From Prorocentrum cordatum (taxonomy: Eukaryota): 64,000 nt of DNA. The stretch's first letter is position 1; each line of letters begins with the position of its first letter. This document shows positions 1 to 64,000 of the stretch, one piece after another. The stretch spans positions 3,472,001 through 3,536,000 of the forward strand of contig CAUYUJ010000001.1 of assembly GCA_963575745.1 (NCBI GenBank), read 5' to 3'. Position numbers and translations under genes: made by a program. The notes beneath the pieces were generated by a model that saw only the letters and a list, made by a program, of their open reading frames with translations, was not told the origin of the DNA and did not search any database.

Positions 1-166
1 GGCTGCAGCGGCTGCGGGCGGCGGTGGCGGCGGTGGAGGCGGTGGCGGCGGCGGCGGCGGCGGCGGCGGCTGCGGCGGCGGCGGCGGTGGCGGTGGCGGC
101 AGCGGCTGCGGCGGCAGCGCGGCGCGGCTGCGCCGGCGGCGATTTGGCAGCGGGGGCGGCGGCGGC

Positions 167-207
<41 letters not shown>

Positions 208-330
208 GGCGGCGACGGCGGCGGCGGCGGTGGCGGCGGCGGGCGGCGGCGGCGGGCGGAGGCGGCGGCGGTGGCGGTGGCGGCGGCGGGCGGCGGCGGC
301 GGCGGCGGCGGAGGCGGCGGCGGCGGGCGG
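1..330. repeat. (GGC)n microsatellite
   Basis: Imperfect GGC triplet run seen directly; the poly-A/G/R ORFs over it are artefacts. Confidence 0.97.
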
Positions 331-339
331 CCCCCAGTA

Positions 340-1244
340 GCAAAAACGACTGCTGAATATGCTGACGCTCCGGCCAGACCCGGGTGCTACGTAGGTGTTG
401 GGAGGGCGGGTGGGAGTGAACGAGACGGCTTGCGATCGGGGAGGGAGTTTTGACCCCTCCCCCTACCCCTTCCCCTGGATTTGGACGGGGGAATCGCGAC
501 GCGTTGGAACGTCCGAAATGGCCCAAAACGGCCCCAACAGCGTCTCGGAGAGCCCAAGATGACCTCCAATATAGCTCAAGATAACCCAATATGCTCCAAG
601 ACGGCTTCCCGGATGCTCCAAGAGGCCCCAAGAACGCTCCAAGAGGGCCCCAGGTGGCCACAGAGCCCCCCCAGGAGGCCTCCCAAATGCCAGCATCCTT
701 CCAATGCCCAAAGAATATCACGTTGTTTTTGCATTCTCGCCTTTTCGCTTCCGATGGCCATCCGAAGTCTCAAGTTGGCTCCAAGATGGTTCCTAGAAAA
801 ACCCAAGAGGCCTCCATGACGGCCCCAACAGCGCCCACGAGCGCCCCAAGAAACGACTTTAGGCACTCTAGAAGGGTAGCCCTGATTGAAGCTCCACTCA
901 TTTCTGATCGACGTCTTCCAATATGGTTCCAAGGGCGCCCCTAAAGCTCCCAAGAACGCCGCCAGAGGGCCCCAGGAGGCGCCGAGACGGCCCCAAGAGG
1001 CGCCCAATGGGCATCCAAAGGGCTCCCACGACCCCCCCAAAATGCTTCCAGAGGATCCCCGAGGCACCCAAGGCGCTCAAAGACAGCCTCGGGCTCGCCA
1101 AGATGCCCGTCCAGGCGCCCCAATAGGCCTCCGAAAAATTTCCACAGGACATCCTCGGCGAGACGCATTCAAAAAACTTATGAGTCTTCTGTTCGCCCGT
1201 TTCCATTTCCTCCTCCTCCTCCTCCTCCTCTTCCTCACCATCGA

Positions 1245-1301
<57 letters not shown>

Positions 1302-2693
1302 AACCATCATCCGCTTACTCCTCCTCCTCCTCCCTCCTGCCTCCTCTCCCTCGCCTGCCTCCTCTTCCTCCTCCTCCTCGTTATGTTCCATGCTCTCCTC
1401 CTCCTCTTCCTCCTCGTCCTCGTTGTCCTCCTCCGATTGATCCTCCATCCTCTCCCTCTCGTGGTATAGCGTCTCACCCATCCAAGCGTTTCACTGGATT
1501 TTACTTCGCATCCCTGACCAGGGCAGCTCGTCTGGGCATCTTTTTTTCTGGATGGGCTGGCGGGGTTAGTTTGGCTCGAAAACCGGGCAAAGCGAGGGCT
1601 GGCCGCGCCGAAGCAAAGGAACAAACATAACGGAGTAACGCCCCGCTCAGAAGCGGGGGCAGTGTCCAATAGGTCGTAAGGGCAGACCGACACGGTGACC
1701 ACGAACACAGTCTCCCGGTAGGGCGCGGGTGCGAAGCCGAACAGGACGACCCGCTGGTGGGGTTACTTTTAATCCGCGAGCGACGCGGCACAACCGCGCG
1801 CCGTCAAGAGCGAAGCAACAGCGCTACGATCTAAATTTGGCACCAAACGCGCAGGAGCGAACTACGCTGCGACCCAGCAGGCGAAAGGGACGCTGAGGAT
1901 CAGGCCCGCGTGGGACGCAAATGCCATCACAGAAGGCCAGGAGGTGCACCTGGTCCGCGTGCAGCGCCAAAATGGCGAGGTAGGTCGAGCCCTGGTTCCC
2001 GAAGATCACATCCGCGTAGTCGAGGGGGACGATGACCATTGTCACGTAGTCGAGGAGGGCAAACCGTGCAGGCGCTCAACGGAGGACTCCGGATCGCCAG
2101 GGAAGAGGCCGTGAGCTCACGAGCGCAAAAGTGGCGGGCGTGCGTGCGGGGGGAAGCACGACGGCGGGGGCCGCGGCGGTGGAGCAATGACAGCGCCAAG
2201 AAGAGCACCGACAGCGAGGCGGCGGGACGCCAGGAACATCGCCACACTCGTGGAGGAGATGCCCAGGCCGGCAAGGTACTGGTGGGGTTACTTTTTGTTA
2301 CTAGCCGCAGGCGAGCGCGCCGACGGCGTGTCAAGGTCCGAGCGGGCCACGCGAGGTCCTAAATTTTCTAGCACAAACAGGCCTACCGCCGCAACGCACG
2401 CCGAAACCAGGAAGTGGCCGAGGGGGGGGGGGGGGGGCAGTGGGCTGCAAGCTGCCAGGGGCTGCAAACGAGCATCGAGCTGCAGACGAGACTGGTGGGG
2501 CTACGTTTTTTTTGTTTTTTATGTTTTTTTTTTTTTTGTTGTGTGTGTGTGTGTGTTTGTGATCTGCGGCTCCAAGGACGATTCCAGAGCGGGTCGTATC
2601 GAGCATGGGGCAGCACGCAAGATAATTGCCAGCGGGCCAAAAGCCAACGCCGGAATGCACACGTCTGGTGGGGCTACGCGAAGCGTCTAGAAT
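340..2693 (+). mobile_element. Non-autonomous composite element: CCAAGA-repeat block, (CTC)/(CAT) microsatellite, ~1.2 kb conserved body, 3' ACGC-GAA-GCGT hairpin. Putative Helitron2/Helentron-like
   Basis: Same block order as 43143-45625 on the minus strand, with colinear sequence similarity over ~1490-2690. Ends CTGGTGGGGCTACGCGAAGCGTCTAGAAT. The 5' boundary is approximate and the class is inferred. Confidence 0.6.
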
Positions 2694-3154
2694 TTCTCTT
2701 CCTCCTCACTCAGCTCCTACTGCTCCTCTTCCTCCTCCTCCTCCTCCTCCTCCTCCTTTCCAGGTCTTCCTCCGTCCTTGCTGTACTGTCCTTCCCCCCC
2801 GCATCCTCCAGGCGCGGCCTGGGCGCGAGACATAGCGTCCACCGTCTTTGCCATGAAGTTCATGTACCTCCCCCTTTCTGCATTACACTTCTTATTCCAC
2901 TGCTCCGCATCCTCCGCTTCCTCTTCCCATCCTGCTCTTGCTCCTAATGCTACTGTACTGCTGCTGTAGCACTGTAGCACGCTGACTGGATGGCCGCAGG
3001 AACAGGGCCAGTCGCAAAAGCAGCGGTACCGTCGCCGCACTCGCGATGCCCCGCCGATGCCAGTCCGTGCCCCCGCCGTGCAGACACCATCCCCATCCAT
3101 CCCAATAGGAGGACGCCGCCTGACGCAACGCTGCCGTGGAATGACCAGCCGACG

Positions 3155-3500
3155 ACAACTGACAACCCCGATGCTGAACGCCTCCAGTTCGGGGCGGCCC
3201 GCGCGGCCGCGGGAGCCAGCGCGGGCGCGCGGGCACCAGGCAGCCGGCTGGAGAGTTTGAAGGGGTCCTGGGACACAAATAAAAAGACACAAATAACAAG
3301 ATTCCCCATATTTTCTCCTATTTTCTGGGTTTTCGTCTTCCCCCCCGCTTCCCATATTTTCGCATATTTCCCGGAGGAAACGACGATTCATAGTGTCCGT
3401 GTGTTTTTTCCCTCCTCAGATAACCAGATAACTGACAACCCCGATGCTGAACGCCTCCAGTGCGGGGCGGCCCGCGCGGCCGCGGGAGCCGGCGCTGGCG
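3155..3500 (+). repeat. Local direct duplication of ~70 bp (about 3158-3225 and 3430-3497)
   Basis: AACTGACAACCCCGATGCTGAACGCCTCCAGTYCGGGGCGGCCCGCGCGGCCGCGGGAGCC-like sequence occurs twice. The intervening 3255-3420 segment resembles 4470-4630. Confidence 0.85.
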
Positions 3501-4003
3501 TCAAGTCGGGCGTGTCCCCCTGCAGAAGGATTTTGGGCGAAAAATGAGGAAGACTCAAAAAATCCCCCCCCCCCCCCACCCCACTGGGCAAAACTAGTCA
3601 AAAGATCGTCCCCGTACTATTTTTTGACTGACTTTTAAATATTCGGGAGCGGCCAAGAGGGCGTGTGTCCAAGAGGGGGGGGTGCAAATCATGACCGGCG
3701 GCATGTGCGCGGCCCAGCGGGGGGGCCAGGGGCGTAACAAAATCAAGAAGAGGCGCCATGAAATCTGGGGAGATCTCATGGCCCCACGCCATGATATCCA
3801 CCCCCCCTCTAGTCATCACCCCCCTCTTTGCCGCCCCCGAAATATTCCCCCTGCGTCCCCCTACAGGGAGATTTTGGGCGAAAAAAAGGAATACTCAAAA
3901 CATGCCCCCCCCCAATGGGCAAAAAAAATAAAGAAAATCGTCCCCATACTATTTCTTGACTGCTTTTGGATATCCCCCCTGTAGAGGGACAGGCCCGACT
4001 CCG
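3501..4003. mobile_element. ~500 bp MITE with 22-bp imperfect TIRs and a possible 8-9 bp TSD (hAT/Mutator-like)
   Basis: Left end AGTCGGGCGTGTCCCCCTGCAG (3504) pairs with right end CTGTAGAGGGACAGGCCCGACT (ends 4000). Flanks GCGCTGGCG / GCGCCGGCG. A second left end lies at ~37403. Confidence 0.75.
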
Positions 4004-5334
4004 CGCCGGCGCGCGGGCCTCTCGCGGGGCGGCGCGGTGCTGCGCAGGGCGGCGGGGCCCGGCCGCGGGCACGCGCGAGCGGCCGCGGCGGCGCAGCCCC
4101 GGGAGGTGGCCGGCCTCGCCGGCGCCCGCGGGGTGCGCGGCGCGGGCCGGGCGCGGGGGCTATATGGGGGGGGGCCCTGGGGCGCACAAATAAATGGACA
4201 CAAATAGCAGGATTCCCCATGTTTTCCCACCCTTTCCCATATGGGAGGGGCCCTGGGGCGCACAAATAAATGGACACAAATACAGTCGGGGCGGGGCGTT
4301 GACCTGAGGAGCCCTAAATGAGGAACGAGGCCCCGTTTTCCCATAAGTTCAACCTCGACTTGCCATGGAGAAGCTGAGGAAAACCCGAGGCAAAGTTTGA
4401 AACAATCAAGGGGCACCGAGCCCCTCCCCAACGAAACGGGTTCCTTCTGCAGCGCCCCGACTGTATAGGAGGGGCCCTGGGGCACACAAAGAAATAGGCA
4501 CAGATAGCAGGATTCCCCATATTTTCCCATATTATCTTGGCTTTTGTTTTCCAGCCCAACTCCCGTATTGTCGCATCTTCTCTTGACGACTGACGATTCA
4601 CTGTCTGTGTGTTTTTTCCCCCCTCCTGAGCTGTGGCCTTCCCCCGCGGCGCTCTCGGCTGGAGCAGCGGTGGCCATGGAACGACGTGACCCTGTGCCCA
4701 AGCGGCCCGACTCTGAATTTGGCGGCTGGCGCGAATAGCATTTTTTTTTCCAGCGCTATTTTGGGAGAGGAACGAGGAAAGCAGAGGGGAATGAATCGCG
4801 AATGAACTGCCGAGACGTCCCTCTCGATCTGATCGTCTGCCAGCAAGGCGCTACAATGTGCCACCCTGGGCGTTTCCCAAAACCGGGATGCCGTCACACG
4901 CGCTCTTCCACGCAAGCGCCGGCCGGGGCGGCGCTTGCACGAATAGCATGATGAGCCCCCAAAAACATCAAAACGCGCTGGCAGGTACATGCCGGACGCG
5001 CAGGGAGAAGAGCTTTGGTAATCAGAGAGGTAATGTCGGTCATCGCACTGGTGGCTGTTACCATGATGGGCAGCACCACCAAGAGCCACACATCCCTTTG
5101 GGTGTGCAGTTCCCGCTTCGCCAGATGCGTCGCACCAATTCCCGAACGAGAGCCGATGGTCGTCCGAGGGCAGGGCAGCAGACGGAGCCGGTTCAGCCTC
5201 GCAACATCGCTGCTCCGAGCTTCCTGTCCTGATCAATCGTGGCTACGGACCTCCATCCGCTCCTACCTCTGCTTCTCCTCCGCCTCATCCTCCTCCTCCT
5301 CCTTCTCCTCGTCCTTCTCCCACATCCGCGGCAC

Positions 5335-5405
5335 CCAGCGATAGGAAAGTTCAAGATGTTGTCGCCGAAAGGGTTAGCAATCACGCACGCTATCTGCAGA
5401 ATGCC
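5335..5405 (-). CDS. Bestrophin-family channel exon: GILQIACVIANPFGDNILNFPIA(G)
   Basis: Acceptor tttgcatag| in phase 0. Carries the bestrophin (N/D)PFG...FP signature. GG|GT donor. Joins in frame to the exon at 11872-11907. Confidence 0.9.
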
Positions 5406-6358
5406 CTATGCAAATGAGGGCGGAACCATTCAGCAGAAACGGGATGACGGAATGGGGGTTGAGAGGGGAAAGCAGGGGAGGAGCAGGAGGAGACGTAGAG
5501 AGAAAAGGATGAAAGGGAGGACGACGCGGAATGATGACCAGACATCTGAAGCAATCGCGAATGTTCTTGCCGCGCGAGGGGCACTGGAAGACGAGGAGGC
5601 TGACAGCAACCGGACATCCGCACTCCACTATGCTAGCGAAACAAACTCTACGACGGGAACGTCGAAGGCGTTTTCCAAGGGGAACGCCAAGTCTCACTTG
5701 CACTGCATCCCAAAGAAGCTCTTCCTGGGTTTGTAACATGTGTGCGAACCCCCATCGGCCTGAGACAAATATATCCTCTGCAGACATTGCATCACTAACA
5801 TTCATGACAATGTGCGATTTCTCGGGCTGCAAGGATTCACTCCGGGATTTGGTACCGCTGTTCAGAGGCTTTCGTGAAGCGCTCCGCGGTGGCCTTGGCA
5901 CAAAGCACCCCTCATACGCCGAAGAGCGCAAACAACCGAACACATTTAGACTGGCTGGCTGATCTCGAGTCGGGGTGGTCTTGCAGAGGTGAAGCTACAC
6001 CGCCAGTGTCGAATGTGTTTGTTCATTGTTCTGAGCATGTGCAGATGAAGTGAGGACCACAACACATTCGTGTAAGACATCACCAATATGGCTTCTGCGG
6101 AGCTCATGCCGCAACGCAGGCAATTGTGGAAGTCAGTATTAAACTCTTCGAGCAGTAGCGGCTAGAAAACATCACGCTACCGAGGAACCCCACATGCTTA
6201 TATGATGGCTGGGGTGATGCTAGCTGAAGTGAAGCGTGCGAGACTGACGTTTGTGGCCGTTGCCCCGCCGATATTGTTGGTGACGCCACTCAAGAGGAGA
6301 GGTGGAAGAGGAGGAGCGCCGCGCCAGCCACACTTTGCGAGCCCGAAACAGATTGCGC

Positions 6359-9135
6359 CCGCACCCTCAAGGCACCCCCTTGTGGCGTCGAGAAAGTGCC
6401 ACACCTATGCCCTGGACGACCGTCGTGCATAGCGGCCGCGGTGAGAGACTACCCCCTGCGCGCCCCCTCTGGTGTCGAGAAAGTGCCACGCCTGCTATGC
6501 GTGGACGACCGTCGTGCATAGCGGCCGCGCTCAGGGACCACCCCCTGCGCACCCCCTGTGTTGTCGAGAAAGTGCCACGCCTGCTGTGCCTGGACGACCG
6601 TCGTGCATAGCGGCCGCGGTCAGGGACCACCCCCTGCGCACCCCCTGTGGTGTCGAGAAAGTGACACGCCTGCTGTGCCTGGACGACCGTCGTGCATAGC
6701 GGCCGCGCTCAGGGACCACCCCCTGCGCACCCCCTGTGGTGTCGAGAAAATGCAACGCCTGCTGTGCCTGGACGACCGTCGTGCATAGCGGCCGAGCTCA
6801 GAGACCACCCCTCTGCGCACCCCCTGTGGTGTCGAGAAAGTGCCACGCCTGCTGTGCCTGGACGACCGTCGTGTATAGCAGCCGAGCTCAGGGACCACCC
6901 CCTGCGCACCACCTGTGGTGTCGAGAAAGTGCCACGCCTGCTATGCTTGGACGACCGTCGTGCATAGCGGCTGCGCTCAGGGACCACCCCCTGCGCACCC
7001 CCTATGGTGTCGAGAAAGTGCCACGCCTGCTCCCCCTCTGGTGTCGAACCAATGCCACGCCTGCTGTGCCTGGACGACCGTCGTGCATAGCAGCCGAGCT
7101 CAGGGACCACCCCCTGCGCACCCCCTGTGGTGTCGACGAAGTGCCACGCCTACTGTGCCTGGACGACCGTCGTGCATAGCGGCCGAGCTCAGGGACCACC
7201 CCGTGCGCACCCCCTGTGGTGTCGAGAAAGTGACACGCCTGCTGTGCCTGGACGACCGTCGTGCATAGCGGCCGCGCTCAGGGACCACCCCCTCCGCACC
7301 CCCTGTGGCGTCGAGAAAATGCAACGCCTGCTGTGCCTGGACGACCGTCGTGCATAGCGGCCGAGCTCAGAGACCACCCCTCTGCGCACCCCCTGTGGTG
7401 TCGAGAAAATGCCGCGCCTGCTGTGCCTGGACGGCCGTCGTGTATAGCAGCCGAGCTCAGGGACCACCCCCTGCGCACCACCTGTGGTGTCGAGAAAGTG
7501 CCACGCCTGCTATGCTTGGACGACCGTCGTGCATAGCGGCTGCGCTCAGGGACCACCCCCTGCGCACCCCCTATGGTGTCGAGAAATTGCCACGCCTGCT
7601 ATGCCTGGACGACCGTCGTGCATAGCGACCGAGCTCAGTGACCACCCCCTGCGCACCTTTTCTGGTGTCGAGAAAGTGCCACGCCTGCTGTGCCTGGACG
7701 ACCGTCGTGGAAGGGGAGGGGGGAGGTGTAAGACGCGGGTGCCGCGCGGCAGGGAAGAAAACCACTACAGGTCCCCCCCCCCCCGCTTGCGTGCCCCTGC
7801 AGCCTCGAAAAAGGCACGCGCGCGCTGGGCCCTGGGAGACCGCCCCCCCTGCGCACCCTCTATGCCGTCGAGAGAAATGCCACGCCTGCTGTGCCTGGAC
7901 GACCGTCGTGCGTAGCGACCTCTGTGAGAGACCACCCCCTGCGCACCCCCTGTGGTGTCGAGAAAGTGCCACGCCTGCTGTGCCTGGACGACCGTCGTGC
8001 ATAGCGGCCGCGGTGAATGAGACCACCCCCTGCGCACCCCCAGTGGCGTCGAGAAAGTGCCACGCCTGCTGTGCCTGAGCACGACCGTCGTGCATAGCGG
8101 CCGCGGTGAGAGACCACCCCCTGCGCACCCCCTGTGGTGTCGAGAAAGTGCCACGCCTGCTGTGCCTGGACGACCGTCGTGCCGAGCGGCCGCGGTGAGA
8201 GACCACCCCCTGCGCACCCCCTGTGGTGTCGGTGCCACGCCTGCTGTGCCTGGACGACCGTCGTGCATAGCGGCCGCGGTGAGAGACCACCCCCTGCGCC
8301 ACCCCCTGTGGTGTCGAGAAAGTGCCACGCCTGCTGTGCCTGGACGTCGTAGCCAGAGACCACCCCCTGCGCCCCCCCTGTGGTGTCGAGAAAGTGCCAC
8401 GCCTGCTGTGCTGGACGTCCGTCGTGCATTGCGGCCGCACCCATGACCACCCCCTGCGCACCCCCTGTGGTGTCGAGAATGTGCCACGCCTGCTGTGCCT
8501 GGACGACCGTCGTGCATAGCGGCCGCGGTGAGAGACCACCCCCTGCGCACCCCCTGTGGTGTCGAGAAAAGTGCCACGCCTGCTGTGCCTGGACGACCGT
8601 CGTGCATAGCGGCCGCGGTGAGAGACCACCCCCTGCGCACCCCCTGTGGTGTCGAGAGAAGTGCCACGCCTGCTGTGCCTGGGCGACGTCGTGCATAGCG
8701 GCCGCGGTGAGAGACCACCCCTGCGCACCCCCTGTGGTGTCGAGAAAGTGCCACGCCTGCTGTGCCTGGACGACCGTCGTGCATAGCGGCCGCGGTGAGA
8801 GACCACCCCCTGCGCACCCTTGTGGTGTCGAGAATGTGCCACGCCTGCTGTGCCTGGACGACCGTCGTGCATAGCGGCCGCGGTGAGAGACCACCCCCTG
8901 CGCACCCCCTGTGGTGTCGAGAAAATGCCATGTCTGCTAGGCCCTGCGACATTGGCGCGTATAGGGACCGCGGTGAGAGGCCACCCCCTGCGCACCCCCT
9001 CCGGTGTCGAGAAAGTGCCACGCCTGCTAGGCCCTGCGACATTGGCGCGTATAGAGACCGCGGTGAGAGACCACCCCCTGCGCACCCCCTGTGGTGTCGA
9101 GAAAGTGCCACGCCTGCCGTGCCCTGCGCCATGGC
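6359..9135. repeat. 89-bp tandem satellite (~30 units), interrupted at about 7710-7845
   Basis: Unit GCACCCCCTGTGGTGTCGAGAAAGTGCCACGCCTGCTGTGCCTGGACGACCGTCGTGCATAGCGGCCGCG...GACCACCCCCTGC repeated contiguously. Confidence 0.97.
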
Positions 9136-10009
9136 CTGCATAGAGCCTCCTGCCATCCACTGCGAATCCTACACACACGTCTTGTATATGGGATGGTAGG
9201 TGTATGTGTATGCGTATGATGCGTGTGCGGCTATATCGGGACGTGTCTCATGTGGGTGCCCACTATGTCGCGCACACGCCTCAATGGACGCTGCAGTGAT
9301 CACGCCAGGCGCGCACTAGCGTTGTATGGTGTGTGTGTGTGTTGTGTGCGAGTGTGTGCATGCGCGCGGCCGTATGTAGACGCGTGTCTCATGTACTTGC
9401 CGTGCACGCGTTGAGCGCGGGTGAGGAGAGGAAGGAGGAGAGAGGAGATGAGGTGTGAGGTGAGGTGAGACGCGGGTGCGCCGCGGCAGGGAAGAAAACC
9501 ATAACCCCACGAAACATGTGGGGAACTACACATGCGAAATGACGTTCGATCCAAGGCGCACGGAATTGGCTCTCCATTTCCCCCATCCGTTCTGATGAGA
9601 CACACACCCTTCCCGCTGTTGCGCAAGGAGTGCTAGACAATACGGCGACACGCGCAAGTCGACCTGCAGCACACCGACTATAGAGACAAGAAAGCGGTTT
9701 CGCGATCACTAACAAACCTGCAAGAATGAGCTAATGACCAGCGCCTCCCACCAGCCCCCTTTGAGGAGTGCGGCCTGGAACTGCGAAACACATACCAAGA
9801 CATGGTCGCGCCGAGGAAGACGGAGGGCGCATAAGGGATGAGCAGACAGAGCAGGAGATGAGATCCTACTTTTCATTCGTTGCCCTTGGTGTGCTGCTGT
9901 ATCACGAAATGAAATCTACGAAACCACTGCCGTCGGGAATCCTGATGACTTCAAACCTAGTGTTCTGAATCAACCATTCGGGCCCGTCAAAATCTCGACC
10001 AAAAGTCGC

Positions 10010-10480
10010 GTCCACGCCCCTGAACGGCCCAAGATGGCCCTAGGACGGCGCAAGAGGTTAGCAGAACGCACCACTAGTGCCACGAGGGGATCCCCAAGAT
10101 GCCTCCAAGAGGCAAGCCACAACGATCAACCATCTGTTTCCTGGGTAAATTTCCGCATGCTCTGCTTTTCGAGTGCAAGAATGCCCAGGCTGGCCCGAGA
10201 GGGCCGCAACAAATCGCACCAAGACTGGCCAACGGACCCCAAGCGAGTCCCAGGACAGGCCAAGACCAGCCCAGGAGGGGGCCTGAAACGCGCACAGAGA
10301 ATCCCTGGAGAGGCGCAAGATTGCCCAAGAGGGGCTCCAAGAGACTCGCAGGACACCGCTGACAGCCCAAGGGCGACCCAAAGCACCCCCACCGGGCCCG
10401 AAGACGGCCGACGGGGGCCCGCAGAGACTCCAATGGAGGCCCAGCGAATCCCAGAAGAACCCGACTCTTCAACCAAAACA
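10010..10480 (+). repeat. Degenerate GGCCCCAAGA-family interspersed repeat
   Basis: Recurrent CCAAGA/GGCCC motifs plus the internal TTTCCGCATGCTCTGCTTTTCG-like segment seen in other copies. Confidence 0.75.
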
Positions 10481-11871
10481 TATACAAAACAAATGTTACC
10501 GGCGTGAACCCCAAACGGTGAGCACACGTCGATCATTTCTAATCGTGCTCACGTCTAATTGTGCTCGTTTCTAATTGTTCCTGGCCCCCTAATGGCCAGG
10601 AAGATGCCCGGGATTGAACAATTAGACATGAAAGGATCTTGCCCCCCCCAAGAGTCAAAGAACTTTCGAATACATAAAAATGAACAAGGTGTATGAGTAA
10701 AACAACGGTGTGCTATAGATATGGTGCACTCCGAGGGGTGTGATACATTTGGGGTGCTTTCCGCGGGATCTTATCTGGTCCAACGCGCTCGGGTGTATAC
10801 GGACTCTAGCGGCTCTGGAAGAGGACTCCCCCAAAACAACCCAAACGGCGCCCAAGGAGGCGAAACGTTACCCCGAACAGCCGAAAAGACCCAAAGCGGG
10901 TTCCACGACGCCCCAGAAACATTGCAACACCTCGTCCGACCTCCGCCTTTTCGTCCTCGACGTCGTCGTCGTCGTCGTCCTCCTCCTCCTCCTCCTCCTC
11001 CTTCTCCTGTCCTGTCCTCCTACAACATCTCTGGTGTCGCGAAAACGGTTGTGACCGGTGGCATGACTAGTGATAGAACTCATCCATGAAAACTGGCACC
11101 AACGCCTTGTCGACAACGCAACCGTCTGCAGCGTACTTCAATACTCCTCACTGTCATCGTCCTATTCGTCGTGTTCACCTGGGTCACGCACGTCGTTACC
11201 AATGTCGTCATCGTCGTTCTCTATTTCGTGTTCACCAGTGTTATAGTTCCCATCGCTCAACATTGAAACATGCCGCCTCCACATTATCGTGATCCTCATC
11301 TTCCTACTCATGATCAGTATCATCGCCACCGATTCGTTAAGATCGCCTTGCTGGCGCATATCGATCGACTACGACCACGGGTAGTAGTCCAGCCCATGCA
11401 ATGAAGTGCCTACCGACCTAGTAACCCCAGTGGTAGGGCGACATAAGCGTATGAATAGGACGACAATAACGTTTGATCGCGGCAAGGGTCGACCTCAATA
11501 CATAGGAGGAATTGATTTCACTGTACTGCGCAATGATTTTCTAATAACAATCGCAACAGACCCTGTCCCCTTTTAGGTCTGGACGTGGTGCCGCGACTGT
11601 TGGTAACTGATGAAAACGTCATCACGTTGCGAGCGGCGGAGAAAAGCGGACGCGGCAACACGAACAATAGATCTCCCACACCTGCCTCGCCACAGACGGG
11701 ACATCCAAGTATCTTCTTCCAGTGTCAACGCGAGAATTTTCTGCACTCGTGTTCTCCTGTACATTCCTCAGCCCACCTACAAGCAGCGCAGAGGGGGGAG
11801 GTAATGTGGAGCGGGGCGAGGGGGGGCAGACAGAGGAGGCGTGGGACCAGGGCAAAGGCGGCCCCACAGGC

Positions 11872-11907
11872 CTGGTACACGGCCACCACAACGCCCAACG
11901 TGACGAC
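11872..11907 (-). CDS. Bestrophin-family channel micro-exon: VVTLGVVVAVYQ (36 bp)
   Basis: ctcgcag| acceptor and CAG|GC donor, phase 0 at both ends. Supplies the TM segment ending YQ that precedes GIL...NPFG in bestrophins. Confidence 0.85.
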
Positions 11908-12258
11908 CTGCGAGCTTGGTTTCAAACGAAGACGATGGGGAGAAACGATCGAAAATACCGGCCCCGGATCAAAATAGCGAACACTCATGCCACATTCATC
12001 TGTCAACGCCTCCCCCTCTCCCAAATGTTCAAAGTTGGCGGTGGGTCTGATGAGTTGCACCTCGACCGCAGTCTCCCCCACGCGCCAACTTTAAGTTTGG
12101 GGGGAGAAGGAGTGTTCAATAATTGGTTCCCTCTATGTACCGTATGAATGGGGAGAGACAGCGCAGTGAAGATGATGGCGATGATGTTGCTGATTACGAT
12201 GGTGGTGGCGATAATGGGGGGGGGCAGAAATACATGTGCTGCTGACATCCAGAAGGGA

Positions 12259-12935
12259 TCCGCCACCGTGCCCTTGAGGCGCGAGTTGGAATGTCCTAAA
12301 GTCCCTTGTTGGATCCCGTGTGGCTTCAGTCCTCAGTCCTGAAAATCTTCAAAGCGCCCAGACCCCAAATTGCCAAATCGTCTGGCCCCTGGGGTTCTTG
12401 GCGTGCCCCCTGGGGCCGGGGGCGTCTTGCCGCATGACCCTTTCGGGTCCACATGAGCCCCAAGACGGGCCACGAGGGTCCGGAGATGCCTTCAAGGCGG
12501 TCCACGAGGGCCCCGAATCGCTAATCAATCGCTCGAGGTCGCGCAAGATAGCCTCCAAGACGCCCCAAGAGGCTTCCAAGAGGCCTCCCAAGAGAGTCCG
12601 ACGAGGCAAACATCATTTAGCTATTCAAAAGAATTTGGACGATTTTGGCGTTATCGCCTTTTCCCGACGCTCCAGGACGGTTTCAGAGGCCCCCAAGAGA
12701 TCCCAAAACGGCCTAAGAGGTCTCCAAGAGGGTCCCAAGACTGCCCAGAGGCCCCCCGAAGTCCCCCAGAAAGCCCCAAGGGGCCCCCAGGAGGCTCCCA
12801 AAAGGTTCCCAAGTGGCCGCCGAACTGCCCCCAACAGGCCCCCGAGAGCGCTCCGAAGAGACCCCTAGAAGCATGCCTGAGAATTCTAGCCCACAATCCA
12901 TGCCCAGTGGCGGCATGGGCCGAAGGCCATTAGAT
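12259..12935 (+). mobile_element. ~680 bp CCAAGA-type element with 5' hairpin, subterminal IR and 3' GGCC-GAA-GGCC hairpin
   Basis: 5' TCCGCCAC then stem CGTGCC/GGCGCG (12267-12283). 3' GTGGCGG (12907-12913) is the reverse complement of CCGCCAC, followed by ATGGGCCGAAGGCCATTAGAT. Confidence 0.7.
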
Positions 12936-13704
12936 CTATGAAATGGATGGAACGCCCACAGTCGGGTCAGTCTGAGTTAGTGCATTACTTTATCTAGGCG
13001 CATTCAAGCTCCACATACGTGCTGTCCTGGTTTGCTGCGCAATCGAATGCATCGTGCCCTCGGCCTCCTTGTGTCGGCACTGACGGGCCACCCAGACAGC
13101 GTCCCATCAAGCGGCAAGAACTGTGCTGGATACTGCTTGGTCCAGGCAAATGCATGTTTGTATGCAGGACCTCCCGAAGGCGTGATCTTTCAAGGGCCTC
13201 GTGACTGAATGTTGGAAGGGCCGAAGCTGGGCACCTCACCTTCGCTCGGGTCACCCGTGCATATTGACTGTTCGTAGCACTTCGTCACCGGCCCAACCTG
13301 ACATTCATCCCAGTCGCACCGAACAGAAGGGTCGACCTGGCCCAAGTCCTCAGCTGGTGCACCAGCCATCACCACAATGGCCCGCCATGCTGATCTCCGC
13401 GGGAGCCTTCAACAATTCACTTTGCACCTCCGTGACAGCATGCATGCTGTCGACGACCAACTTCGAGGGGACCGTACAGTCGCCCTCCTCACCGATAGGG
13501 TCGGACGAGACGGGGGAGTCGGGGTAGCGAGCCAACTCGCGCAGCTGTCTGGCGCGAGGCGGAGCCGGAACGGGCGTGGCAGTGGAGCCGGAAGGGGCCG
13601 CGTGCAGCAGACGTCGGCACCCCCCTTCCCTTTCGCAGGGCCCGGCCCGAGCGACCACAGGGCTGCAGAGGCAGCCACAACGCCCGCAGGTGCTCGGGCG
13701 GAGC

Positions 13705-13865
13705 CCGAGGAGGGGGAGGAGGAGGGGGAGGAGGAGGAGGAGGAGGAGGAGGAGGAGGAGGAGGAGGAGGAGGGGGAGGAGGAGGAGGAGCAGGAGGAGG
13801 AGGGGGAGGAGGAGGGGGAGGAGGAGGAGGAGGAGGAGGAGGAGGAGGAGGAGGAGGAGGAGGAG
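13705..13865. repeat. (GAG)n microsatellite
   Basis: Seen directly. Confidence 0.95.
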
Positions 13866-14135
13866 GGCCCGTCGCCGTGCACGGCCAGGGGAAAGCTTGG
13901 AGGCTTGGAAATTGACACCATCACCAACACAGGGGGTTGCCTCCACCAGGGGAGGATGATCCTAGAATTCGGTGCTGGTGGTAATCTTTCGGCCGCCTGG
14001 GAAGCCAGAATATTACCACCATCGCCGAGATTGGGATATTCTTCCCTCGGTGGAGGCACAACGCCGATATTGGTGTTGGTGTCAACCTCTAGGCCTCCGA
14101 GAAGCAGCCTCCCCTCGACGTTCTACGTCGGGCGC
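13865..14135. repeat. ~270 bp imperfect palindrome (foldback element)
   Basis: Left arm GGAGGCTTGGAAATTGACACCATCACCAAC...TGGTGGTAATC aligns with the reverse complement of the right arm, GGAGGCCTAGAGGTTGACACCAACACCAAT...TGGTGGTAATA. Centre at about 14000. Confidence 0.85.
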
Positions 14136-14289
14136 GCTGCGCCGCCAGGCTGGTCGGCGTCAGCGCCAGCACGCGCCTGATGACTCTCAACATGTTGGCA
14201 TCGAGGCGCTTCTGGAGTGTTCAATCCTAAGCGGCTCGTCTGCAAAAGTCATGCTGTAATGTAGGGTGTGCACTTCGCAAGATCTGGAA

Positions 14290-14540
14290 ACGGTTGCTCG
14301 TGGTCTCGCGCATGGTCATCCGTACGGTGCCCCGTATGCTTTCTATTATGGGTTCCACTATGGTCTCCGGTCTGGTCACCCGTGAGGTTTCCCGCAGGAT
14401 CTCTCTCATGGTCTCACTCATGGTATCGCGTATGGTATCCCATATGGCCTCACCTATGTCTATCATGTGGTCTCCTCTGTGGTCTTTCTCGTGGTATCCC
14501 TTTCGGATTATCTCGTGTACTCTCTGTGATACCCTGCCCC
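14290..14540. repeat. Degenerate 12-bp minisatellite (CGTATGGTCTCC-like)
   Basis: ATGGTCTC/ATGGTATC motifs recur with a period of about 12 bp. Confidence 0.7.
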
Positions 14541-15530
14541 GCCATAATGCAATCTGCACTGCTTCCTTTATAGTTCGGAACCGTTTTTTTTGGTCGGCCG
14601 CCAAGGGTGCAAGTTGAGCGAGCGGCAAAGTTACATCACGTGCGCGTTGAGGTGCGCGTTCTTTAAGGCTGACCAATTCAAACGGCTGTGTTCGACCTGC
14701 GCGAGGAGGATTGTAGGATTGGAGGCGAGGAAGGAGCTTGCTTCCCAACGTATCCGAGCTAATTCCTCCCTCCTCGCCCGACCATGTGCACTTTCCATCC
14801 CAATCCCGTTCCCTGTCGCGCTCCCAATCCAAACCGCTCTGCCATTCCCTTTCTTCTTCTTCTTCTTCTTCTTCTCCCACTCACTTCTCTTCTCCCTCTC
14901 ATCCCCTTCGTTCACTCCCTTCCGTGTCTCTCCTCTTCCCCTCACGTATCCCTTTCACCGCCCGCTCCCTTCCCTCCCCTGTCTCCTCCCCTCTCCCTCC
15001 CTTCCCGGGAGCCCCGACGCTTTGTAGATGCTTGCTGAAAGCGATGCTTGAAAGAGGCAAATTATGCCTGCTGAGCCATGGCGAAATGCTGCGCCAAGGC
15101 GAAATGCTGCGCAAAGACGAAGCCGGACTTCAGTGCCTCCAGCGAAGGAGCATGGATATGGGGGCATGAATAGGAAAAGAAAGAGAAGGCCATGGGAGAG
15201 GGTAGAGGAGAAGCCGAAGGAAGCCAGAGGAAGACATTCAGGAGGAATCAGAGGAAACGCCCCGATGCGTCAAATGCGGTTGGGCCATTTCGGCGCCTCC
15301 GAAGACTGCCATCGAGCGGCGACATCGGGTACTCGGCACTTCCGGCTCAAACCTTGCGGGATATGATCTTCGGTGCAGACTTGATTCGTGATTGCCCCGT
15401 GGTCCAAGGCACGCCTCCAGCCTCGAGAGGCGGAGACCGCACGCCACAGTTGGTATCAGTGAGAGAGCACACTTGCGGACATACGCTCCTTCCCCGCCGT
15501 GGCGCCGAGGGCAGAGCACTTTCTTTTTTA

Positions 15531-15647
15531 TTGCCATATCCTAAGATGGGGTTCTTGTTCCCCATATCCTAAGATGGGGTTCTTGTTCCCCATATCCAAA
15601 GATGGGGTTCTTGTTATTCCCCATATCCAAAGATGGGGTTCTTGTTA
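15531..15647 (+). repeat. Four tandem copies of a 27-31 bp hairpin unit TTCCCCATATCCAAAGATGGGGTTCTTG(TTA)
   Basis: Copies start at 15531, 15558, 15586 and 15617, with a fifth at 20689. Internal stem CCCCAT/ATGGGG. Confidence 0.92.
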
Positions 15648-16560
15648 TTGGCGGACCGCGCCGGAAGGACACAGGACAGAACACCACACCCACCACTCAT
15701 CACGCAGACTCACCACTCAGATTCACTCATCACTCAGTCATCACTCAGACTCAGGCGATTCGCTCGTCTCAGCAATCTAAGGGGGGCGGCGGGGGGGTAT
15801 TTCACGGGGTCCCGTTCGCGGAATTTTGTGGGGATGTCTCAGGCGGTTTGGCCATTTTCTGATCCAGCGTGTTTCGTTTTCGGAGCAGATTTGGAGGATG
15901 TCTCAGGCGATTCGCTCGTCTCAGCACTCTAAGGGGGGCGGTGGGGGGGTATTTCACGGGGTCCCGTTCGCGGAATTTTGTGGGGATGTCTCGAGCGGTT
16001 TGCCTGTTTTCTGTGCCAGCATCCTTCGCTTTCGGAGCAGATTTGGAGGATGTCTCGAGCGAGGCGCTCATTTTCACCCCCCAGGTGGGCCAGATTTTGA
16101 GGATGTCTCGATCGGTTTGCTTGTTTTGGTGGCCAGGCTCGTGGGCGCATATTCTTCTCTGGATGCCACAGGAGGCTCCAACAGGCTCCAGGAGGCCCCA
16201 GGAGACATCATGAGGTCCCAGGAGGCATCAGGAGGCCACAGAAAGACTCAAGAGGCCACAGGATGTCCCAAGAGGCTCCAGGAGGCCCCAGGAAGCTCCG
16301 GACGGCCTCAGGAAACCACAGGAGGCCCCACGAGGCAACAGGAAGCGCCAGGAGGCCTCGGAAGGCAACAGGAGGCCCCGAGAGGCCCCAGGAGCAGGAG
16401 GCTTCAGAAGGCAACAGGAGTGGCTCCAATCCCATGTGTTTTACGTATGCTCCTATCGATTGGGCCTCACCTGGAGCACGAGTCTTTTGATGTTTTACGT
16501 ATGTTTCTATAGATTGTCCTTCTCCTGTGTACACAATCCTACATATTTTACTAATGTTCC

Positions 16561-16612
<52 letters not shown>

Positions 16613-17699
16613 GCCTCTCCTGGGGCACGAGTCCTTTGTGTTTGACGCGTGTTCCTATAGATTGCCCTTCTCCTGTGGCACGAATCCGCAATGGTTTATG
16701 TACGTCTGTTGCTATATATTGCGCCTCTCCTGGGGCACGAAACCTCCCTAGGAGGTCCCAGGAGGCCCCAAGAGGCTCCTGGAGACCCCAGGAAGCCCCA
16801 GTAGGTTTCAGGAGGCCCCAGGAGGCCCGAGGCTCATGCACAAAGACGCGCTCGTACTACTGAGGCTCATTCACACTCCAATTCATTCGCAGTTAGATTT
16901 ATGTCCTGACCGTCACAACTGAAGCCCGTGTATATTCGAAAGCTCTTGCGCCTAGACATTCACGGCGGACAGGTCCATGCGAATAGATGCACATATGGGG
17001 AGCTCCACCAGTGATTATTGGCGGACCGCGCCGGAAGGACACAGAACAGGACAGAACACCACACCCATCACTCAGACACTCATCACTCAGACTCACTCAT
17101 CAAGACTCACTCATCACTCAGACTCAGTCCTCACTCAGACACACCACTCATCACTCAGACTCACCACTCAGATTCACTCATCACTCAGACTCACTCATGC
17201 TCTCTCATCACTCAGACTCAGTCATCACTCAGACTCAGGCGATTCGCTCGTCTCAGCAATCTAAGGGGGGCGGCGGGGGGGTATTTCACGGGGTCCCGTT
17301 CGCGGAATTTTGTGGGGATGTCTCAGGCGGTTTGGCCATTTTCTGATCCAACATGTTTCGTTTTCGGAGCAGATTTGGAGGATGTCTCAGGCGATTCGCT
17401 CGTCTCAGCACTCTGATTCGCTCGTCTCAACAATCTAAGGGGGGCGGCGGGGGGGTATTTCACGGGGTCCCGTTCGCGGAATTTTGTTGGGATGTCTCAG
17501 GCGGTTTGGCCATTTTCTGATCCAACATGTTTCGTTTTCGGAGCAGATTTGGAGGATGTCTCAGGCGATTCGCTCGCCTCAGCACTCTAAGGGGGGCGGC
17601 GGGGGGGTATTTCACGGGGTCCCGTTCGCGGAATTTTGTGGGGATGTCTCAGGCGGTTTGGTCATTTTCTCTTCCAACATGTTTCGTTTTCGGAGCAGA

Positions 17700-17723
17700 T
17701 TTGGAGGAAGAGGAGGAGGAGTC

Positions 17724-17754
<31 letters not shown>

Positions 17755-17959
17755 GGAGGAGGAGGAGGAAGAGGATGAGGATGAGGATGATGATGATGAT
17801 GATGATGCTGATGATGATGATGATGATGAGGGGGAGGAGGAAGAGGAGGAGGATACTGGGGAGGAGGAGGAGGACGATGATGAGGAGAAGGAGGTGAACA
17901 TGAACACGAGTAGGAGCAGTAGAATGGGATGATGATGATGATGATGATGGTGATGCTGG

Positions 17960-18035
<76 letters not shown>

Positions 18036-18040
18036 GGTGG

Positions 18041-18080
<40 letters not shown>

Positions 18081-18420
18081 CGCAACGACGATGGCCGCGC
18101 CGCTTTTTTGATAATCGAGGAGGAGGAGGAGGAGGCGCAGGAGGAGGAGGAGGAGGAGGAAGAGGAGGAGGAGGAGGAGGAGGAGAGGAGGAGCAGGAGG
18201 ACGGGGAGGGGCAGGAGGAGGAGCAGGAGGAACTTCGAACTTCGAGGTCTGGAGGCCCGTTTCGGGCTCCGGCACTGATGATGGTGATGATGATGATGAT
18301 GATGATGATGAGGATGATGAGGAGGAGGGGGAGGGAGGAAGGAGGAGGAGGAGGAGGGGAAGAGGAGGAGCAGGAAGGGGATGATGACGACGATGACGAT
18401 GACAATGAGGACGGGAGGCC
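17700..18420. repeat. Compound (GAG)n/(GAT)n/(GGT)n microsatellite
   Basis: Seen directly; it interrupts array unit 2. Confidence 0.95.
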
Positions 18421-21400
18421 GTACTCGCGAGGGATGAACAACAAGGTAATGATGATGAGGCCGGTACTCGCGGGTTCTACCACGTTCTTACGTGCCAAGG
18501 GTACGGTGGCGGAAATATCAAACCCGTCCCCCTGCGAACACATTTTAAGACAAATATCGTGCCGAGCTCGATCCCCACGTCTTCTCGCACACCACTGGGG
18601 CGCGATTTGTGGGAGTTCCAGAAATGGAACAAGGAGTCATTTGCATTTCGCTGCCACGGAAAAATCCGCGTTCTATTTTCTCTTTCCCCCCCTCCTCCTC
18701 CTCCTCCTCCTCCCTCTCCCTCCCTCCCTCCCTCTCTCTCTCTCTCTCCCTGCCGGCTGTGAGGATGTCTCGAGCGAGCAGGCAGTGCTGTAAGTAGGGA
18801 GCATGTTGCCCACACTCATGCCCACTCACACTCAAACGGAGGACGCGTCAGCAAGGATGTGTAAAACAATCCTATCACGCTCAGAGAGCGTTACAATCTA
18901 CGTTTCGCGTGTCGTGAGGCGTTCCTTGACATATACCCATAGAAAGACTTATCAAGGGATTGATATGCATGGAAATCCATGGAAAGATGTGCCAAGAGAA
19001 TGAGATGCACATATGGGGAGCCCCGTGTCGAGTAATTGGCGGACCGCGCCGGAAGGACACAGAACAGGACAGAACACCACACCCATCACTCAGACACGCA
19101 CGTAAGTTATTCCCCATATCATCACTCAGACTCACTCATGCTCTCTCATCACTCAGACTCAGTCATCACTCAGACTCAGGCGATTCGCTCGTCTCAGCAA
19201 TCTAAGGGGGGCGGCGGGGGGGTATTTCACGGGGTCCCGTTCGCGGAATTTTGTGGGGATGTCTCAGGCGGTTTGGCCATTTTCTGATCCAACATGTTTC
19301 GTTTTCGGAGCAGATTTGGAGGATGTCTCAGGCGATTCGCTCGTCTCAGCACTCTAAGGGGGGCGGCGGGGGGGTATTTCACGGGGTCCCGTTCGCGGAA
19401 TTTTGTGGGGATGTCTCAGGCGGTTTGGTCATTTCTGGGCCCAACATCCTTCGCTTTCGGAGCAGATTTGGAGGATGTCTCGAGCGAGGCGCTCATTTCA
19501 GCACCCCTAAGGGGAGCCGCCAGGGGTGTTTGCACGGGCTCGTTCGCGGCCATTTTGTGGGGATGTCTCAGGCGGTTTGCTTGTTTCTGGGCCCAACATC
19601 CTTCGCTTTCGGAGCAGATTTGGAGGATGTCTCGAGCGAGGCGCTCATTTCAGCACCCCTAAGGGGAGCCGCCAGGGGTGTTTGCACGGGCTCGTTCGCG
19701 GCCATTTTGTGGGGATGTCTCAGGCGGTTTGCTTGTTTCTGTGCCCAACATCCTTCGCTTTCGGAGCAGATTTGGAGGATGTCTCGAGCGAGACGCTCAT
19801 TTTCACCCCCCAGGTGGGCCAGATTTTGAGGATGTCTCGATCGGTTTGCTTGTTTTGGTGGCCAGGCTCGTGGGCGCAGATTCTTCTCAGGATGCCACAG
19901 GAGGCTCCAACAGGCTCCAGGAGGCCCCAGGAGACCACATGAGGTCCCAGGAGGCATCAGGAGGCCACAGAAAGATGTCCCAAGAGGCTCCAGGAGGCCC
20001 CAGGAAGCTCCAGAAGGCCTCGGGAAACCACAGGAGGCCCCAGGAGGCAACAGGAAGCGCCAGGAGGCCTCGGAAGGCAACAGGAGGCCCCGAGAGGCCC
20101 CAGGAGCAGGAGGCCTCAGAAGGCAACAGGAGTGGCTCCAATCCCATGTGTTTTACGTATGCTCCTATCGATTGGGCCTCACCTGGAGCACGATTCTTTG
20201 ATGTTCTACGTATGTTTCTATAGATGGTCCTTCTCCTGTGTACACAATCCTAAATGTTTTACTCATGTTCCTATGTATTGGGCCTCTCCTGGGGCACGAG
20301 TCCTTGGTGTTTTACGCGTGTTCCTATAGATTGCCCTTCTCCTGTGGCTCTAATCCGCACTGTTTTATGTACGTCTGTTGCTATAGATTGCGCCTCTCCT
20401 GGGGCACGAAACCTTCCTAGGAGGTCCCAGGAGGTCCCAAGAGGCTCCTGGAGACCCCAGGAAGCCCCAGTAGGTTTCAGGAGGCCCCAGGAGGCCCCAG
20501 GCTCATGCACAGAGACGCGCTCGTACTACTGAGGCTCATTCACACTCCAATTCATTCGCAGTTAGATTGATGTCCAGACCGTCACAACTGAAGCCCGTTA
20601 ATATTCGAAAGCTCTTGCGCCTAGACATTCACGGCGGACAGGTCCATGCGAGTAGATGCACATATGGGGAGCTCCACGCAGTGAATAATTCCCCATATCC
20701 AAAGATGGGGTTCTTGTTATTGGCGGACCGCGCCGGAAGGACACAGAACAGAACAGGACAGAACACCACACCCACCACTCATCACTCAGACTCACCACTC
20801 AGATTCACTCATCACTCTGACTCACTCATGCTCTCTCATCACTCAGACTCAGTCATCACTCAGACTCAGGCGATTCGCTCGTCTCAGCAATCTAAGGGGG
20901 GCGGCGGGGGGGTATTTCACGGGGTCCCGTTCGCGGAACTTTGTGGGGATGTCTCAGGCGGTTTGGCCATTTTCTGATCCAACATGTTTCGTTTTCGGAG
21001 CAGATTTGGAGGATGTCTCAGGCGATTCGCTCGTCTCAGCACTCTAAGGGGGGCGGCGGGGGGGTATTTCACGGGGTCCCGTTCGCGGAATTTTGTGGGG
21101 ATGTCTCGAGCGGTTTGCCTGTTTTCTGTGCCAGCATCCTTCGCTTTCGGAGCAGATTTGGAGGATGTCTCGAGCGAGGCGCTCATTTTCACCCCCCAGG
21201 TGGGCCAGATTTTGAGGATGTCTCGATCGGTTTGCTTGTTTTGGTGGCCAGGCTCGTGGGCGCAGATTCTTCTCTGGATGCCACAGGAGGCTCCAACAGG
21301 CTCCAGGAGGCCCCAGGAGACATCATGAGGTCCCAGGAGGCATCAGGAGGCCACAGAAAGACTCAAGAGGCCACAGGATGTCCCAAGAGGCTCCAGGAGG

Positions 21401-21673
21401 CCCCAGGAAGCTCCGGACGGCCTCAGGAAACCACAGGAGGCCCCAGGAGGCAACAGGAAGCGCCAGGAGGCCTCGGAAGGCAACAGGAGGCCCCGAGAGG
21501 CCCCAGGAGCAGGAGGCTTCAGAAGGCAACAGGAGTGGCTCCAATCCCATGTGTTTTACGTATGCTCCTATCGATTGGGCCTCACCTGGAGCACGAGTCT
21601 TTTGATGTTTTACGTATGTTTCTATAGATTGTCCTTCTCCTGTGTACACAATCCTACATATTTTACTAATGTT

Positions 21674-21709
<36 letters not shown>

Positions 21710-22439
21710 GCCTCTCCTGGGGCACGAGTCCTTTGTGTTTGACGCGTGTTCCTATAGATTGCCCTTCTCCTGTGGCACGAATCCGCAATGGTTTATGTAC
21801 GTCTGTTGCTATATATTGCGCCTCTCCTGGGGCACGAAACCTCCCTAGGAGGTCCCAGGAGGCCCCAAGAGGCTCCTGGAGACCCCAGGAAGCCCCAGTA
21901 GGTTTCAGGAGGCCCCAGGAGGCCCGAGGCTCATGCACAAAGACGCGCTCGTACTACTGAGGCTCATTCACACTCCAATTCATTCGCAGTTAGATTTATG
22001 TCCTGACCGTCACAACTGAAGCCCATTAATATTCGAAAGCTCTTGCGCCTAGACATTCACGGCGGACAGGTCCATACGAATAGATGCACATATGGGGAGC
22101 TCCACGCAGTGAGTAATTATTACTCGGACGCCGCCGACTCCAGAGAGAAGAGAGAACACACCTTCTCATACACATACTTACTCATACTCAGACCTACTCA
22201 TATTCATACCTTCTCATGGTCTGACTTACGCAGGCCTACCCATACTCAGACTTACTCATGCTCGGACTCCATCAGATCCAGACTTACTCATCCCCAGACT
22301 CGTTCCCAGTTCCCAGACCTGCTCATACACAGACTTACTCATACTCAGACCTACACATACTCAGACCTTCTCCTAGTTTGAATTACTCAACGCACGGACT
22401 GATACCTACTCATACTCAGACCTAGTCATACTCAGACTC

Positions 22440-23890
22440 GCAAAGGGAGCCGCCAAGGGTGTTTTCACGAGCCCGTTCGCGGCCAATTTGTGGGGATGTC
22501 TCAGGCGGTTTGCTCGTATGCCCAACATCCTTTGCTTTCAGAGCCGATGTTGAGGATGTCGCAAGCGGAGCGCTCGTTTCAGCACCCCTAAGGGGAGCCG
22601 CCAGGGGTGTTTTCATGTGCCCGTTCGCAGCCAGTTTCTGGGGATGTCTCAGGCGGTTTGCTCGTTTTCATGCCCAACATCCTTTGCTTTCAAAGCAGAT
22701 TGTGAGGATGTCTCAGGCGGGGCGCTGGTCTCAACACCCCTGAAGGGAGCCGCCAGCGGTGTTTTCACGGGCTCGTTCGCGGCCAACGTGTGGGGATGTT
22801 TCACACGGTTTGCTTGATTTCATGCCCAAGATCCTTTGCTTTCAGAGCAGACTGTGAGGATGTCTCAGGCGGGGCGCTGGTTTCAGCACCCCTTTTCGGA
22901 GCAGATCGTGAGGATGCCTCAGGCGGGGCGCTGTTTCAGCACCCCTAACGGGAGCCGCCAGGGGTGTTTTCAGGTGCCCGTTCCTGGCAGGTTTGTGGGG
23001 GCTCAAGCGGTTTGCTTGTTCTCATGTCCAGCATCCTTTGCTTTCGGAGCAGATTGCGAGGATGTCTGAAGCGGGGTGCTGGTTTCAGCACCTCTAAAAG
23101 AAACCGCCAGGGGTGTTTTCACGGGCCCGTTCGCGGCCAAGTTGTAGGGATGTCTCAGGCGGTTTGCTCGTTTTCATACCCAACATCCTTTGCATTCAAA
23201 GCAGATTGTGAGGATGCCTCAGGCGGGGCGCTGGTTTCAGCACCCCTGAAGGGAGCCGCCAGCGGTGTTTTCACGGGCCCGTTCGTGGCCAGTTTGTGGG
23301 GCGGTCTGAAGCGGTTTGCCCGTGTTCATGCCCGACATCCTTAGCTTGCAGAGCAGATGTTGAAGATGTCTTAGTCGGGGCGCTTGTTTCAACACCCCTA
23401 ACGGGGGGTGTTTTCATGGGCCCGTTCGCGGCCAATTTGTGGGGATGTCTCAAGCGGTTTGCTCGTTTTCATGACCAACATCCTTTGCTTTCAGAACCGA
23501 TTGTGAGGATGTCTCAGGCGGGGCGCTGGTTTCAGCACCCCTAAGGGGGGCCGCCAAGGGTGTTTCCACGGGCCCGTTCGCGGCCAATTTGTGGGGATGT
23601 TTCAAACGGTTTGCTCGTTGTCATGCTCAACATCCTTTGCTTTCAGAGCAGATTGTGAGGATGTCTCAGGCGGGGCGCTGGTTTCAGCACCCCTGAGGGG
23701 AGCCGCCAGGTGGTAGGACACGGGCCCGTTCGCGGCCAGTTTGTGGGGAGGCCTCAAGCGGTTTGCTCGTTTTCATGCCCAACATCGTTGGCTTTCAGCA
23801 CAGATTGTGAGGATGTCTCAGGCGGGGCACTGGCTTCGGCATCCCCAAGGAGAGCCGCCAGGGGTTAGGACACGGGCCCGTTCGCGGGGG
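22440..23890. repeat. ~152-bp tandem satellite, block 1
   Basis: Unit GGGAGCCGCCAGGGGTGTTTTCACGGGCCCGTTCGCGGCCAATTTGTGGGGATGTCTCAGGCGGTTTGCTCG... repeated about 9 times. Confidence 0.95.
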
Positions 23891-24544
23891 AGCAATGATG
23901 TGCACATATGGCCTTGTGTGGCTAAGCGCTCGTTTTACAGATCCCACTGCCAACTATCTTAAACCATATACACATTACCACAGGCTGAGGAGGGCACGGC
24001 CTGGCAGCTGAGGAGGGGGAATGAATGGGAGGCTCATATTCAATCATAATCCAAGCTCGCTCTGACTCGTACTCACTCAGTCGCATCACATAAGATTCAC
24101 TCGTCTTCGTCGGCCCTGTCGCCCATGTGGATGCGCTATTATAATCAAACGCTCATGAACAGACGCTCGCTGTGGCATGGCATAAAACATGATATGCACA
24201 TATGGGAAACTCGACGCAGTGAGTAATTATTACTCGGCCGCCGCCGACTCAAAAACACCTACTCATACACAGACTTACTCATACTCAGACCGGCTCATAC
24301 TCATACCTTCTCATAGTCTGATTTACTCAAACCACAACGTGCAGGCCTCCTCATACTCAGACTTACTCATGCTGGGACTCCTTCAAACCCAGACTTACTC
24401 ATACCCGAACTCGTGCCCAGACCTGCTCACACACAGACTTACTCATACTCAGACCTACACATACTCAGACCTTCTCATACTCTGACTTACTCAACGCACG
24501 GACTGAAACCTACTCATACTCAGACCTAGTCATACTCAGACTCG

Positions 24545-25712
24545 CAAAGGGGGGCCAGCCAGAAGTGCTTTCACAGACCCGTTCGCTGCCACTTTGTGGG
24601 GATGTCTCAAGTGGTTTGCTCGTTGTCATGCCCAACATCCTTTGCGTTCAAAGCAGATTGTGAGGATGTCTCAGGCGGGGCGCTGGTTTCAGCGACCCCA
24701 AGGGGAGCCGCCAGGGGTGTTTTCACGGGCCCGTTCGCGGCCAATTTGTGGGAATGCCTCAGGCGGTTTGCTCGTTGTCATGCCTAACATCCTTTGCTGT
24801 CAGAGCAGACTGTGAGGATGTCTCAGGCGGGGCGCTGGTTTCAACACCCCTAAAAGGAGCCGCCAGTGGTGTTTTCACGGGCCCGTTCGCGGCCAACTTG
24901 TGGGGATGCCTCAAGCGGTTTGCTCGTTGTCATGCCCAACATCCTTCGCTTTCAGAGCAGACTGTGAGGATGTCTCAGGCGGGGCGCTGGTTTCAGCACC
25001 CCTGAAGGGGAGCCGCCAAGAGTGTTTTCATGGGCCCGTTCGCGGCCAGTTTGTGGGGATGTCTCAAGCGGTTTGCACGTGCTCATGCCCAACATCCTTA
25101 GCTTCAAGAACAGATTGTGAGGATGTCTCTGGCGGGGCGCTGGTCTCAGCACCCCTAAGGGGAGCCGCCAGGGGTGTTTTCACGGGCCGTTCGCGGCCAG
25201 TTAGTGGGGATGTCTCAGTTTGTGGGGATGTCTCAGGCGGTTTGCTCGTTTTCATGCCCAAGATCCTTGGCTTTCAAAGCAGATTGTGAGGATGTCTCAG
25301 GCGGGGCGCTGGTTTCAGCACCCCTAAGGGGAGCCGCCAGGGGTGTTTTCACGGGCCCGTTCGCGGCCAATTTGTGGGGATGCCTCAGGCGGTTTGCTCG
25401 TTTTCATGACCAACATCCTTTGCTTTCGGAGCAGATTGTGAGGATGTCTCTGGCGGGGCGCTGGTTTCAGCACCCCAAAAAGGAGCCGCCAAGGGTGTTT
25501 CCACGGGCCCGTTCGCGGCCAATTTGTGGGGATGTTTCAAACGGTTTGCTCGTTCTCATGCCCAACATCCTTTGCTTTCAGAGCAGATTGTGAGGATGTC
25601 TCAGGCGGGCCGCTGGTTTCAGCATCCCTAAGGCGAGCCGCCAGGGGGTAGGACACGGGCCCGTTCGCGGCCATTTTGCGGGGATGTCTTAGGCGGTTTG
25701 CTCGTTTTCATG
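24545..25712. repeat. ~152-bp tandem satellite, block 2
   Basis: Same unit as 22440-23890, about 7-8 copies. Confidence 0.95.
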
Positions 25713-28477
25713 ATACGAGGAAGGAGATGAGACGTGCTGCTCCCTTGGGTCGTGCTCCGGCACGTAAGAGGGGGAGGGGGAATAAATGGGAGGCTCATAT
25801 TCAATCATACTCAAAGCTCACTCTGACTCATACTCACCCACTCGCATTACATAGGATTCACTCGTCTTCGTCGGCCCTGCCGCCCATGTGGACGCGCTAT
25901 CATAGTCAAGCGCTCATGAACAGACGCTCACCTTGGCAGGACATAAGACATGAGATGCACATATGGGTAGCTCCACGCAGTGAGTAATTACTATTTGGGT
26001 AAGTGTGGAGGAGGCAATACCGTATCGAGTGGGACATGGGGGCCTGGAGGGGATAGCCATCGAGGAGAGAGCGTGGAACAGAGGATAAGTGGACGGGGGA
26101 AGAGACTTGGGGAAGGAATGGGACTGGAAATAAAAACGATTGTACTGGAAGGGGGGTGGGGAGCGGGAAAAAGAAACGAACAAAAGAAAAAGAGGCTGGA
26201 CATCAGCCGGAATCCTCCCATCCAAAGCTCGACTGCTGACTACTCTCGGTGCTTGTTACTGTGATTCTCCGCTCTCCTGAATCGACGCTTTCTTGGGGGA
26301 TCGCGGGGCCAGAAGAGCCCCTTGCCCTGCGCTTCCCTCCCGCATCCCTCCAGGGTAGAGGGGAGGGGCAGGGGAAAAGGAAGGGGTGTGTGGTTGATGG
26401 CGGGTGAAAGGAGGGAAGAGGCCGTTTGCTCTTTTCCAGCGCAACTTCGGAGCAGACGGAGAAGGAGGAGGCCAGTGGGAGACAACGCGAAAAGCGGCCT
26501 TGCAACTGTGGCGCGTCCAGGGAACCGCCTGGCACCATCCAGCCGGTCTGGACTAAGACGCATAGGTCCACGAAGGACGGAGGAGGAGGGGAAGGCAAGC
26601 TAGGTGCGCTCGCGTCATATCTGACGTCCTACCCCTTCCTCCCATCCCTTACCATGGCGTAGACATGCCCTCTATTCGCACAGACGGATGTCGAGCAGGG
26701 CAAAGATCGCGAGAGGGTACGCGATGTATGGTAGAGCACGGCATGGTATGGCGTAGAAGAGCACGGCAGAGCGGGTCATGCCATACCATGTCGTGGCATT
26801 GCGCAGTGAAGCATCGCATTACAAAGCATTGCAACGCAAAACATGGCATCGCACAGCGGCGCAGAACACAACAACACACAGCATGTCATGGCGCCAGGTT
26901 CAATGTCTAGCTCCTTGGGCTCCCCGAAAAGCTCCACACAAGACAGGGCTGATGGAGAGCACCCGCTAGCTCTGCTTTCAACACCGCCTTCTCAAAGCAG
27001 AAACGCGGCTCCCGCTTCATGCTTCCTGAAACCGACGACGCCCCAAAGTGGGGGGGGGCCTCTGCGGCCCAAAGAATCAGCGAATCGACACCGAATGTCT
27101 AATCACTTCGGATGGTTTTTTCGGGGGGGGCATTTTCTAGATTTTGGGCTTAATTCGCTATCTCGAAGGACCTAAAACGCCCGCGCTGCAGCGGGAACAC
27201 GATTTGGAACAACCAGAAGCGCAGAGATGGGGCCAGCGCTTCAGCGGAAGCAACACATTGAAAAACCCAAGCGAAAGCCCAACTCCTGGGAATCCCGTGT
27301 AAGGAAACAGTACGTGGAGAGGGGCAGGACATCTTCCGGACGTCATCAGGGGAGAGAGGAGAGCAGTATTCATATTGTGTAGTTGTACAGACAACAGACG
27401 CATGGACGGATGACGGATGTAGGATGATAGAAAGGAAGACACCGCCGAGCTGGTGTGGGAAACAGACGCTGGGATTGCCAGGAGGCCCGAAGGGGGGAGG
27501 GCACGGCCTGCCACGACCGGCGTGTACACAACGCTACAGTTGGCACTGTCTTGCCGGCCTGGACTGCAATATACTGCGATTCCTCCAGGGGAGGGCGGAT
27601 GAGTAAAGGACGCACATTCGCAGCGAATCCGCGCGCAACAAGTGAACCTTGGAGCACGGCGGCGCCTCTCCACCCAACAGTGCATACCCATCAAGCGAGA
27701 TTTGCGGCGAGCGGAGGGGAACTGGGGGGAGGAAACAATGGTGGACCAGGAGGGGAAGCCAGACCAGATAACCACGCAACTGCAGGCCGCTTGCAGAGGC
27801 CGAACAGCCAAGCCTCACGACGCTTGTAGGGGGGGCGACGGCGAGGAAGAGGCAGGCGGAGGAGGCGAACTGTCGGCCGTCTTGCGGGGCTAGCCAAGAT
27901 TCCGCCTCCAGGAGACAAGCGCTGCAGGAAAGACAAGAAAAAGGGAGTGCGCGCGGCCCGGTTGCAGCCAAGACAGGCTCTTGACTACTCAGGCACAGCT
28001 GCGCGGCGATTGCTGACAGAAGGGGGCAAAAGCGAGGATCCGTCGGACGCCGCTCTTCCAACTCGCGCCGGCGAGGGCCGACGCAGACCAGTCACGCAGA
28101 GCCCAACAGCATTCAAAACGCACGGGAATCTCGGTTGCCCTGGCAAGGGCGCAGGATGCGAGCAGAGCGAGAGAGAGAGAGAGAGAGAACGAGAGAGAGA
28201 GAGGGGTGCGTGCAGCGTGTCCGCGCACCACTGACTCGAGTCCAAGTCTGGGCTGCGTCGCGCACCCGAAGCGTCCAGCGTCCGCCGCGGCGGGGCCAAG
28301 CCCGCGCAGGCAGGGTGCTCGGTGCATCGCAGACGCCCGCAGGCCGCGAAAGCAGCCGCGCCGGGGTCACTCTGCAAGCCGAAGTCCGAAGCGAAGGCAC
28401 GGTGAATGGCAGGTCGCCAGTGCGGACAGGTGTCTGGGCCTAGCTGCTAGCTAAGACCAGGTGGAGGAAGCCATGGC

Positions 28478-28494
28478 CTCCAAGAATATGGTAT
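28478..28494 (-). CDS. Bestrophin-family channel micro-exon: (D)TIFLE (17 bp; 20 bp if the upstream AG at 28499-28498 is used)
   Basis: T-rich tract then cacagtag| NAGNAG acceptor, and GAG|GC donor. Phases fit the upstream exon (phase 1) and the downstream exon (phase 0). The exon is short, so support comes mainly from phase and context. Confidence 0.6.
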
Positions 28495-29143
28495 CTACTG
28501 TGTCGCGCAAATAAAACAAAATTTGCGAAAACTGGGGCCGCGAGGACCGCCTGGGGCCGCGAGGACCGCCGCGTCGGGGTCGCTGCAAGCCGACGTCGAT
28601 CCCGACGGAATCCGCACGGCGGGCTCCAGGCGAGACCCCGGCGGCTGCAGCCCGAGCTCCACTGCGGCAGCCGCTGCGTGCGTGGAGTGGCAGCCGCCGC
28701 AGTGCTCCAACGAGCCGAAAGCGTTCGCAAAGCAGCGGAAGAGGCGGCCAAAGAGGCCCTCGCGGCTCCGAGTGCGGCGCGCTGTCGGCAACTTGGTCTG
28801 CTGGCTCGCCAACACGTTACCCCAACACGGGGCTGAGCTCCCTTGCCAAGGGTCCGCCCGTGCTGGGGCCCATGCGCAGTGCGCACACGGGGAGTGGACC
28901 CACCTGCCACCGGCCCGCCTATTGACTGATGCGGGGCTTCATACCTCCTCAACGCGCGTCCTGCATGCCCACTGCAGCCCAGCGTTGAGACTGCCGTCGG
29001 GCAAGTCGAGCCTTAGGTTGAGCGAGCGGCCTCGCGGCGACGCCACCCAGGACGTGTGACGCCACCCGCGTCGCGGTCACTCCCAATGCCCTGCGCTTCA
29101 CAACGGCGTTGTTCAGAAGGAAGACCATGTCGAACCACTCGGC

Positions 29144-29237
29144 CTACGCTACGGAGAGAACGATGTTGCTTGATATTGGAAATGATTCGAACGGCACTCG
29201 CGAAGCTGACCTGCCCTTCCACTGACGTGAAGACCGC
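29144..29237 (-). CDS. Bestrophin-family channel exon: AVFTSVEGQVSFASAVRIISNIKQHRSLRSV
   Basis: gcatcag| acceptor in phase 0 continues ...NLVM-A. Donor placed at GTAG|GC; an earlier CAG|GT donor after ...VEGQ is also possible, so the 3' end is uncertain. Confidence 0.6.
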
Positions 29238-29641
29238 CTGATGCACGAAATTCCAAGCGCGCGACGCGCGCAATTTAACCGCCAACTTCCACACCTGCAT
29301 GTCCACAACACCGCGCGGGAAGCTGAGCCTGTGAAGCTGCCAGAATTCAAAGGAGAGGCCCACAGCAAGGAGCCAGGAACAAGCAGTCCGAATGCCCTCG
29401 ACTCGACCCCCCCCAGGTGGGCGGCAACGTATCCAAAGTCGACAGGGGGGAGGAGGAGCAGCTCGGAACAGGTAGCGTGGAGGGAGAGAGGAGGGCGGAC
29501 GTCTGGAGCAGGGAGGAAATAAAGAGGGGTGAGAGGACGGGAAGGGGAGGGGGGAGGGGGATAATGATGAGGGAGGAGATGCGGAAGGGGTAGACAGAAC
29601 GAGGGACGGACGAGGGAGGACGCAGGGCGCGGCGATGCTGC

Positions 29642-29728
29642 CATGACCAAATTCTGGACGTTGACCAACAACGTTATTAGGTGCACGTAGCCGAACGGAA
29701 GAGGGGTGTCCAGGTACATGTTCATGAC
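29642..29728 (-). CDS. Bestrophin-family channel exon: VMNMYLDTPLPFGYVHLITLLVNVQNLVM
   Basis: cgtacag| acceptor and ATG|GC donor. TPLPFxYVHL matches the conserved bestrophin P(L/I)P(F/L)xY motif. Confidence 0.9.
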
Positions 29729-29842
29729 CTGTACGAGGCGGAACAGAAAGACGAGGAGGACATAGGGCTAGTGTCAACATCCCAGCAAGTCCTCTGGGCC
29801 CAGGCAGTTTAGCGCGCTTGTCCTTCCATTGTGACATAACAT

Positions 29843-30694
29843 GCCGCCAGCCCTCTGGGCGTAAGTGGTTTAGCGAGCTTCCTCTTCCAGCTTCCCTCTT
29901 CCCCTTCGTGGAAGGGTTCACCCCTCCACCTGACCCCCCCCGGGTTTGAATGGGGCGTTCCGCGAGGTGTCAGAAGTTTTTTAAATTGTGATATAAAAAA
30001 TGGCCGCCTTGGCGAGGAGGCCAACATCATTGATTGTATAAGAAGTGTTGGCCACATGTTGGCCTCCTGGGGGTGAGGGCGTAAAGGAGGAGCCCTGCTG
30101 TGATCGATCTCCTGTGAAATGGCACCCGAGGCTCCCAAGGATACCTCAAGATGGCCCACGAGGTGCCGAGGAGGCCTCCAGGGGCCCCCAAGAGGCCCCC
30201 AATATGCCCCCAAGAGGCTCCCAAGAGACCCCCAAGAGGCCCCCCAGAGGCACCAAAGTCGCCCCAAGGGACCTCGACGAGAAGGCCCAAGTGTTGGCCA
30301 CATTTTGGTTTCCTTGGGAGGGGACTCTGATGTACTACGGCCTCTCCTTTGATCGATCTCCTCCAGGATGGCCCCATGGCTCCAAAGGGTACCCCAAGAC
30401 GGCCCCGCGAGGTGCCGGAGGCCCCAAGAGGCCCCCGAAAAGGCCCCCAAGCTGCCCCCAAAATGTTCCCACGAGACCCCCGCCCCGAGAGGCCCCCCAA
30501 AGGTGCCGAGAACGGACGCCCCAATGGGCCCCCGGGATTGCCAAGAGACCCCAAAACGCCCCAAAAGGACTCCAAGAAGCTCCCGGGTATGACGTCTTAC
30601 CCAGCCCTTTCTTCCTCTGCGTGCTCCTCCACATCCCTGACCAGAACAACTCGTCTGGATGGGCTGGCGTGGTTAATGCGGGATGGCGATAAAT
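29843..30694 (+). mobile_element. CCAAGA-type element with subterminal IR CCGCCAGCCC / GGGCTGGCG
   Basis: 5' CCGCCAGCCCTCTGGGCGTAAG (hairpin GCCC-TCT-GGGC) matches the terminus at ~45600-45624 on the minus strand. 3' GGGCTGGCG at 30661, with a degenerate downstream hairpin. Confidence 0.65.
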
Positions 30695-30699
30695 AAAAA

Positions 30700-32320
30700 C
30701 ATGGGGGAGAACAATTAAAACATGGTTTTCTGCTATTTCTGCACAATTTTCTAACTGGAAGAGAACGATTAAAACATGTCGTGTTCAAAAAAATTACACT
30801 AAACGAGTGAGATCAAAACCCTATTAACAGAACTGAGCCACACACTGTTTAGGAAACCACCATTCTCAACATTTCGACGCAAACTAGGCTGAACATATTT
30901 CCGGAACGGCACTACAACTCAAAACACCCAACACAATACAGGCAGACAAGACACATGTCATCATGACGCACCAAGCGCGGCAAACACTCAAACCAGTGAT
31001 CAGCACACGAACAAACATTTAAGTCGGCATTGACGTTTCAATACAACACAACTGAGACCTCACAAAACAAAACCGCAACGCAACGCACATAAACAACTAC
31101 GCACCAACAACAATAATTACCGACACAAGTACACAATAACTAAACACATTACCAAACATGTCACAGTACAATAGAATAATCAGCTCATATGCAGGTCCAC
31201 TTTGACATGCCTTGTTCTTAACAATTAATGAAAATCTTCAAATAAATCAACCCACGCTACTGAACCACGAGACTCTTCAGGAAACCGTTGCACTGAAAAT
31301 ATTAACGCAAACTAGATTGAACATATGTGCTTCTAGACGGCATGGCCAAAACCTGAAACACAAAACGCCCGACGGAACACACGCAGAGAAGACACATAAC
31401 ACGCATGACGCGGCAAACACCAAATCAAATCAGCAACATGAAAACGGAAACTAAAATTGACATTTTACGTTTCTGTACGGCACAACCAGAATCTCGGAAT
31501 GCAAACACCGAAGCAACAGACACACACATGGCAAATGCAACGCCAAGAAAGTACAACCGACAAAACAGCAGACACCAACTCAACACATTAACAAATACGC
31601 CGCTGTGAAAACATGCCTCATCTGTGTGTTAACTTTCTATTTTTTTCTAAAAAGAATTAAAAAGTCAACCCATGCCACTGAAACATGACACTCTTCAGAA
31701 AACCATCGACCTTCACGAAAACCGAACGCACCTATGCGCTTCTGGACGGCATGACTAAAACCTGACACACAAACATACGCAACATCCGCAGACAACATAA
31801 ATAACACGCATGGCGAGGGAACCACGACAACACATCGTCGACATGAAACAGAAAATTTAACAGGGCATTGACGTTCCTGTACGGCACAGCAGGGACTTCG
31901 CAATGCAAACACGCAACACAACAAACATACTCATTGCAAACACGACACGCAAAATATGATAACCGACACAACGACACAGGAACTTAACACTTAAAAAGAC
32001 TCTGCTCTAGAATGCAACGAAGGCCTATCTGTAAACATATTTTCTAATATTTGTTCTTGACGTTTAAGAAAACATATTGGCAACGTCGTCCCTAAACCAC
32101 ACTATAGACTTAACTAAAACCATGCGTTCCTGGACGGCATGACGACCCCGCAACAGAAAATGCATAGCGCAACATATACATAAACACAGAACACGCAAAG
32201 CGGGCACACGCCCAAATTAGAAGTTTCTGTACGGCGCAACCGATCCTCGCAAAGCAAACGCGCAGACGAACGAAACTTTAATCTAACCGTGAGGAAACAC
32301 ACCACGTAAAGACAACACGT
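30700..32320. repeat. AC-rich, diverged ~420-bp tandem repeat (about 4 copies)
   Basis: Anchors CTGARCCAC...GAAACC and ...GACGGCATGAC recur at about 30833, 31260, 31678 and 32092. Confidence 0.75.
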
Positions 32321-33230
32321 ACAAACGGTACGTAAACGTGAGAAAAAAACAACAACACGTAAAACCATTACGTAAAAACAACACGCAAACACCGTACGTA
32401 CAACCAACACGTACACAACACTAAAACAACGCGTGAAAACAACGAATAAAAACAATACGTTAACACACTACGTTAAAACCACACGTGATCACACGCGTAA
32501 GCATTACGCAGACACAACGCGTAATGCACGTGAGAATTCGTTCAACCCACGTAAACCAACAATGAAAAACAACGCGTAAAACAACACGCAACACAACGCG
32601 TGCGAGCAACACGTAAATCAATAAGTACATGCAACGATAATTTTAACCTGACCGTGAGGAAAACAAAACGTAAAACCCTACGCAAACCAACATGTAAATA
32701 ATAAACATCACGTCAAACCAACACATCAAATCAACACGTAAAAACCATACGTAAACAAACAAGACGTAAACAATCCGTAACCAAACCATATGTAAACGTG
32801 AAAAGAAAACAACACGCAAACACAATACGCAAAAACAAAACGTAAAACAATACGTACAACCAACACGTAAAACACGTAAACACAATATATAAACCAAGAC
32901 GAAACAACAACATGTACACACACTATGTAAAAACAATACGTTAAAACAACACGTGATCACAACGCGTAAACACTACGTAAGCACAACGCGCGATACACGT
33001 GAAAGTTCGTTCAACCCACGTAAACGCACGTAAAAACACAAAACACAACGCGTAACACAACGCGTAACAACACCACGTTACGTAGTTTTGATTATTGTTT
33101 TTACGTTTTTTTCTCGTCGTATGTTTTTTACATATTGTTTTGACATTTTGTTTTGCTTTCTCGCGTTCACGCATTGTTTTACGCATTGTTTTCTGTCCCG
33201 CAGTTAACAATTATTTTCTTACAGTTAAGC
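32320..33230. repeat. Low-complexity ACGTAAA/ACAAC repeat with a strand flip at about 33080
   Basis: A/C-rich ACGTAAA motifs switch to T-rich TTTACGT motifs after CGTTACGTAG. Confidence 0.8.
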
Positions 33231-33409
33231 ACTACCAGTCACAAGAACACATAGAGATAAACGAATCACTCGGAAAGCTTATTGGATGGCTCAGGCTCCG
33301 GCTCGATCTGGAGCTTCGACACGACCTCAGCTCGAACGAATCCTACGCGCATTCGGCTTTGGGCTTCTGCTCGGACCCAGAAATAAGGTGTGTCGCTGGT
33401 GTCCCCGTT

Positions 33410-33745
33410 TACGTCGATTATATGCATCATCACCCAAGACATGATAACGCCACCGGCAATAAGAACAATATCGAATCGGAACCAAAGGTCCTGAAACGTG
33501 CATTACATCGGCTTCTGTACGCAATAAGGCCTCAATCGGAAATTCGAAGAATATCGAGCGCAGCCAACGTGCGACAACCATGTCGTGCCCATTCAGACGA
33601 AGCTGCAGTGCGACTCCGATTACCATACAAATCACAACGGTGACCGGAAGTCATGACAGCGTTCAAATATGCACTGTGACGAACAATATTGATCTGGCGC
33701 CGTGCCAACTGCCACCAATGAACGTCCTCGGCCCTCAAATCATGG
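33410..33745 (-). pseudogene. Intronless, frameshifted fragment of a voltage-gated cation channel (S1-S3 of the voltage sensor)
   Basis: With two frameshifts it reads WWQLARRQINIVRHSAYLNAVMTS / VTVVICMVIGVALQLRLNGHDMVVARWLRSIFFEFPIEALLRTEAD / CTFQDLWFRFDIVLIAGGVIMSWVM. This shows the S2 ExxLR and S3 WxxFD motifs of the Ion_trans family. Confidence 0.7.
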
Positions 33746-33779
33746 ATCCATTTTTTTTTAAGAAAAAAAGAAGTTGGCA

Positions 33780-34365
33780 TGTGCTTCATTACGGCATTCC
33801 GACGGCTCAACACGGCCCAAGAGGCCCCCAAGATCGCCCACGAGGCCTCCAAGATGGCCCCATGAAGGCCCAAGGGGCCCCCGCGACGGCCCCCAAGAGG
33901 GCCCAACATGGCCCCCAAGACGGCTAACATGGCCCCAAGATGCCTCCCAGACGGCCCAATATGCACCCAAGACGGCCTAAAATACCCTTAGGATGGCCCA
34001 AGACGGCCCAAGAGGCCCCCAAGAGGCATCCAAGACGGCCCTAGAGGCCTGCAGGAGGTCCTCCAGGAGGGCCCGAATATACCCAAAGAACTGATTGTTG
34101 GCAATTTTCGGTAAGTTTTTAAAAGGATTTTGGAATTTGCTTCTTTTCGGCATTCCGACGGCCCAAAAGGCCCCCAAGATCGCCCCAAGATCGCCCACGA
34201 GGTCTCCAAGATGGCCCCACGACGGCCCAAAAGGCCCCCAAGACGGCGCCAAGAGGGCACCAAAACGGCCCAAGAGGCCCCCAAGAAGTCCCCAAAGCCC
34301 TCCAAGAGGCCCCCGGGAAGCTCCCAGAAGGCCCCAAGAGTGCCCCACGAGGCGCCCAAGAGGCA
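33780..34365 (+). repeat. GGCCCCAAGA-family repeat, two internal units
   Basis: CGGCATTCCGACGGCYCAA...CCCCCAAGATCGCCC occurs at about 33792 and 34148. Confidence 0.85.
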
Positions 34366-34649
34366 TCCTCCTCCTCCTCCTGCTCCTCCTCCTTTCTCCT
34401 GATCCTCCCCCTCCTCCTCTTCTTGCTCCTGAACGATCGGCATGGTAAAAATAATGTGTCCCACGATGGTCAAATCCCAGCTCACGTGCTTCACTGACAA
34501 TTTAGGCTTCCAGCGTCTCAATGATACGGATCGCCGATCTCGCCCGTCAGAGTCTCCGCTTCCTTCCGGCACCTTGAACTGCGGGAGCTAGACGCCCGCA
34601 GGCGCGCCGCCAGTTCTTCGGGCGGTCCGCGGAAAAAAAAAACACAGTT

Positions 34650-36025
34650 CATCTGAGTCTGCGTGGGGCGCCACTGCGCTGGACCCCCAGCAGCCCTCGA
34701 AAGTGGCGACAGTCTCGCAGTTCGCAGCCTCCCTGGGATGGTGAGGTCGAATCTGACGCTGGCCCACCAGATGCCTCTGAAAGTGGCGACGGCTTTGCAG
34801 ATCGCAGCCACCCCTGGATGGTAAGGTCTAATGTAAGCCTGTGTGGGACGTCAATCCGCTGGATCCCCCAGCATCCCTTGAAAGCGGAGCTTGTTTCGCA
34901 GATCGCAGCCCCCAAGGATGGCCAAGTCTAGTGTAGGTCTGCGTGGGACGTCGCTCCGCTCGACCCCCTGGCAGCCCTTGGAAATGGCGAAGGTTTCGCA
35001 GATCGCAGCCCCCCAAAGATGGCGAGATCTAGATTAAGTCTGCGTATGACGTCACTAAGCTGGACCCCCTCCAGCAGCCTTCAAAGTGGCGACAGTTTCG
35101 CATATCGCAGCCCGCCCAAGGGATGGCGAGGTCTAATTCAACTGCGTATGACGTCACCCCCTGGACCCGCAGCAATTCTCGAAAATGGCGTCAGTTTCGC
35201 AGATCGCAACCCTCCAGGGATGGCGAGGTCTGGCTTAGATCTGCGTATGACGTGACTTCACTGGAACCTCTAGCAGCCCTCGACCTCGACAGTGGTGACA
35301 ATTTCGCAGATCGCAGCTCCCCAAGGATGACGAGGTCGAACTTACGTCACTCCGCTTGACACCCCAAACAGCCCTCGAAAGTTGCGACAGTTTCGCAGCC
35401 TCCCAGGGCTGGCGAGGTCGAATGTAGGTCGGCGTCTGACGCTATCCCGCTGGACCCCCCAGCAGCCTTCGAAAATGGCGACAGTTCCGCAGATCGCAGC
35501 CGCCCCCCCACGCCCCCGGGATTGCGAGGTCGAGTCTGAATCTGCGACGAGTGCCCGCTGTGCCCCACGTGTCCCTCGAAACCGGCGGCTGTTTCGCAGA
35601 TCGCCGCACCCCAGAACGGCGAGGTCTAATCTGAGTCTGCGGCGAGTGCCCTCTATGCTGCCCCCCCCCAACAGCCCTCGAAAGTGGTGACAGATTCGTA
35701 CATCCCAGCCTCCCAGGGATGGCGAGGTCGAATCTGAATCTGCGGCGGGTGCCCACGATGCTGCCTCCCAGCATCCCTCGAACGCGGCGACTGTTTCGGA
35801 GATCGCAGCCCCCAGGGACGGCGAGGTCGAATCTGAATCTGCGGCGAGTGCCCTCTATCCCCCCAGCAGCCCTCGAAAGCGGCGACAGTTTCGCAGATCG
35901 CAGACCCCCAGGGATGAAGAGGTCTAGTCTGAATCTGCGGCGGGCGCCCACTATGCGCCCCCCCCACCCCAGCATCCTTCGAAAGTAGCTATAAGTTCGC
36001 AGTTCGCAGCCCCCCAGCGATGGTG
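34650..36025. repeat. Diverged ~100-bp tandem satellite (about 14 copies)
   Basis: CAGCCCTCGAAAGTGGCGACAGTTTCGCAGATCGCAGCC...GGATGGCGAGGTC recurs about every 100 bp. Confidence 0.92.
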
Positions 36026-37664
36026 AGGAGGCAGGGTAGCAGGTAAGTATGAGACAGTGCAGCAGGCAGGCAGTAAGCAAAGTAGAAGGCAGGCAGCAGG
36101 GAAGCGGGAGGAGTGTGCGACCGCAATGCTCTATTCAAAACGAAAGCCCAACGCAGGAATGCTGGGAAAACAGACATACGCAGTGCTCCGCTGCGTGCCA
36201 ATGTAACAAGGGTAAACGCAACACACACAGCGTTTTGTGGCACCGAGGGCGCCAGACGTTAGGTCCTCCTGGTTTGGGAAGCTCAGAGCAGTGTGCTGGG
36301 GGGGGCAATGGTGAGCTCCTAAGCTTCCAACCAAGCCCAACAAACAACACCGTGTATCCATAACGTTTTGCTGCTTCCCAGGCCAACAGAAACGAGCCAA
36401 CACACATACGCAGCCTTCGCGAGGATGCCTATAGTATGGGATTATTGATAAGGAGTTTCTATTGCGGATGCCTGTGTTAAGGAATCCTTCGTACAGCGTG
36501 CAGGTTCACTGAGAAAAGGAATCCTTAGGAGGGGCCGTCAGCCAGGATCGCAACCTAAGGAATTCCTTGCACAGAAAACTTAAGCGGATGAGCGAAGCGA
36601 TTGTGCAATTTCGTGCAGCAGCCGATTCTGCGGCTTCGTGCTTTGAACGTGTTTGGGGTCGCTGGGGGGGAACCGAGCTAGTATGGACAGACCCATACAC
36701 GCATGCCTAGAAGCCTACGTACCTACATACAGTCGGACTCGATTGGAGAGGACACACGAGAGGACACAAGACTCTTCCGAGGGCCACGTTGCCGCAGAAA
36801 TGCAAGAAACATGGGTCGCAAGACACAGGACACTAAGGTACCCTTGATCTGGCAAGGTCAACCTACTAATCCGGGCCGCCTGTACCTGCATACATACATG
36901 TCTGTATCTCATGCCTCCCAGACTGCGCACGCCCACCTGTCTGTCTCTCGTCGCCCCTCTCCTCTCGTCACGGGACTTTCCGCCCCCACCCGCCCCTCCC
37001 CGCTCCCCGTCTCTCCGCTCACCTGCCCCCTCGTCCCCCTCCCGCCACCAATACTTTTCGTCCAGACTGCTCTTCTTCCGCGCTCTGCACACACCCATGG
37101 GCTGCAACACGGCAATTACCCTCACTGCTGGTGGCTCTGGTGTAACGGGATTGGCGCAAGAGGAACTGGCAGAGGAGAACGCCATCTCGTGTCACTCACT
37201 CTCCAATCGGCTCCCCCTCTCCCCTGCCTCCCCTTCTCCAATGCTGCTCCCTCGCGCGCCCTCTGGCGGAGCCCAGGGCGGCCGACCAGCATGCCGTCTG
37301 GGGGAGCGCGTTTTTGCAAGCTGATGTGCTCTGACGCTGAGGCTTGCCGGCCGTCGGGGCTGAGCACAGCCGAGGATGGGGGAAGGAGGAAAGGCCAGCA
37401 CTAAGTCGGGCGTGTCCCCCTGCAGGGGGATTTTCGACGAGAGAAATAAAACATACTCAAAACATGCTCCAAAATGGTCAAACAATACTTTAAACAAAAA
37501 CATCCCCAGACAATTTGTGTTAGGAATAAGTGCCCCGGGCAAGCCCATGGACCCGCATCAAAAGAGGGGATAAGGGGCAGACAGCGGCAGGACAGCAGGC
37601 CAAGCGCAGGAGACAGCAGGGATGGGGAGACAGCCCCTCCGGAAAACATTCGACGCTCTCCCCC

Positions 37665-38700
37665 TCTACCTCCCCCCCCTCCTCCTCCTCCTCCCTCCTC
37701 CCCCCTCCTCCTCCTCCTCCTCCTCCTCCTCCTCCTCCTCCTCCTCCTCTCCTCCTCCTCCTCTCCTCCTCCTCCTCCTCCTCCTCCTCCTCCTCCTCCT
37801 CCTCCTCCTCCTCCTCCTCCTCCTCCTCCTCCTCCCCCTCCTCCTCCTCCTCCTCCTCCTCCTCCTCCCTCCTCCTCCTCCTCCTCCTCCTCCTCCTCCT
37901 CCTCCTCCTCCTCCTCCTCCTCCTCCTCCTCCTCTCCTCCTCCTCCTCCCCTCCTCCTCCTCCCCTCCTCCCTCCTCCTCCTCCTCCTCCTCTCTCCTCC
38001 TCCTCCTCCCCTCCTCCTCCTCCTCCTCCTCCTCCTCCTCCTCCTCCTCCTCCTCCTCCTCCTCCTCCTCCTCCTCCTCCTCCTCCTCCTCCTCCTCCTC
38101 CTCCTCCTCCTCCTCCTCCCTCCTCCTCCTCCCTCCCCCCCCTCCTCCTCCTCCTCCTCCCTCCTCCTCCTCCTCCTCCTCCTCCTCCTCCTCCTCCTCC
38201 TCCTCCTCCTCCTCCTCCCTCCTCCTCCTCCCTCCTCCTCTCCTCCTCCTCCTCCTCCTCCTCCTCCTCCTCCTCCTCCTCCTCCTCCTCCTCCTCCTCC
38301 TCCTCCTCCTCCTCCTCCTCCTCCTCCTCCTCCTCCTCCTCCTCTCCTCCTCCTCCTCCTCCTCCTCCTCCTCCTCCTCCTCCTCCTCCTCCTCCTCCTC
38401 CTCCTCCTCCTCCTCCTCCTCCTCCTCCTCTCCTCCTCCTCCTCCTCCTCCTCCTCCTCCTCCTCCTCCTCCTCCTCCTCCTCCTCCTCCTCCTCCTCCT
38501 CCTCCTCTCCTCCTCCTCCTCCTCCTCCTCCTCCCCTCCTCCTCCTCCTCCTCCTCCTCCTCCTCCTCCTCCTCCTCCTCCTCCTCCTCCTCCTCCTCCT
38601 CCTCCTCCTCCCCCTCCTCCTCCTCCTCCTCCTCCTCCTCCTCCTCCTCCTCCTCCTCCTCCTCCTCCTCCTACTTCTACTCCGACGACGACGACGACGA
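37665..38700. repeat. ~1 kb (CCT)n microsatellite
   Basis: Seen directly. The ~400-aa poly-P/S/L ORFs are artefacts. Confidence 0.98.
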
Positions 38701-38719
38701 CCACGCTGACTGTTCAGGC

Positions 38720-38893
38720 TAAAACGACGCGAAGATCGAGACCAAATCGGATCGGGATAACTCGAAATCTCTGAGAGTCGGCGGGTTTGGAGGATGTATT
38801 GGGCGCCGCGGCCGCTCCCAGAGCGTTCCGGAGCGCTCCGAGAGCGCTCCGGAACGCTCTGGAGCGATTTATCCCGATCCTAGCCCTGTTTTA
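38720..38893 (+). mobile_element. ~174 bp MITE-like element, copy 1
   Basis: Termini TAAAAC/GTTTTA, inner IR GGATCGGGATAA/TTATCCCGATCC, flanking direct repeat TTCAGGC. An inverted copy lies at 52350-52521. Confidence 0.85.
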
Positions 38894-39744
38894 TTCAGGC
38901 CCCCGGGGGCGGATTCGGGCGTGCAAGCTTCAGGGGTTGGCGAGGCCTCGAGCGAAGATACCCGGCGCAGCAGCACGGCTGGCACTCCCGGCATGGTGGG
39001 CAGCGTAGCCGGCAGCACAACCTGCACGCCACGAGGAGCGACAGACCCAGACCTGCGCAGTAGTCACGAACGTCTCATCAACCCGTGCTGCTCCTCCTCG
39101 CCTGGCTCGTGGATTTCCTTCCCCTCCATTCTCTGGGCTCTCACCTCAAATCCTTTATGTCCCCCTCCTGTTCTCCCACATGGTCCTGCCCAGCAGAAGC
39201 CACAGCACGACACGTGCGGCGCGGACAGATCTGCAGACTGCAGCGTGGGGCCCGAAGGCGGGAGGGGCCACCACCGCGCGGGGCCGAGCATCCGTCGATC
39301 ATACGCGTACCGGCTCACAAATGCACGGCGCGGGACTGCTCGCCATGGCAGATGTCTCGAGGCGTGACGCCCACTGACCAGAAGCCCGCACTTGTGTGGG
39401 AGATGGGTGTGGCCGCGCAGATGGAGAAACACTGCTCGATGGAGAAAGCTTCTCTTCGGCGTGGGCATGGATGCGGCCAAGGATGCGGTTGCGGCTGCGA
39501 GCGCGGGTATCCTCAGAGCGCCATGAGGGACAACACCAGGGCCCTCCGGAAACTCTCGGTGAGGCGCAGTTCGCGAACGAACGAATCCTATCCATCCATC
39601 CCTCCTTCACGTGCTCCCCCCCCTGCCCTCTCGAGCTCTATCCCGTCTCCTTCCTCCACCCTCTCCCCTCTCCGTCCCTACCTTCCTCCATCTCCCTCCT
39701 TTTCCCCTCCCCCTTCTTCCTCACCTGTCACGGTCCCCTCCCAT

Positions 39745-39929
39745 TGAGGGATCAAACAACGACCCTACCCTGGGTTACAAGTGCGTGGTCTGTAAACCTC
39801 CTGGGAACCCCCAAAGCCTAGAGCCGCCATGACGCGGCACATCACGCAGGGTTTACCCTGTCAGCCCACGGGAGTTTCAGCGCACAGCGCCTCGTAAACC
39901 AGGGTAGGGGCGTTTTTTTGTGCCCTTGA
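39745..39929. mobile_element. ~185 bp foldback/MITE with ~60-bp imperfect inverted arms
   Basis: AACGACCCTACCCTGGGTTACAAG matches the reverse complement of CTCGTAAACCAGGGTAGGGGCGTT. Confidence 0.75.
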
Positions 39930-40199
39930 TCCCAGGCTGTGTCCAACCCCCCTCCCTCCCTATGGCGCTAGCTCCACGGCGCTCCTTTGGCGGCCAGGCA
40001 CCGCTTCATGACCTCGGTGGTGCGGGGCGCGGCGGTGCGGTTGTAGTCCTCGGCCCGGCAAGGACCCCCCCCCCTTTGCTGCACCGGTCTCCGTTCCACA
40101 ATCGTTCCCACCATTCCTCTCTCCATCTACGACTCAGTCTCCACATCCTCCCCCACACTCGTATTCCTCGTCCTGCCCCTCTCCTCCACTCTCCTCCCG

Positions 40200-41370
40200 C
40201 AGATGAACATACAAGTCGAAGCCTTCAAGCTTCGCCCCCCCGCCCTGCCCAGGTTCAAAGTCGGTCCCGGGCATGCGGCAGCACAGGCGTGAGAAGACAA
40301 AAGACAGATTGAACCTCCAGGGCCTCCGCTAGGCCCGGCCCGACCCACCTTTGAATCTGGGGGGAAGGGGGGGGACACACAAGGTCGAACGACGTGGTTC
40401 TACCTTTTGGTCCCCCTTACCGTCCCTGGCGGCTCCACCGCTATAAAACATAGTGAGGGCCGTGCAGACCAGAGGGAGGACTCCCGTAACACATGTGAGG
40501 ACTGTAAGGACCGAGAAAAAAATCGTTTGTTCTATCCTCACTCTTCTCACGGCCCTCACATTACTCCAGATTTCGTAATAAAGGGAGGGGGTCTCATTTC
40601 GGGGGGGGGCCTCTTCCAGGCTATCTTGGAGGGCATGGGGGGGTCTGGGGACGATGTTTTGGAGGGTTCTCCCCCGGGGGGGGATCTGAAATGGCTTGTC
40701 TTGGAGGGTCCAGACCCCCTCCCTTTTATTACGAAATCTGGAATATGTAAAGCAATCCTCACTCCGGTCCTCACGGTCTTCACGGCCCTGGCAGGCGTTC
40801 GGACTCTGCAGGCCAGACCCCTCTCTCATGAGAGCCCCGTCAGCACCACGATAGGGCAAACAGTTGGGCACCCCAGGGGGGAGACACCAGGGACCGTGCC
40901 TGGCGGCTTCGCCGCTGTAGAACACGTGAAGACCGTGAGGACCAAAGTGAGGACTGCCGTGGGGCATGTGAGGACCGTGGGGACCAGGAAAGCAGAAAGA
41001 GGAGGGGGGATTCTTCTTCCACGCTCCTCACGGTTCTCACGTTTTGACGGCAGTCTTCACTCCAGTCCTCATAGTCCTCACGGGCCTGGCAGGTTTTCGG
41101 ACTCTGCAGGCCAGCCCCCTTCCTCTTGAGAGCCCTATGCGCACCACGATAGGGCAGCCGTGGCAGTTGGGCACCCCCAAGAGGTGACACCAGGGACCGT
41201 AGATGGAAACAAAGGTGGAACCCTTCACTCCCCCCCCCCTCCCCCCCCAGATTCAACGTTGGTCCTAGGCGTTCGGCAACACAAGCGTGAGAGGACAAAG
41301 AAGTGAAACCCCAGGGCCTCCGCTAGGCCCGACCCACCTTCGAATCTTCGGGGAGGGGGGTGACGAACAC
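40200..41370. repeat. Internally duplicated repeat with GTGAGGACC/GGTCCTCAC motifs
   Basis: About 40420-40900 resembles 40900-41200, and about 40230-40380 resembles 41220-41370. Confidence 0.75.
40564..40743. mobile_element. 180-bp MITE with ~31-bp TIRs and TA target duplication (Tc1/mariner-type)
   Basis: TA|CTCCAGATTTCGTAATAAAGGGAGGGGGTCT ... AGACCCCCTCCCTTTTATTACGAAATCTGGAA|TA. The adjacent paralogous unit (about 41035-41060) lacks the insertion. Confidence 0.9.
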
Positions 41371-41932
41371 GGTGTCGAGCACGAAGGGGTTATATCTTTT
41401 TGCGCCTTACCGTCTTCGTCCAAGTTCTTTACCCTGCCTCTTCCTATGACCCTTCTTCAATTTCTGCCTCCCCCCATCTCGCTTGAACTTAGTGCCGCGC
41501 AATGACAATGTCATCGAAGAGCGAACGGCACATCGTTCATGAACAAACGGCCGCTCTGTCGAAGATGCTTGGCGACGGCTTGAAGCGCCCGCACGAACCC
41601 TCATTGCTGCTCCCATACTCGATCCTCTTCTCCGTGGATGGAAGATCGGCCCACGATCGCACAGCCTCTGCGATGTGCAAACGATTCGATCGATCATCAA
41701 TCGAGCCGTCCGCGCAATCGAACCGAAAAGGAATCGAGACTCGATCAAACTAACACGGGAGACGCCCCCCGAAGCGCGTGGCCCGCCCGCCCCCTTGAGG
41801 GGAAGGGCGTATGGAGAAACAGATCAAGAAGGAGCAAAATGTATCTCCCCAATCAATGCTGGCACCGAAAAACAAGATATGTCGAACATATAAGACCAAT
41901 GATACCAGAGAAAAACCCAATCCGGTTTTCGT

Positions 41933-42310
41933 TTGGGCTATGGGGCTATAGGACTACAGGGCTATAGGGCTATGGGGCTATATGGCTATGGGGGTATTGT
42001 GCCATAAGGCTATTGGGCTATGGGGCGATATGGGCTATAAGACTACAGGGCTATAGGGCTATAAGGCTCTAGGGCTATAAGGCCACATGGGCTATATGTG
42101 CTGTTTGGCTATTGGGCTATAGAGCTATAACGCTATAGGGCTACATGGCTATAAAATACCCGGACACCCCTGGGCAGCTCCGGGCACCTTCGAGCACCCG
42201 GGCACCCGGGCACCCACGGGCACCCGGGCACCCGGGCACCCGGGCACCGGTCACCGAAATCCTGCGACACCGGGCCCCCACGGGCACCCGGGCACCCGGG
42301 CACCCGGCCG
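41933..42310. repeat. (GGGCTATA)-like repeat followed by (CCGGGCACC)n
   Basis: Seen directly. Confidence 0.9.
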
Positions 42311-43037
42311 CCGGCCACCAAATCGGCGCCGCACCTCACATAACCATATGAATCCGCTAGGAGCCCTACAGAGGCAAACTCTGATTGGGAAATATCGGTT
42401 GGCGACCGGGTTCCCGGGTTTCCGGGTCTGGCGAAAAAAGCCCAGGCGTTTTCGGTGGGCGGCCGGGTTTCGGCGTGCGGGTTCCAGGCCGAGTTCCCTG
42501 CACTGTACGGATGCCAGGCTCTCGAGTTTTCGTTACGGCTCAGCTCCAAGCTCTCTGCCCCTGGAGCATCGGTACCCTGGAACAGCACTCGGACACCGCA
42601 GCCCTGCGCCCTTGCAGGCTCGCACTGAACAGTCCGGACTGCCTCTTAACAAGACTCCATTTGGAGCCTGGGACGCTGCACCAGCTCTTGGACACGTTCA
42701 TCCTGCCCTGAGTGCGCCCTCCGCCGTGCCCTTCTCTGCGATCCTATCCCCCTGCCCGCGCATTGGTGCCGATTAGCTTTCTTGGCAGCCCCGCCTAGCT
42801 ATGTGTAGATTTTTTGCAGGCGCCAAGACCGTGACAAAGCATGGATTCGCTGCAGCGAAATAGCCGGGTCTTTGCGACCACGGCCATCATAAGGGCACAT
42901 GCTAGAGGGTACAGAGTAGTAATCCAAAAAGTAGAGAGCAGAGTTGAATACAGAGAATAGGAATACGTAGTAGAGAGTAGACACCAGAGCAAATTAAGAG
43001 GGTATACGAAGTAAGCATAATAGACATATATGCATAC

Positions 43038-43144
43038 ATACGTAGCACCCCGTAATTGCTGATAAGGAGTGAGGGGGCGGCGGGGACGTCGGCAGTCTGC
43101 GAGGCAGTGAAAAAGCTCGCCGCGGGCACCAAACTTTTTTACAA
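43038..43144 (+). repeat. ~110 bp dispersed repeat; inverted copy at about 60574-60686
   Basis: TACGTAGCACCCCG...GGACGTCGGCAGTCTGYGAGGC...AACTTTTTACAAA is shared between the two copies. Confidence 0.85.
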
Positions 43145-45625
43145 ATTCTTCATGCTTCGCGAATCCCCACCAGAGTTCATCTACAGTGGTGGAGGCGCCC
43201 GTCACTCTGTCCGTTCCGTGGTTCCAAGTGTTCTGGCAGTCAGGTCCGCGCGTTCTGACCACCTCAGGCTGTGCTGCACTTCCCTGGCTCTGGTCCCCCG
43301 CTGGCCCCTGGGGTGCTGGTGCTCGCAGGGAGTGGTTCAGCCTTCTTGTCCAGCCTGGCGTGGCCCCTGGCGGTCTGCATCCCATTCCTCTGGCGCCAGG
43401 TGGCGACAAGGTAATTCCCGTGCCTGGCGATCTCGCTCCCATGGTACTCGCACGTTGCAACTTCCCAGCCGCCTCCGCAGCTGGCAGCTTCCACCCCTCG
43501 GCGCAGCCCAGCCCCGGCGCAGCTCCCCTCGGCGGTAGGATTAGTCTGCTTGCTCGGCGCGCGCGCGCCGGCAATTAGGGTGCTCGCGGCCCGTGCTACT
43601 CTTCTGACGCTGTTGGCGCGCTCGCCTGCAGCTGCGACGACAAAAATAGCCACCAGACTGGTCACACCTGGAGTACGACGGCCTGCCACCGTCTTCCCCC
43701 GCCGCCCCTGCCTTGCGCACGAGGTCGTCGGGAACCCCCCCCGACCCTGGACGCAGGTCTGCGGGCCTTCCTTTCGTCGCGGCCACGCTGGTTGCGCCCG
43801 AGGTTCGCCTGCTTGCCTCTCTCTATTTCGGGGATACCACAGAGCCCCTGGGCCCGCGGCTGGCCGTGAGTCCGCTGCCGCTGCCCACCCGGGGTTGACG
43901 GACATCCGGTCCTCCCCCAAGTCGCCTTCCCCAGGGTCTGCTCCTGTCCCTGGCGTTGGCTCTCGCCGCCTCCTTCGCAGGCGTGTGGCTTCCTTCCGCT
44001 GGTTCTCCGCATCTGCTGCCTCTGGGCCGCCCTGGCGCTGCCTTCCCCCTGTCCCCCCGCCCGTGGTGACGCTACCGTCGCTTCCACGCCCCTCGCTCCG
44101 ACCCTTGTCGGCGTTTGGCGATCCAGAGCCTACTCCGTTGAGCGCCTGTATGTCGCTGATTGACGTTCTCTTCTGTTGCATCACGGCAGTCTTTGAATAC
44201 GTGGACTTCATGAATTTCGCCATTTTGGTGCTGCACCTCGACCAGTGGTTCCTCCTGGTCCACCGCGTCTCTTGTGCCAGCGTAGCTCGCTCCTGTGTGC
44301 TCTTGTGCGAAATTTAAATCGTTGTTTGTTAGCCGCGTTTCTTGACGGCGCCTGGCACCCCTGCGCGCTCGCGAACCAAAAGAATCCCCACCAGACCGTT
44401 CAGAGACCCTGACCTTGAGAGCTGACGCGGAAAAGGGGCGAAGATACATATCTAGTGAAACAGAGCGAGCAACCAGGGTGAACAGAGAGATCTCTGGGAG
44501 CAATGGGGTGGCCTTGGAAGGCCTCTTCGGGCCATCCCTGGGGGCCGCGTGGGAGCGAGGGGAGGAGGAAGACGACGACGACGACGGAAACGCCCTAGGA
44601 CGACAACGACGATCAGGAAGAGGAGGAACAAGAACAGGAGGACGATGAGGGCAAGGACGAGGACGAAGACGAGGAGGAGGACAACGGCGACGAGGATCCA
44701 TGGAGCCATCTTGTGTGGATATGGATTAGGACGAGGAGGACATCGATAAGGATGAGGGGCACGAGGACGTCGAGGATGATAACGAGGATGATAACGAATA
44801 CGAGGACGAGGAGGACGAGGAGGACAAGGACGAGACAGATGACGAGGGGGTGCGACGAGGAGGAAGAGGAGGACGAGGATGACGCGGACGAAGACGATGA
44901 GGAGACAAGGTAAAAGGAGGGCGAGGACTCTGGCAGACATCTTGGAGTCTTCTGGAGGCTCCCTCGCGGCTCATTTGGGGTCCTCTTGGAGCCCTCTTGG
45001 GGCTCTCTTGGGGCTCTCTTGGGAGCCCTGGAGCGCCTCTTGTGGCCATCTTGGAGGCTATCGATTTAAGGAGGGGGGGTCAAGATCTAGATCCCCCCCC
45101 TGGGGCCCTCAAAACCGCCTCTTGGGGTCCCCTCTTAGGGCCCCCTCTTGGGGCGCTCTTGGTGCCGTCTTGGGCGCCTCTAGGGCCCCTCTTGAGGCCT
45201 TCTCGGGCCATCTTGGGGCCATCTTGAGGCCGCCAAAGCGCAGCGGAAGTGAAACGGCGAGACAACACAAATCATCAATTTTCCCTAGGTCTTTGAAGGA
45301 TTTTAGGCTCTTGAATTGGTCCTGGGGGGTCGCCGAGCGCACTCGGAGCAGTCTTGTGGCCCTCTTGGGGCCTCTTGGAGGCATGGCGGTCATCTTGAGC
45401 GGTCTTGCGCTATCTTGAAACATCTAAGACGCTATCTTGGAACATCAGAGGCCCTCGTGGAGCAATCTTGACTGGACACGGGCTCTCTGATGACTCGCGG
45501 CTCCTTCCCAGAAAAGCCCTGGGAGGGGAGGGGGAGGATACCCCTCCCCGAAGGGACGACGTGCTCCTTTGGAAGAGAAAAGAAAAACATCGTTAGACAA
45601 CCTACGCCCAGAGGGCTGGAGGTAT
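43143..45625 (-). mobile_element. Second composite element of the 340-2693 family
   Basis: On the minus strand: 5' CCTCCAGCCCTCTGGGCGTAGG, CCAAGA block (45560-44935), CTC/GTC low complexity, conserved body, then 3' CTGGTGGGGATTCGCGAAGCATGAAGAAT. Confidence 0.65.
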
Positions 45626-46050
45626 TATACAACGAGCTCGCCGCAAGCGCCGATTCTTTCGTTAAAACAATGGGGGTGGGTCGCGGGGTGGGTCGCGGGT
45701 GGGTCGCGGGTGGGTCGCGAGCCGGGCCGCGAGCCGGGTCGCGGTTGGGTCGCGGGTGGGTCGCGGGTGAGTCGCGGGTTGGTCGCGGGTGGATGGCGGG
45801 TGGGTCGCGGGGTGGGTCGCGGTTGTGTCGCGGGCCGGATCGCGGGTGGGTCACGAGTGGGCCGGGTCGCGGGGGGGGACGACGACAAGAAACAACAAGC
45901 AACAAACAGCAAATAACAAGCAACTAACAGTCAACAACACCCAACAAACAACTACACCGACAATAACAACAACCCGCACCGCATAACCTCACTTCAGTCA
46001 CGCGCCCAGGGACAGCGAATAACCGTTCGGCCCCCTCACTCTGATACGTA
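45626..46050 (+). mobile_element. Dispersed element carrying a (GGGTCGCGGGT)n 11-mer; inverted copy at about 60285-60572
   Basis: Both flanks of the 11-mer array are shared between copies: GGGACAGYGAATRACCGYTCGGCCCC on one side and CGCARGCGCCG...TTTCGTT...CAATG on the other. Confidence 0.8.
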
Positions 46051-46058
46051 TATATAGT

Positions 46059-46101
<43 letters not shown>

Positions 46102-46164
46102 TCATCATACCTACCGGTGTGATCTCGCACTGCTTTATTTCGACCGACCGTGTGCCCATAATGC

Positions 46165-46755
46165 GGTCGTGCTGGTGGTTGTGCTGGCGGCCGTGCTGGT
46201 GGTCGTGGTTGGTGGACGTGCTGGTGGTCGTGCTGGTGGTCGTGCTGCTGGCCGTTCTGGTGGAGGTGCTGGCAGTCGTGCTGGTGGTCGTGCTGGTACT
46301 TGTGCTGGTGGTCGTGCTGGGAAGTGCTGGTGGTCGAGCTGGTGGTCGTGCTGCTGGCTGGTCGTGCTGGTGGTCGTGCTGGTGGTCGTGCTGGGCTGGT
46401 GGTCGTGCTGGTGGTCGTGCTGGCGGTTGTGCTGGTGGTCGTGCTGGTGGCTGGTCGCGTTGGTGGTTGTGCTGGTGATCGTGCTGGCGGTCGTGTTGGT
46501 GGCCGTTCTGGTGGAGGTGCTGGTGATCGTGCTGGTGGTCGTGCTGGTGGTCGTGCTGGTGGTTGTGCTGGTGGTCGTGCTGGTGGCTGGCCGTGCTGGA
46601 GGTGCTGGTGGTCGTGTTGGTGGTCGTGCTTGGTCGTGCTGGTGGCTGGCCGTGCTGGAGGTGCTGGTGGCTGGTCGTGCTGGTGGTCGTGCTGGTGGTC
46701 GTGCTGATGGTCGTGCTGGTGCTTGTGCTGGTGGTCGTGCTGGTGGTCGTGCTGG
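46165..46755. repeat. (GTGCTGGTGGTC)n 12-bp minisatellite
   Basis: Seen directly. Confidence 0.95.
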
Positions 46756-47540
46756 CGCCCCCCTCCCCTTATTCCGACCGACCGTGGGCCACCCCCTCCG
46801 CTCCCCCCTTGCGCCCCCCTCCGCTTATTCCGACCGACCGTGGGCCCCCCCCCGCTCCCCCCTTGCGCCCCCCTCCCCTTCTTCCGCCCGACCGTGGGCC
46901 ACTCCCCCCGCTCCTCTTCTGCGCCCCTCTCCCTTTATTCTGACCGACCGTGGCCCCCCCACCGCTCCCCCCCTGCGCCCTCGTCCCCTTATTCCGACCG
47001 ACCGTGGGCCACCCCCCCCGCTCCTCCCCTGCGCCCCCCTCCCCGACCGACCGTGGGCCCCCCCCGCTCCCTGCGCCCCCCTCCCCTTATTCCGACCGAC
47101 CGTGGGCCCCCCCCCCCGCTCCTCCCTTGCGCCCCCGTCCCCTTATTCCGACCGACCGTGGGCCACCCCCCCCGCTCCTCCCCTGCGCCCCCCTCCTCTT
47201 ATTCCGACCGACCGTGGGCCACCCCCCCGTTCCCCCCTTGCGCCCCCTCCCTTTATTCCGACCGACCGTGGGCCCTCCCCCCCCGCTCCCTCCCCTGCGG
47301 CCCCATGGTCCCCCCCTGCGCCCCCTTCCCCTGCCCGTCCCCCCCCGATTCCGACCAACCGTGCCCGCCCCCCCCCTCCCCCCCCGCGCCCCCCTCCCTT
47401 ATTCCGACCGACCGTGGGCCCTCCTCCGCTCCCCCCTGCGCCCCCTTCCCCTTATTCCGACCGACCGTGGGCTCCCCCCCCCTCCCCCCTCTGCGCCCCC
47501 CTCCCTTTATTCCGACCGACCGTGGGCACCCCCCCCCCCC
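46756..47540. repeat. ~58-bp C-rich minisatellite with constant core TTATTCCGACCGACCGTGGGC
   Basis: About 13 copies, plus one detached core at about 46133-46158. Confidence 0.93.
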
Positions 47541-47779
47541 GACGACGACGACCAGCGCGCGGTGCAGTGCGACCAGGCCACTCGCCCCGTCAGGCCGCGC
47601 CGCGTGGCCGCGCCCGACTGGCGTGGCGGCGAGCCGGGGGATTGAGGATCGAGGTTGCCGGAAGATTTTCTTGGTTCTTGGCGGTTTTCTCAGCCGGCAT
47701 GGTTTCCAGCGGCTGCGCCTCGCCGAGGGCGTTCCGAGAGTGCCCGTGTCGTCCCGAACGGCCGCCGGAGGCCGAGGCC

Positions 47780-48700
47780 AGCTTCTTGGGCCGTTTTGGG
47801 CTAGCTTGAGAGCTGAAAAGAACAACATGCGCAAGTCCTTGAAGCACAACGGAAAATCATTCATTTTGCCCCTTTCGGGCTTTCCCAGAGGACGTTTTGG
47901 AGGGCTCTCGGGCCGTTTTGGAGGAATCCTGCGAGCCTTTTGGGCCGTCTTAAGCCATCTTGAGGCCATCTTGGCCCGTCTTGGGGGCATCCTGGGGCTA
48001 TCTGAGCCGTCTCGAACGCCATCTTAGCCATCGTGGAGGCATCTTGAGGGCCATCTTGGGCCATCTTGGCCGTTTTGGAGGCCTCTTGGGCCGTCTTGGG
48101 GCCCTCTTGGGGCCGTCTTGGGGGCTTCTTGGGCCGTCATGGGGCCATCTTAGAGGCCTCTTGACGATCTTGGGGCGACCTTGGGGACCTCTTGGGCCGT
48201 CTTGGACCGTCGGAAAGCCGAAAAGGCGCGAATACACGAATCCTTCAAAAACTTGAAGAACATACATAAATATTGCCCTTTCGGGCCTTCATGGAGGACC
48301 TCTTGGAGGCCTGTTGGGCCATCTTGGACGCCTCGTGGGAGCCGCTTGGGCCCATCCAGGGCCGTCTTGGGTGCATTTTGGGCCGTCTTGGAGGCATTTT
48401 GGTGCCATGTTGGCCGTCTTGGCCCTCTTGGGGCCGTTTTGGAAGCCTCTTGGGCCGTCATGGGGCCATCTTGGGGGCCTCTTGGGCAACTTTGGGGCGA
48501 TCTTGGGGGCCTCTTGGGCCGTCTTGGACCGTCGGAAAGCCGAAAAGGCGCAAATGACCAAATCCTTCCCAAATCCAAAGAAAATCAATGATTTTGGCCT
48601 CTTCGGGCCCTCCTAGACGACCTCTTGAAGGCCTCTTGGGCTGTCTTGGAGGCCTCTTTGGAGCCTCTTGGACCGTCTGGGCCTCTGGGACCCTTCCGAG
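47780..48700 (-). repeat. GGCCCCAAGA-family repeat on the minus strand with internal ~330 bp duplication
   Basis: TCTTGGGCCGTCTTGGACCGTCGGAAAGCCGAAAAGGCGC occurs at about 48190 and 48512. Confidence 0.85.
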
Positions 48701-49848
48701 GCGACCCCGGCGGACAGGCCAGGCGGCCGGGAAGCTCGCCGCCGCCCGCCGCTCGGTGAGCGAGCCTCGGGCCCGAGGCGAGGATGAGTTGCCTGGGCCA
48801 GCCTCGGGTCGGAGGCGAGGACGGTGAGGCGGAGGGGGAAGCGGAGGGGGAGGGGGAGGAGGCGGAGGTGGAGGGGGAGGAGGAGGACGAGAAGGAGGAG
48901 GACGAGGACGCAGCGTGCCCGGCCGCATGCCGACGGCGAGGGCGACTCCGCCGCCACGCGCCGCACCGCCCCAGAAGGTGGAGAGAGGGGGAGGACAAGG
49001 AGGAGGTCGAGAACCAGGAGGAGGAAGAGAGGCGGGACAGGAGAAAGTGGAGGTGAGGAGGGGGAGAAGGAGGACGAGACAGAGGACAAGCGACCTTCCT
49101 CCATACCCAAACTGACATGCTTCTAGCCGCCCCTTCCCGTCTTCGAATCTGTCCCTTGCCAACGTGTCGCAGCAATTGCGGCACGCTTCCCGGCGCCTGC
49201 CAAGGACTGCCTCCCTCGCGATCCCTGGTTTTCTCCATCTCCCATGGACCCACATCGTCATTGTATGATCCTTGGCACGCGTGCCACATGTATGCATAAA
49301 TATATATATATATATATATATATAAATGTATAAAATGGCACGGAACACATACACACATGTATGTTTTAATACGCATCTAACATATGCATCTACCAATGCA
49401 AATTAGTTATATTTATACGACTAGAAATGTACAGGGGGTACTGGCGATCACGTTCAGCATCTGATTGTCGATGGCAGAATGTATAATGTGCATTTTCAAG
49501 GTCTGATACATATACCAGCGTAAGTGTATGGTTCGATCCTGGTCGTCTGTAGCATGGAATAAAACAATCCGCCGACCCAGTCGTCGTGTGTGAAACGCTG
49601 TCGTCATCTTCGTCGTCGTCGTCGCCAGTCCACAGGAGATCTAGAAACGAACAGAAAACAAAAACGATGTAAAAGAAACGTCGTAGCTAAATATCTTCCA
49701 TCCGGTTTTCTCCTCCCTGACGGGGGGGGGGGCATGGGCACTACCGGCTTTGATGCACCAGCGGGGGCCTGCGTTGTCAATGCTTTTCTTGAAGGCAGAA
49801 AGAGAAAAAGAGAGAGCGAGAGAGAGACAAAAAAGGAAGAGAAAGTGT

Positions 49849-49881
<33 letters not shown>

Positions 49882-50029
49882 TGATATACATATATATATA
49901 TGTATATATATACACACATAGGTGTATGCATGTATGTTTGTATCATTGTAAGTGTGTATGTATACATATTTATCTCGGCGCGCGGGCATATCGGTGCCCT
50001 TGGTTTTCTTATTGAAGTCATTCAACATC

Positions 50030-51805
50030 GGAATTACTGAGTAAGGAAGCCTTATTAAGGAGCCCCTCGTAAGGAATCCCCAAGAACCTTTAGTAGGAAA
50101 TTCAGATTAAGAAATCCGTCGTCGGGAACTCTTAGTGAGGCTTTCTTACGGGGGAAGCCTTGCTAAGGAGTCCTTGATCGTAGGTCCGAATTGGGGAACC
50201 CTTGGTAAATAATCCTTGTTGTGGAACCCCTCGTGAGAAGTATCACGCGACGGGTCCATGGTTAAAACAAATCACGTACCCCCCAAAAAATGCCGGAGCC
50301 ATGGATCCGTACTAGGAGTCCTTCGTGGGGAATCCGTAAGAAGGAATGGAATTCCTAGTACGGGATCTTTCATAAAGAACCCGCAGTAAGAAAGCCTCAC
50401 TAAGGAATCGATGTGGAGGAGTCTTGAACATATAGAGCCCTGAATAAGGTTCAGTGTCTAGGGAACCCGTACCAAGGAATACTTGACCGTGAAGCCTGCC
50501 TACCAGCAGTTCCCACTAAGGAACCCTTGAAACGAAGTTCTTAATCAGGCACTATCAGTAAGGAACCCTTTTTGAAGGAGTCCTTAGTAGGGAACCCTGA
50601 GTCACATTTCCTCACTTGGGAGCTATTACTCAGGGATCATTGACAGTGAATCCTGGCTGGCCTTAATCATGAGTTCCTAACGGAAAATCACTCGTGAGGA
50701 ATATTGCATGAAGAGCCCTCAGAAACGGAACCTTTGTTACGGTGTTCTTCCCATGGGGGTCCTGGGTCCTGAATACGTAAGGTTTCTCTAGTAAGGACTG
50801 CTTAGTAAGGTATCCTATGATAAGGAATATTCGTTAATGGGGTCTTCTGTAAGAAATCCCTCGCAACAGATCTTGAAGAGGGAACCCGGACGAATGATTA
50901 TTTAATCGCGCCCCCTTCATAAAGACTCAGTGGTCGGGAATCCGCAATAAAGAAATTTAAACAAGGAGCCCTGTCCGGGAAAACCATAGCAAAGAGCCCT
51001 GAGTAAGGAGTTCTCAACAAGGAACCCTTAAAAAGGAGTCCTTCGTAAGGATTCGTCCAAAAGGAAATTCTTGAAGGAGCCCATGACAGGAAACCCGGAA
51101 GAAGGCTTCCATACAAGGGAACCCTTGATCGTGGCTAAGGGGCCCTTAATAAGGAACCCGCGTTAAGGAATCACCAACAAGGTGCCCGAACTTAGAATCC
51201 CTCTTAAGAGGTCCTCCGTAAGGATTCCCTTGTCAGGAACCCTGAGCAATGGGTCCTTGATGTGGACTCCTGACTAAGGAACCCTTACGCACGAACCCCT
51301 GTTAAAGATGCCTTGATCACGGGTCCGAAATCAAAACCCTTCGTAACTATTCCGTGCTAAAAAATCCTTGTTACGGGATCCTTGAGCAGGAACCCTTTTA
51401 ATCCAGAATTTTGACAGGGGGGCCCTAAGTCAGTATCCCCGTGTAGCGCCTTGTTATTAAGGATTCTTCATAGGGCATCACTAGTAAGGAGTTCTTAGCA
51501 CGAAATCCTGAGAGGAAAGTCCTTCGTAAAGAACCCGCATGACTGACTTCTCACTAAGGAACTCTTTAAACACGAACCATTACTGAGGAATCCTTGTGAA
51601 AGGGGGTCTTAAATAACGAGCCTGGAGTAAGGTTTCCTTTTAGGGAACCCTTACCCAATAATCCTTGATAGCGATTCCTCACTACACTTAATAAACGGAT
51701 CCCTTTACCAAGGCATGTTGCATATCGGATCCTTGGAGAAGGAACCGTTTACTAAGGTGCCCTGACTAGGATATCCTTAGTACGGTATCCTTAGTAAGGA
51801 AGGCT
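50030..51805. repeat. Highly degenerate ~20-bp satellite with palindromic core TAAGGAATCCTTA
   Basis: AAGGAATCC/AAGGAACCC...CTT motifs recur throughout. Shorter patches at about 36420-36575 and 63960-63990. Confidence 0.8.
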
Positions 51806-51823
51806 GAGTCAGTTATCTTTACA

Positions 51824-52004
51824 ATTGGTTCCTCCTGTGGCAGAGGGGGGGTTTGGCCCTGGGGAAAAAACCCAAGAACAAAAAAACGCCCTCCCGAATC
51901 TACTGGTCCCGTTTTTCTCCGGGGCCAGCGGAAGAAAAACGGTACCAGTGGACTCGTTTGTTTTTTGGGTTTCTTTCCTGGGGTCTGCCCCAAAAGGAAC
52001 CAAT
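51824..52004. mobile_element. ~180 bp foldback palindrome/MITE
   Basis: ATTGGTTCCT...GGCAGA...AAACCCAA...CTACTGGTCCCGTTTTTCTCC pairs with GGAAGAAAAACGGTACCAGTGG...TTGGGTTT...TCTGCC...AGGAACCAAT. Confidence 0.85.
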
Positions 52005-52349
52005 GTGTACTCCCACACGCAAGGGGGATTGATGTGTCATCCCCCACAAGATGAATCGACTGATCCCCCACAGCCACACAAACAAAGGGAGAGACATCCA
52101 CGTGAGCGTCCTCCAAAGAGGGGGAGAAAGAGAGAAAGAGAGAGAGAGAGAGAGAACAAGAGAGGAAGAGAGAGAGACAAACAAAACGGTAGACAGAGGG
52201 AACAGAAGAAGGCGCGAGGACGACCACGGTGCAGACACAAGAAGCAGACAGCAAACACACGGCGCAAAACGACGCGCCCCACCCCGCCCGCCTCGAGAAG
52301 GTGTGGAGGGCAAGTGGCGGCCGGGGACTCCGCGGGGCGGGACGGGGCC

Positions 52350-52521
52350 TAAAACAGGGCTAGGATCGGGATAAATCGCTCCAGAGCGTTCCGGAGGCTC
52401 TCAGAGCGTTCCGGAACGCTCTGGAGCGGCCGCGGCGCCCAATACATCCTCCAAACCCGCCGATTCTCAGAGATTTCGAGTTATCCTGATCCGATTTTGT
52501 GCCAATCTTCTCGTCGTTTTA
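52350..52521 (-). mobile_element. ~172 bp MITE-like element, copy 2 (inverted relative to 38720-38893)
   Basis: High similarity over the full length; flanked by GGCC on both sides. Confidence 0.85.
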
Positions 52522-53159
52522 GGCCCCCGATCCAGGAGGGAGGGGCGGGCGGGGGCGGGGCGGGGCGGCCGGCGGAGCGGCGGCCGCGGGCGGTCCATGG
52601 CGGACATGCAGATGCGCATGATCCACGCCTCGGAGGGGCGCCTCCCCATCTTGCCCTTTCTTTTCCTTCGTTTCCTCCTCCTCCTCCTCCTCATCATCAT
52701 CATCATCATCGCCTCCTCTCTCCTCCTCCTCCTCCTCCTCCTCCCTCCTCCCTCCTCCTCCTCCTCCTCCCTCCTCCTCCCTCCTCCTCCTCCTCCTCCC
52801 TCCTCCTCCCTCCTCCTCCTCCTCCTCCTCCTCCTCCTCCTCCTCATGATCCCGCCCGGCCCGAGCCGTGCTCGGCCGTCGGGCTCCGGAGGGGCGGGGG
52901 GCGGGGGGATGCGAGGAGGAGGAGGAGGAGGCGAAGGAGGAGGAGGAGGAGGAGGCGGAGGAGGAGGAGGCGGAGGAGGAGGAGGAGGAGGAGGGACTGC
53001 TGCGGGGGGTAGGCGGAGGGGGCGCCTCTCCCCGGGCGGCGCCCCGTGGAGGAGCCGGGGCGGCGCCTGCGAGGTCTCCCCCCCGGGCGCCCGCCCGTGC
53101 GCGCCCCGCGCGCTGGGCGCGTGTGCCGAGGCTGCGCCCGGTGGCCGCCCGCGTGCGCC

Positions 53160-53720
53160 TCTTGGGTGGCCACAAAGCTTTCACCACGCAGCCTGCTCCA
53201 CGCAGCTCACCCCCGAGGTGGCTCAGATGGCTCCAAGAGGTCCATGGCCCCAAGATGCCCAAACGATTGGTGCACCTTCTGTTCTTGAAGGATGTTCGCG
53301 TTCTCGCCCTTTCGGGCTTCCGACAAAAGGTCGTATAGAGGCCTCCGAGGTCGCCCGAAACGGGCCAAGTGGGCCCCAAGACGGCCCAAGAGGCCCTTTG
53401 AATTGCTCCACGGCGGGCCCAGAGACGTCCAAGATGCCCCGAAAGCGTCCCAAGAAGGCCCCCAATCAGCCCGTTGAGGACCCCAAGACGGCTTCCGAAG
53501 ACCAAGCGGCCCGCGACCCCAAGAGGCCCTCCGAGGCCCTCCGAAGGCGCAAGAGCCCCCCAGAAGGCCCATGAGGACCCCAGAGGCCCTCATGGGCCCA
53601 TGACCCCGCGCTTGTAGGTCTACAGGGGCCCCCAACACGCCCGCGAGAAGCCCCATGAGGCCCCCAAGGCCCTCTGAAGCCACCAAGAGCCCCCCAGAAA
53701 GTCCTCCAGATGCCTCCTCC
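53160..53720 (+). repeat. GGCCCCAAGA-family repeat
   Basis: CCAAGA motifs plus the internal TTCTCGCCCTTTCGGGCTTCCGAC motif. Confidence 0.8.
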
Positions 53721-54029
53721 TCCTCCTCCTCCACTCCCTCATCCTTCCCCTCCTCCAGCTTCTTATCCTCTCTCTCTTCCTCTCCGAAGGGTTCCCCCAA
53801 GGTTCCCACAACGGCTCGGGGAGCACATAGCAAGACTTCGACGTAACGTTTGGCGACATAGGCATTTCCAACAGGTAAGGGGGCGTTTTTTTGCTGCGTG
53901 CGTCTTCGATAGAACTGTCAGTGGCATGACATCGGCGTTGTCTAGAGAGCAAACTGTCAAGACATACGCGCGGACCGACAAACACTCCGACATCGCGATT
54001 ACACATGAATTGTACGTGTGTGCGCGCCG

Positions 54030-54658
54030 GTGCGTTTACGCATACACAAACAAACACGAGCGCACGTACACACATGCGCACACCACACGCGCACACACGC
54101 ACGCGCAGACACACACACAAACACACTTGTTCCCAGGCCTCGCCGATTACTTCAATCGACGGGGCAACAAGGGCGGGACGCGCTTAAACCTTATCGGCCG
54201 TACACTGACGAACATGTACACACAATGAAAGCAACATGCCACACACAAATAACATAACAGCAACACAAAATACAACACAACACAACACAACACACCACAC
54301 CATACCACAGCACACACAAACACAATGCACACACAGACACACACAAGCAACCACAAACACACACACACGCACACACACTCATAGACACACACACACACGC
54401 GCAATCACACAGACAAACGCATGCACACACAGATACAGACAGACACTCACACGCAAACAGACACACTCACAAACACACGCACACACATATTCACACAGAC
54501 ACACACAGATAGACACACACACACACAAACAGAAACGAACATAGACACGCACACGCACACATACAGACACACGCACAGACAAACACAGACACATACAGAC
54601 ACAACAACAGACACACCAACACACAAACACACACGGACACACATACATACTCAGACAA

Positions 54659-54692
<34 letters not shown>

Positions 54693-55270
54693 GCAAGCAG
54701 AAAGACGGCCACACAAACAGACAGAGAGACAGACAAACGGACACGTAGAGACAGATCGACACACAGACATATAGGAAGGAAGACAGACACACAGACAAAC
54801 AGACAGACAGAAAGGCAGGCAGGCAGGCATGCAGGCAAGCAAGCAAGCAGGCAGGCAGACAGACACACATAAAGACAAACACGCAAACAAACATGCAGGC
54901 AGGCAGGCAGGCAGGAAGGCAGGCATGCAAGCGGGCGGGCGGGCGGGCGGGCGGGCGGGTGGACGGGCGGACGGGCGGGCGAGCGGGCGGGCAGGCGGGC
55001 AGGCAGACAGGCCGGCGGGCAGGCAGGCAAGCAGGCAGACAGGCAGGCAGACAGACAGACAGACAGACAGGCAGACAGATTGACAGACAGACAAAAAAAC
55101 AGGCAAGCAATCAGGCAGGCAGGCAGGCAAGCAAGCGGGCAAGCAGGCAGGCAGACAAACAAGCAAACGGACAGAAAGACAGGCAGACACACAGGCAGGC
55201 AGGCAGACAGGCACACAGACACACAAACACACAGACGCACAAACTCATATGCACGCGCGCACACACCCCC
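54030..55270. repeat. Graded compound microsatellite CA > CAGA > CAGG > CGGG > CAGG > CAGA > CA
   Basis: Seen directly. Confidence 0.93.
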
Positions 55271-56182
55271 ATACCCCCGCACCCCCACCCCAAAACTTAT
55301 TCGGAAAGAGCGAAAGCAACAACCTGTTGGAAGACAAAGAAGAGGAGCGGCAGCAACACCAGCAACACGAGGAGGAGGCGGACGACGAAGGAAAAGGAGG
55401 AAGAGGAGGAGGAGGAGGAGGTGAGGCGGACCTTTCTTTCCTCCTCCTGTGATTCCTCCTGCTCCGGGCGCCCCGTCTTCTTCAGACGACGGGGCACATG
55501 TCGCGTTTGATGAATCGCCGTGAAGTGGTGGCTGGCGTATGCGTACTATTGTGTTTTACTCTGCTCGGTTCGATTCAGGCCCAATGTGGTATATGGCGTC
55601 TAATCGGTCGGTGCTGCCTTTGCTTGTTTCTGTGGCCAGCCTGGGTTTGGCGCGCGCGTCGCGTATTATGGGCCGCCAGTACTTGGTATCTACTGAGTTC
55701 TTCTCAATCGCGCTGTGTTCGGCTATGTTCCGATGATTGTTTCTGTTCTGATCTCGGACGCCTGTCGCGCTTGATATGTCGTCTAATCGGTCGTTGCCGT
55801 GCTTTTTTTTCCTTCTGGCCAGGCGTGGATGCGAGTGCGCCTTTGATTTGTCGTTGCTGGACTTAGCAGATATGTTATGCCCGACAATATTATTTCCTGC
55901 TATGCTGCAATCAGATTTGCTGTGATCGCGACGGGACGGCGTGACGCCGTGGCGCCTGTCACGCTAGGTGCGTCGTCCGATGGGTCGTTGCGGCGCCTCT
56001 TTGCACATGTGGCCGGGCAAACTTCGGCGCGCGCGTCGCGTTTGATTATGTTTTGGCGCGACTGATCTGTTATGGAATTTCTCTTCAAGTGTATGTCTCC
56101 TCTGTTACAGTTCGCACCGTTCTGCTCACTTCTGCGATTTCATACTTTGGCATGGCATGGCATGCTCTGCTCTGTAACCCCG

Positions 56183-56352
56183 CGTTGCAGGCATGGGGGC
56201 AACGTGGGTCACATAGATGAGCGAGAGATGTGCGTTGAACGTCTTCGGACACCAAGTGTCAATCAAGTCCTGAGCACGCCAGCGCCCCAAAAGCCCAAAC
56301 GGCTACGGAGACCCTGTCTGTCAGAAAGCTGAAAGGGGGGGTGCGCGCGACA
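56183..56352 (-). repeat. 3' LTR
   Basis: Shares AGATGAGCGAGAGAT...GTTGAACGTCTTCGGACACCAAGT...GGAGACCCTGTCTGTCA with the other LTR. Outer ends are approximate. Confidence 0.8.
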
Positions 56353-56769
56353 GCGGGTCCACTTTCAGCGGGGCAGACAAGAGGAAACAGACGCCATCAC
56401 CGGCCCCCCGAGCACTCTCGAGCCCCCCGAATCTCGACATGCCCCCCCAGTGAAGGGCCCCCCCAGCCCGCGCCGACTCTCTCTTTGAAGCCTGGCGCGA
56501 GCGACTCTTCAAGGAACTCTTCAGAGCGCGCTCTGACATCGTACCATCCCCGTCCGCTAATCACAACGCGCCTCGGCGCAACAGGTCAACTAAGGCGAGG
56601 TCGCCGCGCCCTGGGCCGGCCTCGGCCAAAGCGTCCGCCGCCATTCCTCCGCGAGGGGCCCAGCGGATCTGAAAATCAATAGAGCTCATGGCGTTTTTAC
56701 CTACTGCTAGCTTTGTAGCCGTGCGTCTATCTTGTCTTGAGCCGGCACTGCTCCTACTTAGCGTAATAA

Positions 56770-58140
56770 ATATACCTTAGCGTCGACTGCGGACAACGAG
56801 GGAACATCTTCAGCCAGCGAGCAATGAAAACTCAACGCGACCGAGAACGGGGCCTGTTCCAAGTGCCAACTGGGTCGACCTACGTCATGAAGTACAAGGT
56901 CCCTCCACATCACCTACAACCGCTGAGCCTCGGCGAGGGCCGACGACGGGCCAGGGGTCTCTGCTGCCCTCGTGGAGGGCGCGACGCGCTTGAGTCGGGT
57001 GGGCCGCCGCGCGTGGAGAGAAGCCCTCGCTCTCTTGTTCGTCCTGATGTCTGCGTCTGCCGCGACGACGGGGAAGGCCCCTTGGGCGCCGTCTGTTCGA
57101 GCCGAGCCCCGTCCTCCGGCGCCCGAGGTAGTCGCGGAAGTGGCTGCGAGAGGGTCCAAGGGCCTAATCGCTATTCTCTGGGGCGCCGATGAGTTAAAAT
57201 GGCGAACAATCTTGAGGCGCAGAAAAGCATCTCCAAGAGTGGGAGTGGGAAGAGCTGCAGACTGGAGCGACGCGCCTCCAGCGACGTCTGGTCGAGTCTC
57301 TCGGGCGAGCCGCTGGGCCAGCGCGACCGTGGCGCAATATCCTCGCACCTCTTCTGGAGAAAAGGGAGATGAAGGAGGGTCCCCCAGCCGATGTTTCTCC
57401 GATCGCATGGGGGGCAACCGCTCGAGCGCGTATAATTCTTGTTCAGCCAGAATCTTGCCGTCAGGCAGCTGCTTCAAATGGCGCCCTGCGAAGTCCGCCT
57501 CCCCGATCTTCCACTTGCCGAAATGAAATCTGGTATCTGGTTTTTCTCGAAGCGACCCCCGTTCGCGAGGGTGGGAAGCAATGATGAGGTCATCGAGCTC
57601 AATCAGGGCGATCGAGAGAGGGGCGCCGTCCGAGTCTGCGAGCCCAGGGGGAGGGCCCCAGCGACGATTTTTCAAAGCCTGGGCCAGAGGAAGTCAGCGA
57701 GCGTTCTGCGCCGCAACAGAGGCGCGTCGTTAAGCTCGTATCGTAGACCAGCGCCACTAATTCGATCAGCTCTCCTGGGGCCAGATGCAATCGTTGGCGA
57801 GGCTCGCAGTGGATCGCGCCAGAGGGGCGGCTTAAGCAGCGCGCGTGCTTCGCGCCCGCCACCTCCAGAGTCCATCCGAGAGACGCAACCGATTGCCGAA
57901 GCAACGTCAGCCTCTCGGCCTGGGGGGTCGGGGCGTGCACTTGAAGATCCCACCGTCCATCGTGATCGCGATGTCCCTGGACGCGCCGCCTCGACTTGGC
58001 CAGAGTGGCCACCCCCGAACCCTCTTGAGGCTTGAATCTCCAAACCGTCCTAGAACCGAGAACCCGATCGGGGCATCTCTCCCCGATGAGCTGGGCCTCT
58101 GGGGCCGGAACGACCCGCGCGGCGCCTGGCTGAACGATGG
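56770..58140 (-). pseudogene. pol: Copia pol remnant (reverse transcriptase and RNase H)
   Basis: SRTVWRFK...AKSRRRVQGHRD...APT; IELDDLII (YVDD-like); RFHFGKW...FAGR; ETRPD; RLKRVAPSTRAAET; AVDAK. Contains frameshifts, stops and lost catalytic Asp residues. Confidence 0.9.
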
Positions 58141-58639
58141 CTTGCCACCCCCTAGCATTGGAAAGCGCAAACAAAGAGCTCTCGCTCCCGAGGCGATGGG
58201 GTCTCGAGCGAGACCTCAGCGCCACGGCGGGATGGGGGGGGGCGATGAGCCTGGAAGAAGCAAAACAAAATGACCTCCAGAAAGATGGAACGAGACGGAA
58301 CCAGTCGCGCAATTCTCCCCAGAGCTCCTCATCCTGAAAATCGTCCTTCAGGTCGGCGTGCCACGTGCCTTCGATTAGGCTGACTTCCCGGGGCTCGGAT
58401 CGACCGCCCCGGGAAGGAGATCGCGAGCGGGGCCTCTCGGGGGCCTCGGAAGCTTCGGGGCCCTGATGCACGTGGGAACGTCGTCCAGCAAGCTGGCCCT
58501 CGTCGGTTCCCCGCGTTCTATCTGAGAAATTATCGCCCGAACCGCCCACTGTCCTGGAGGTCTTTCTTCTATCGGAGTGAGGCGAGGGCGCTGCGCGGGC
58601 GGGGGCGTAAATTGACTCGAATTTGTCCAGCCAGTCCGT

Positions 58640-59440
58640 ACCCCTCTTCATAGTAGCGTTCCTTGACGCTGTCAGGAAGTACGAGACTCATTCTCTCACC
58701 TGCGGCCAGATGGTTGTCGCGCCTAGCTATGAAGTCCGTCAACGTCTCCCCTCTCCTGAACATGGCCTCGTTGTGTGCTTCTCTCTTCGTGTCCCCAGGG
58801 CACAGACCGTTCGTTAGCTCTAAGTGTGACTGGATCCGGTCGAGCCCGTCAGCGACACCCAAACAACAACTCTCTAACCGACTAACATGTTGCCTGAAGT
58901 TCCATTATATACATTTCCAGCACTCTGCCTGCTCTAACTTCAGGACGAAGTGCTGTCCTGGCTGTCCAAGACTTCATACTCGCGGCGTACAGTTTCAGAT
59001 GTTCCATGCCTAGCCATTGCGGCGGACAGGTGTAGTCCTTGTTGGCTGGAGGCCTGTCTTCCTTCGGATCGTCAGGGCCTATGGGCCAGGAATCGGACGC
59101 GCCCCAGTCTGGGCCTTTCCAACTCCACGAGTCCCGCCAGCTCCAGTCCCAGCCCCAACCAGGAGCTGAACCGCCCCAGCCGCCGGATCGATCCCGGGAC
59201 GAAACGCCGACTGCGGCATTTCCCGAAGATCGTTCTCCAGCTGCTTCTTCTACATGTGTGGCTGATCTCGGCGGCGTCATGACGGTCACCCATGGGTCTA
59301 CACCTCCAAACTGATCGGCGGCCTGGTCTCTGGGACCAGCATGGGCTCCTGGCGGCCTTGCAGGCTGTGCTGACTCCTCAAGGTCTCTCGAGCGTTGTCC
59401 CCCATCATCGCCCTGCTCTCCATGCTCCCCTGCGGCCTCG
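58640..59440 (-). pseudogene. gag: Copia gag remnant
   Basis: Trp-rich N-terminus, PPQWLG...W...T, and RRGETLTDFIARRD...LVLPD, immediately downstream of the PBS. Interrupted by a stop and frameshift. Confidence 0.75.
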
Positions 59441-59441
59441 T

Positions 59442-59458
59442 CCACGCTCCGGCTACCA
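59442..59458 (-). promoter_or_regulatory. Putative primer-binding site (initiator tRNA-Met-like)
   Basis: TGGTAGCCGGAGCGTGG begins 1 nt after the LTR end ...GCTGACA. TGGTAGC is complementary to the GCUACCA 3' end typical of tRNAiMet. Confidence 0.7.
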
Positions 59459-59459
59459 T

Positions 59460-59636
59460 TGTCAGCGGGCATGGGAGTAACAGGGATCACACAGATGAGC
59501 GAGAGATATGTGTTGAACGTCTTCGGACACCAAGTATCAATGCAGTCCTGAGCACGTCAGTGCCCCCCAAACCCAAACGGCTGTGGAGACCCTGTCTGTC
59601 ACAAAACGGAGAGGAGAGGGGAGGTTAAACACAACA
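59460..59636 (-). repeat. 5' LTR
   Basis: TG...CA bounded and adjacent to the PBS. Confidence 0.8.
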
Positions 59637-60799
59637 ACGTGATAAGTATGGCCCCTCAGGTTCGGTGGTGTCGAGCTCTTATATGTGATGCTGTTCACAG
59701 TATGACCAGTTACCAACCATGTTATAGCAGCGAGTCTTTGACGTATAGGTAGCAATGCTATAACAGCTACGCTATGCTCTGCTGGCTACGGTGTGCCCAA
59801 TTCGTTATAGTATGTAAATTCGATAAGATGGTATGTTACGTCGGGCTCTATTACATATGTTTTGTTCTCGACGGGCTGGCGTGACGCCGTGACGCCTGTC
59901 ACGATAGCCGCGTCGCCCGATCGTTCGTTGCTGCACCTGTTTCCTCTTGTGTCCAGCCTGAGCTGTCGCAATTCTGTGTTATGGTATGATGCGTTCTGCC
60001 ATTGTGTGATCTGTTACGCTCTGCTCTGATACGCTATGTTATTGTGTGCCCTGCCCTTGTTTGCTATGCTGTGTGGTGTTATGCTATGACATGTTTGCGT
60101 TGCTATGGTTTGTCCTGTTATGTCCTGTTCGGACACGCAATGCAATCGTATGCGTTGTTATGTGATGGTGCTTTGATGTATTATGCTGTGCGATGCTATG
60201 CTGCGTTATGCCGCACTTTGTCATGGTATGATTTGTCATGGTATGGAATGATCTGTGTTTCGAGATGCCATGTTGCGCTGTGATGTTACATCCGAATGGG
60301 GGGGCCGAGCGGTCATTCACTGTCCCCGGGTGTCTGGATGACGTGGGCTTCTGTGGTGCGGATTGATTGCTGTTGTTGTCGTTGTTGTTGTCGCCGTCCC
60401 CCCCGCGACCCGGCCCGCGACCCACCCGCGACCCGCCCGCGACCCGCCCGCGACCCGCCCGCGACCAGCCCGCGACTCGCCCGCGACTCGCCCGCGACCC
60501 AACCGCGACCCACCCGCGACCCACACACATTGCCTCAACGAAACAACCGGCGCCTGCGACTGGCTCGCTGCATATTTTGTAAAAAGTTAGGCGCGCGCCG
60601 CGGGCTTCTTCGCGGCCTCACAGACTGCCGACGTCCTGGCCTCGCCGCCCTTCGCTCTTACTCGCAACTGCGGGGTGCTACGTAACATTGCACGCAGTAA
60701 CATGGCATAACCTAAACATGAGATTCCTTAACATCGCATGACAGAACACACCTTACCCTGACACACTATCGCAACTTATATAGATGCGACTTACCAACA

Positions 60800-61271
60800 T
60801 CAGAATCATGATCATGATCATGATCACGATCGCAATCATCACCATCATTATCATCATCATCATCATCATCATCATCCACATCATCATCATCATCATCTTC
60901 ATCTTCATCTTCTTCATCATCATCATCATCATTGCCTTCGTCATCATAATCCCTCCCCGTCCCCCTCGCTCATAATTCTCCTCGTCCTCATCGTAATCGT
61001 TTCCTTATCCTACTCCTCTCCCCCTTTTCCTCCTTGTTTTCACCTCCTCCGTATCTTCTTCGCCCCCTCATCCTCGCCTTCGTTTCCAAGGGGGGGCGGC
61101 GCGCGCGCGAGAGAACGAGGCGGCCGCTCTTGACCCTCCAGACGGCAAAGAGGGTCCAAAACGACCCAAGACAAACCCAAGCACGGCATCCCTCTCCATC
61201 CTCATCCTCCTTCTCCGCGTCGTCGTCGTCACCATCATCACCATCATCATCGCCATCATCGAACTCATCAC

Positions 61272-61317
<46 letters not shown>

Positions 61318-61960
61318 GCCACCATTGCCAGTATAGCAATCATCTTCATCGTCACAACCAACACCATTACCATCATGATCATCATCATCATCACCATCAT
61401 CAAAATCCATCCCTGCCCCCCTCACTCATAATTCTCCTCGTCCTCATCGCAATCACTTCCCCCTCCTCCTCTCCCCCCTCCTCCTCGTCCTTGTTTTCAC
61501 CTCCTCCTCATCTCCATCATCTCCTCATCCTCGTCCCCATTTCCCTGGGAGGGCGGCGCGCGCGCGAGCGAGGCCAACCCTCCGCTTCAGACCCCACAGA
61601 CGGCCAAGAAGGCCCACTACAACCCAAGACAAACCCACGGACGGCCTTCCTCTCCCTCCCCATCCTCCTCCTCCTCCTCCTCCGCATCGTCGTCGTCGCC
61701 ATCATCGTCATCATCGTCATCATTAGAATCATCATCATCATCATCGCAACCGTCATCAGAGTGGTGTGGCAATCATCGCCATCATCAAAATCATCAATAC
61801 CATCATGATCATCATCGTTTTCACCACCACCGTCATCATACTCCATCCTCGTCCCCCTCACTCATAAGTCCCCTAATCCTCATCATAAGCACTTCCTCAT
61901 CCTCCTCCCCCCTCCTCTTCCTTGTTTTCACCTCCGTTTCATCCTTCGCGTCCTCGTCGT
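60800..61960. repeat. (CAT)n-rich ~450-bp tandem unit (about 2.5 copies)
   Basis: CTCATAATTCTCCTCGTCCTCATC and CCTTGTTTTCACCTCC recur at about 60970, 61425 and 61860. Confidence 0.85.
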
Positions 61961-62744
61961 CGTCCTAATTTCCCTGGGACTGCTGCATCCCCAAATGCGA
62001 CGTCAGCTCTTTCCGCGTGCACGCCCTGAGGTCGTAAACAGCCTTGTGTTTCGACCAAGCTTTGCTTTCGTGGCATGTGGCCGATAATTGGACGCCGTCG
62101 CACATGATGCACCACATGGCGTCGGGGTACCTGCTATGAGGGCTTCGGCTTTCGTCGCCATCAACCCCCATGGCCGCCCAAGCGAACAGGGGGGCGCAAA
62201 GCGCACCACAAATTGTCATGGACGTGCGGATGGTGACTCCGACGCCCCCGCCCCGCCCGAAGACCCCGCCCGAGTCGATGTCCAGCAGCGTGCCCTCGGG
62301 CACATTCAAGCGAGGTATTTTTTTTACCGTCTCTCGTGTGGTGGGGCTTTCGGCTGATATCCCAAACCCTTTTCCACTCCTTTTCGACGCGTTCACGCGT
62401 GTACCCTGTGAAAAACTACACCCCCAAACGCCCCGACGCTGAGTGGCAGGAAGTGGCGTGTCACGTGTCACGGCTTGCTGGCACGGCGGCGGGAGTTTCC
62501 GTAGGCAGCCAGATATGGAGAGTGCAGTTGCAACGTGCGAAGTCATGCATTCATCACCGATTGACCCATCGGGTCGGGGCTGCAGGCGGGGCGGGGGCGA
62601 CAGGATCACCAATGAGAACTACGATATCGGGACATCAATTACAATATCGGGATCTCTGTGAAGACCCGCGGAAGGATGGAGAGAAGATGTAGGGTGACGC
62701 AATGAGAGACATATCTATTCAGATGTATGTACATATATACACAC

Positions 62745-63440
62745 AGATTTCGTCAGGCGTCCACTCGCCATGGTCAACTTGCCCCAATGTCCCTTTACCA
62801 CTCCCGTGGCGTTCCGAAGACGAGGTCAGACAATCCTAAGGAACAACAGCGCCACTTCCGAGAGCATTCACCGCGAATCGGGGCCCTCAGCCAGCACAGC
62901 CAACAGGAACCCCAGGGACGAGACCCAAAAACGCCTGCAGGTCACAGACGGGGGCCCAAGACATTCCCCCTGACATAGACCACAGGCCCATACAGTCTGA
63001 CACAGAACGGCGGAGGGGGCCAAGCTAACCCCCGGGCTCAGGCACCGGATTGGGACAACTACGAGATTCGCGCTTCTACGAGGGGTGGCAAGCGGGTGGG
63101 GTCCAAAGAGGGTACGAGCAGGACGCGGCGAAGCACGGACCCACGGCCCCTGTATGATCATACACATTCGTGTATACGGGCATGCGGTTTTCGTCCGGCG
63201 TCCACTCGCCAGTGGTCAACTTGCTCCAGTGTCCCTTTGCCACTCCCGTGACGTTCCGAAGACGAGGCCAAACAGTCCCAAGGAACGGCACCGGCTCTTC
63301 CGAGAGCATTCACCGCGAATCGGGACCCCCAGCCAGCCCAGCCAGCAGGGCCGCCGGGGACGAGACCCCAAGACGCCTGCAGGTCACAGATGGGCGCCCA
63401 AGACACCACCTCTTGACACAGACCGCAGGCCCAGACATCC
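62745..63440 (+). repeat. ~250 bp direct repeat pair (offset about 440 bp)
   Basis: GGCGTCCACTCGCCA...GTTCCGAAGACGAGG...CTTCCGAGAGCATTCACCGCGAATCGGG...CGCCTGCAGGTCACAGA occurs twice. Confidence 0.9.
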
Positions 63441-64000
63441 TGCCAAGATCCCACATTCGTGGCCCGCATGGGCCGCCTCTCTATCAGTTCGTACTATCCA
63501 CGCTTCACCCTATGGCCCTGGAGCGGACCAATTCGCACAACGCTGATGAGAACATTACAACTCGACTAGCTGATCCTGCACAATGAAAAATTCAGATGCT
63601 AAATCTGGCAACAATCAGCATCTACTTGTACATCTGCAACGCTCGGATGAACACATTACCAACTGGAACAAAGCTGGAGAGTGCAAATTCATAAGTACAG
63701 GTTCTAGAAAATGCACCGGCAAGCTGCCGTGGGCTCATCGCGACACGTCGGACAGAGAGAGCAGGGGAAATTGCAATTGGTCGCGAACGCGATCGCCGTT
63801 CCCCTGAAAGGTGGACGCCTGATAACCGAACTCCCTCGCGAGGGCCCGCAGCTGCCCGTCACAGTATTGCCAGAAGCCGCGTTCCAAACACCATGGCCCC
63901 ATTTCAGATCGAGGGAGCAGCCGCGCTCTTGTGAAAGCACTCCCCTGGAACACCTGCAGGATTTCTGCGGAACCCTAAGGATTCCTGATGCAGGCTTGAG

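What the first reader, a model, noticed from the sequence alone, without database searches (positions are those of the whole stretch)
340..45625. Several non-coding element families share one rolling-circle-like end architecture with 3' C-GNA-G mini-hairpins
Seen in the sequence: elements whose terminal sequences differ all end in a short motif followed by a triloop hairpin. Examples are ACGC-GAA-GCGT (about 2676-2686), GC-GAA-GC (about 43154-43160, minus strand), GGCC-GAA-GGCC (12918-12928) and CTC(C)AC-GCA-GTGAG (array ends). Where the 5' end is visible, it starts with the inverse of that motif plus a small hairpin: CCGCCAC/GTGGCGG, CCGCCAGCCC/GGGCTGGCG, TCCCCATAT/ATATGGGGA. No clear TSDs are seen. 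Established knowledge: Helitron2/Helentron and DINE-1/HINE elements have asymmetric subterminal IRs, a 3' stem-loop and internal tandem repeats, and d(GCGAAGC)-type GNA triloops are unusually stable ssDNA hairpins. Inference: a diverse HUH-mobilised non-autonomous system accounts for much of this genome's repeat content. No Rep/helicase gene is present in the window.
Basis: partly seen in the sequence, partly recalled or inferred. Interest (0 to 1): 0.8.

Follow-up and report, generated by a model that had tools for sequence, protein, structure and literature searches.

The report
Helitron2-like repeats ending in mini-hairpins
Several non-coding repeat families in this GC-rich eukaryotic window have the end structure typical of Helitron2/Helentron-type rolling-circle transposons, with a tiny, very stable DNA hairpin just inside the 3' end, so they look like new members of a known transposon kind whose enzyme was not found.

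Summary
All cited motifs are at the stated coordinates. C-GNA-G mini-hairpins are not enriched in the window overall (123 seen vs 148±10 simulated). Only 5 of the 35 with stems of 3 bp or more sit at element ends.

The ends themselves are real. A metagenome scan gave 108 loci, of which 49-50 are true copies. They have unrelated bodies but share a ~45-nt 3' end. Conservation falls to background 9-10 nt after the GCGAAGCG hairpin, and independent copies stop aligning there.

Element B (45622-43144, minus strand) interrupts a host repeat whose intact paralog lies at 60574-60578. It inserted in a T-run with no target-site duplication.

[quoted passage not shown] This is the Helitron2 geometry described by Bao & Jurka 2013.

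Internal tandem arrays, head-to-tail clusters and an excess of 3' ends also fit. No Rep/helicase was found, and no genome was available, so the transposase is inferred. Verdict: new members of a known kind, moderate interest.

The parts
370..2694 (+). Element A, a composite family-1 copy. It has a 5' inverted-repeat block (CCGGCCAGACCC, 370-381), an ~11-nt CCCAAGAGGCC-type degenerate array (~509-1140) and trinucleotide microsatellites (1198-1446). A tail region holds repeated 3' blocks. It ends ...CTGGTGGGGCTAC-GCGAAGCGT-CTAGAATT.
   Evidence: Collinear with B: 61% over 1059 nt plus three further blocks. The end was placed by the metagenome consensus. A contig of run X1 is identical over 2767-3010 at unique depth (~2), just beyond the end.
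1554..1569 (+). Internal 3' inverted-repeat block (GGGCTGGCGGGGTTAG) without a GNA hairpin. It is homologous to the 3' end of element E.
   Evidence: read from sequence
1754..1766 (+). Internal block CTGGTGGGGTTAC followed by a T-run and a GC-rich palindrome. It corresponds to position 44394 in B.
2279..2291 (+). Internal block CTGGTGGGGTTAC followed by a T-run, then GCC-GCA-GGC (2304-2312). It corresponds to position 43656 in B.
2492..2504 (+). Internal block CTGGTGGGGCTAC followed by a long T-run.
2665..2673 (+). Terminal 3' inverted-repeat block of A (CTGGTGGGG). It ends 21 nt from the 3' end.
2676..2686 (+). Subterminal mini-hairpin ACGC-GAA-GCGT of A.
   Evidence: predicted in both the MFE and centroid structures
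43144..45622 (-). Element B, a family-1 copy in inverse orientation. Its 5' block CCTCCAGCCC starts at 45622 and its 3' end ...CTGGTGGGGATTC-GCGAAGCAT-GAAGAATT is at 43144. Whether 45623-45625 (ATA) belongs to the element or to the flank is undecided.
   Evidence: Empty-site comparison; collinearity with A.
43154..43160 (-). Mini-hairpin GC-GAA-GC of B. The third stem pair is lost (G to A).
60574..60578 (+). Paralogous empty site for B, in an intact copy of the host repeat. The left flank of B aligns up to 60574 and the right flank from 60578. Only TTT lies between them.
   Evidence: BLAST: 45626-45760 ~ 60574-60443 (80%, 135 nt); 43039-43143 ~ 60684-60578 (80%, 110 nt). Alignments.
29844..30676 (+). 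Element E, a short family-1 copy. Its 5' block CCGCCAGCCCTCTGGGCG matches B's 5' end and its 3' block GGGCTGGCGTGGTTA matches A 1554-1569. The hairpin and tail are decayed, so the exact 3' end is uncertain (to ~30695).
12260..12937 (+). Element D. It has the 5' block CCGCCACCGTGCCC, a CCCAAGAGGCC-type array, the 3' block GTGGCGG (12907-12913) and the hairpin GGCC-GAA-GGCC (12918-12928). The 3' end after the hairpin is not independently fixed.
   Evidence: An 18-nt identical 5' terminus lies 5 nt after a family-1 3' end in metagenome locus L029.
15534..25989 (+). Family-2 cluster: six head-to-tail composite units carrying 152-bp internal satellite arrays. Each ends ...ACATATGGGGA-GCTCCACGCAGTGAG-TAATT. 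The next unit starts either at TCCCCATAT (20690) or 5'-truncated.
   Evidence: The left flank is T-rich (15519-15533).
22100..22118 (+). Family-2 3' hairpin CTC(C)AC-GCA-GTGAG plus the tail TAATT. The same is found at 25971-25989, with variants at 20672-20690 and 24209-24227.

Best explanation
These are non-autonomous DNA transposons with the Helitron2 / HLE2 (Helentron, HINE/DINE-1-like) end architecture.

At least three families share one plan: family 1 (copies A, B, E), D, and the 152-bp-array family 2.
- A short 5' terminal block: CCKCCAGCCC, CCGCCAC or TCCCCATAT.
- A body that tends to hold microsatellites or tandem arrays.
- The inverse of the 5' block, placed subterminally at the 3' side.
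- Then 2-5 nt, a 3-4-bp hairpin closed C-G over a GNA triloop, and a short tail ending AATT.

Inferred mechanism, by analogy with Helitrons. A HUH Rep/helicase encoded elsewhere nicks the 5' end and peels off one strand. It recognises the 3' inverted block together with the very stable mini-hairpin as the stop signal, and cuts 9-10 nt beyond it. The strand is then pasted into a T-run without duplicating the target.

Failed or repeated termination and re-initiation would give the head-to-tail clusters, the 5'-truncated units and the excess of 3' ends. Internal repeats can expand into satellites.

Shown here: the end geometry, the sharp 3' boundary, one insertion without a TSD in a T-run, and the tandem and 3'-rich copy structure. 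Inferred: the enzyme and the single-strand rolling-circle route.
For: (1) Sharp, shared 3' end. The scan for CTGGTGGGGNTNCGCGAAGC gave 108 loci. Fifty (49 distinct) carry the tail GTCAAGAATT-like (score >=6/10; the other 58 score 0-5). Information per column is 1.2-1.75 bits at +23..+29, 0.33 at +30 and <=0.17 after that. Selecting copies by upstream sequence only (38 distinct) gives the same drop.

(2) Independent copies of one subfamily stop aligning at 0/±1 of that end: L028/L060, L005/L098, L037/L108, L031/L099, L055/L099. Several unrelated bodies share only the last ~45 nt.

(3) Geometry. [quoted passage not shown] The 5' block is at the 5' end, 0-3 nt in B by the empty site. Bao & Jurka 2013 (PMC3627910, passages read) define Helitron2 by 8-15-bp asymmetric TIRs: the 5' one 0-2 bp from the end, the 3' one 20-30 bp from the end and upstream of the hairpin.

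(4) Empty site. The flanks of B map to 60574 and 60578 of an intact paralog, with only TTT between and no duplication.

(5) The 5' flanks of six 5' ends share nothing and none is AATT. The conserved AATT is therefore part of the element and not a TSD.

(6) The first flank base after the end is T in 50-55% of copies. The family-2 cluster follows a T-run.

(7) Internal microsatellites and tandem arrays are as described for DINE-1/HINE (PMC4067079, passages).

(8) 3'-end excess. Summed contig depth is 1330 in bin 2554-2755, against 25-55 over 1342-2553 and ~2 in unique DNA. Bao & Jurka report 5' truncation and 3' overabundance.

(9) Head-to-tail joints. The 3' AATT abuts the 5' TCCCCATAT at 20687-20698. 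In L002 and L029 a 5' end follows a 3' end within 5-6 nt.

(10) The three families have different stems (CGC/GCG, CAC/GTG, GGCC/GGCC) but the same C-GNA-G form at the same place. The background rate of such hairpins with stems >=3 bp is 35 per 128,000 strand positions.
Against: No Rep/helicase or any transposase domain was found. This covers 182 of the 185 window ORFs of >=130 aa and 100 of the 183 ORFs of >=90 aa in 52 metagenome loci. No genome is held, so the defining protein is untested.

Only one empty site exists. The two host copies are 80% alike, so 0-3 nt at each junction are ambiguous.

The last base of the 5' flank is T in only 3 of 6 cases.

The search pattern fixed the hairpin, so stem covariation within family 1 could not be tested. 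The fourth pair does not covary: A 30, G 13, T 3, C 3 opposite T in 42 of 49.

Generic DNA folding gives no signal. The 3' ends have z -0.76 to +1.17 and the 5' ends z -0.14 to -1.58, and the GNA hairpin is the predicted structure in only 2 of the 7 3' ends folded. Such models are reported not to capture mini-hairpin stability (PMC13037366, abstract and passages).

Seven further copies of the 3' block inside A and B, and element E, lack the hairpin. None of the 52 metagenome loci has a hairpin-less block, so these junctions are unexplained.

In family 2, two junction copies share about 30 nt beyond the end, because the junction plus the next unit were duplicated together.
Confidence: 0.68

Rival explanations
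1. The elements are moved by a different single-strand DNA transposase from Helitron RepHel. Candidates are a Y1 HUH of the Replitron or IS200/IS605 kind, or an undescribed enzyme. The ends resemble Helitron2 by convergence.
For: No RepHel was found. Subterminal hairpins, absence of a TSD and orientation-specific insertion are general to HUH transposons (PMC10288648, passages). The stem-loop is much smaller than the 5-10-bp palindromes described for HINEs.
Against: Replitrons are marked by short direct terminal repeats, and none is present here: 5' CCKCCAGCCC against 3' ...AAGAATT. The exact asymmetric inverted-repeat spacing is the published Helitron2 signature. IS200/IS605-type elements are not known as eukaryotic chromosomal repeats (recalled, not tested).
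Confidence: 0.14
2. They are ordinary cut-and-paste TIR elements (MITEs) whose terminal inverted repeats are imperfect. The conserved AATT would be a target-specific duplication.
For: 5' and 3' inverse blocks of 7-11 nt exist. One 183-bp metagenome element (L048/L082) has a 5' end beginning AATT with partial inverse similarity to the whole 3' end.
Against: The 20-21-nt 3' tail has no counterpart at six 5' ends, and none of those is preceded by AATT. The empty site shows no duplication. The strong 3'-end excess and the 5'-truncated head-to-tail units are not expected from cut-and-paste elements.
Confidence: 0.08
3. They are not mobile. They would be satellites and segmental duplications of a repeat-rich genome, with the small hairpins arising by chance.
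For: GNA mini-hairpins are not enriched overall. Family 2 is one tandem cluster that unequal crossing-over could build. A and B are only ~61-84% alike.
Against: About fifty copies with unrelated bodies and unrelated flanks share one 45-nt end with a base-sharp boundary. One copy is an insertion relative to a paralog.
Confidence: 0.04

Closest known systems
Helitron2 group (Bao & Jurka 2013), also called HLE2 (HELIANO, Li et al. 2024)
   Same: Short asymmetric terminal inverted repeats. The 5' one is at the terminus and lies in a small 5' hairpin. The 3' one is 20-30 bp from the 3' end and is followed by a hairpin. Insertion is in T-runs (TTTT^T/C, or T^T) without a TSD. Copies show 5' truncation and 3' overabundance. 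Basis: for the definitions; for the match.
   Different: No RepHel partner was seen. The 3' hairpin is a minimal 3-4-bp C-GNA-G mini-hairpin. The tail ends AATT. The 5' first base is not consistently T. A and B carry several extra hairpin-less copies of the 3' block.
Helentron-associated non-autonomous elements (HINE; DINE-1/INE-1 of Drosophila), Thomas et al. 2014
   Same: Non-coding. They have subterminal inverted repeats, a palindrome near the 3' end, central microsatellites or tandem repeats that can become satellites, a T-rich target, no target modification and a variable number of terminal T.
   Different: In mite HINEs the 3' subTIR lies 38-60 bp from the end and the palindromes are 5-10 bp. 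Here the distance is 20-21 nt and the stem is 3-4 bp. The host is a GC-rich protist-like genome and not an arthropod.
Canonical Helitron (Helitron1/HLE1)
   Same: A subterminal 3' hairpin about 10 nt from the end. No TSD. Non-autonomous families share only their ends.
   Different: There is no 5'-TC and no CTRR-3', the target is not A^T, and the hairpin is 9-11 nt against 16-20 nt. The window has inverse terminal blocks, which Helitron1 lacks.
Replitrons (Craig 2023)
   Same: HUH-type copy-and-paste elements known from algae, with non-autonomous partners.
   Different: Replitrons have short direct terminal repeats. These elements have inverse blocks and no direct terminal repeat.
d(GCGAAGC) mini-hairpin DNA (Hirao and co-workers; review PMC13037366)
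   Same: The family-1 hairpin contains exactly GCGAAGC. D and family 2 have the same C-GNA-G form.
   Different: The motif is known from phage single-strand origins and from engineered oligonucleotides. Its use as a transposon end signal was not found in print here. One search matched none of four terminal strings, and the listing showed no transposon paper.

Membership tests
Helitron2 / HLE2 | Autonomous partner encodes a RepHel transposase (Y2 HUH Rep fused to a helicase) | not testable with these tools
   No genome is held and the metagenome records cannot be extended. No such domain in 182 of 185 window ORFs >=130 aa or in 100 of 183 locus ORFs >=90 aa.
Helitron2 / HLE2 | Short (8-16 nt) terminal inverted repeats, the 5' one 0-2 bp from the 5' end | tested here: met
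   Inverse pairs: CCKCCAGCCC / GGGCTGGYGGGG (family 1); TCCCCATAT / ATATGGGGA (family 2); CCGCCAC / GTGGCGG (D, only 7 nt). In B the 5' block starts 0-3 nt from the insertion point.
Helitron2 / HLE2 | The 3' inverted repeat is subterminal, ~20-30 bp from the 3' end and immediately upstream of a hairpin | tested here: met
   21 nt in family 1, with the boundary taken from 38-49 copies. 20 nt in family 2. The hairpin starts 2-5 nt after the block.
Helitron2 / HLE2 | A 5' hairpin that involves the 5' inverted repeat | tested here: inconclusive
   Such hairpins are predicted for B, E, D and family 2. Their energies are not better than shuffles: z -0.14 to -1.58, with 18-87 of 200 shuffles as good.
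Helitron2 / HLE2 | Insertion between T and T, or in a T-run, without a TSD | tested here: met
   One paralogous empty site: insertion in CATA-TTTT-GTAAA with no duplication. The first 3' flank base is T in 50-55% of copies. The 5' flank ends in T in 3 of 6 cases. This rests on a single empty site.
HINE / DINE-1 | Non-coding, with central microsatellite or tandem repeats between subTIRs and a 3' palindrome | tested here: met
   ~11-nt CCCAAGAGGCC arrays and trinucleotide runs in A, B, D and E; 152-bp arrays in family 2.
HINE / DINE-1 | 3' subTIR 38-60 bp from the 3' end (mite HINEs); DINE-1 core sequence | tested here: not met
   The distance here is 20-21 nt. No similarity to a DINE-1 core was tested.
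Helitron1 (canonical) | 5'-TC ... CTRR-3', a 16-20-nt hairpin ~11 bp from the end, insertion between A and T | tested here: not met
   The ends are CCKCC... and ...AAGAATT, the hairpin is 9-11 nt, and the target is a T-run.
Replitron | Short direct repeats at or near both termini | tested here: not met
   The termini share no direct repeat. Definition.
TIR transposon / MITE | Symmetric TIRs reaching both termini, and a constant-length TSD | tested here: not met
   The 3' tail of 20-21 nt is absent at the 5' ends. There is no duplication at the empty site. Six 5' flanks are unrelated.

The most novel reading that the evidence does not exclude
The shared end (inverse block, C-GNA-G mini-hairpin, AATT tail) marks an undescribed lineage of single-strand-DNA transposons in GC-rich marine-type protists. 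The exceptionally stable three-base-pair mini-hairpin itself would be the recognition or termination signal. The mobilising enzyme might not be a classical RepHel. Several families with different inverse blocks would then be served by related enzymes and would seed much of the satellite DNA.
Probability: 0.13. Interest if true: 0.8.

Novelty: new member of a known kind. Interest (0 to 1): 0.45.

Why it matters
It explains roughly a quarter of this window, including a 10-kb satellite-bearing cluster. About 16.8 of 64 kb are products of one transposon architecture, which gives annotators exact end signatures for masking and for finding the autonomous partner.

It is also a natural case in which the 3' stop signal of a Helitron-type element is reduced to the minimal d(GCGAAGC)-type mini-hairpin. 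That structure is very stable and binds SSB poorly (PMC13037366). This makes the role of the 3' stem-loop in termination directly testable with short oligonucleotides.

The main text of the HELIANO survey of 404 eukaryote genomes does not mention haptophytes or dinoflagellates. The family may therefore come from a poorly surveyed lineage, but the organism was not identified here.

Tried and rejected
- Whole-genome search: no genome is held.
- Rfam and tRNA scans of the window: nothing. The repeated CTGGTGGGGTTAC+TTTT is therefore not a known small-RNA gene array.
- Earlier findings of the scan, by place, sequence and words: nothing.
- The look-up of sequencing runs listed one DNA run with a small share and no RNA holder, so nothing can be said on expression.
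- Read laying gives contig depth in 200-nt bins only. It cannot place the 3' end more finely than 2690-2767, and part of bin 2554-2755 is a (CTC)n run that was partly skipped.
- Viral and prokaryote-genome scans with TGGATGGGCTGGTGGGG, a hairpin-free pattern meant for a covariation test: 19 and 120 loci, all chance matches in phage or bacterial genes, with no true copy.
- Extending metagenome contigs to look for RepHel: the records are not held.
- Homology search of the 362-aa ORF at 57599-58687 (-), tried for organism identification: no hit among proteins of 199-634 aa.
Not pursued.
- The idea that the CCCAAGAGGCC arrays are coding was rejected. Their periods are 11, 21-22 and 32 nt, not multiples of three.
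- The idea that A's four CTGGTGGGG sites are four independent insertions was rejected as unsupported. They are collinear with B's and so were inherited.
- Empty sites for A, D, E and family 2: none found in the window.

Full report
**What the window is.** It has about 58% G+C and is packed with microsatellites and tandem arrays. It holds no tRNA or Rfam family. No Pfam domain above threshold was found in 182 of its 185 stop-to-stop ORFs of 130 aa or more. No whole genome is held. It behaves as a repeat-rich eukaryotic (protist or alga-like) region. I did not identify the organism.

**Checking the observation.** Taken as a class, however, C-GNA-G mini-hairpins are not special here. With stems of at least 2, 3 or 4 bp I count 123, 35 and 8 on both strands. 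Thirty first-order Markov simulations give 148±10, 39±4 and 10.5±2.8. Of the 35 with stems of 3 bp or more, only five sit at the proposed ends: 2676, 12918, 20675, 22103 and 25974. The other 30 are scattered. A hairpin alone therefore proves nothing, and the ends had to be defined independently.

**Anatomy in the window.** Low-stringency self-comparison shows that the left and right limits of the finding are two copies of one composite element in opposite orientation. A spans 370-2694 on the plus strand and B spans 45622-43144 on the minus strand.
- They are collinear at 61% over 1059 nt. Three further blocks follow: 1754-1869 ~ 44394-44278, 2279-2365 ~ 43656-43573 and 2664-2695 ~ 43174-43143.
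- Both copies hold a 5' block, an ~11-nt CCCAAGAGGCC-type array, trinucleotide runs, and a tail with several copies of CTGGYGGGG-YTAC.
- Only the last of those copies is followed by CGCGAAGC.
- Element E (29844-30676) shares B's 5' end (CC[G/T]CCAGCCCTCTGGGCGTA) and A's internal block at 1554-1569.
- D (12260 to about 12937) has CCGCCAC...GTGGCGG-CAT-GGCCGAAGGCC.
- Family 2 is a 10.5-kb cluster (15534-25989) of six head-to-tail units with 152-bp internal arrays. Each unit ends ACATATGGGGA-GCTCCACGCAGTGAG-TAATT.

**Independent definition of the 3' end.** A scan of public metagenome contigs for CTGGTGGGGNTNCGCGAAGC returned 108 loci.
- Fifty-eight are chance matches in GC-rich prokaryote-like sequence; their tail score against GTCAAGAATT is 0-5 out of 10.
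- Fifty (49 distinct) are true copies scoring 6-10, mostly 8-10.
- Their bodies fall into several unrelated groups, yet all share ...TGGATGGG-CTGGTGGGG-ATAC-GCGAAGCG-T-CAAGAATT.
- Column information stays at 1.2-1.75 bits up to position +29, is 0.33 at +30 (T in 55%) and is 0.17 or less beyond.
- Because that selection used the tail, I repeated it choosing copies by the eight upstream bases only (38 distinct). The drop is the same: 1.27 bits at +29, 0.26 at +30 and 0.12 or less after.
- Pairs of independent copies of one subfamily stop aligning at 0 or ±1 of this point: L028/L060, L005/L098, L037/L108, L031/L099, L055/L099.

The element therefore ends 9-10 nt after the hairpin, and the hairpin is subterminal. 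The same tail form closes family 2 (GAGTAATT). After it the six junctions diverge into four different continuations.

**5' end and asymmetry.** Six 5' ends are available: A, B, E, D, and those in loci L002 and L029.
- All begin CC[G/T]CC. The bases before them share nothing and none is AATT. The conserved AATT is therefore not a target duplication.
- The 5' block is the inverse of the 3' block, which ends 21 nt (family 1) or 20 nt (family 2) from the 3' end.
- The 20-21-nt hairpin tail has no 5' counterpart.
- In L029 an 18-nt string identical to D's 5' end follows a family-1 3' end by 5 nt. This shows that D's start is a recurrent terminus.

**Empty site.** B lies inside another repeat that carries a GGGTGGGTCGC array. 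An intact copy of that repeat is at 60367-60700.
- B's left flank (45626-45760) matches 60574-60443 (80%, 135 nt).
- B's right flank (43039-43143) matches 60684-60578 (80%, 110 nt) (alignments).
- Between the two matches the intact copy has only TTT, while the filled copy has 2,482 nt.
- The site reads CATA-TTTT-GTAAAAAG. Nothing is duplicated.
- Because the two host copies are 80% alike, 0-3 nt at each junction remain ambiguous.

**Copy structure in the organism.** One public DNA run holds the same organism: a 263-nt contig is identical to 2767-3010 at depth about 2. Laid at 80% likeness, summed contig depth is 25-55 over 1342-2553, 1330 in the bin 2554-2755 that holds the 3' end, and about 2 just beyond. 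That is a strong excess of 3' ends, although a (CTC)n run lies in the same bin and was only partly skipped. One contig joins 1565 to 2293 with ATTC between, so copies differ in the number of tail sub-units.

**Comparison with the literature.**
[quoted passage not shown] The 5' one lies 0-2 bp from the end and inside a 5' hairpin. The 3' one lies 20-30 bp from the end, upstream of the hairpin. They also report insertion after TTTT without a TSD, and 5' truncation with 3' overabundance.
- HELIANO (PMC11417382; passages) gives the same plan for HLE2, with T-T insertion.
- Thomas et al. 2014 (PMC4067079; passages) describe HINE/DINE-1 with subTIRs, a 3' palindrome, central microsatellites or tandem repeats, T-rich targets, no target modification and variable terminal T.
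- The present elements meet these structural criteria.
- They fail those of canonical Helitrons (TC...CTRR, A^T target), of Replitrons (direct terminal repeats; PMC10288648, abstract and passages) and of TIR elements.

**The hairpin.** Family 1 carries exactly GCGAAGC, D carries GGCC-GAA-GGCC and family 2 carries CAC-GCA-GTG. The stems differ, but the C-GNA-G form and its place 2-5 nt after the 3' block are the same. A recent review (PMC13037366; abstract and passages) reports three things about such mini-hairpins: they are extraordinarily stable, conventional thermodynamic models do not account for this, and they bind SSB poorly.
- Consistently, generic DNA folding gives no signal: z is -0.76 to +1.17 for the 3' ends, and the hairpin is the predicted structure in only 2 of the 7 3' ends folded.
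- Within family 1 the stem could not be tested for covariation, because the search pattern fixed it.
- The flanking fourth pair does not covary.
- A hairpin-free pattern found no true copy in the viral or prokaryote collections.

**What is not explained or not shown.**
- The enzyme is unknown. No Rep/helicase was found in the window or in 100 of the 183 ORFs of 90 aa or more from 52 loci, and the contigs cannot be extended.
- Seven further copies of the 3' block inside A and B are followed by a T-run and a GC palindrome containing GCGAGCG, in place of the hairpin and tail. No such hairpin-less block occurs in the 52 metagenome loci.
- E has a decayed tail.
- A third, very abundant family also starts TCCCCATAT but has a different, longer tail (3261-3420, 4160-4300, 4470-4625; depth 3,000-13,000).
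- The claim about the whole genome's repeat content cannot be judged from one window. Here these families cover about 16.8 kb of 64 kb.

**Verdict.** The Helitron2/HLE2-type reading is the best-supported explanation (about 0.68). The main open alternative is another single-strand transposase (about 0.14). It is a new member of a known kind, with a neat minimal stop hairpin, and of moderate interest. No printed match to four terminal strings was found in the searched library.

Noticed in passing
window 3504-4000; also 37402-37470: An ordinary TIR element: AGTCGGGCGTGTCCCCCTGCAG... at 3504, with its inverse at 3979-4000. A second copy starts at 37402. It is very abundant in run X1 (bin depths 3,500-14,000). 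It is a different kind of element from the finding.
   Followed up: partly
window 3261-3420, 4160-4300, 4470-4625: A third family begins TCCCCAT(A/G)TTTTC and ends ATATGGGRGGGGCCCTGGGGCGCACAAATAAATGGACACAAATA. Copies abut head-to-tail with GCAGGAT between them. It uses the same inverse-block idea as family 2 but has a longer, non-GNA tail. Depth in X1 is 3,000-13,000.
   Followed up: partly
window 1767-1800, 2292-2325, 44381-44350 (-), 43643-43610 (-): After each internal CTGGTGGGG-YTAC block in A and B come a T-run and a GC-rich palindrome containing GCGAGCG. At 2304-2312 there is also a GCC-GCA-GGC hairpin. Whether these are old element junctions or an alternative end form is unexplained.
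   Followed up: partly
window 45627-45920 (-) and 60367-60700 (+): This is the host repeat of element B. It carries an 11-nt GGGTGGGTCGC array followed by a ~200-nt conserved tail. The two copies are ~80-82% alike and in opposite orientation.
   Followed up: partly
window 55900-59900: A ~3.9-kb unit is bounded by direct repeats: 56190-56330 ~ 59480-59610, and 55900-55990 ~ 59860-59930. Long minus-strand ORFs lie inside (56914-57693, 57599-58687, 58882-59556). They have no Pfam domain, and the 362-aa ORF has no homolog. It may be an unknown mobile element or gene.
   Followed up: partly
window 38719-38893 and 52522-52350: A 175-nt inverted pair (94% identity) lies beside kilobase-scale (CTC)n/(GAG)n runs. 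It contains a nested palindrome of CGCTCCGGA/GAGCGCTC units.
   Followed up: no
window 509-1140, 10000-10450, 12440-12870, 16161-16394, 30119-30590, 33808-34364, 44940-45232 (-), 47874-48683 (-), 53200-53700: Degenerate CCCAAGAGGCC arrays with periods of 11, 21-22 and 32 nt (about 10.7 nt per unit, not multiples of three) recur in many elements. F (33737-34361) and G (48594-48001, minus strand) are 72% alike over 649 nt, but their ends were not defined.
   Followed up: partly
window 30680-33100: A strongly strand-skewed A-rich stretch (45-48% G+C, AT skew +0.3) holds ~13-nt AAACAACACGT-type arrays at 32295-33069. It is followed at 33080-33200 by its T-rich inverse.
   Followed up: no
window 29785-29843: The ~60 nt before E's 5' end are a diverged duplicate of E's first ~60 nt (CCTCTGGGCCCAGGCAGTTTAGCGCGCTTGTCCTTCCA against CCCTCTGGGCGTAAGTGGTTTAGCGAGCTTCCTCTTCCA). 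This is a tandem 5' end.
   Followed up: no
locus L061, ~299-365 in motif orientation: Two complete 3' end units lie in tandem: GGGCTGGCGGGGATACGCGAAGCGT followed at once by TTCTGGATGGGCTGGTGGGGATACGCGAAGCATCAAGAATT.
   Followed up: no
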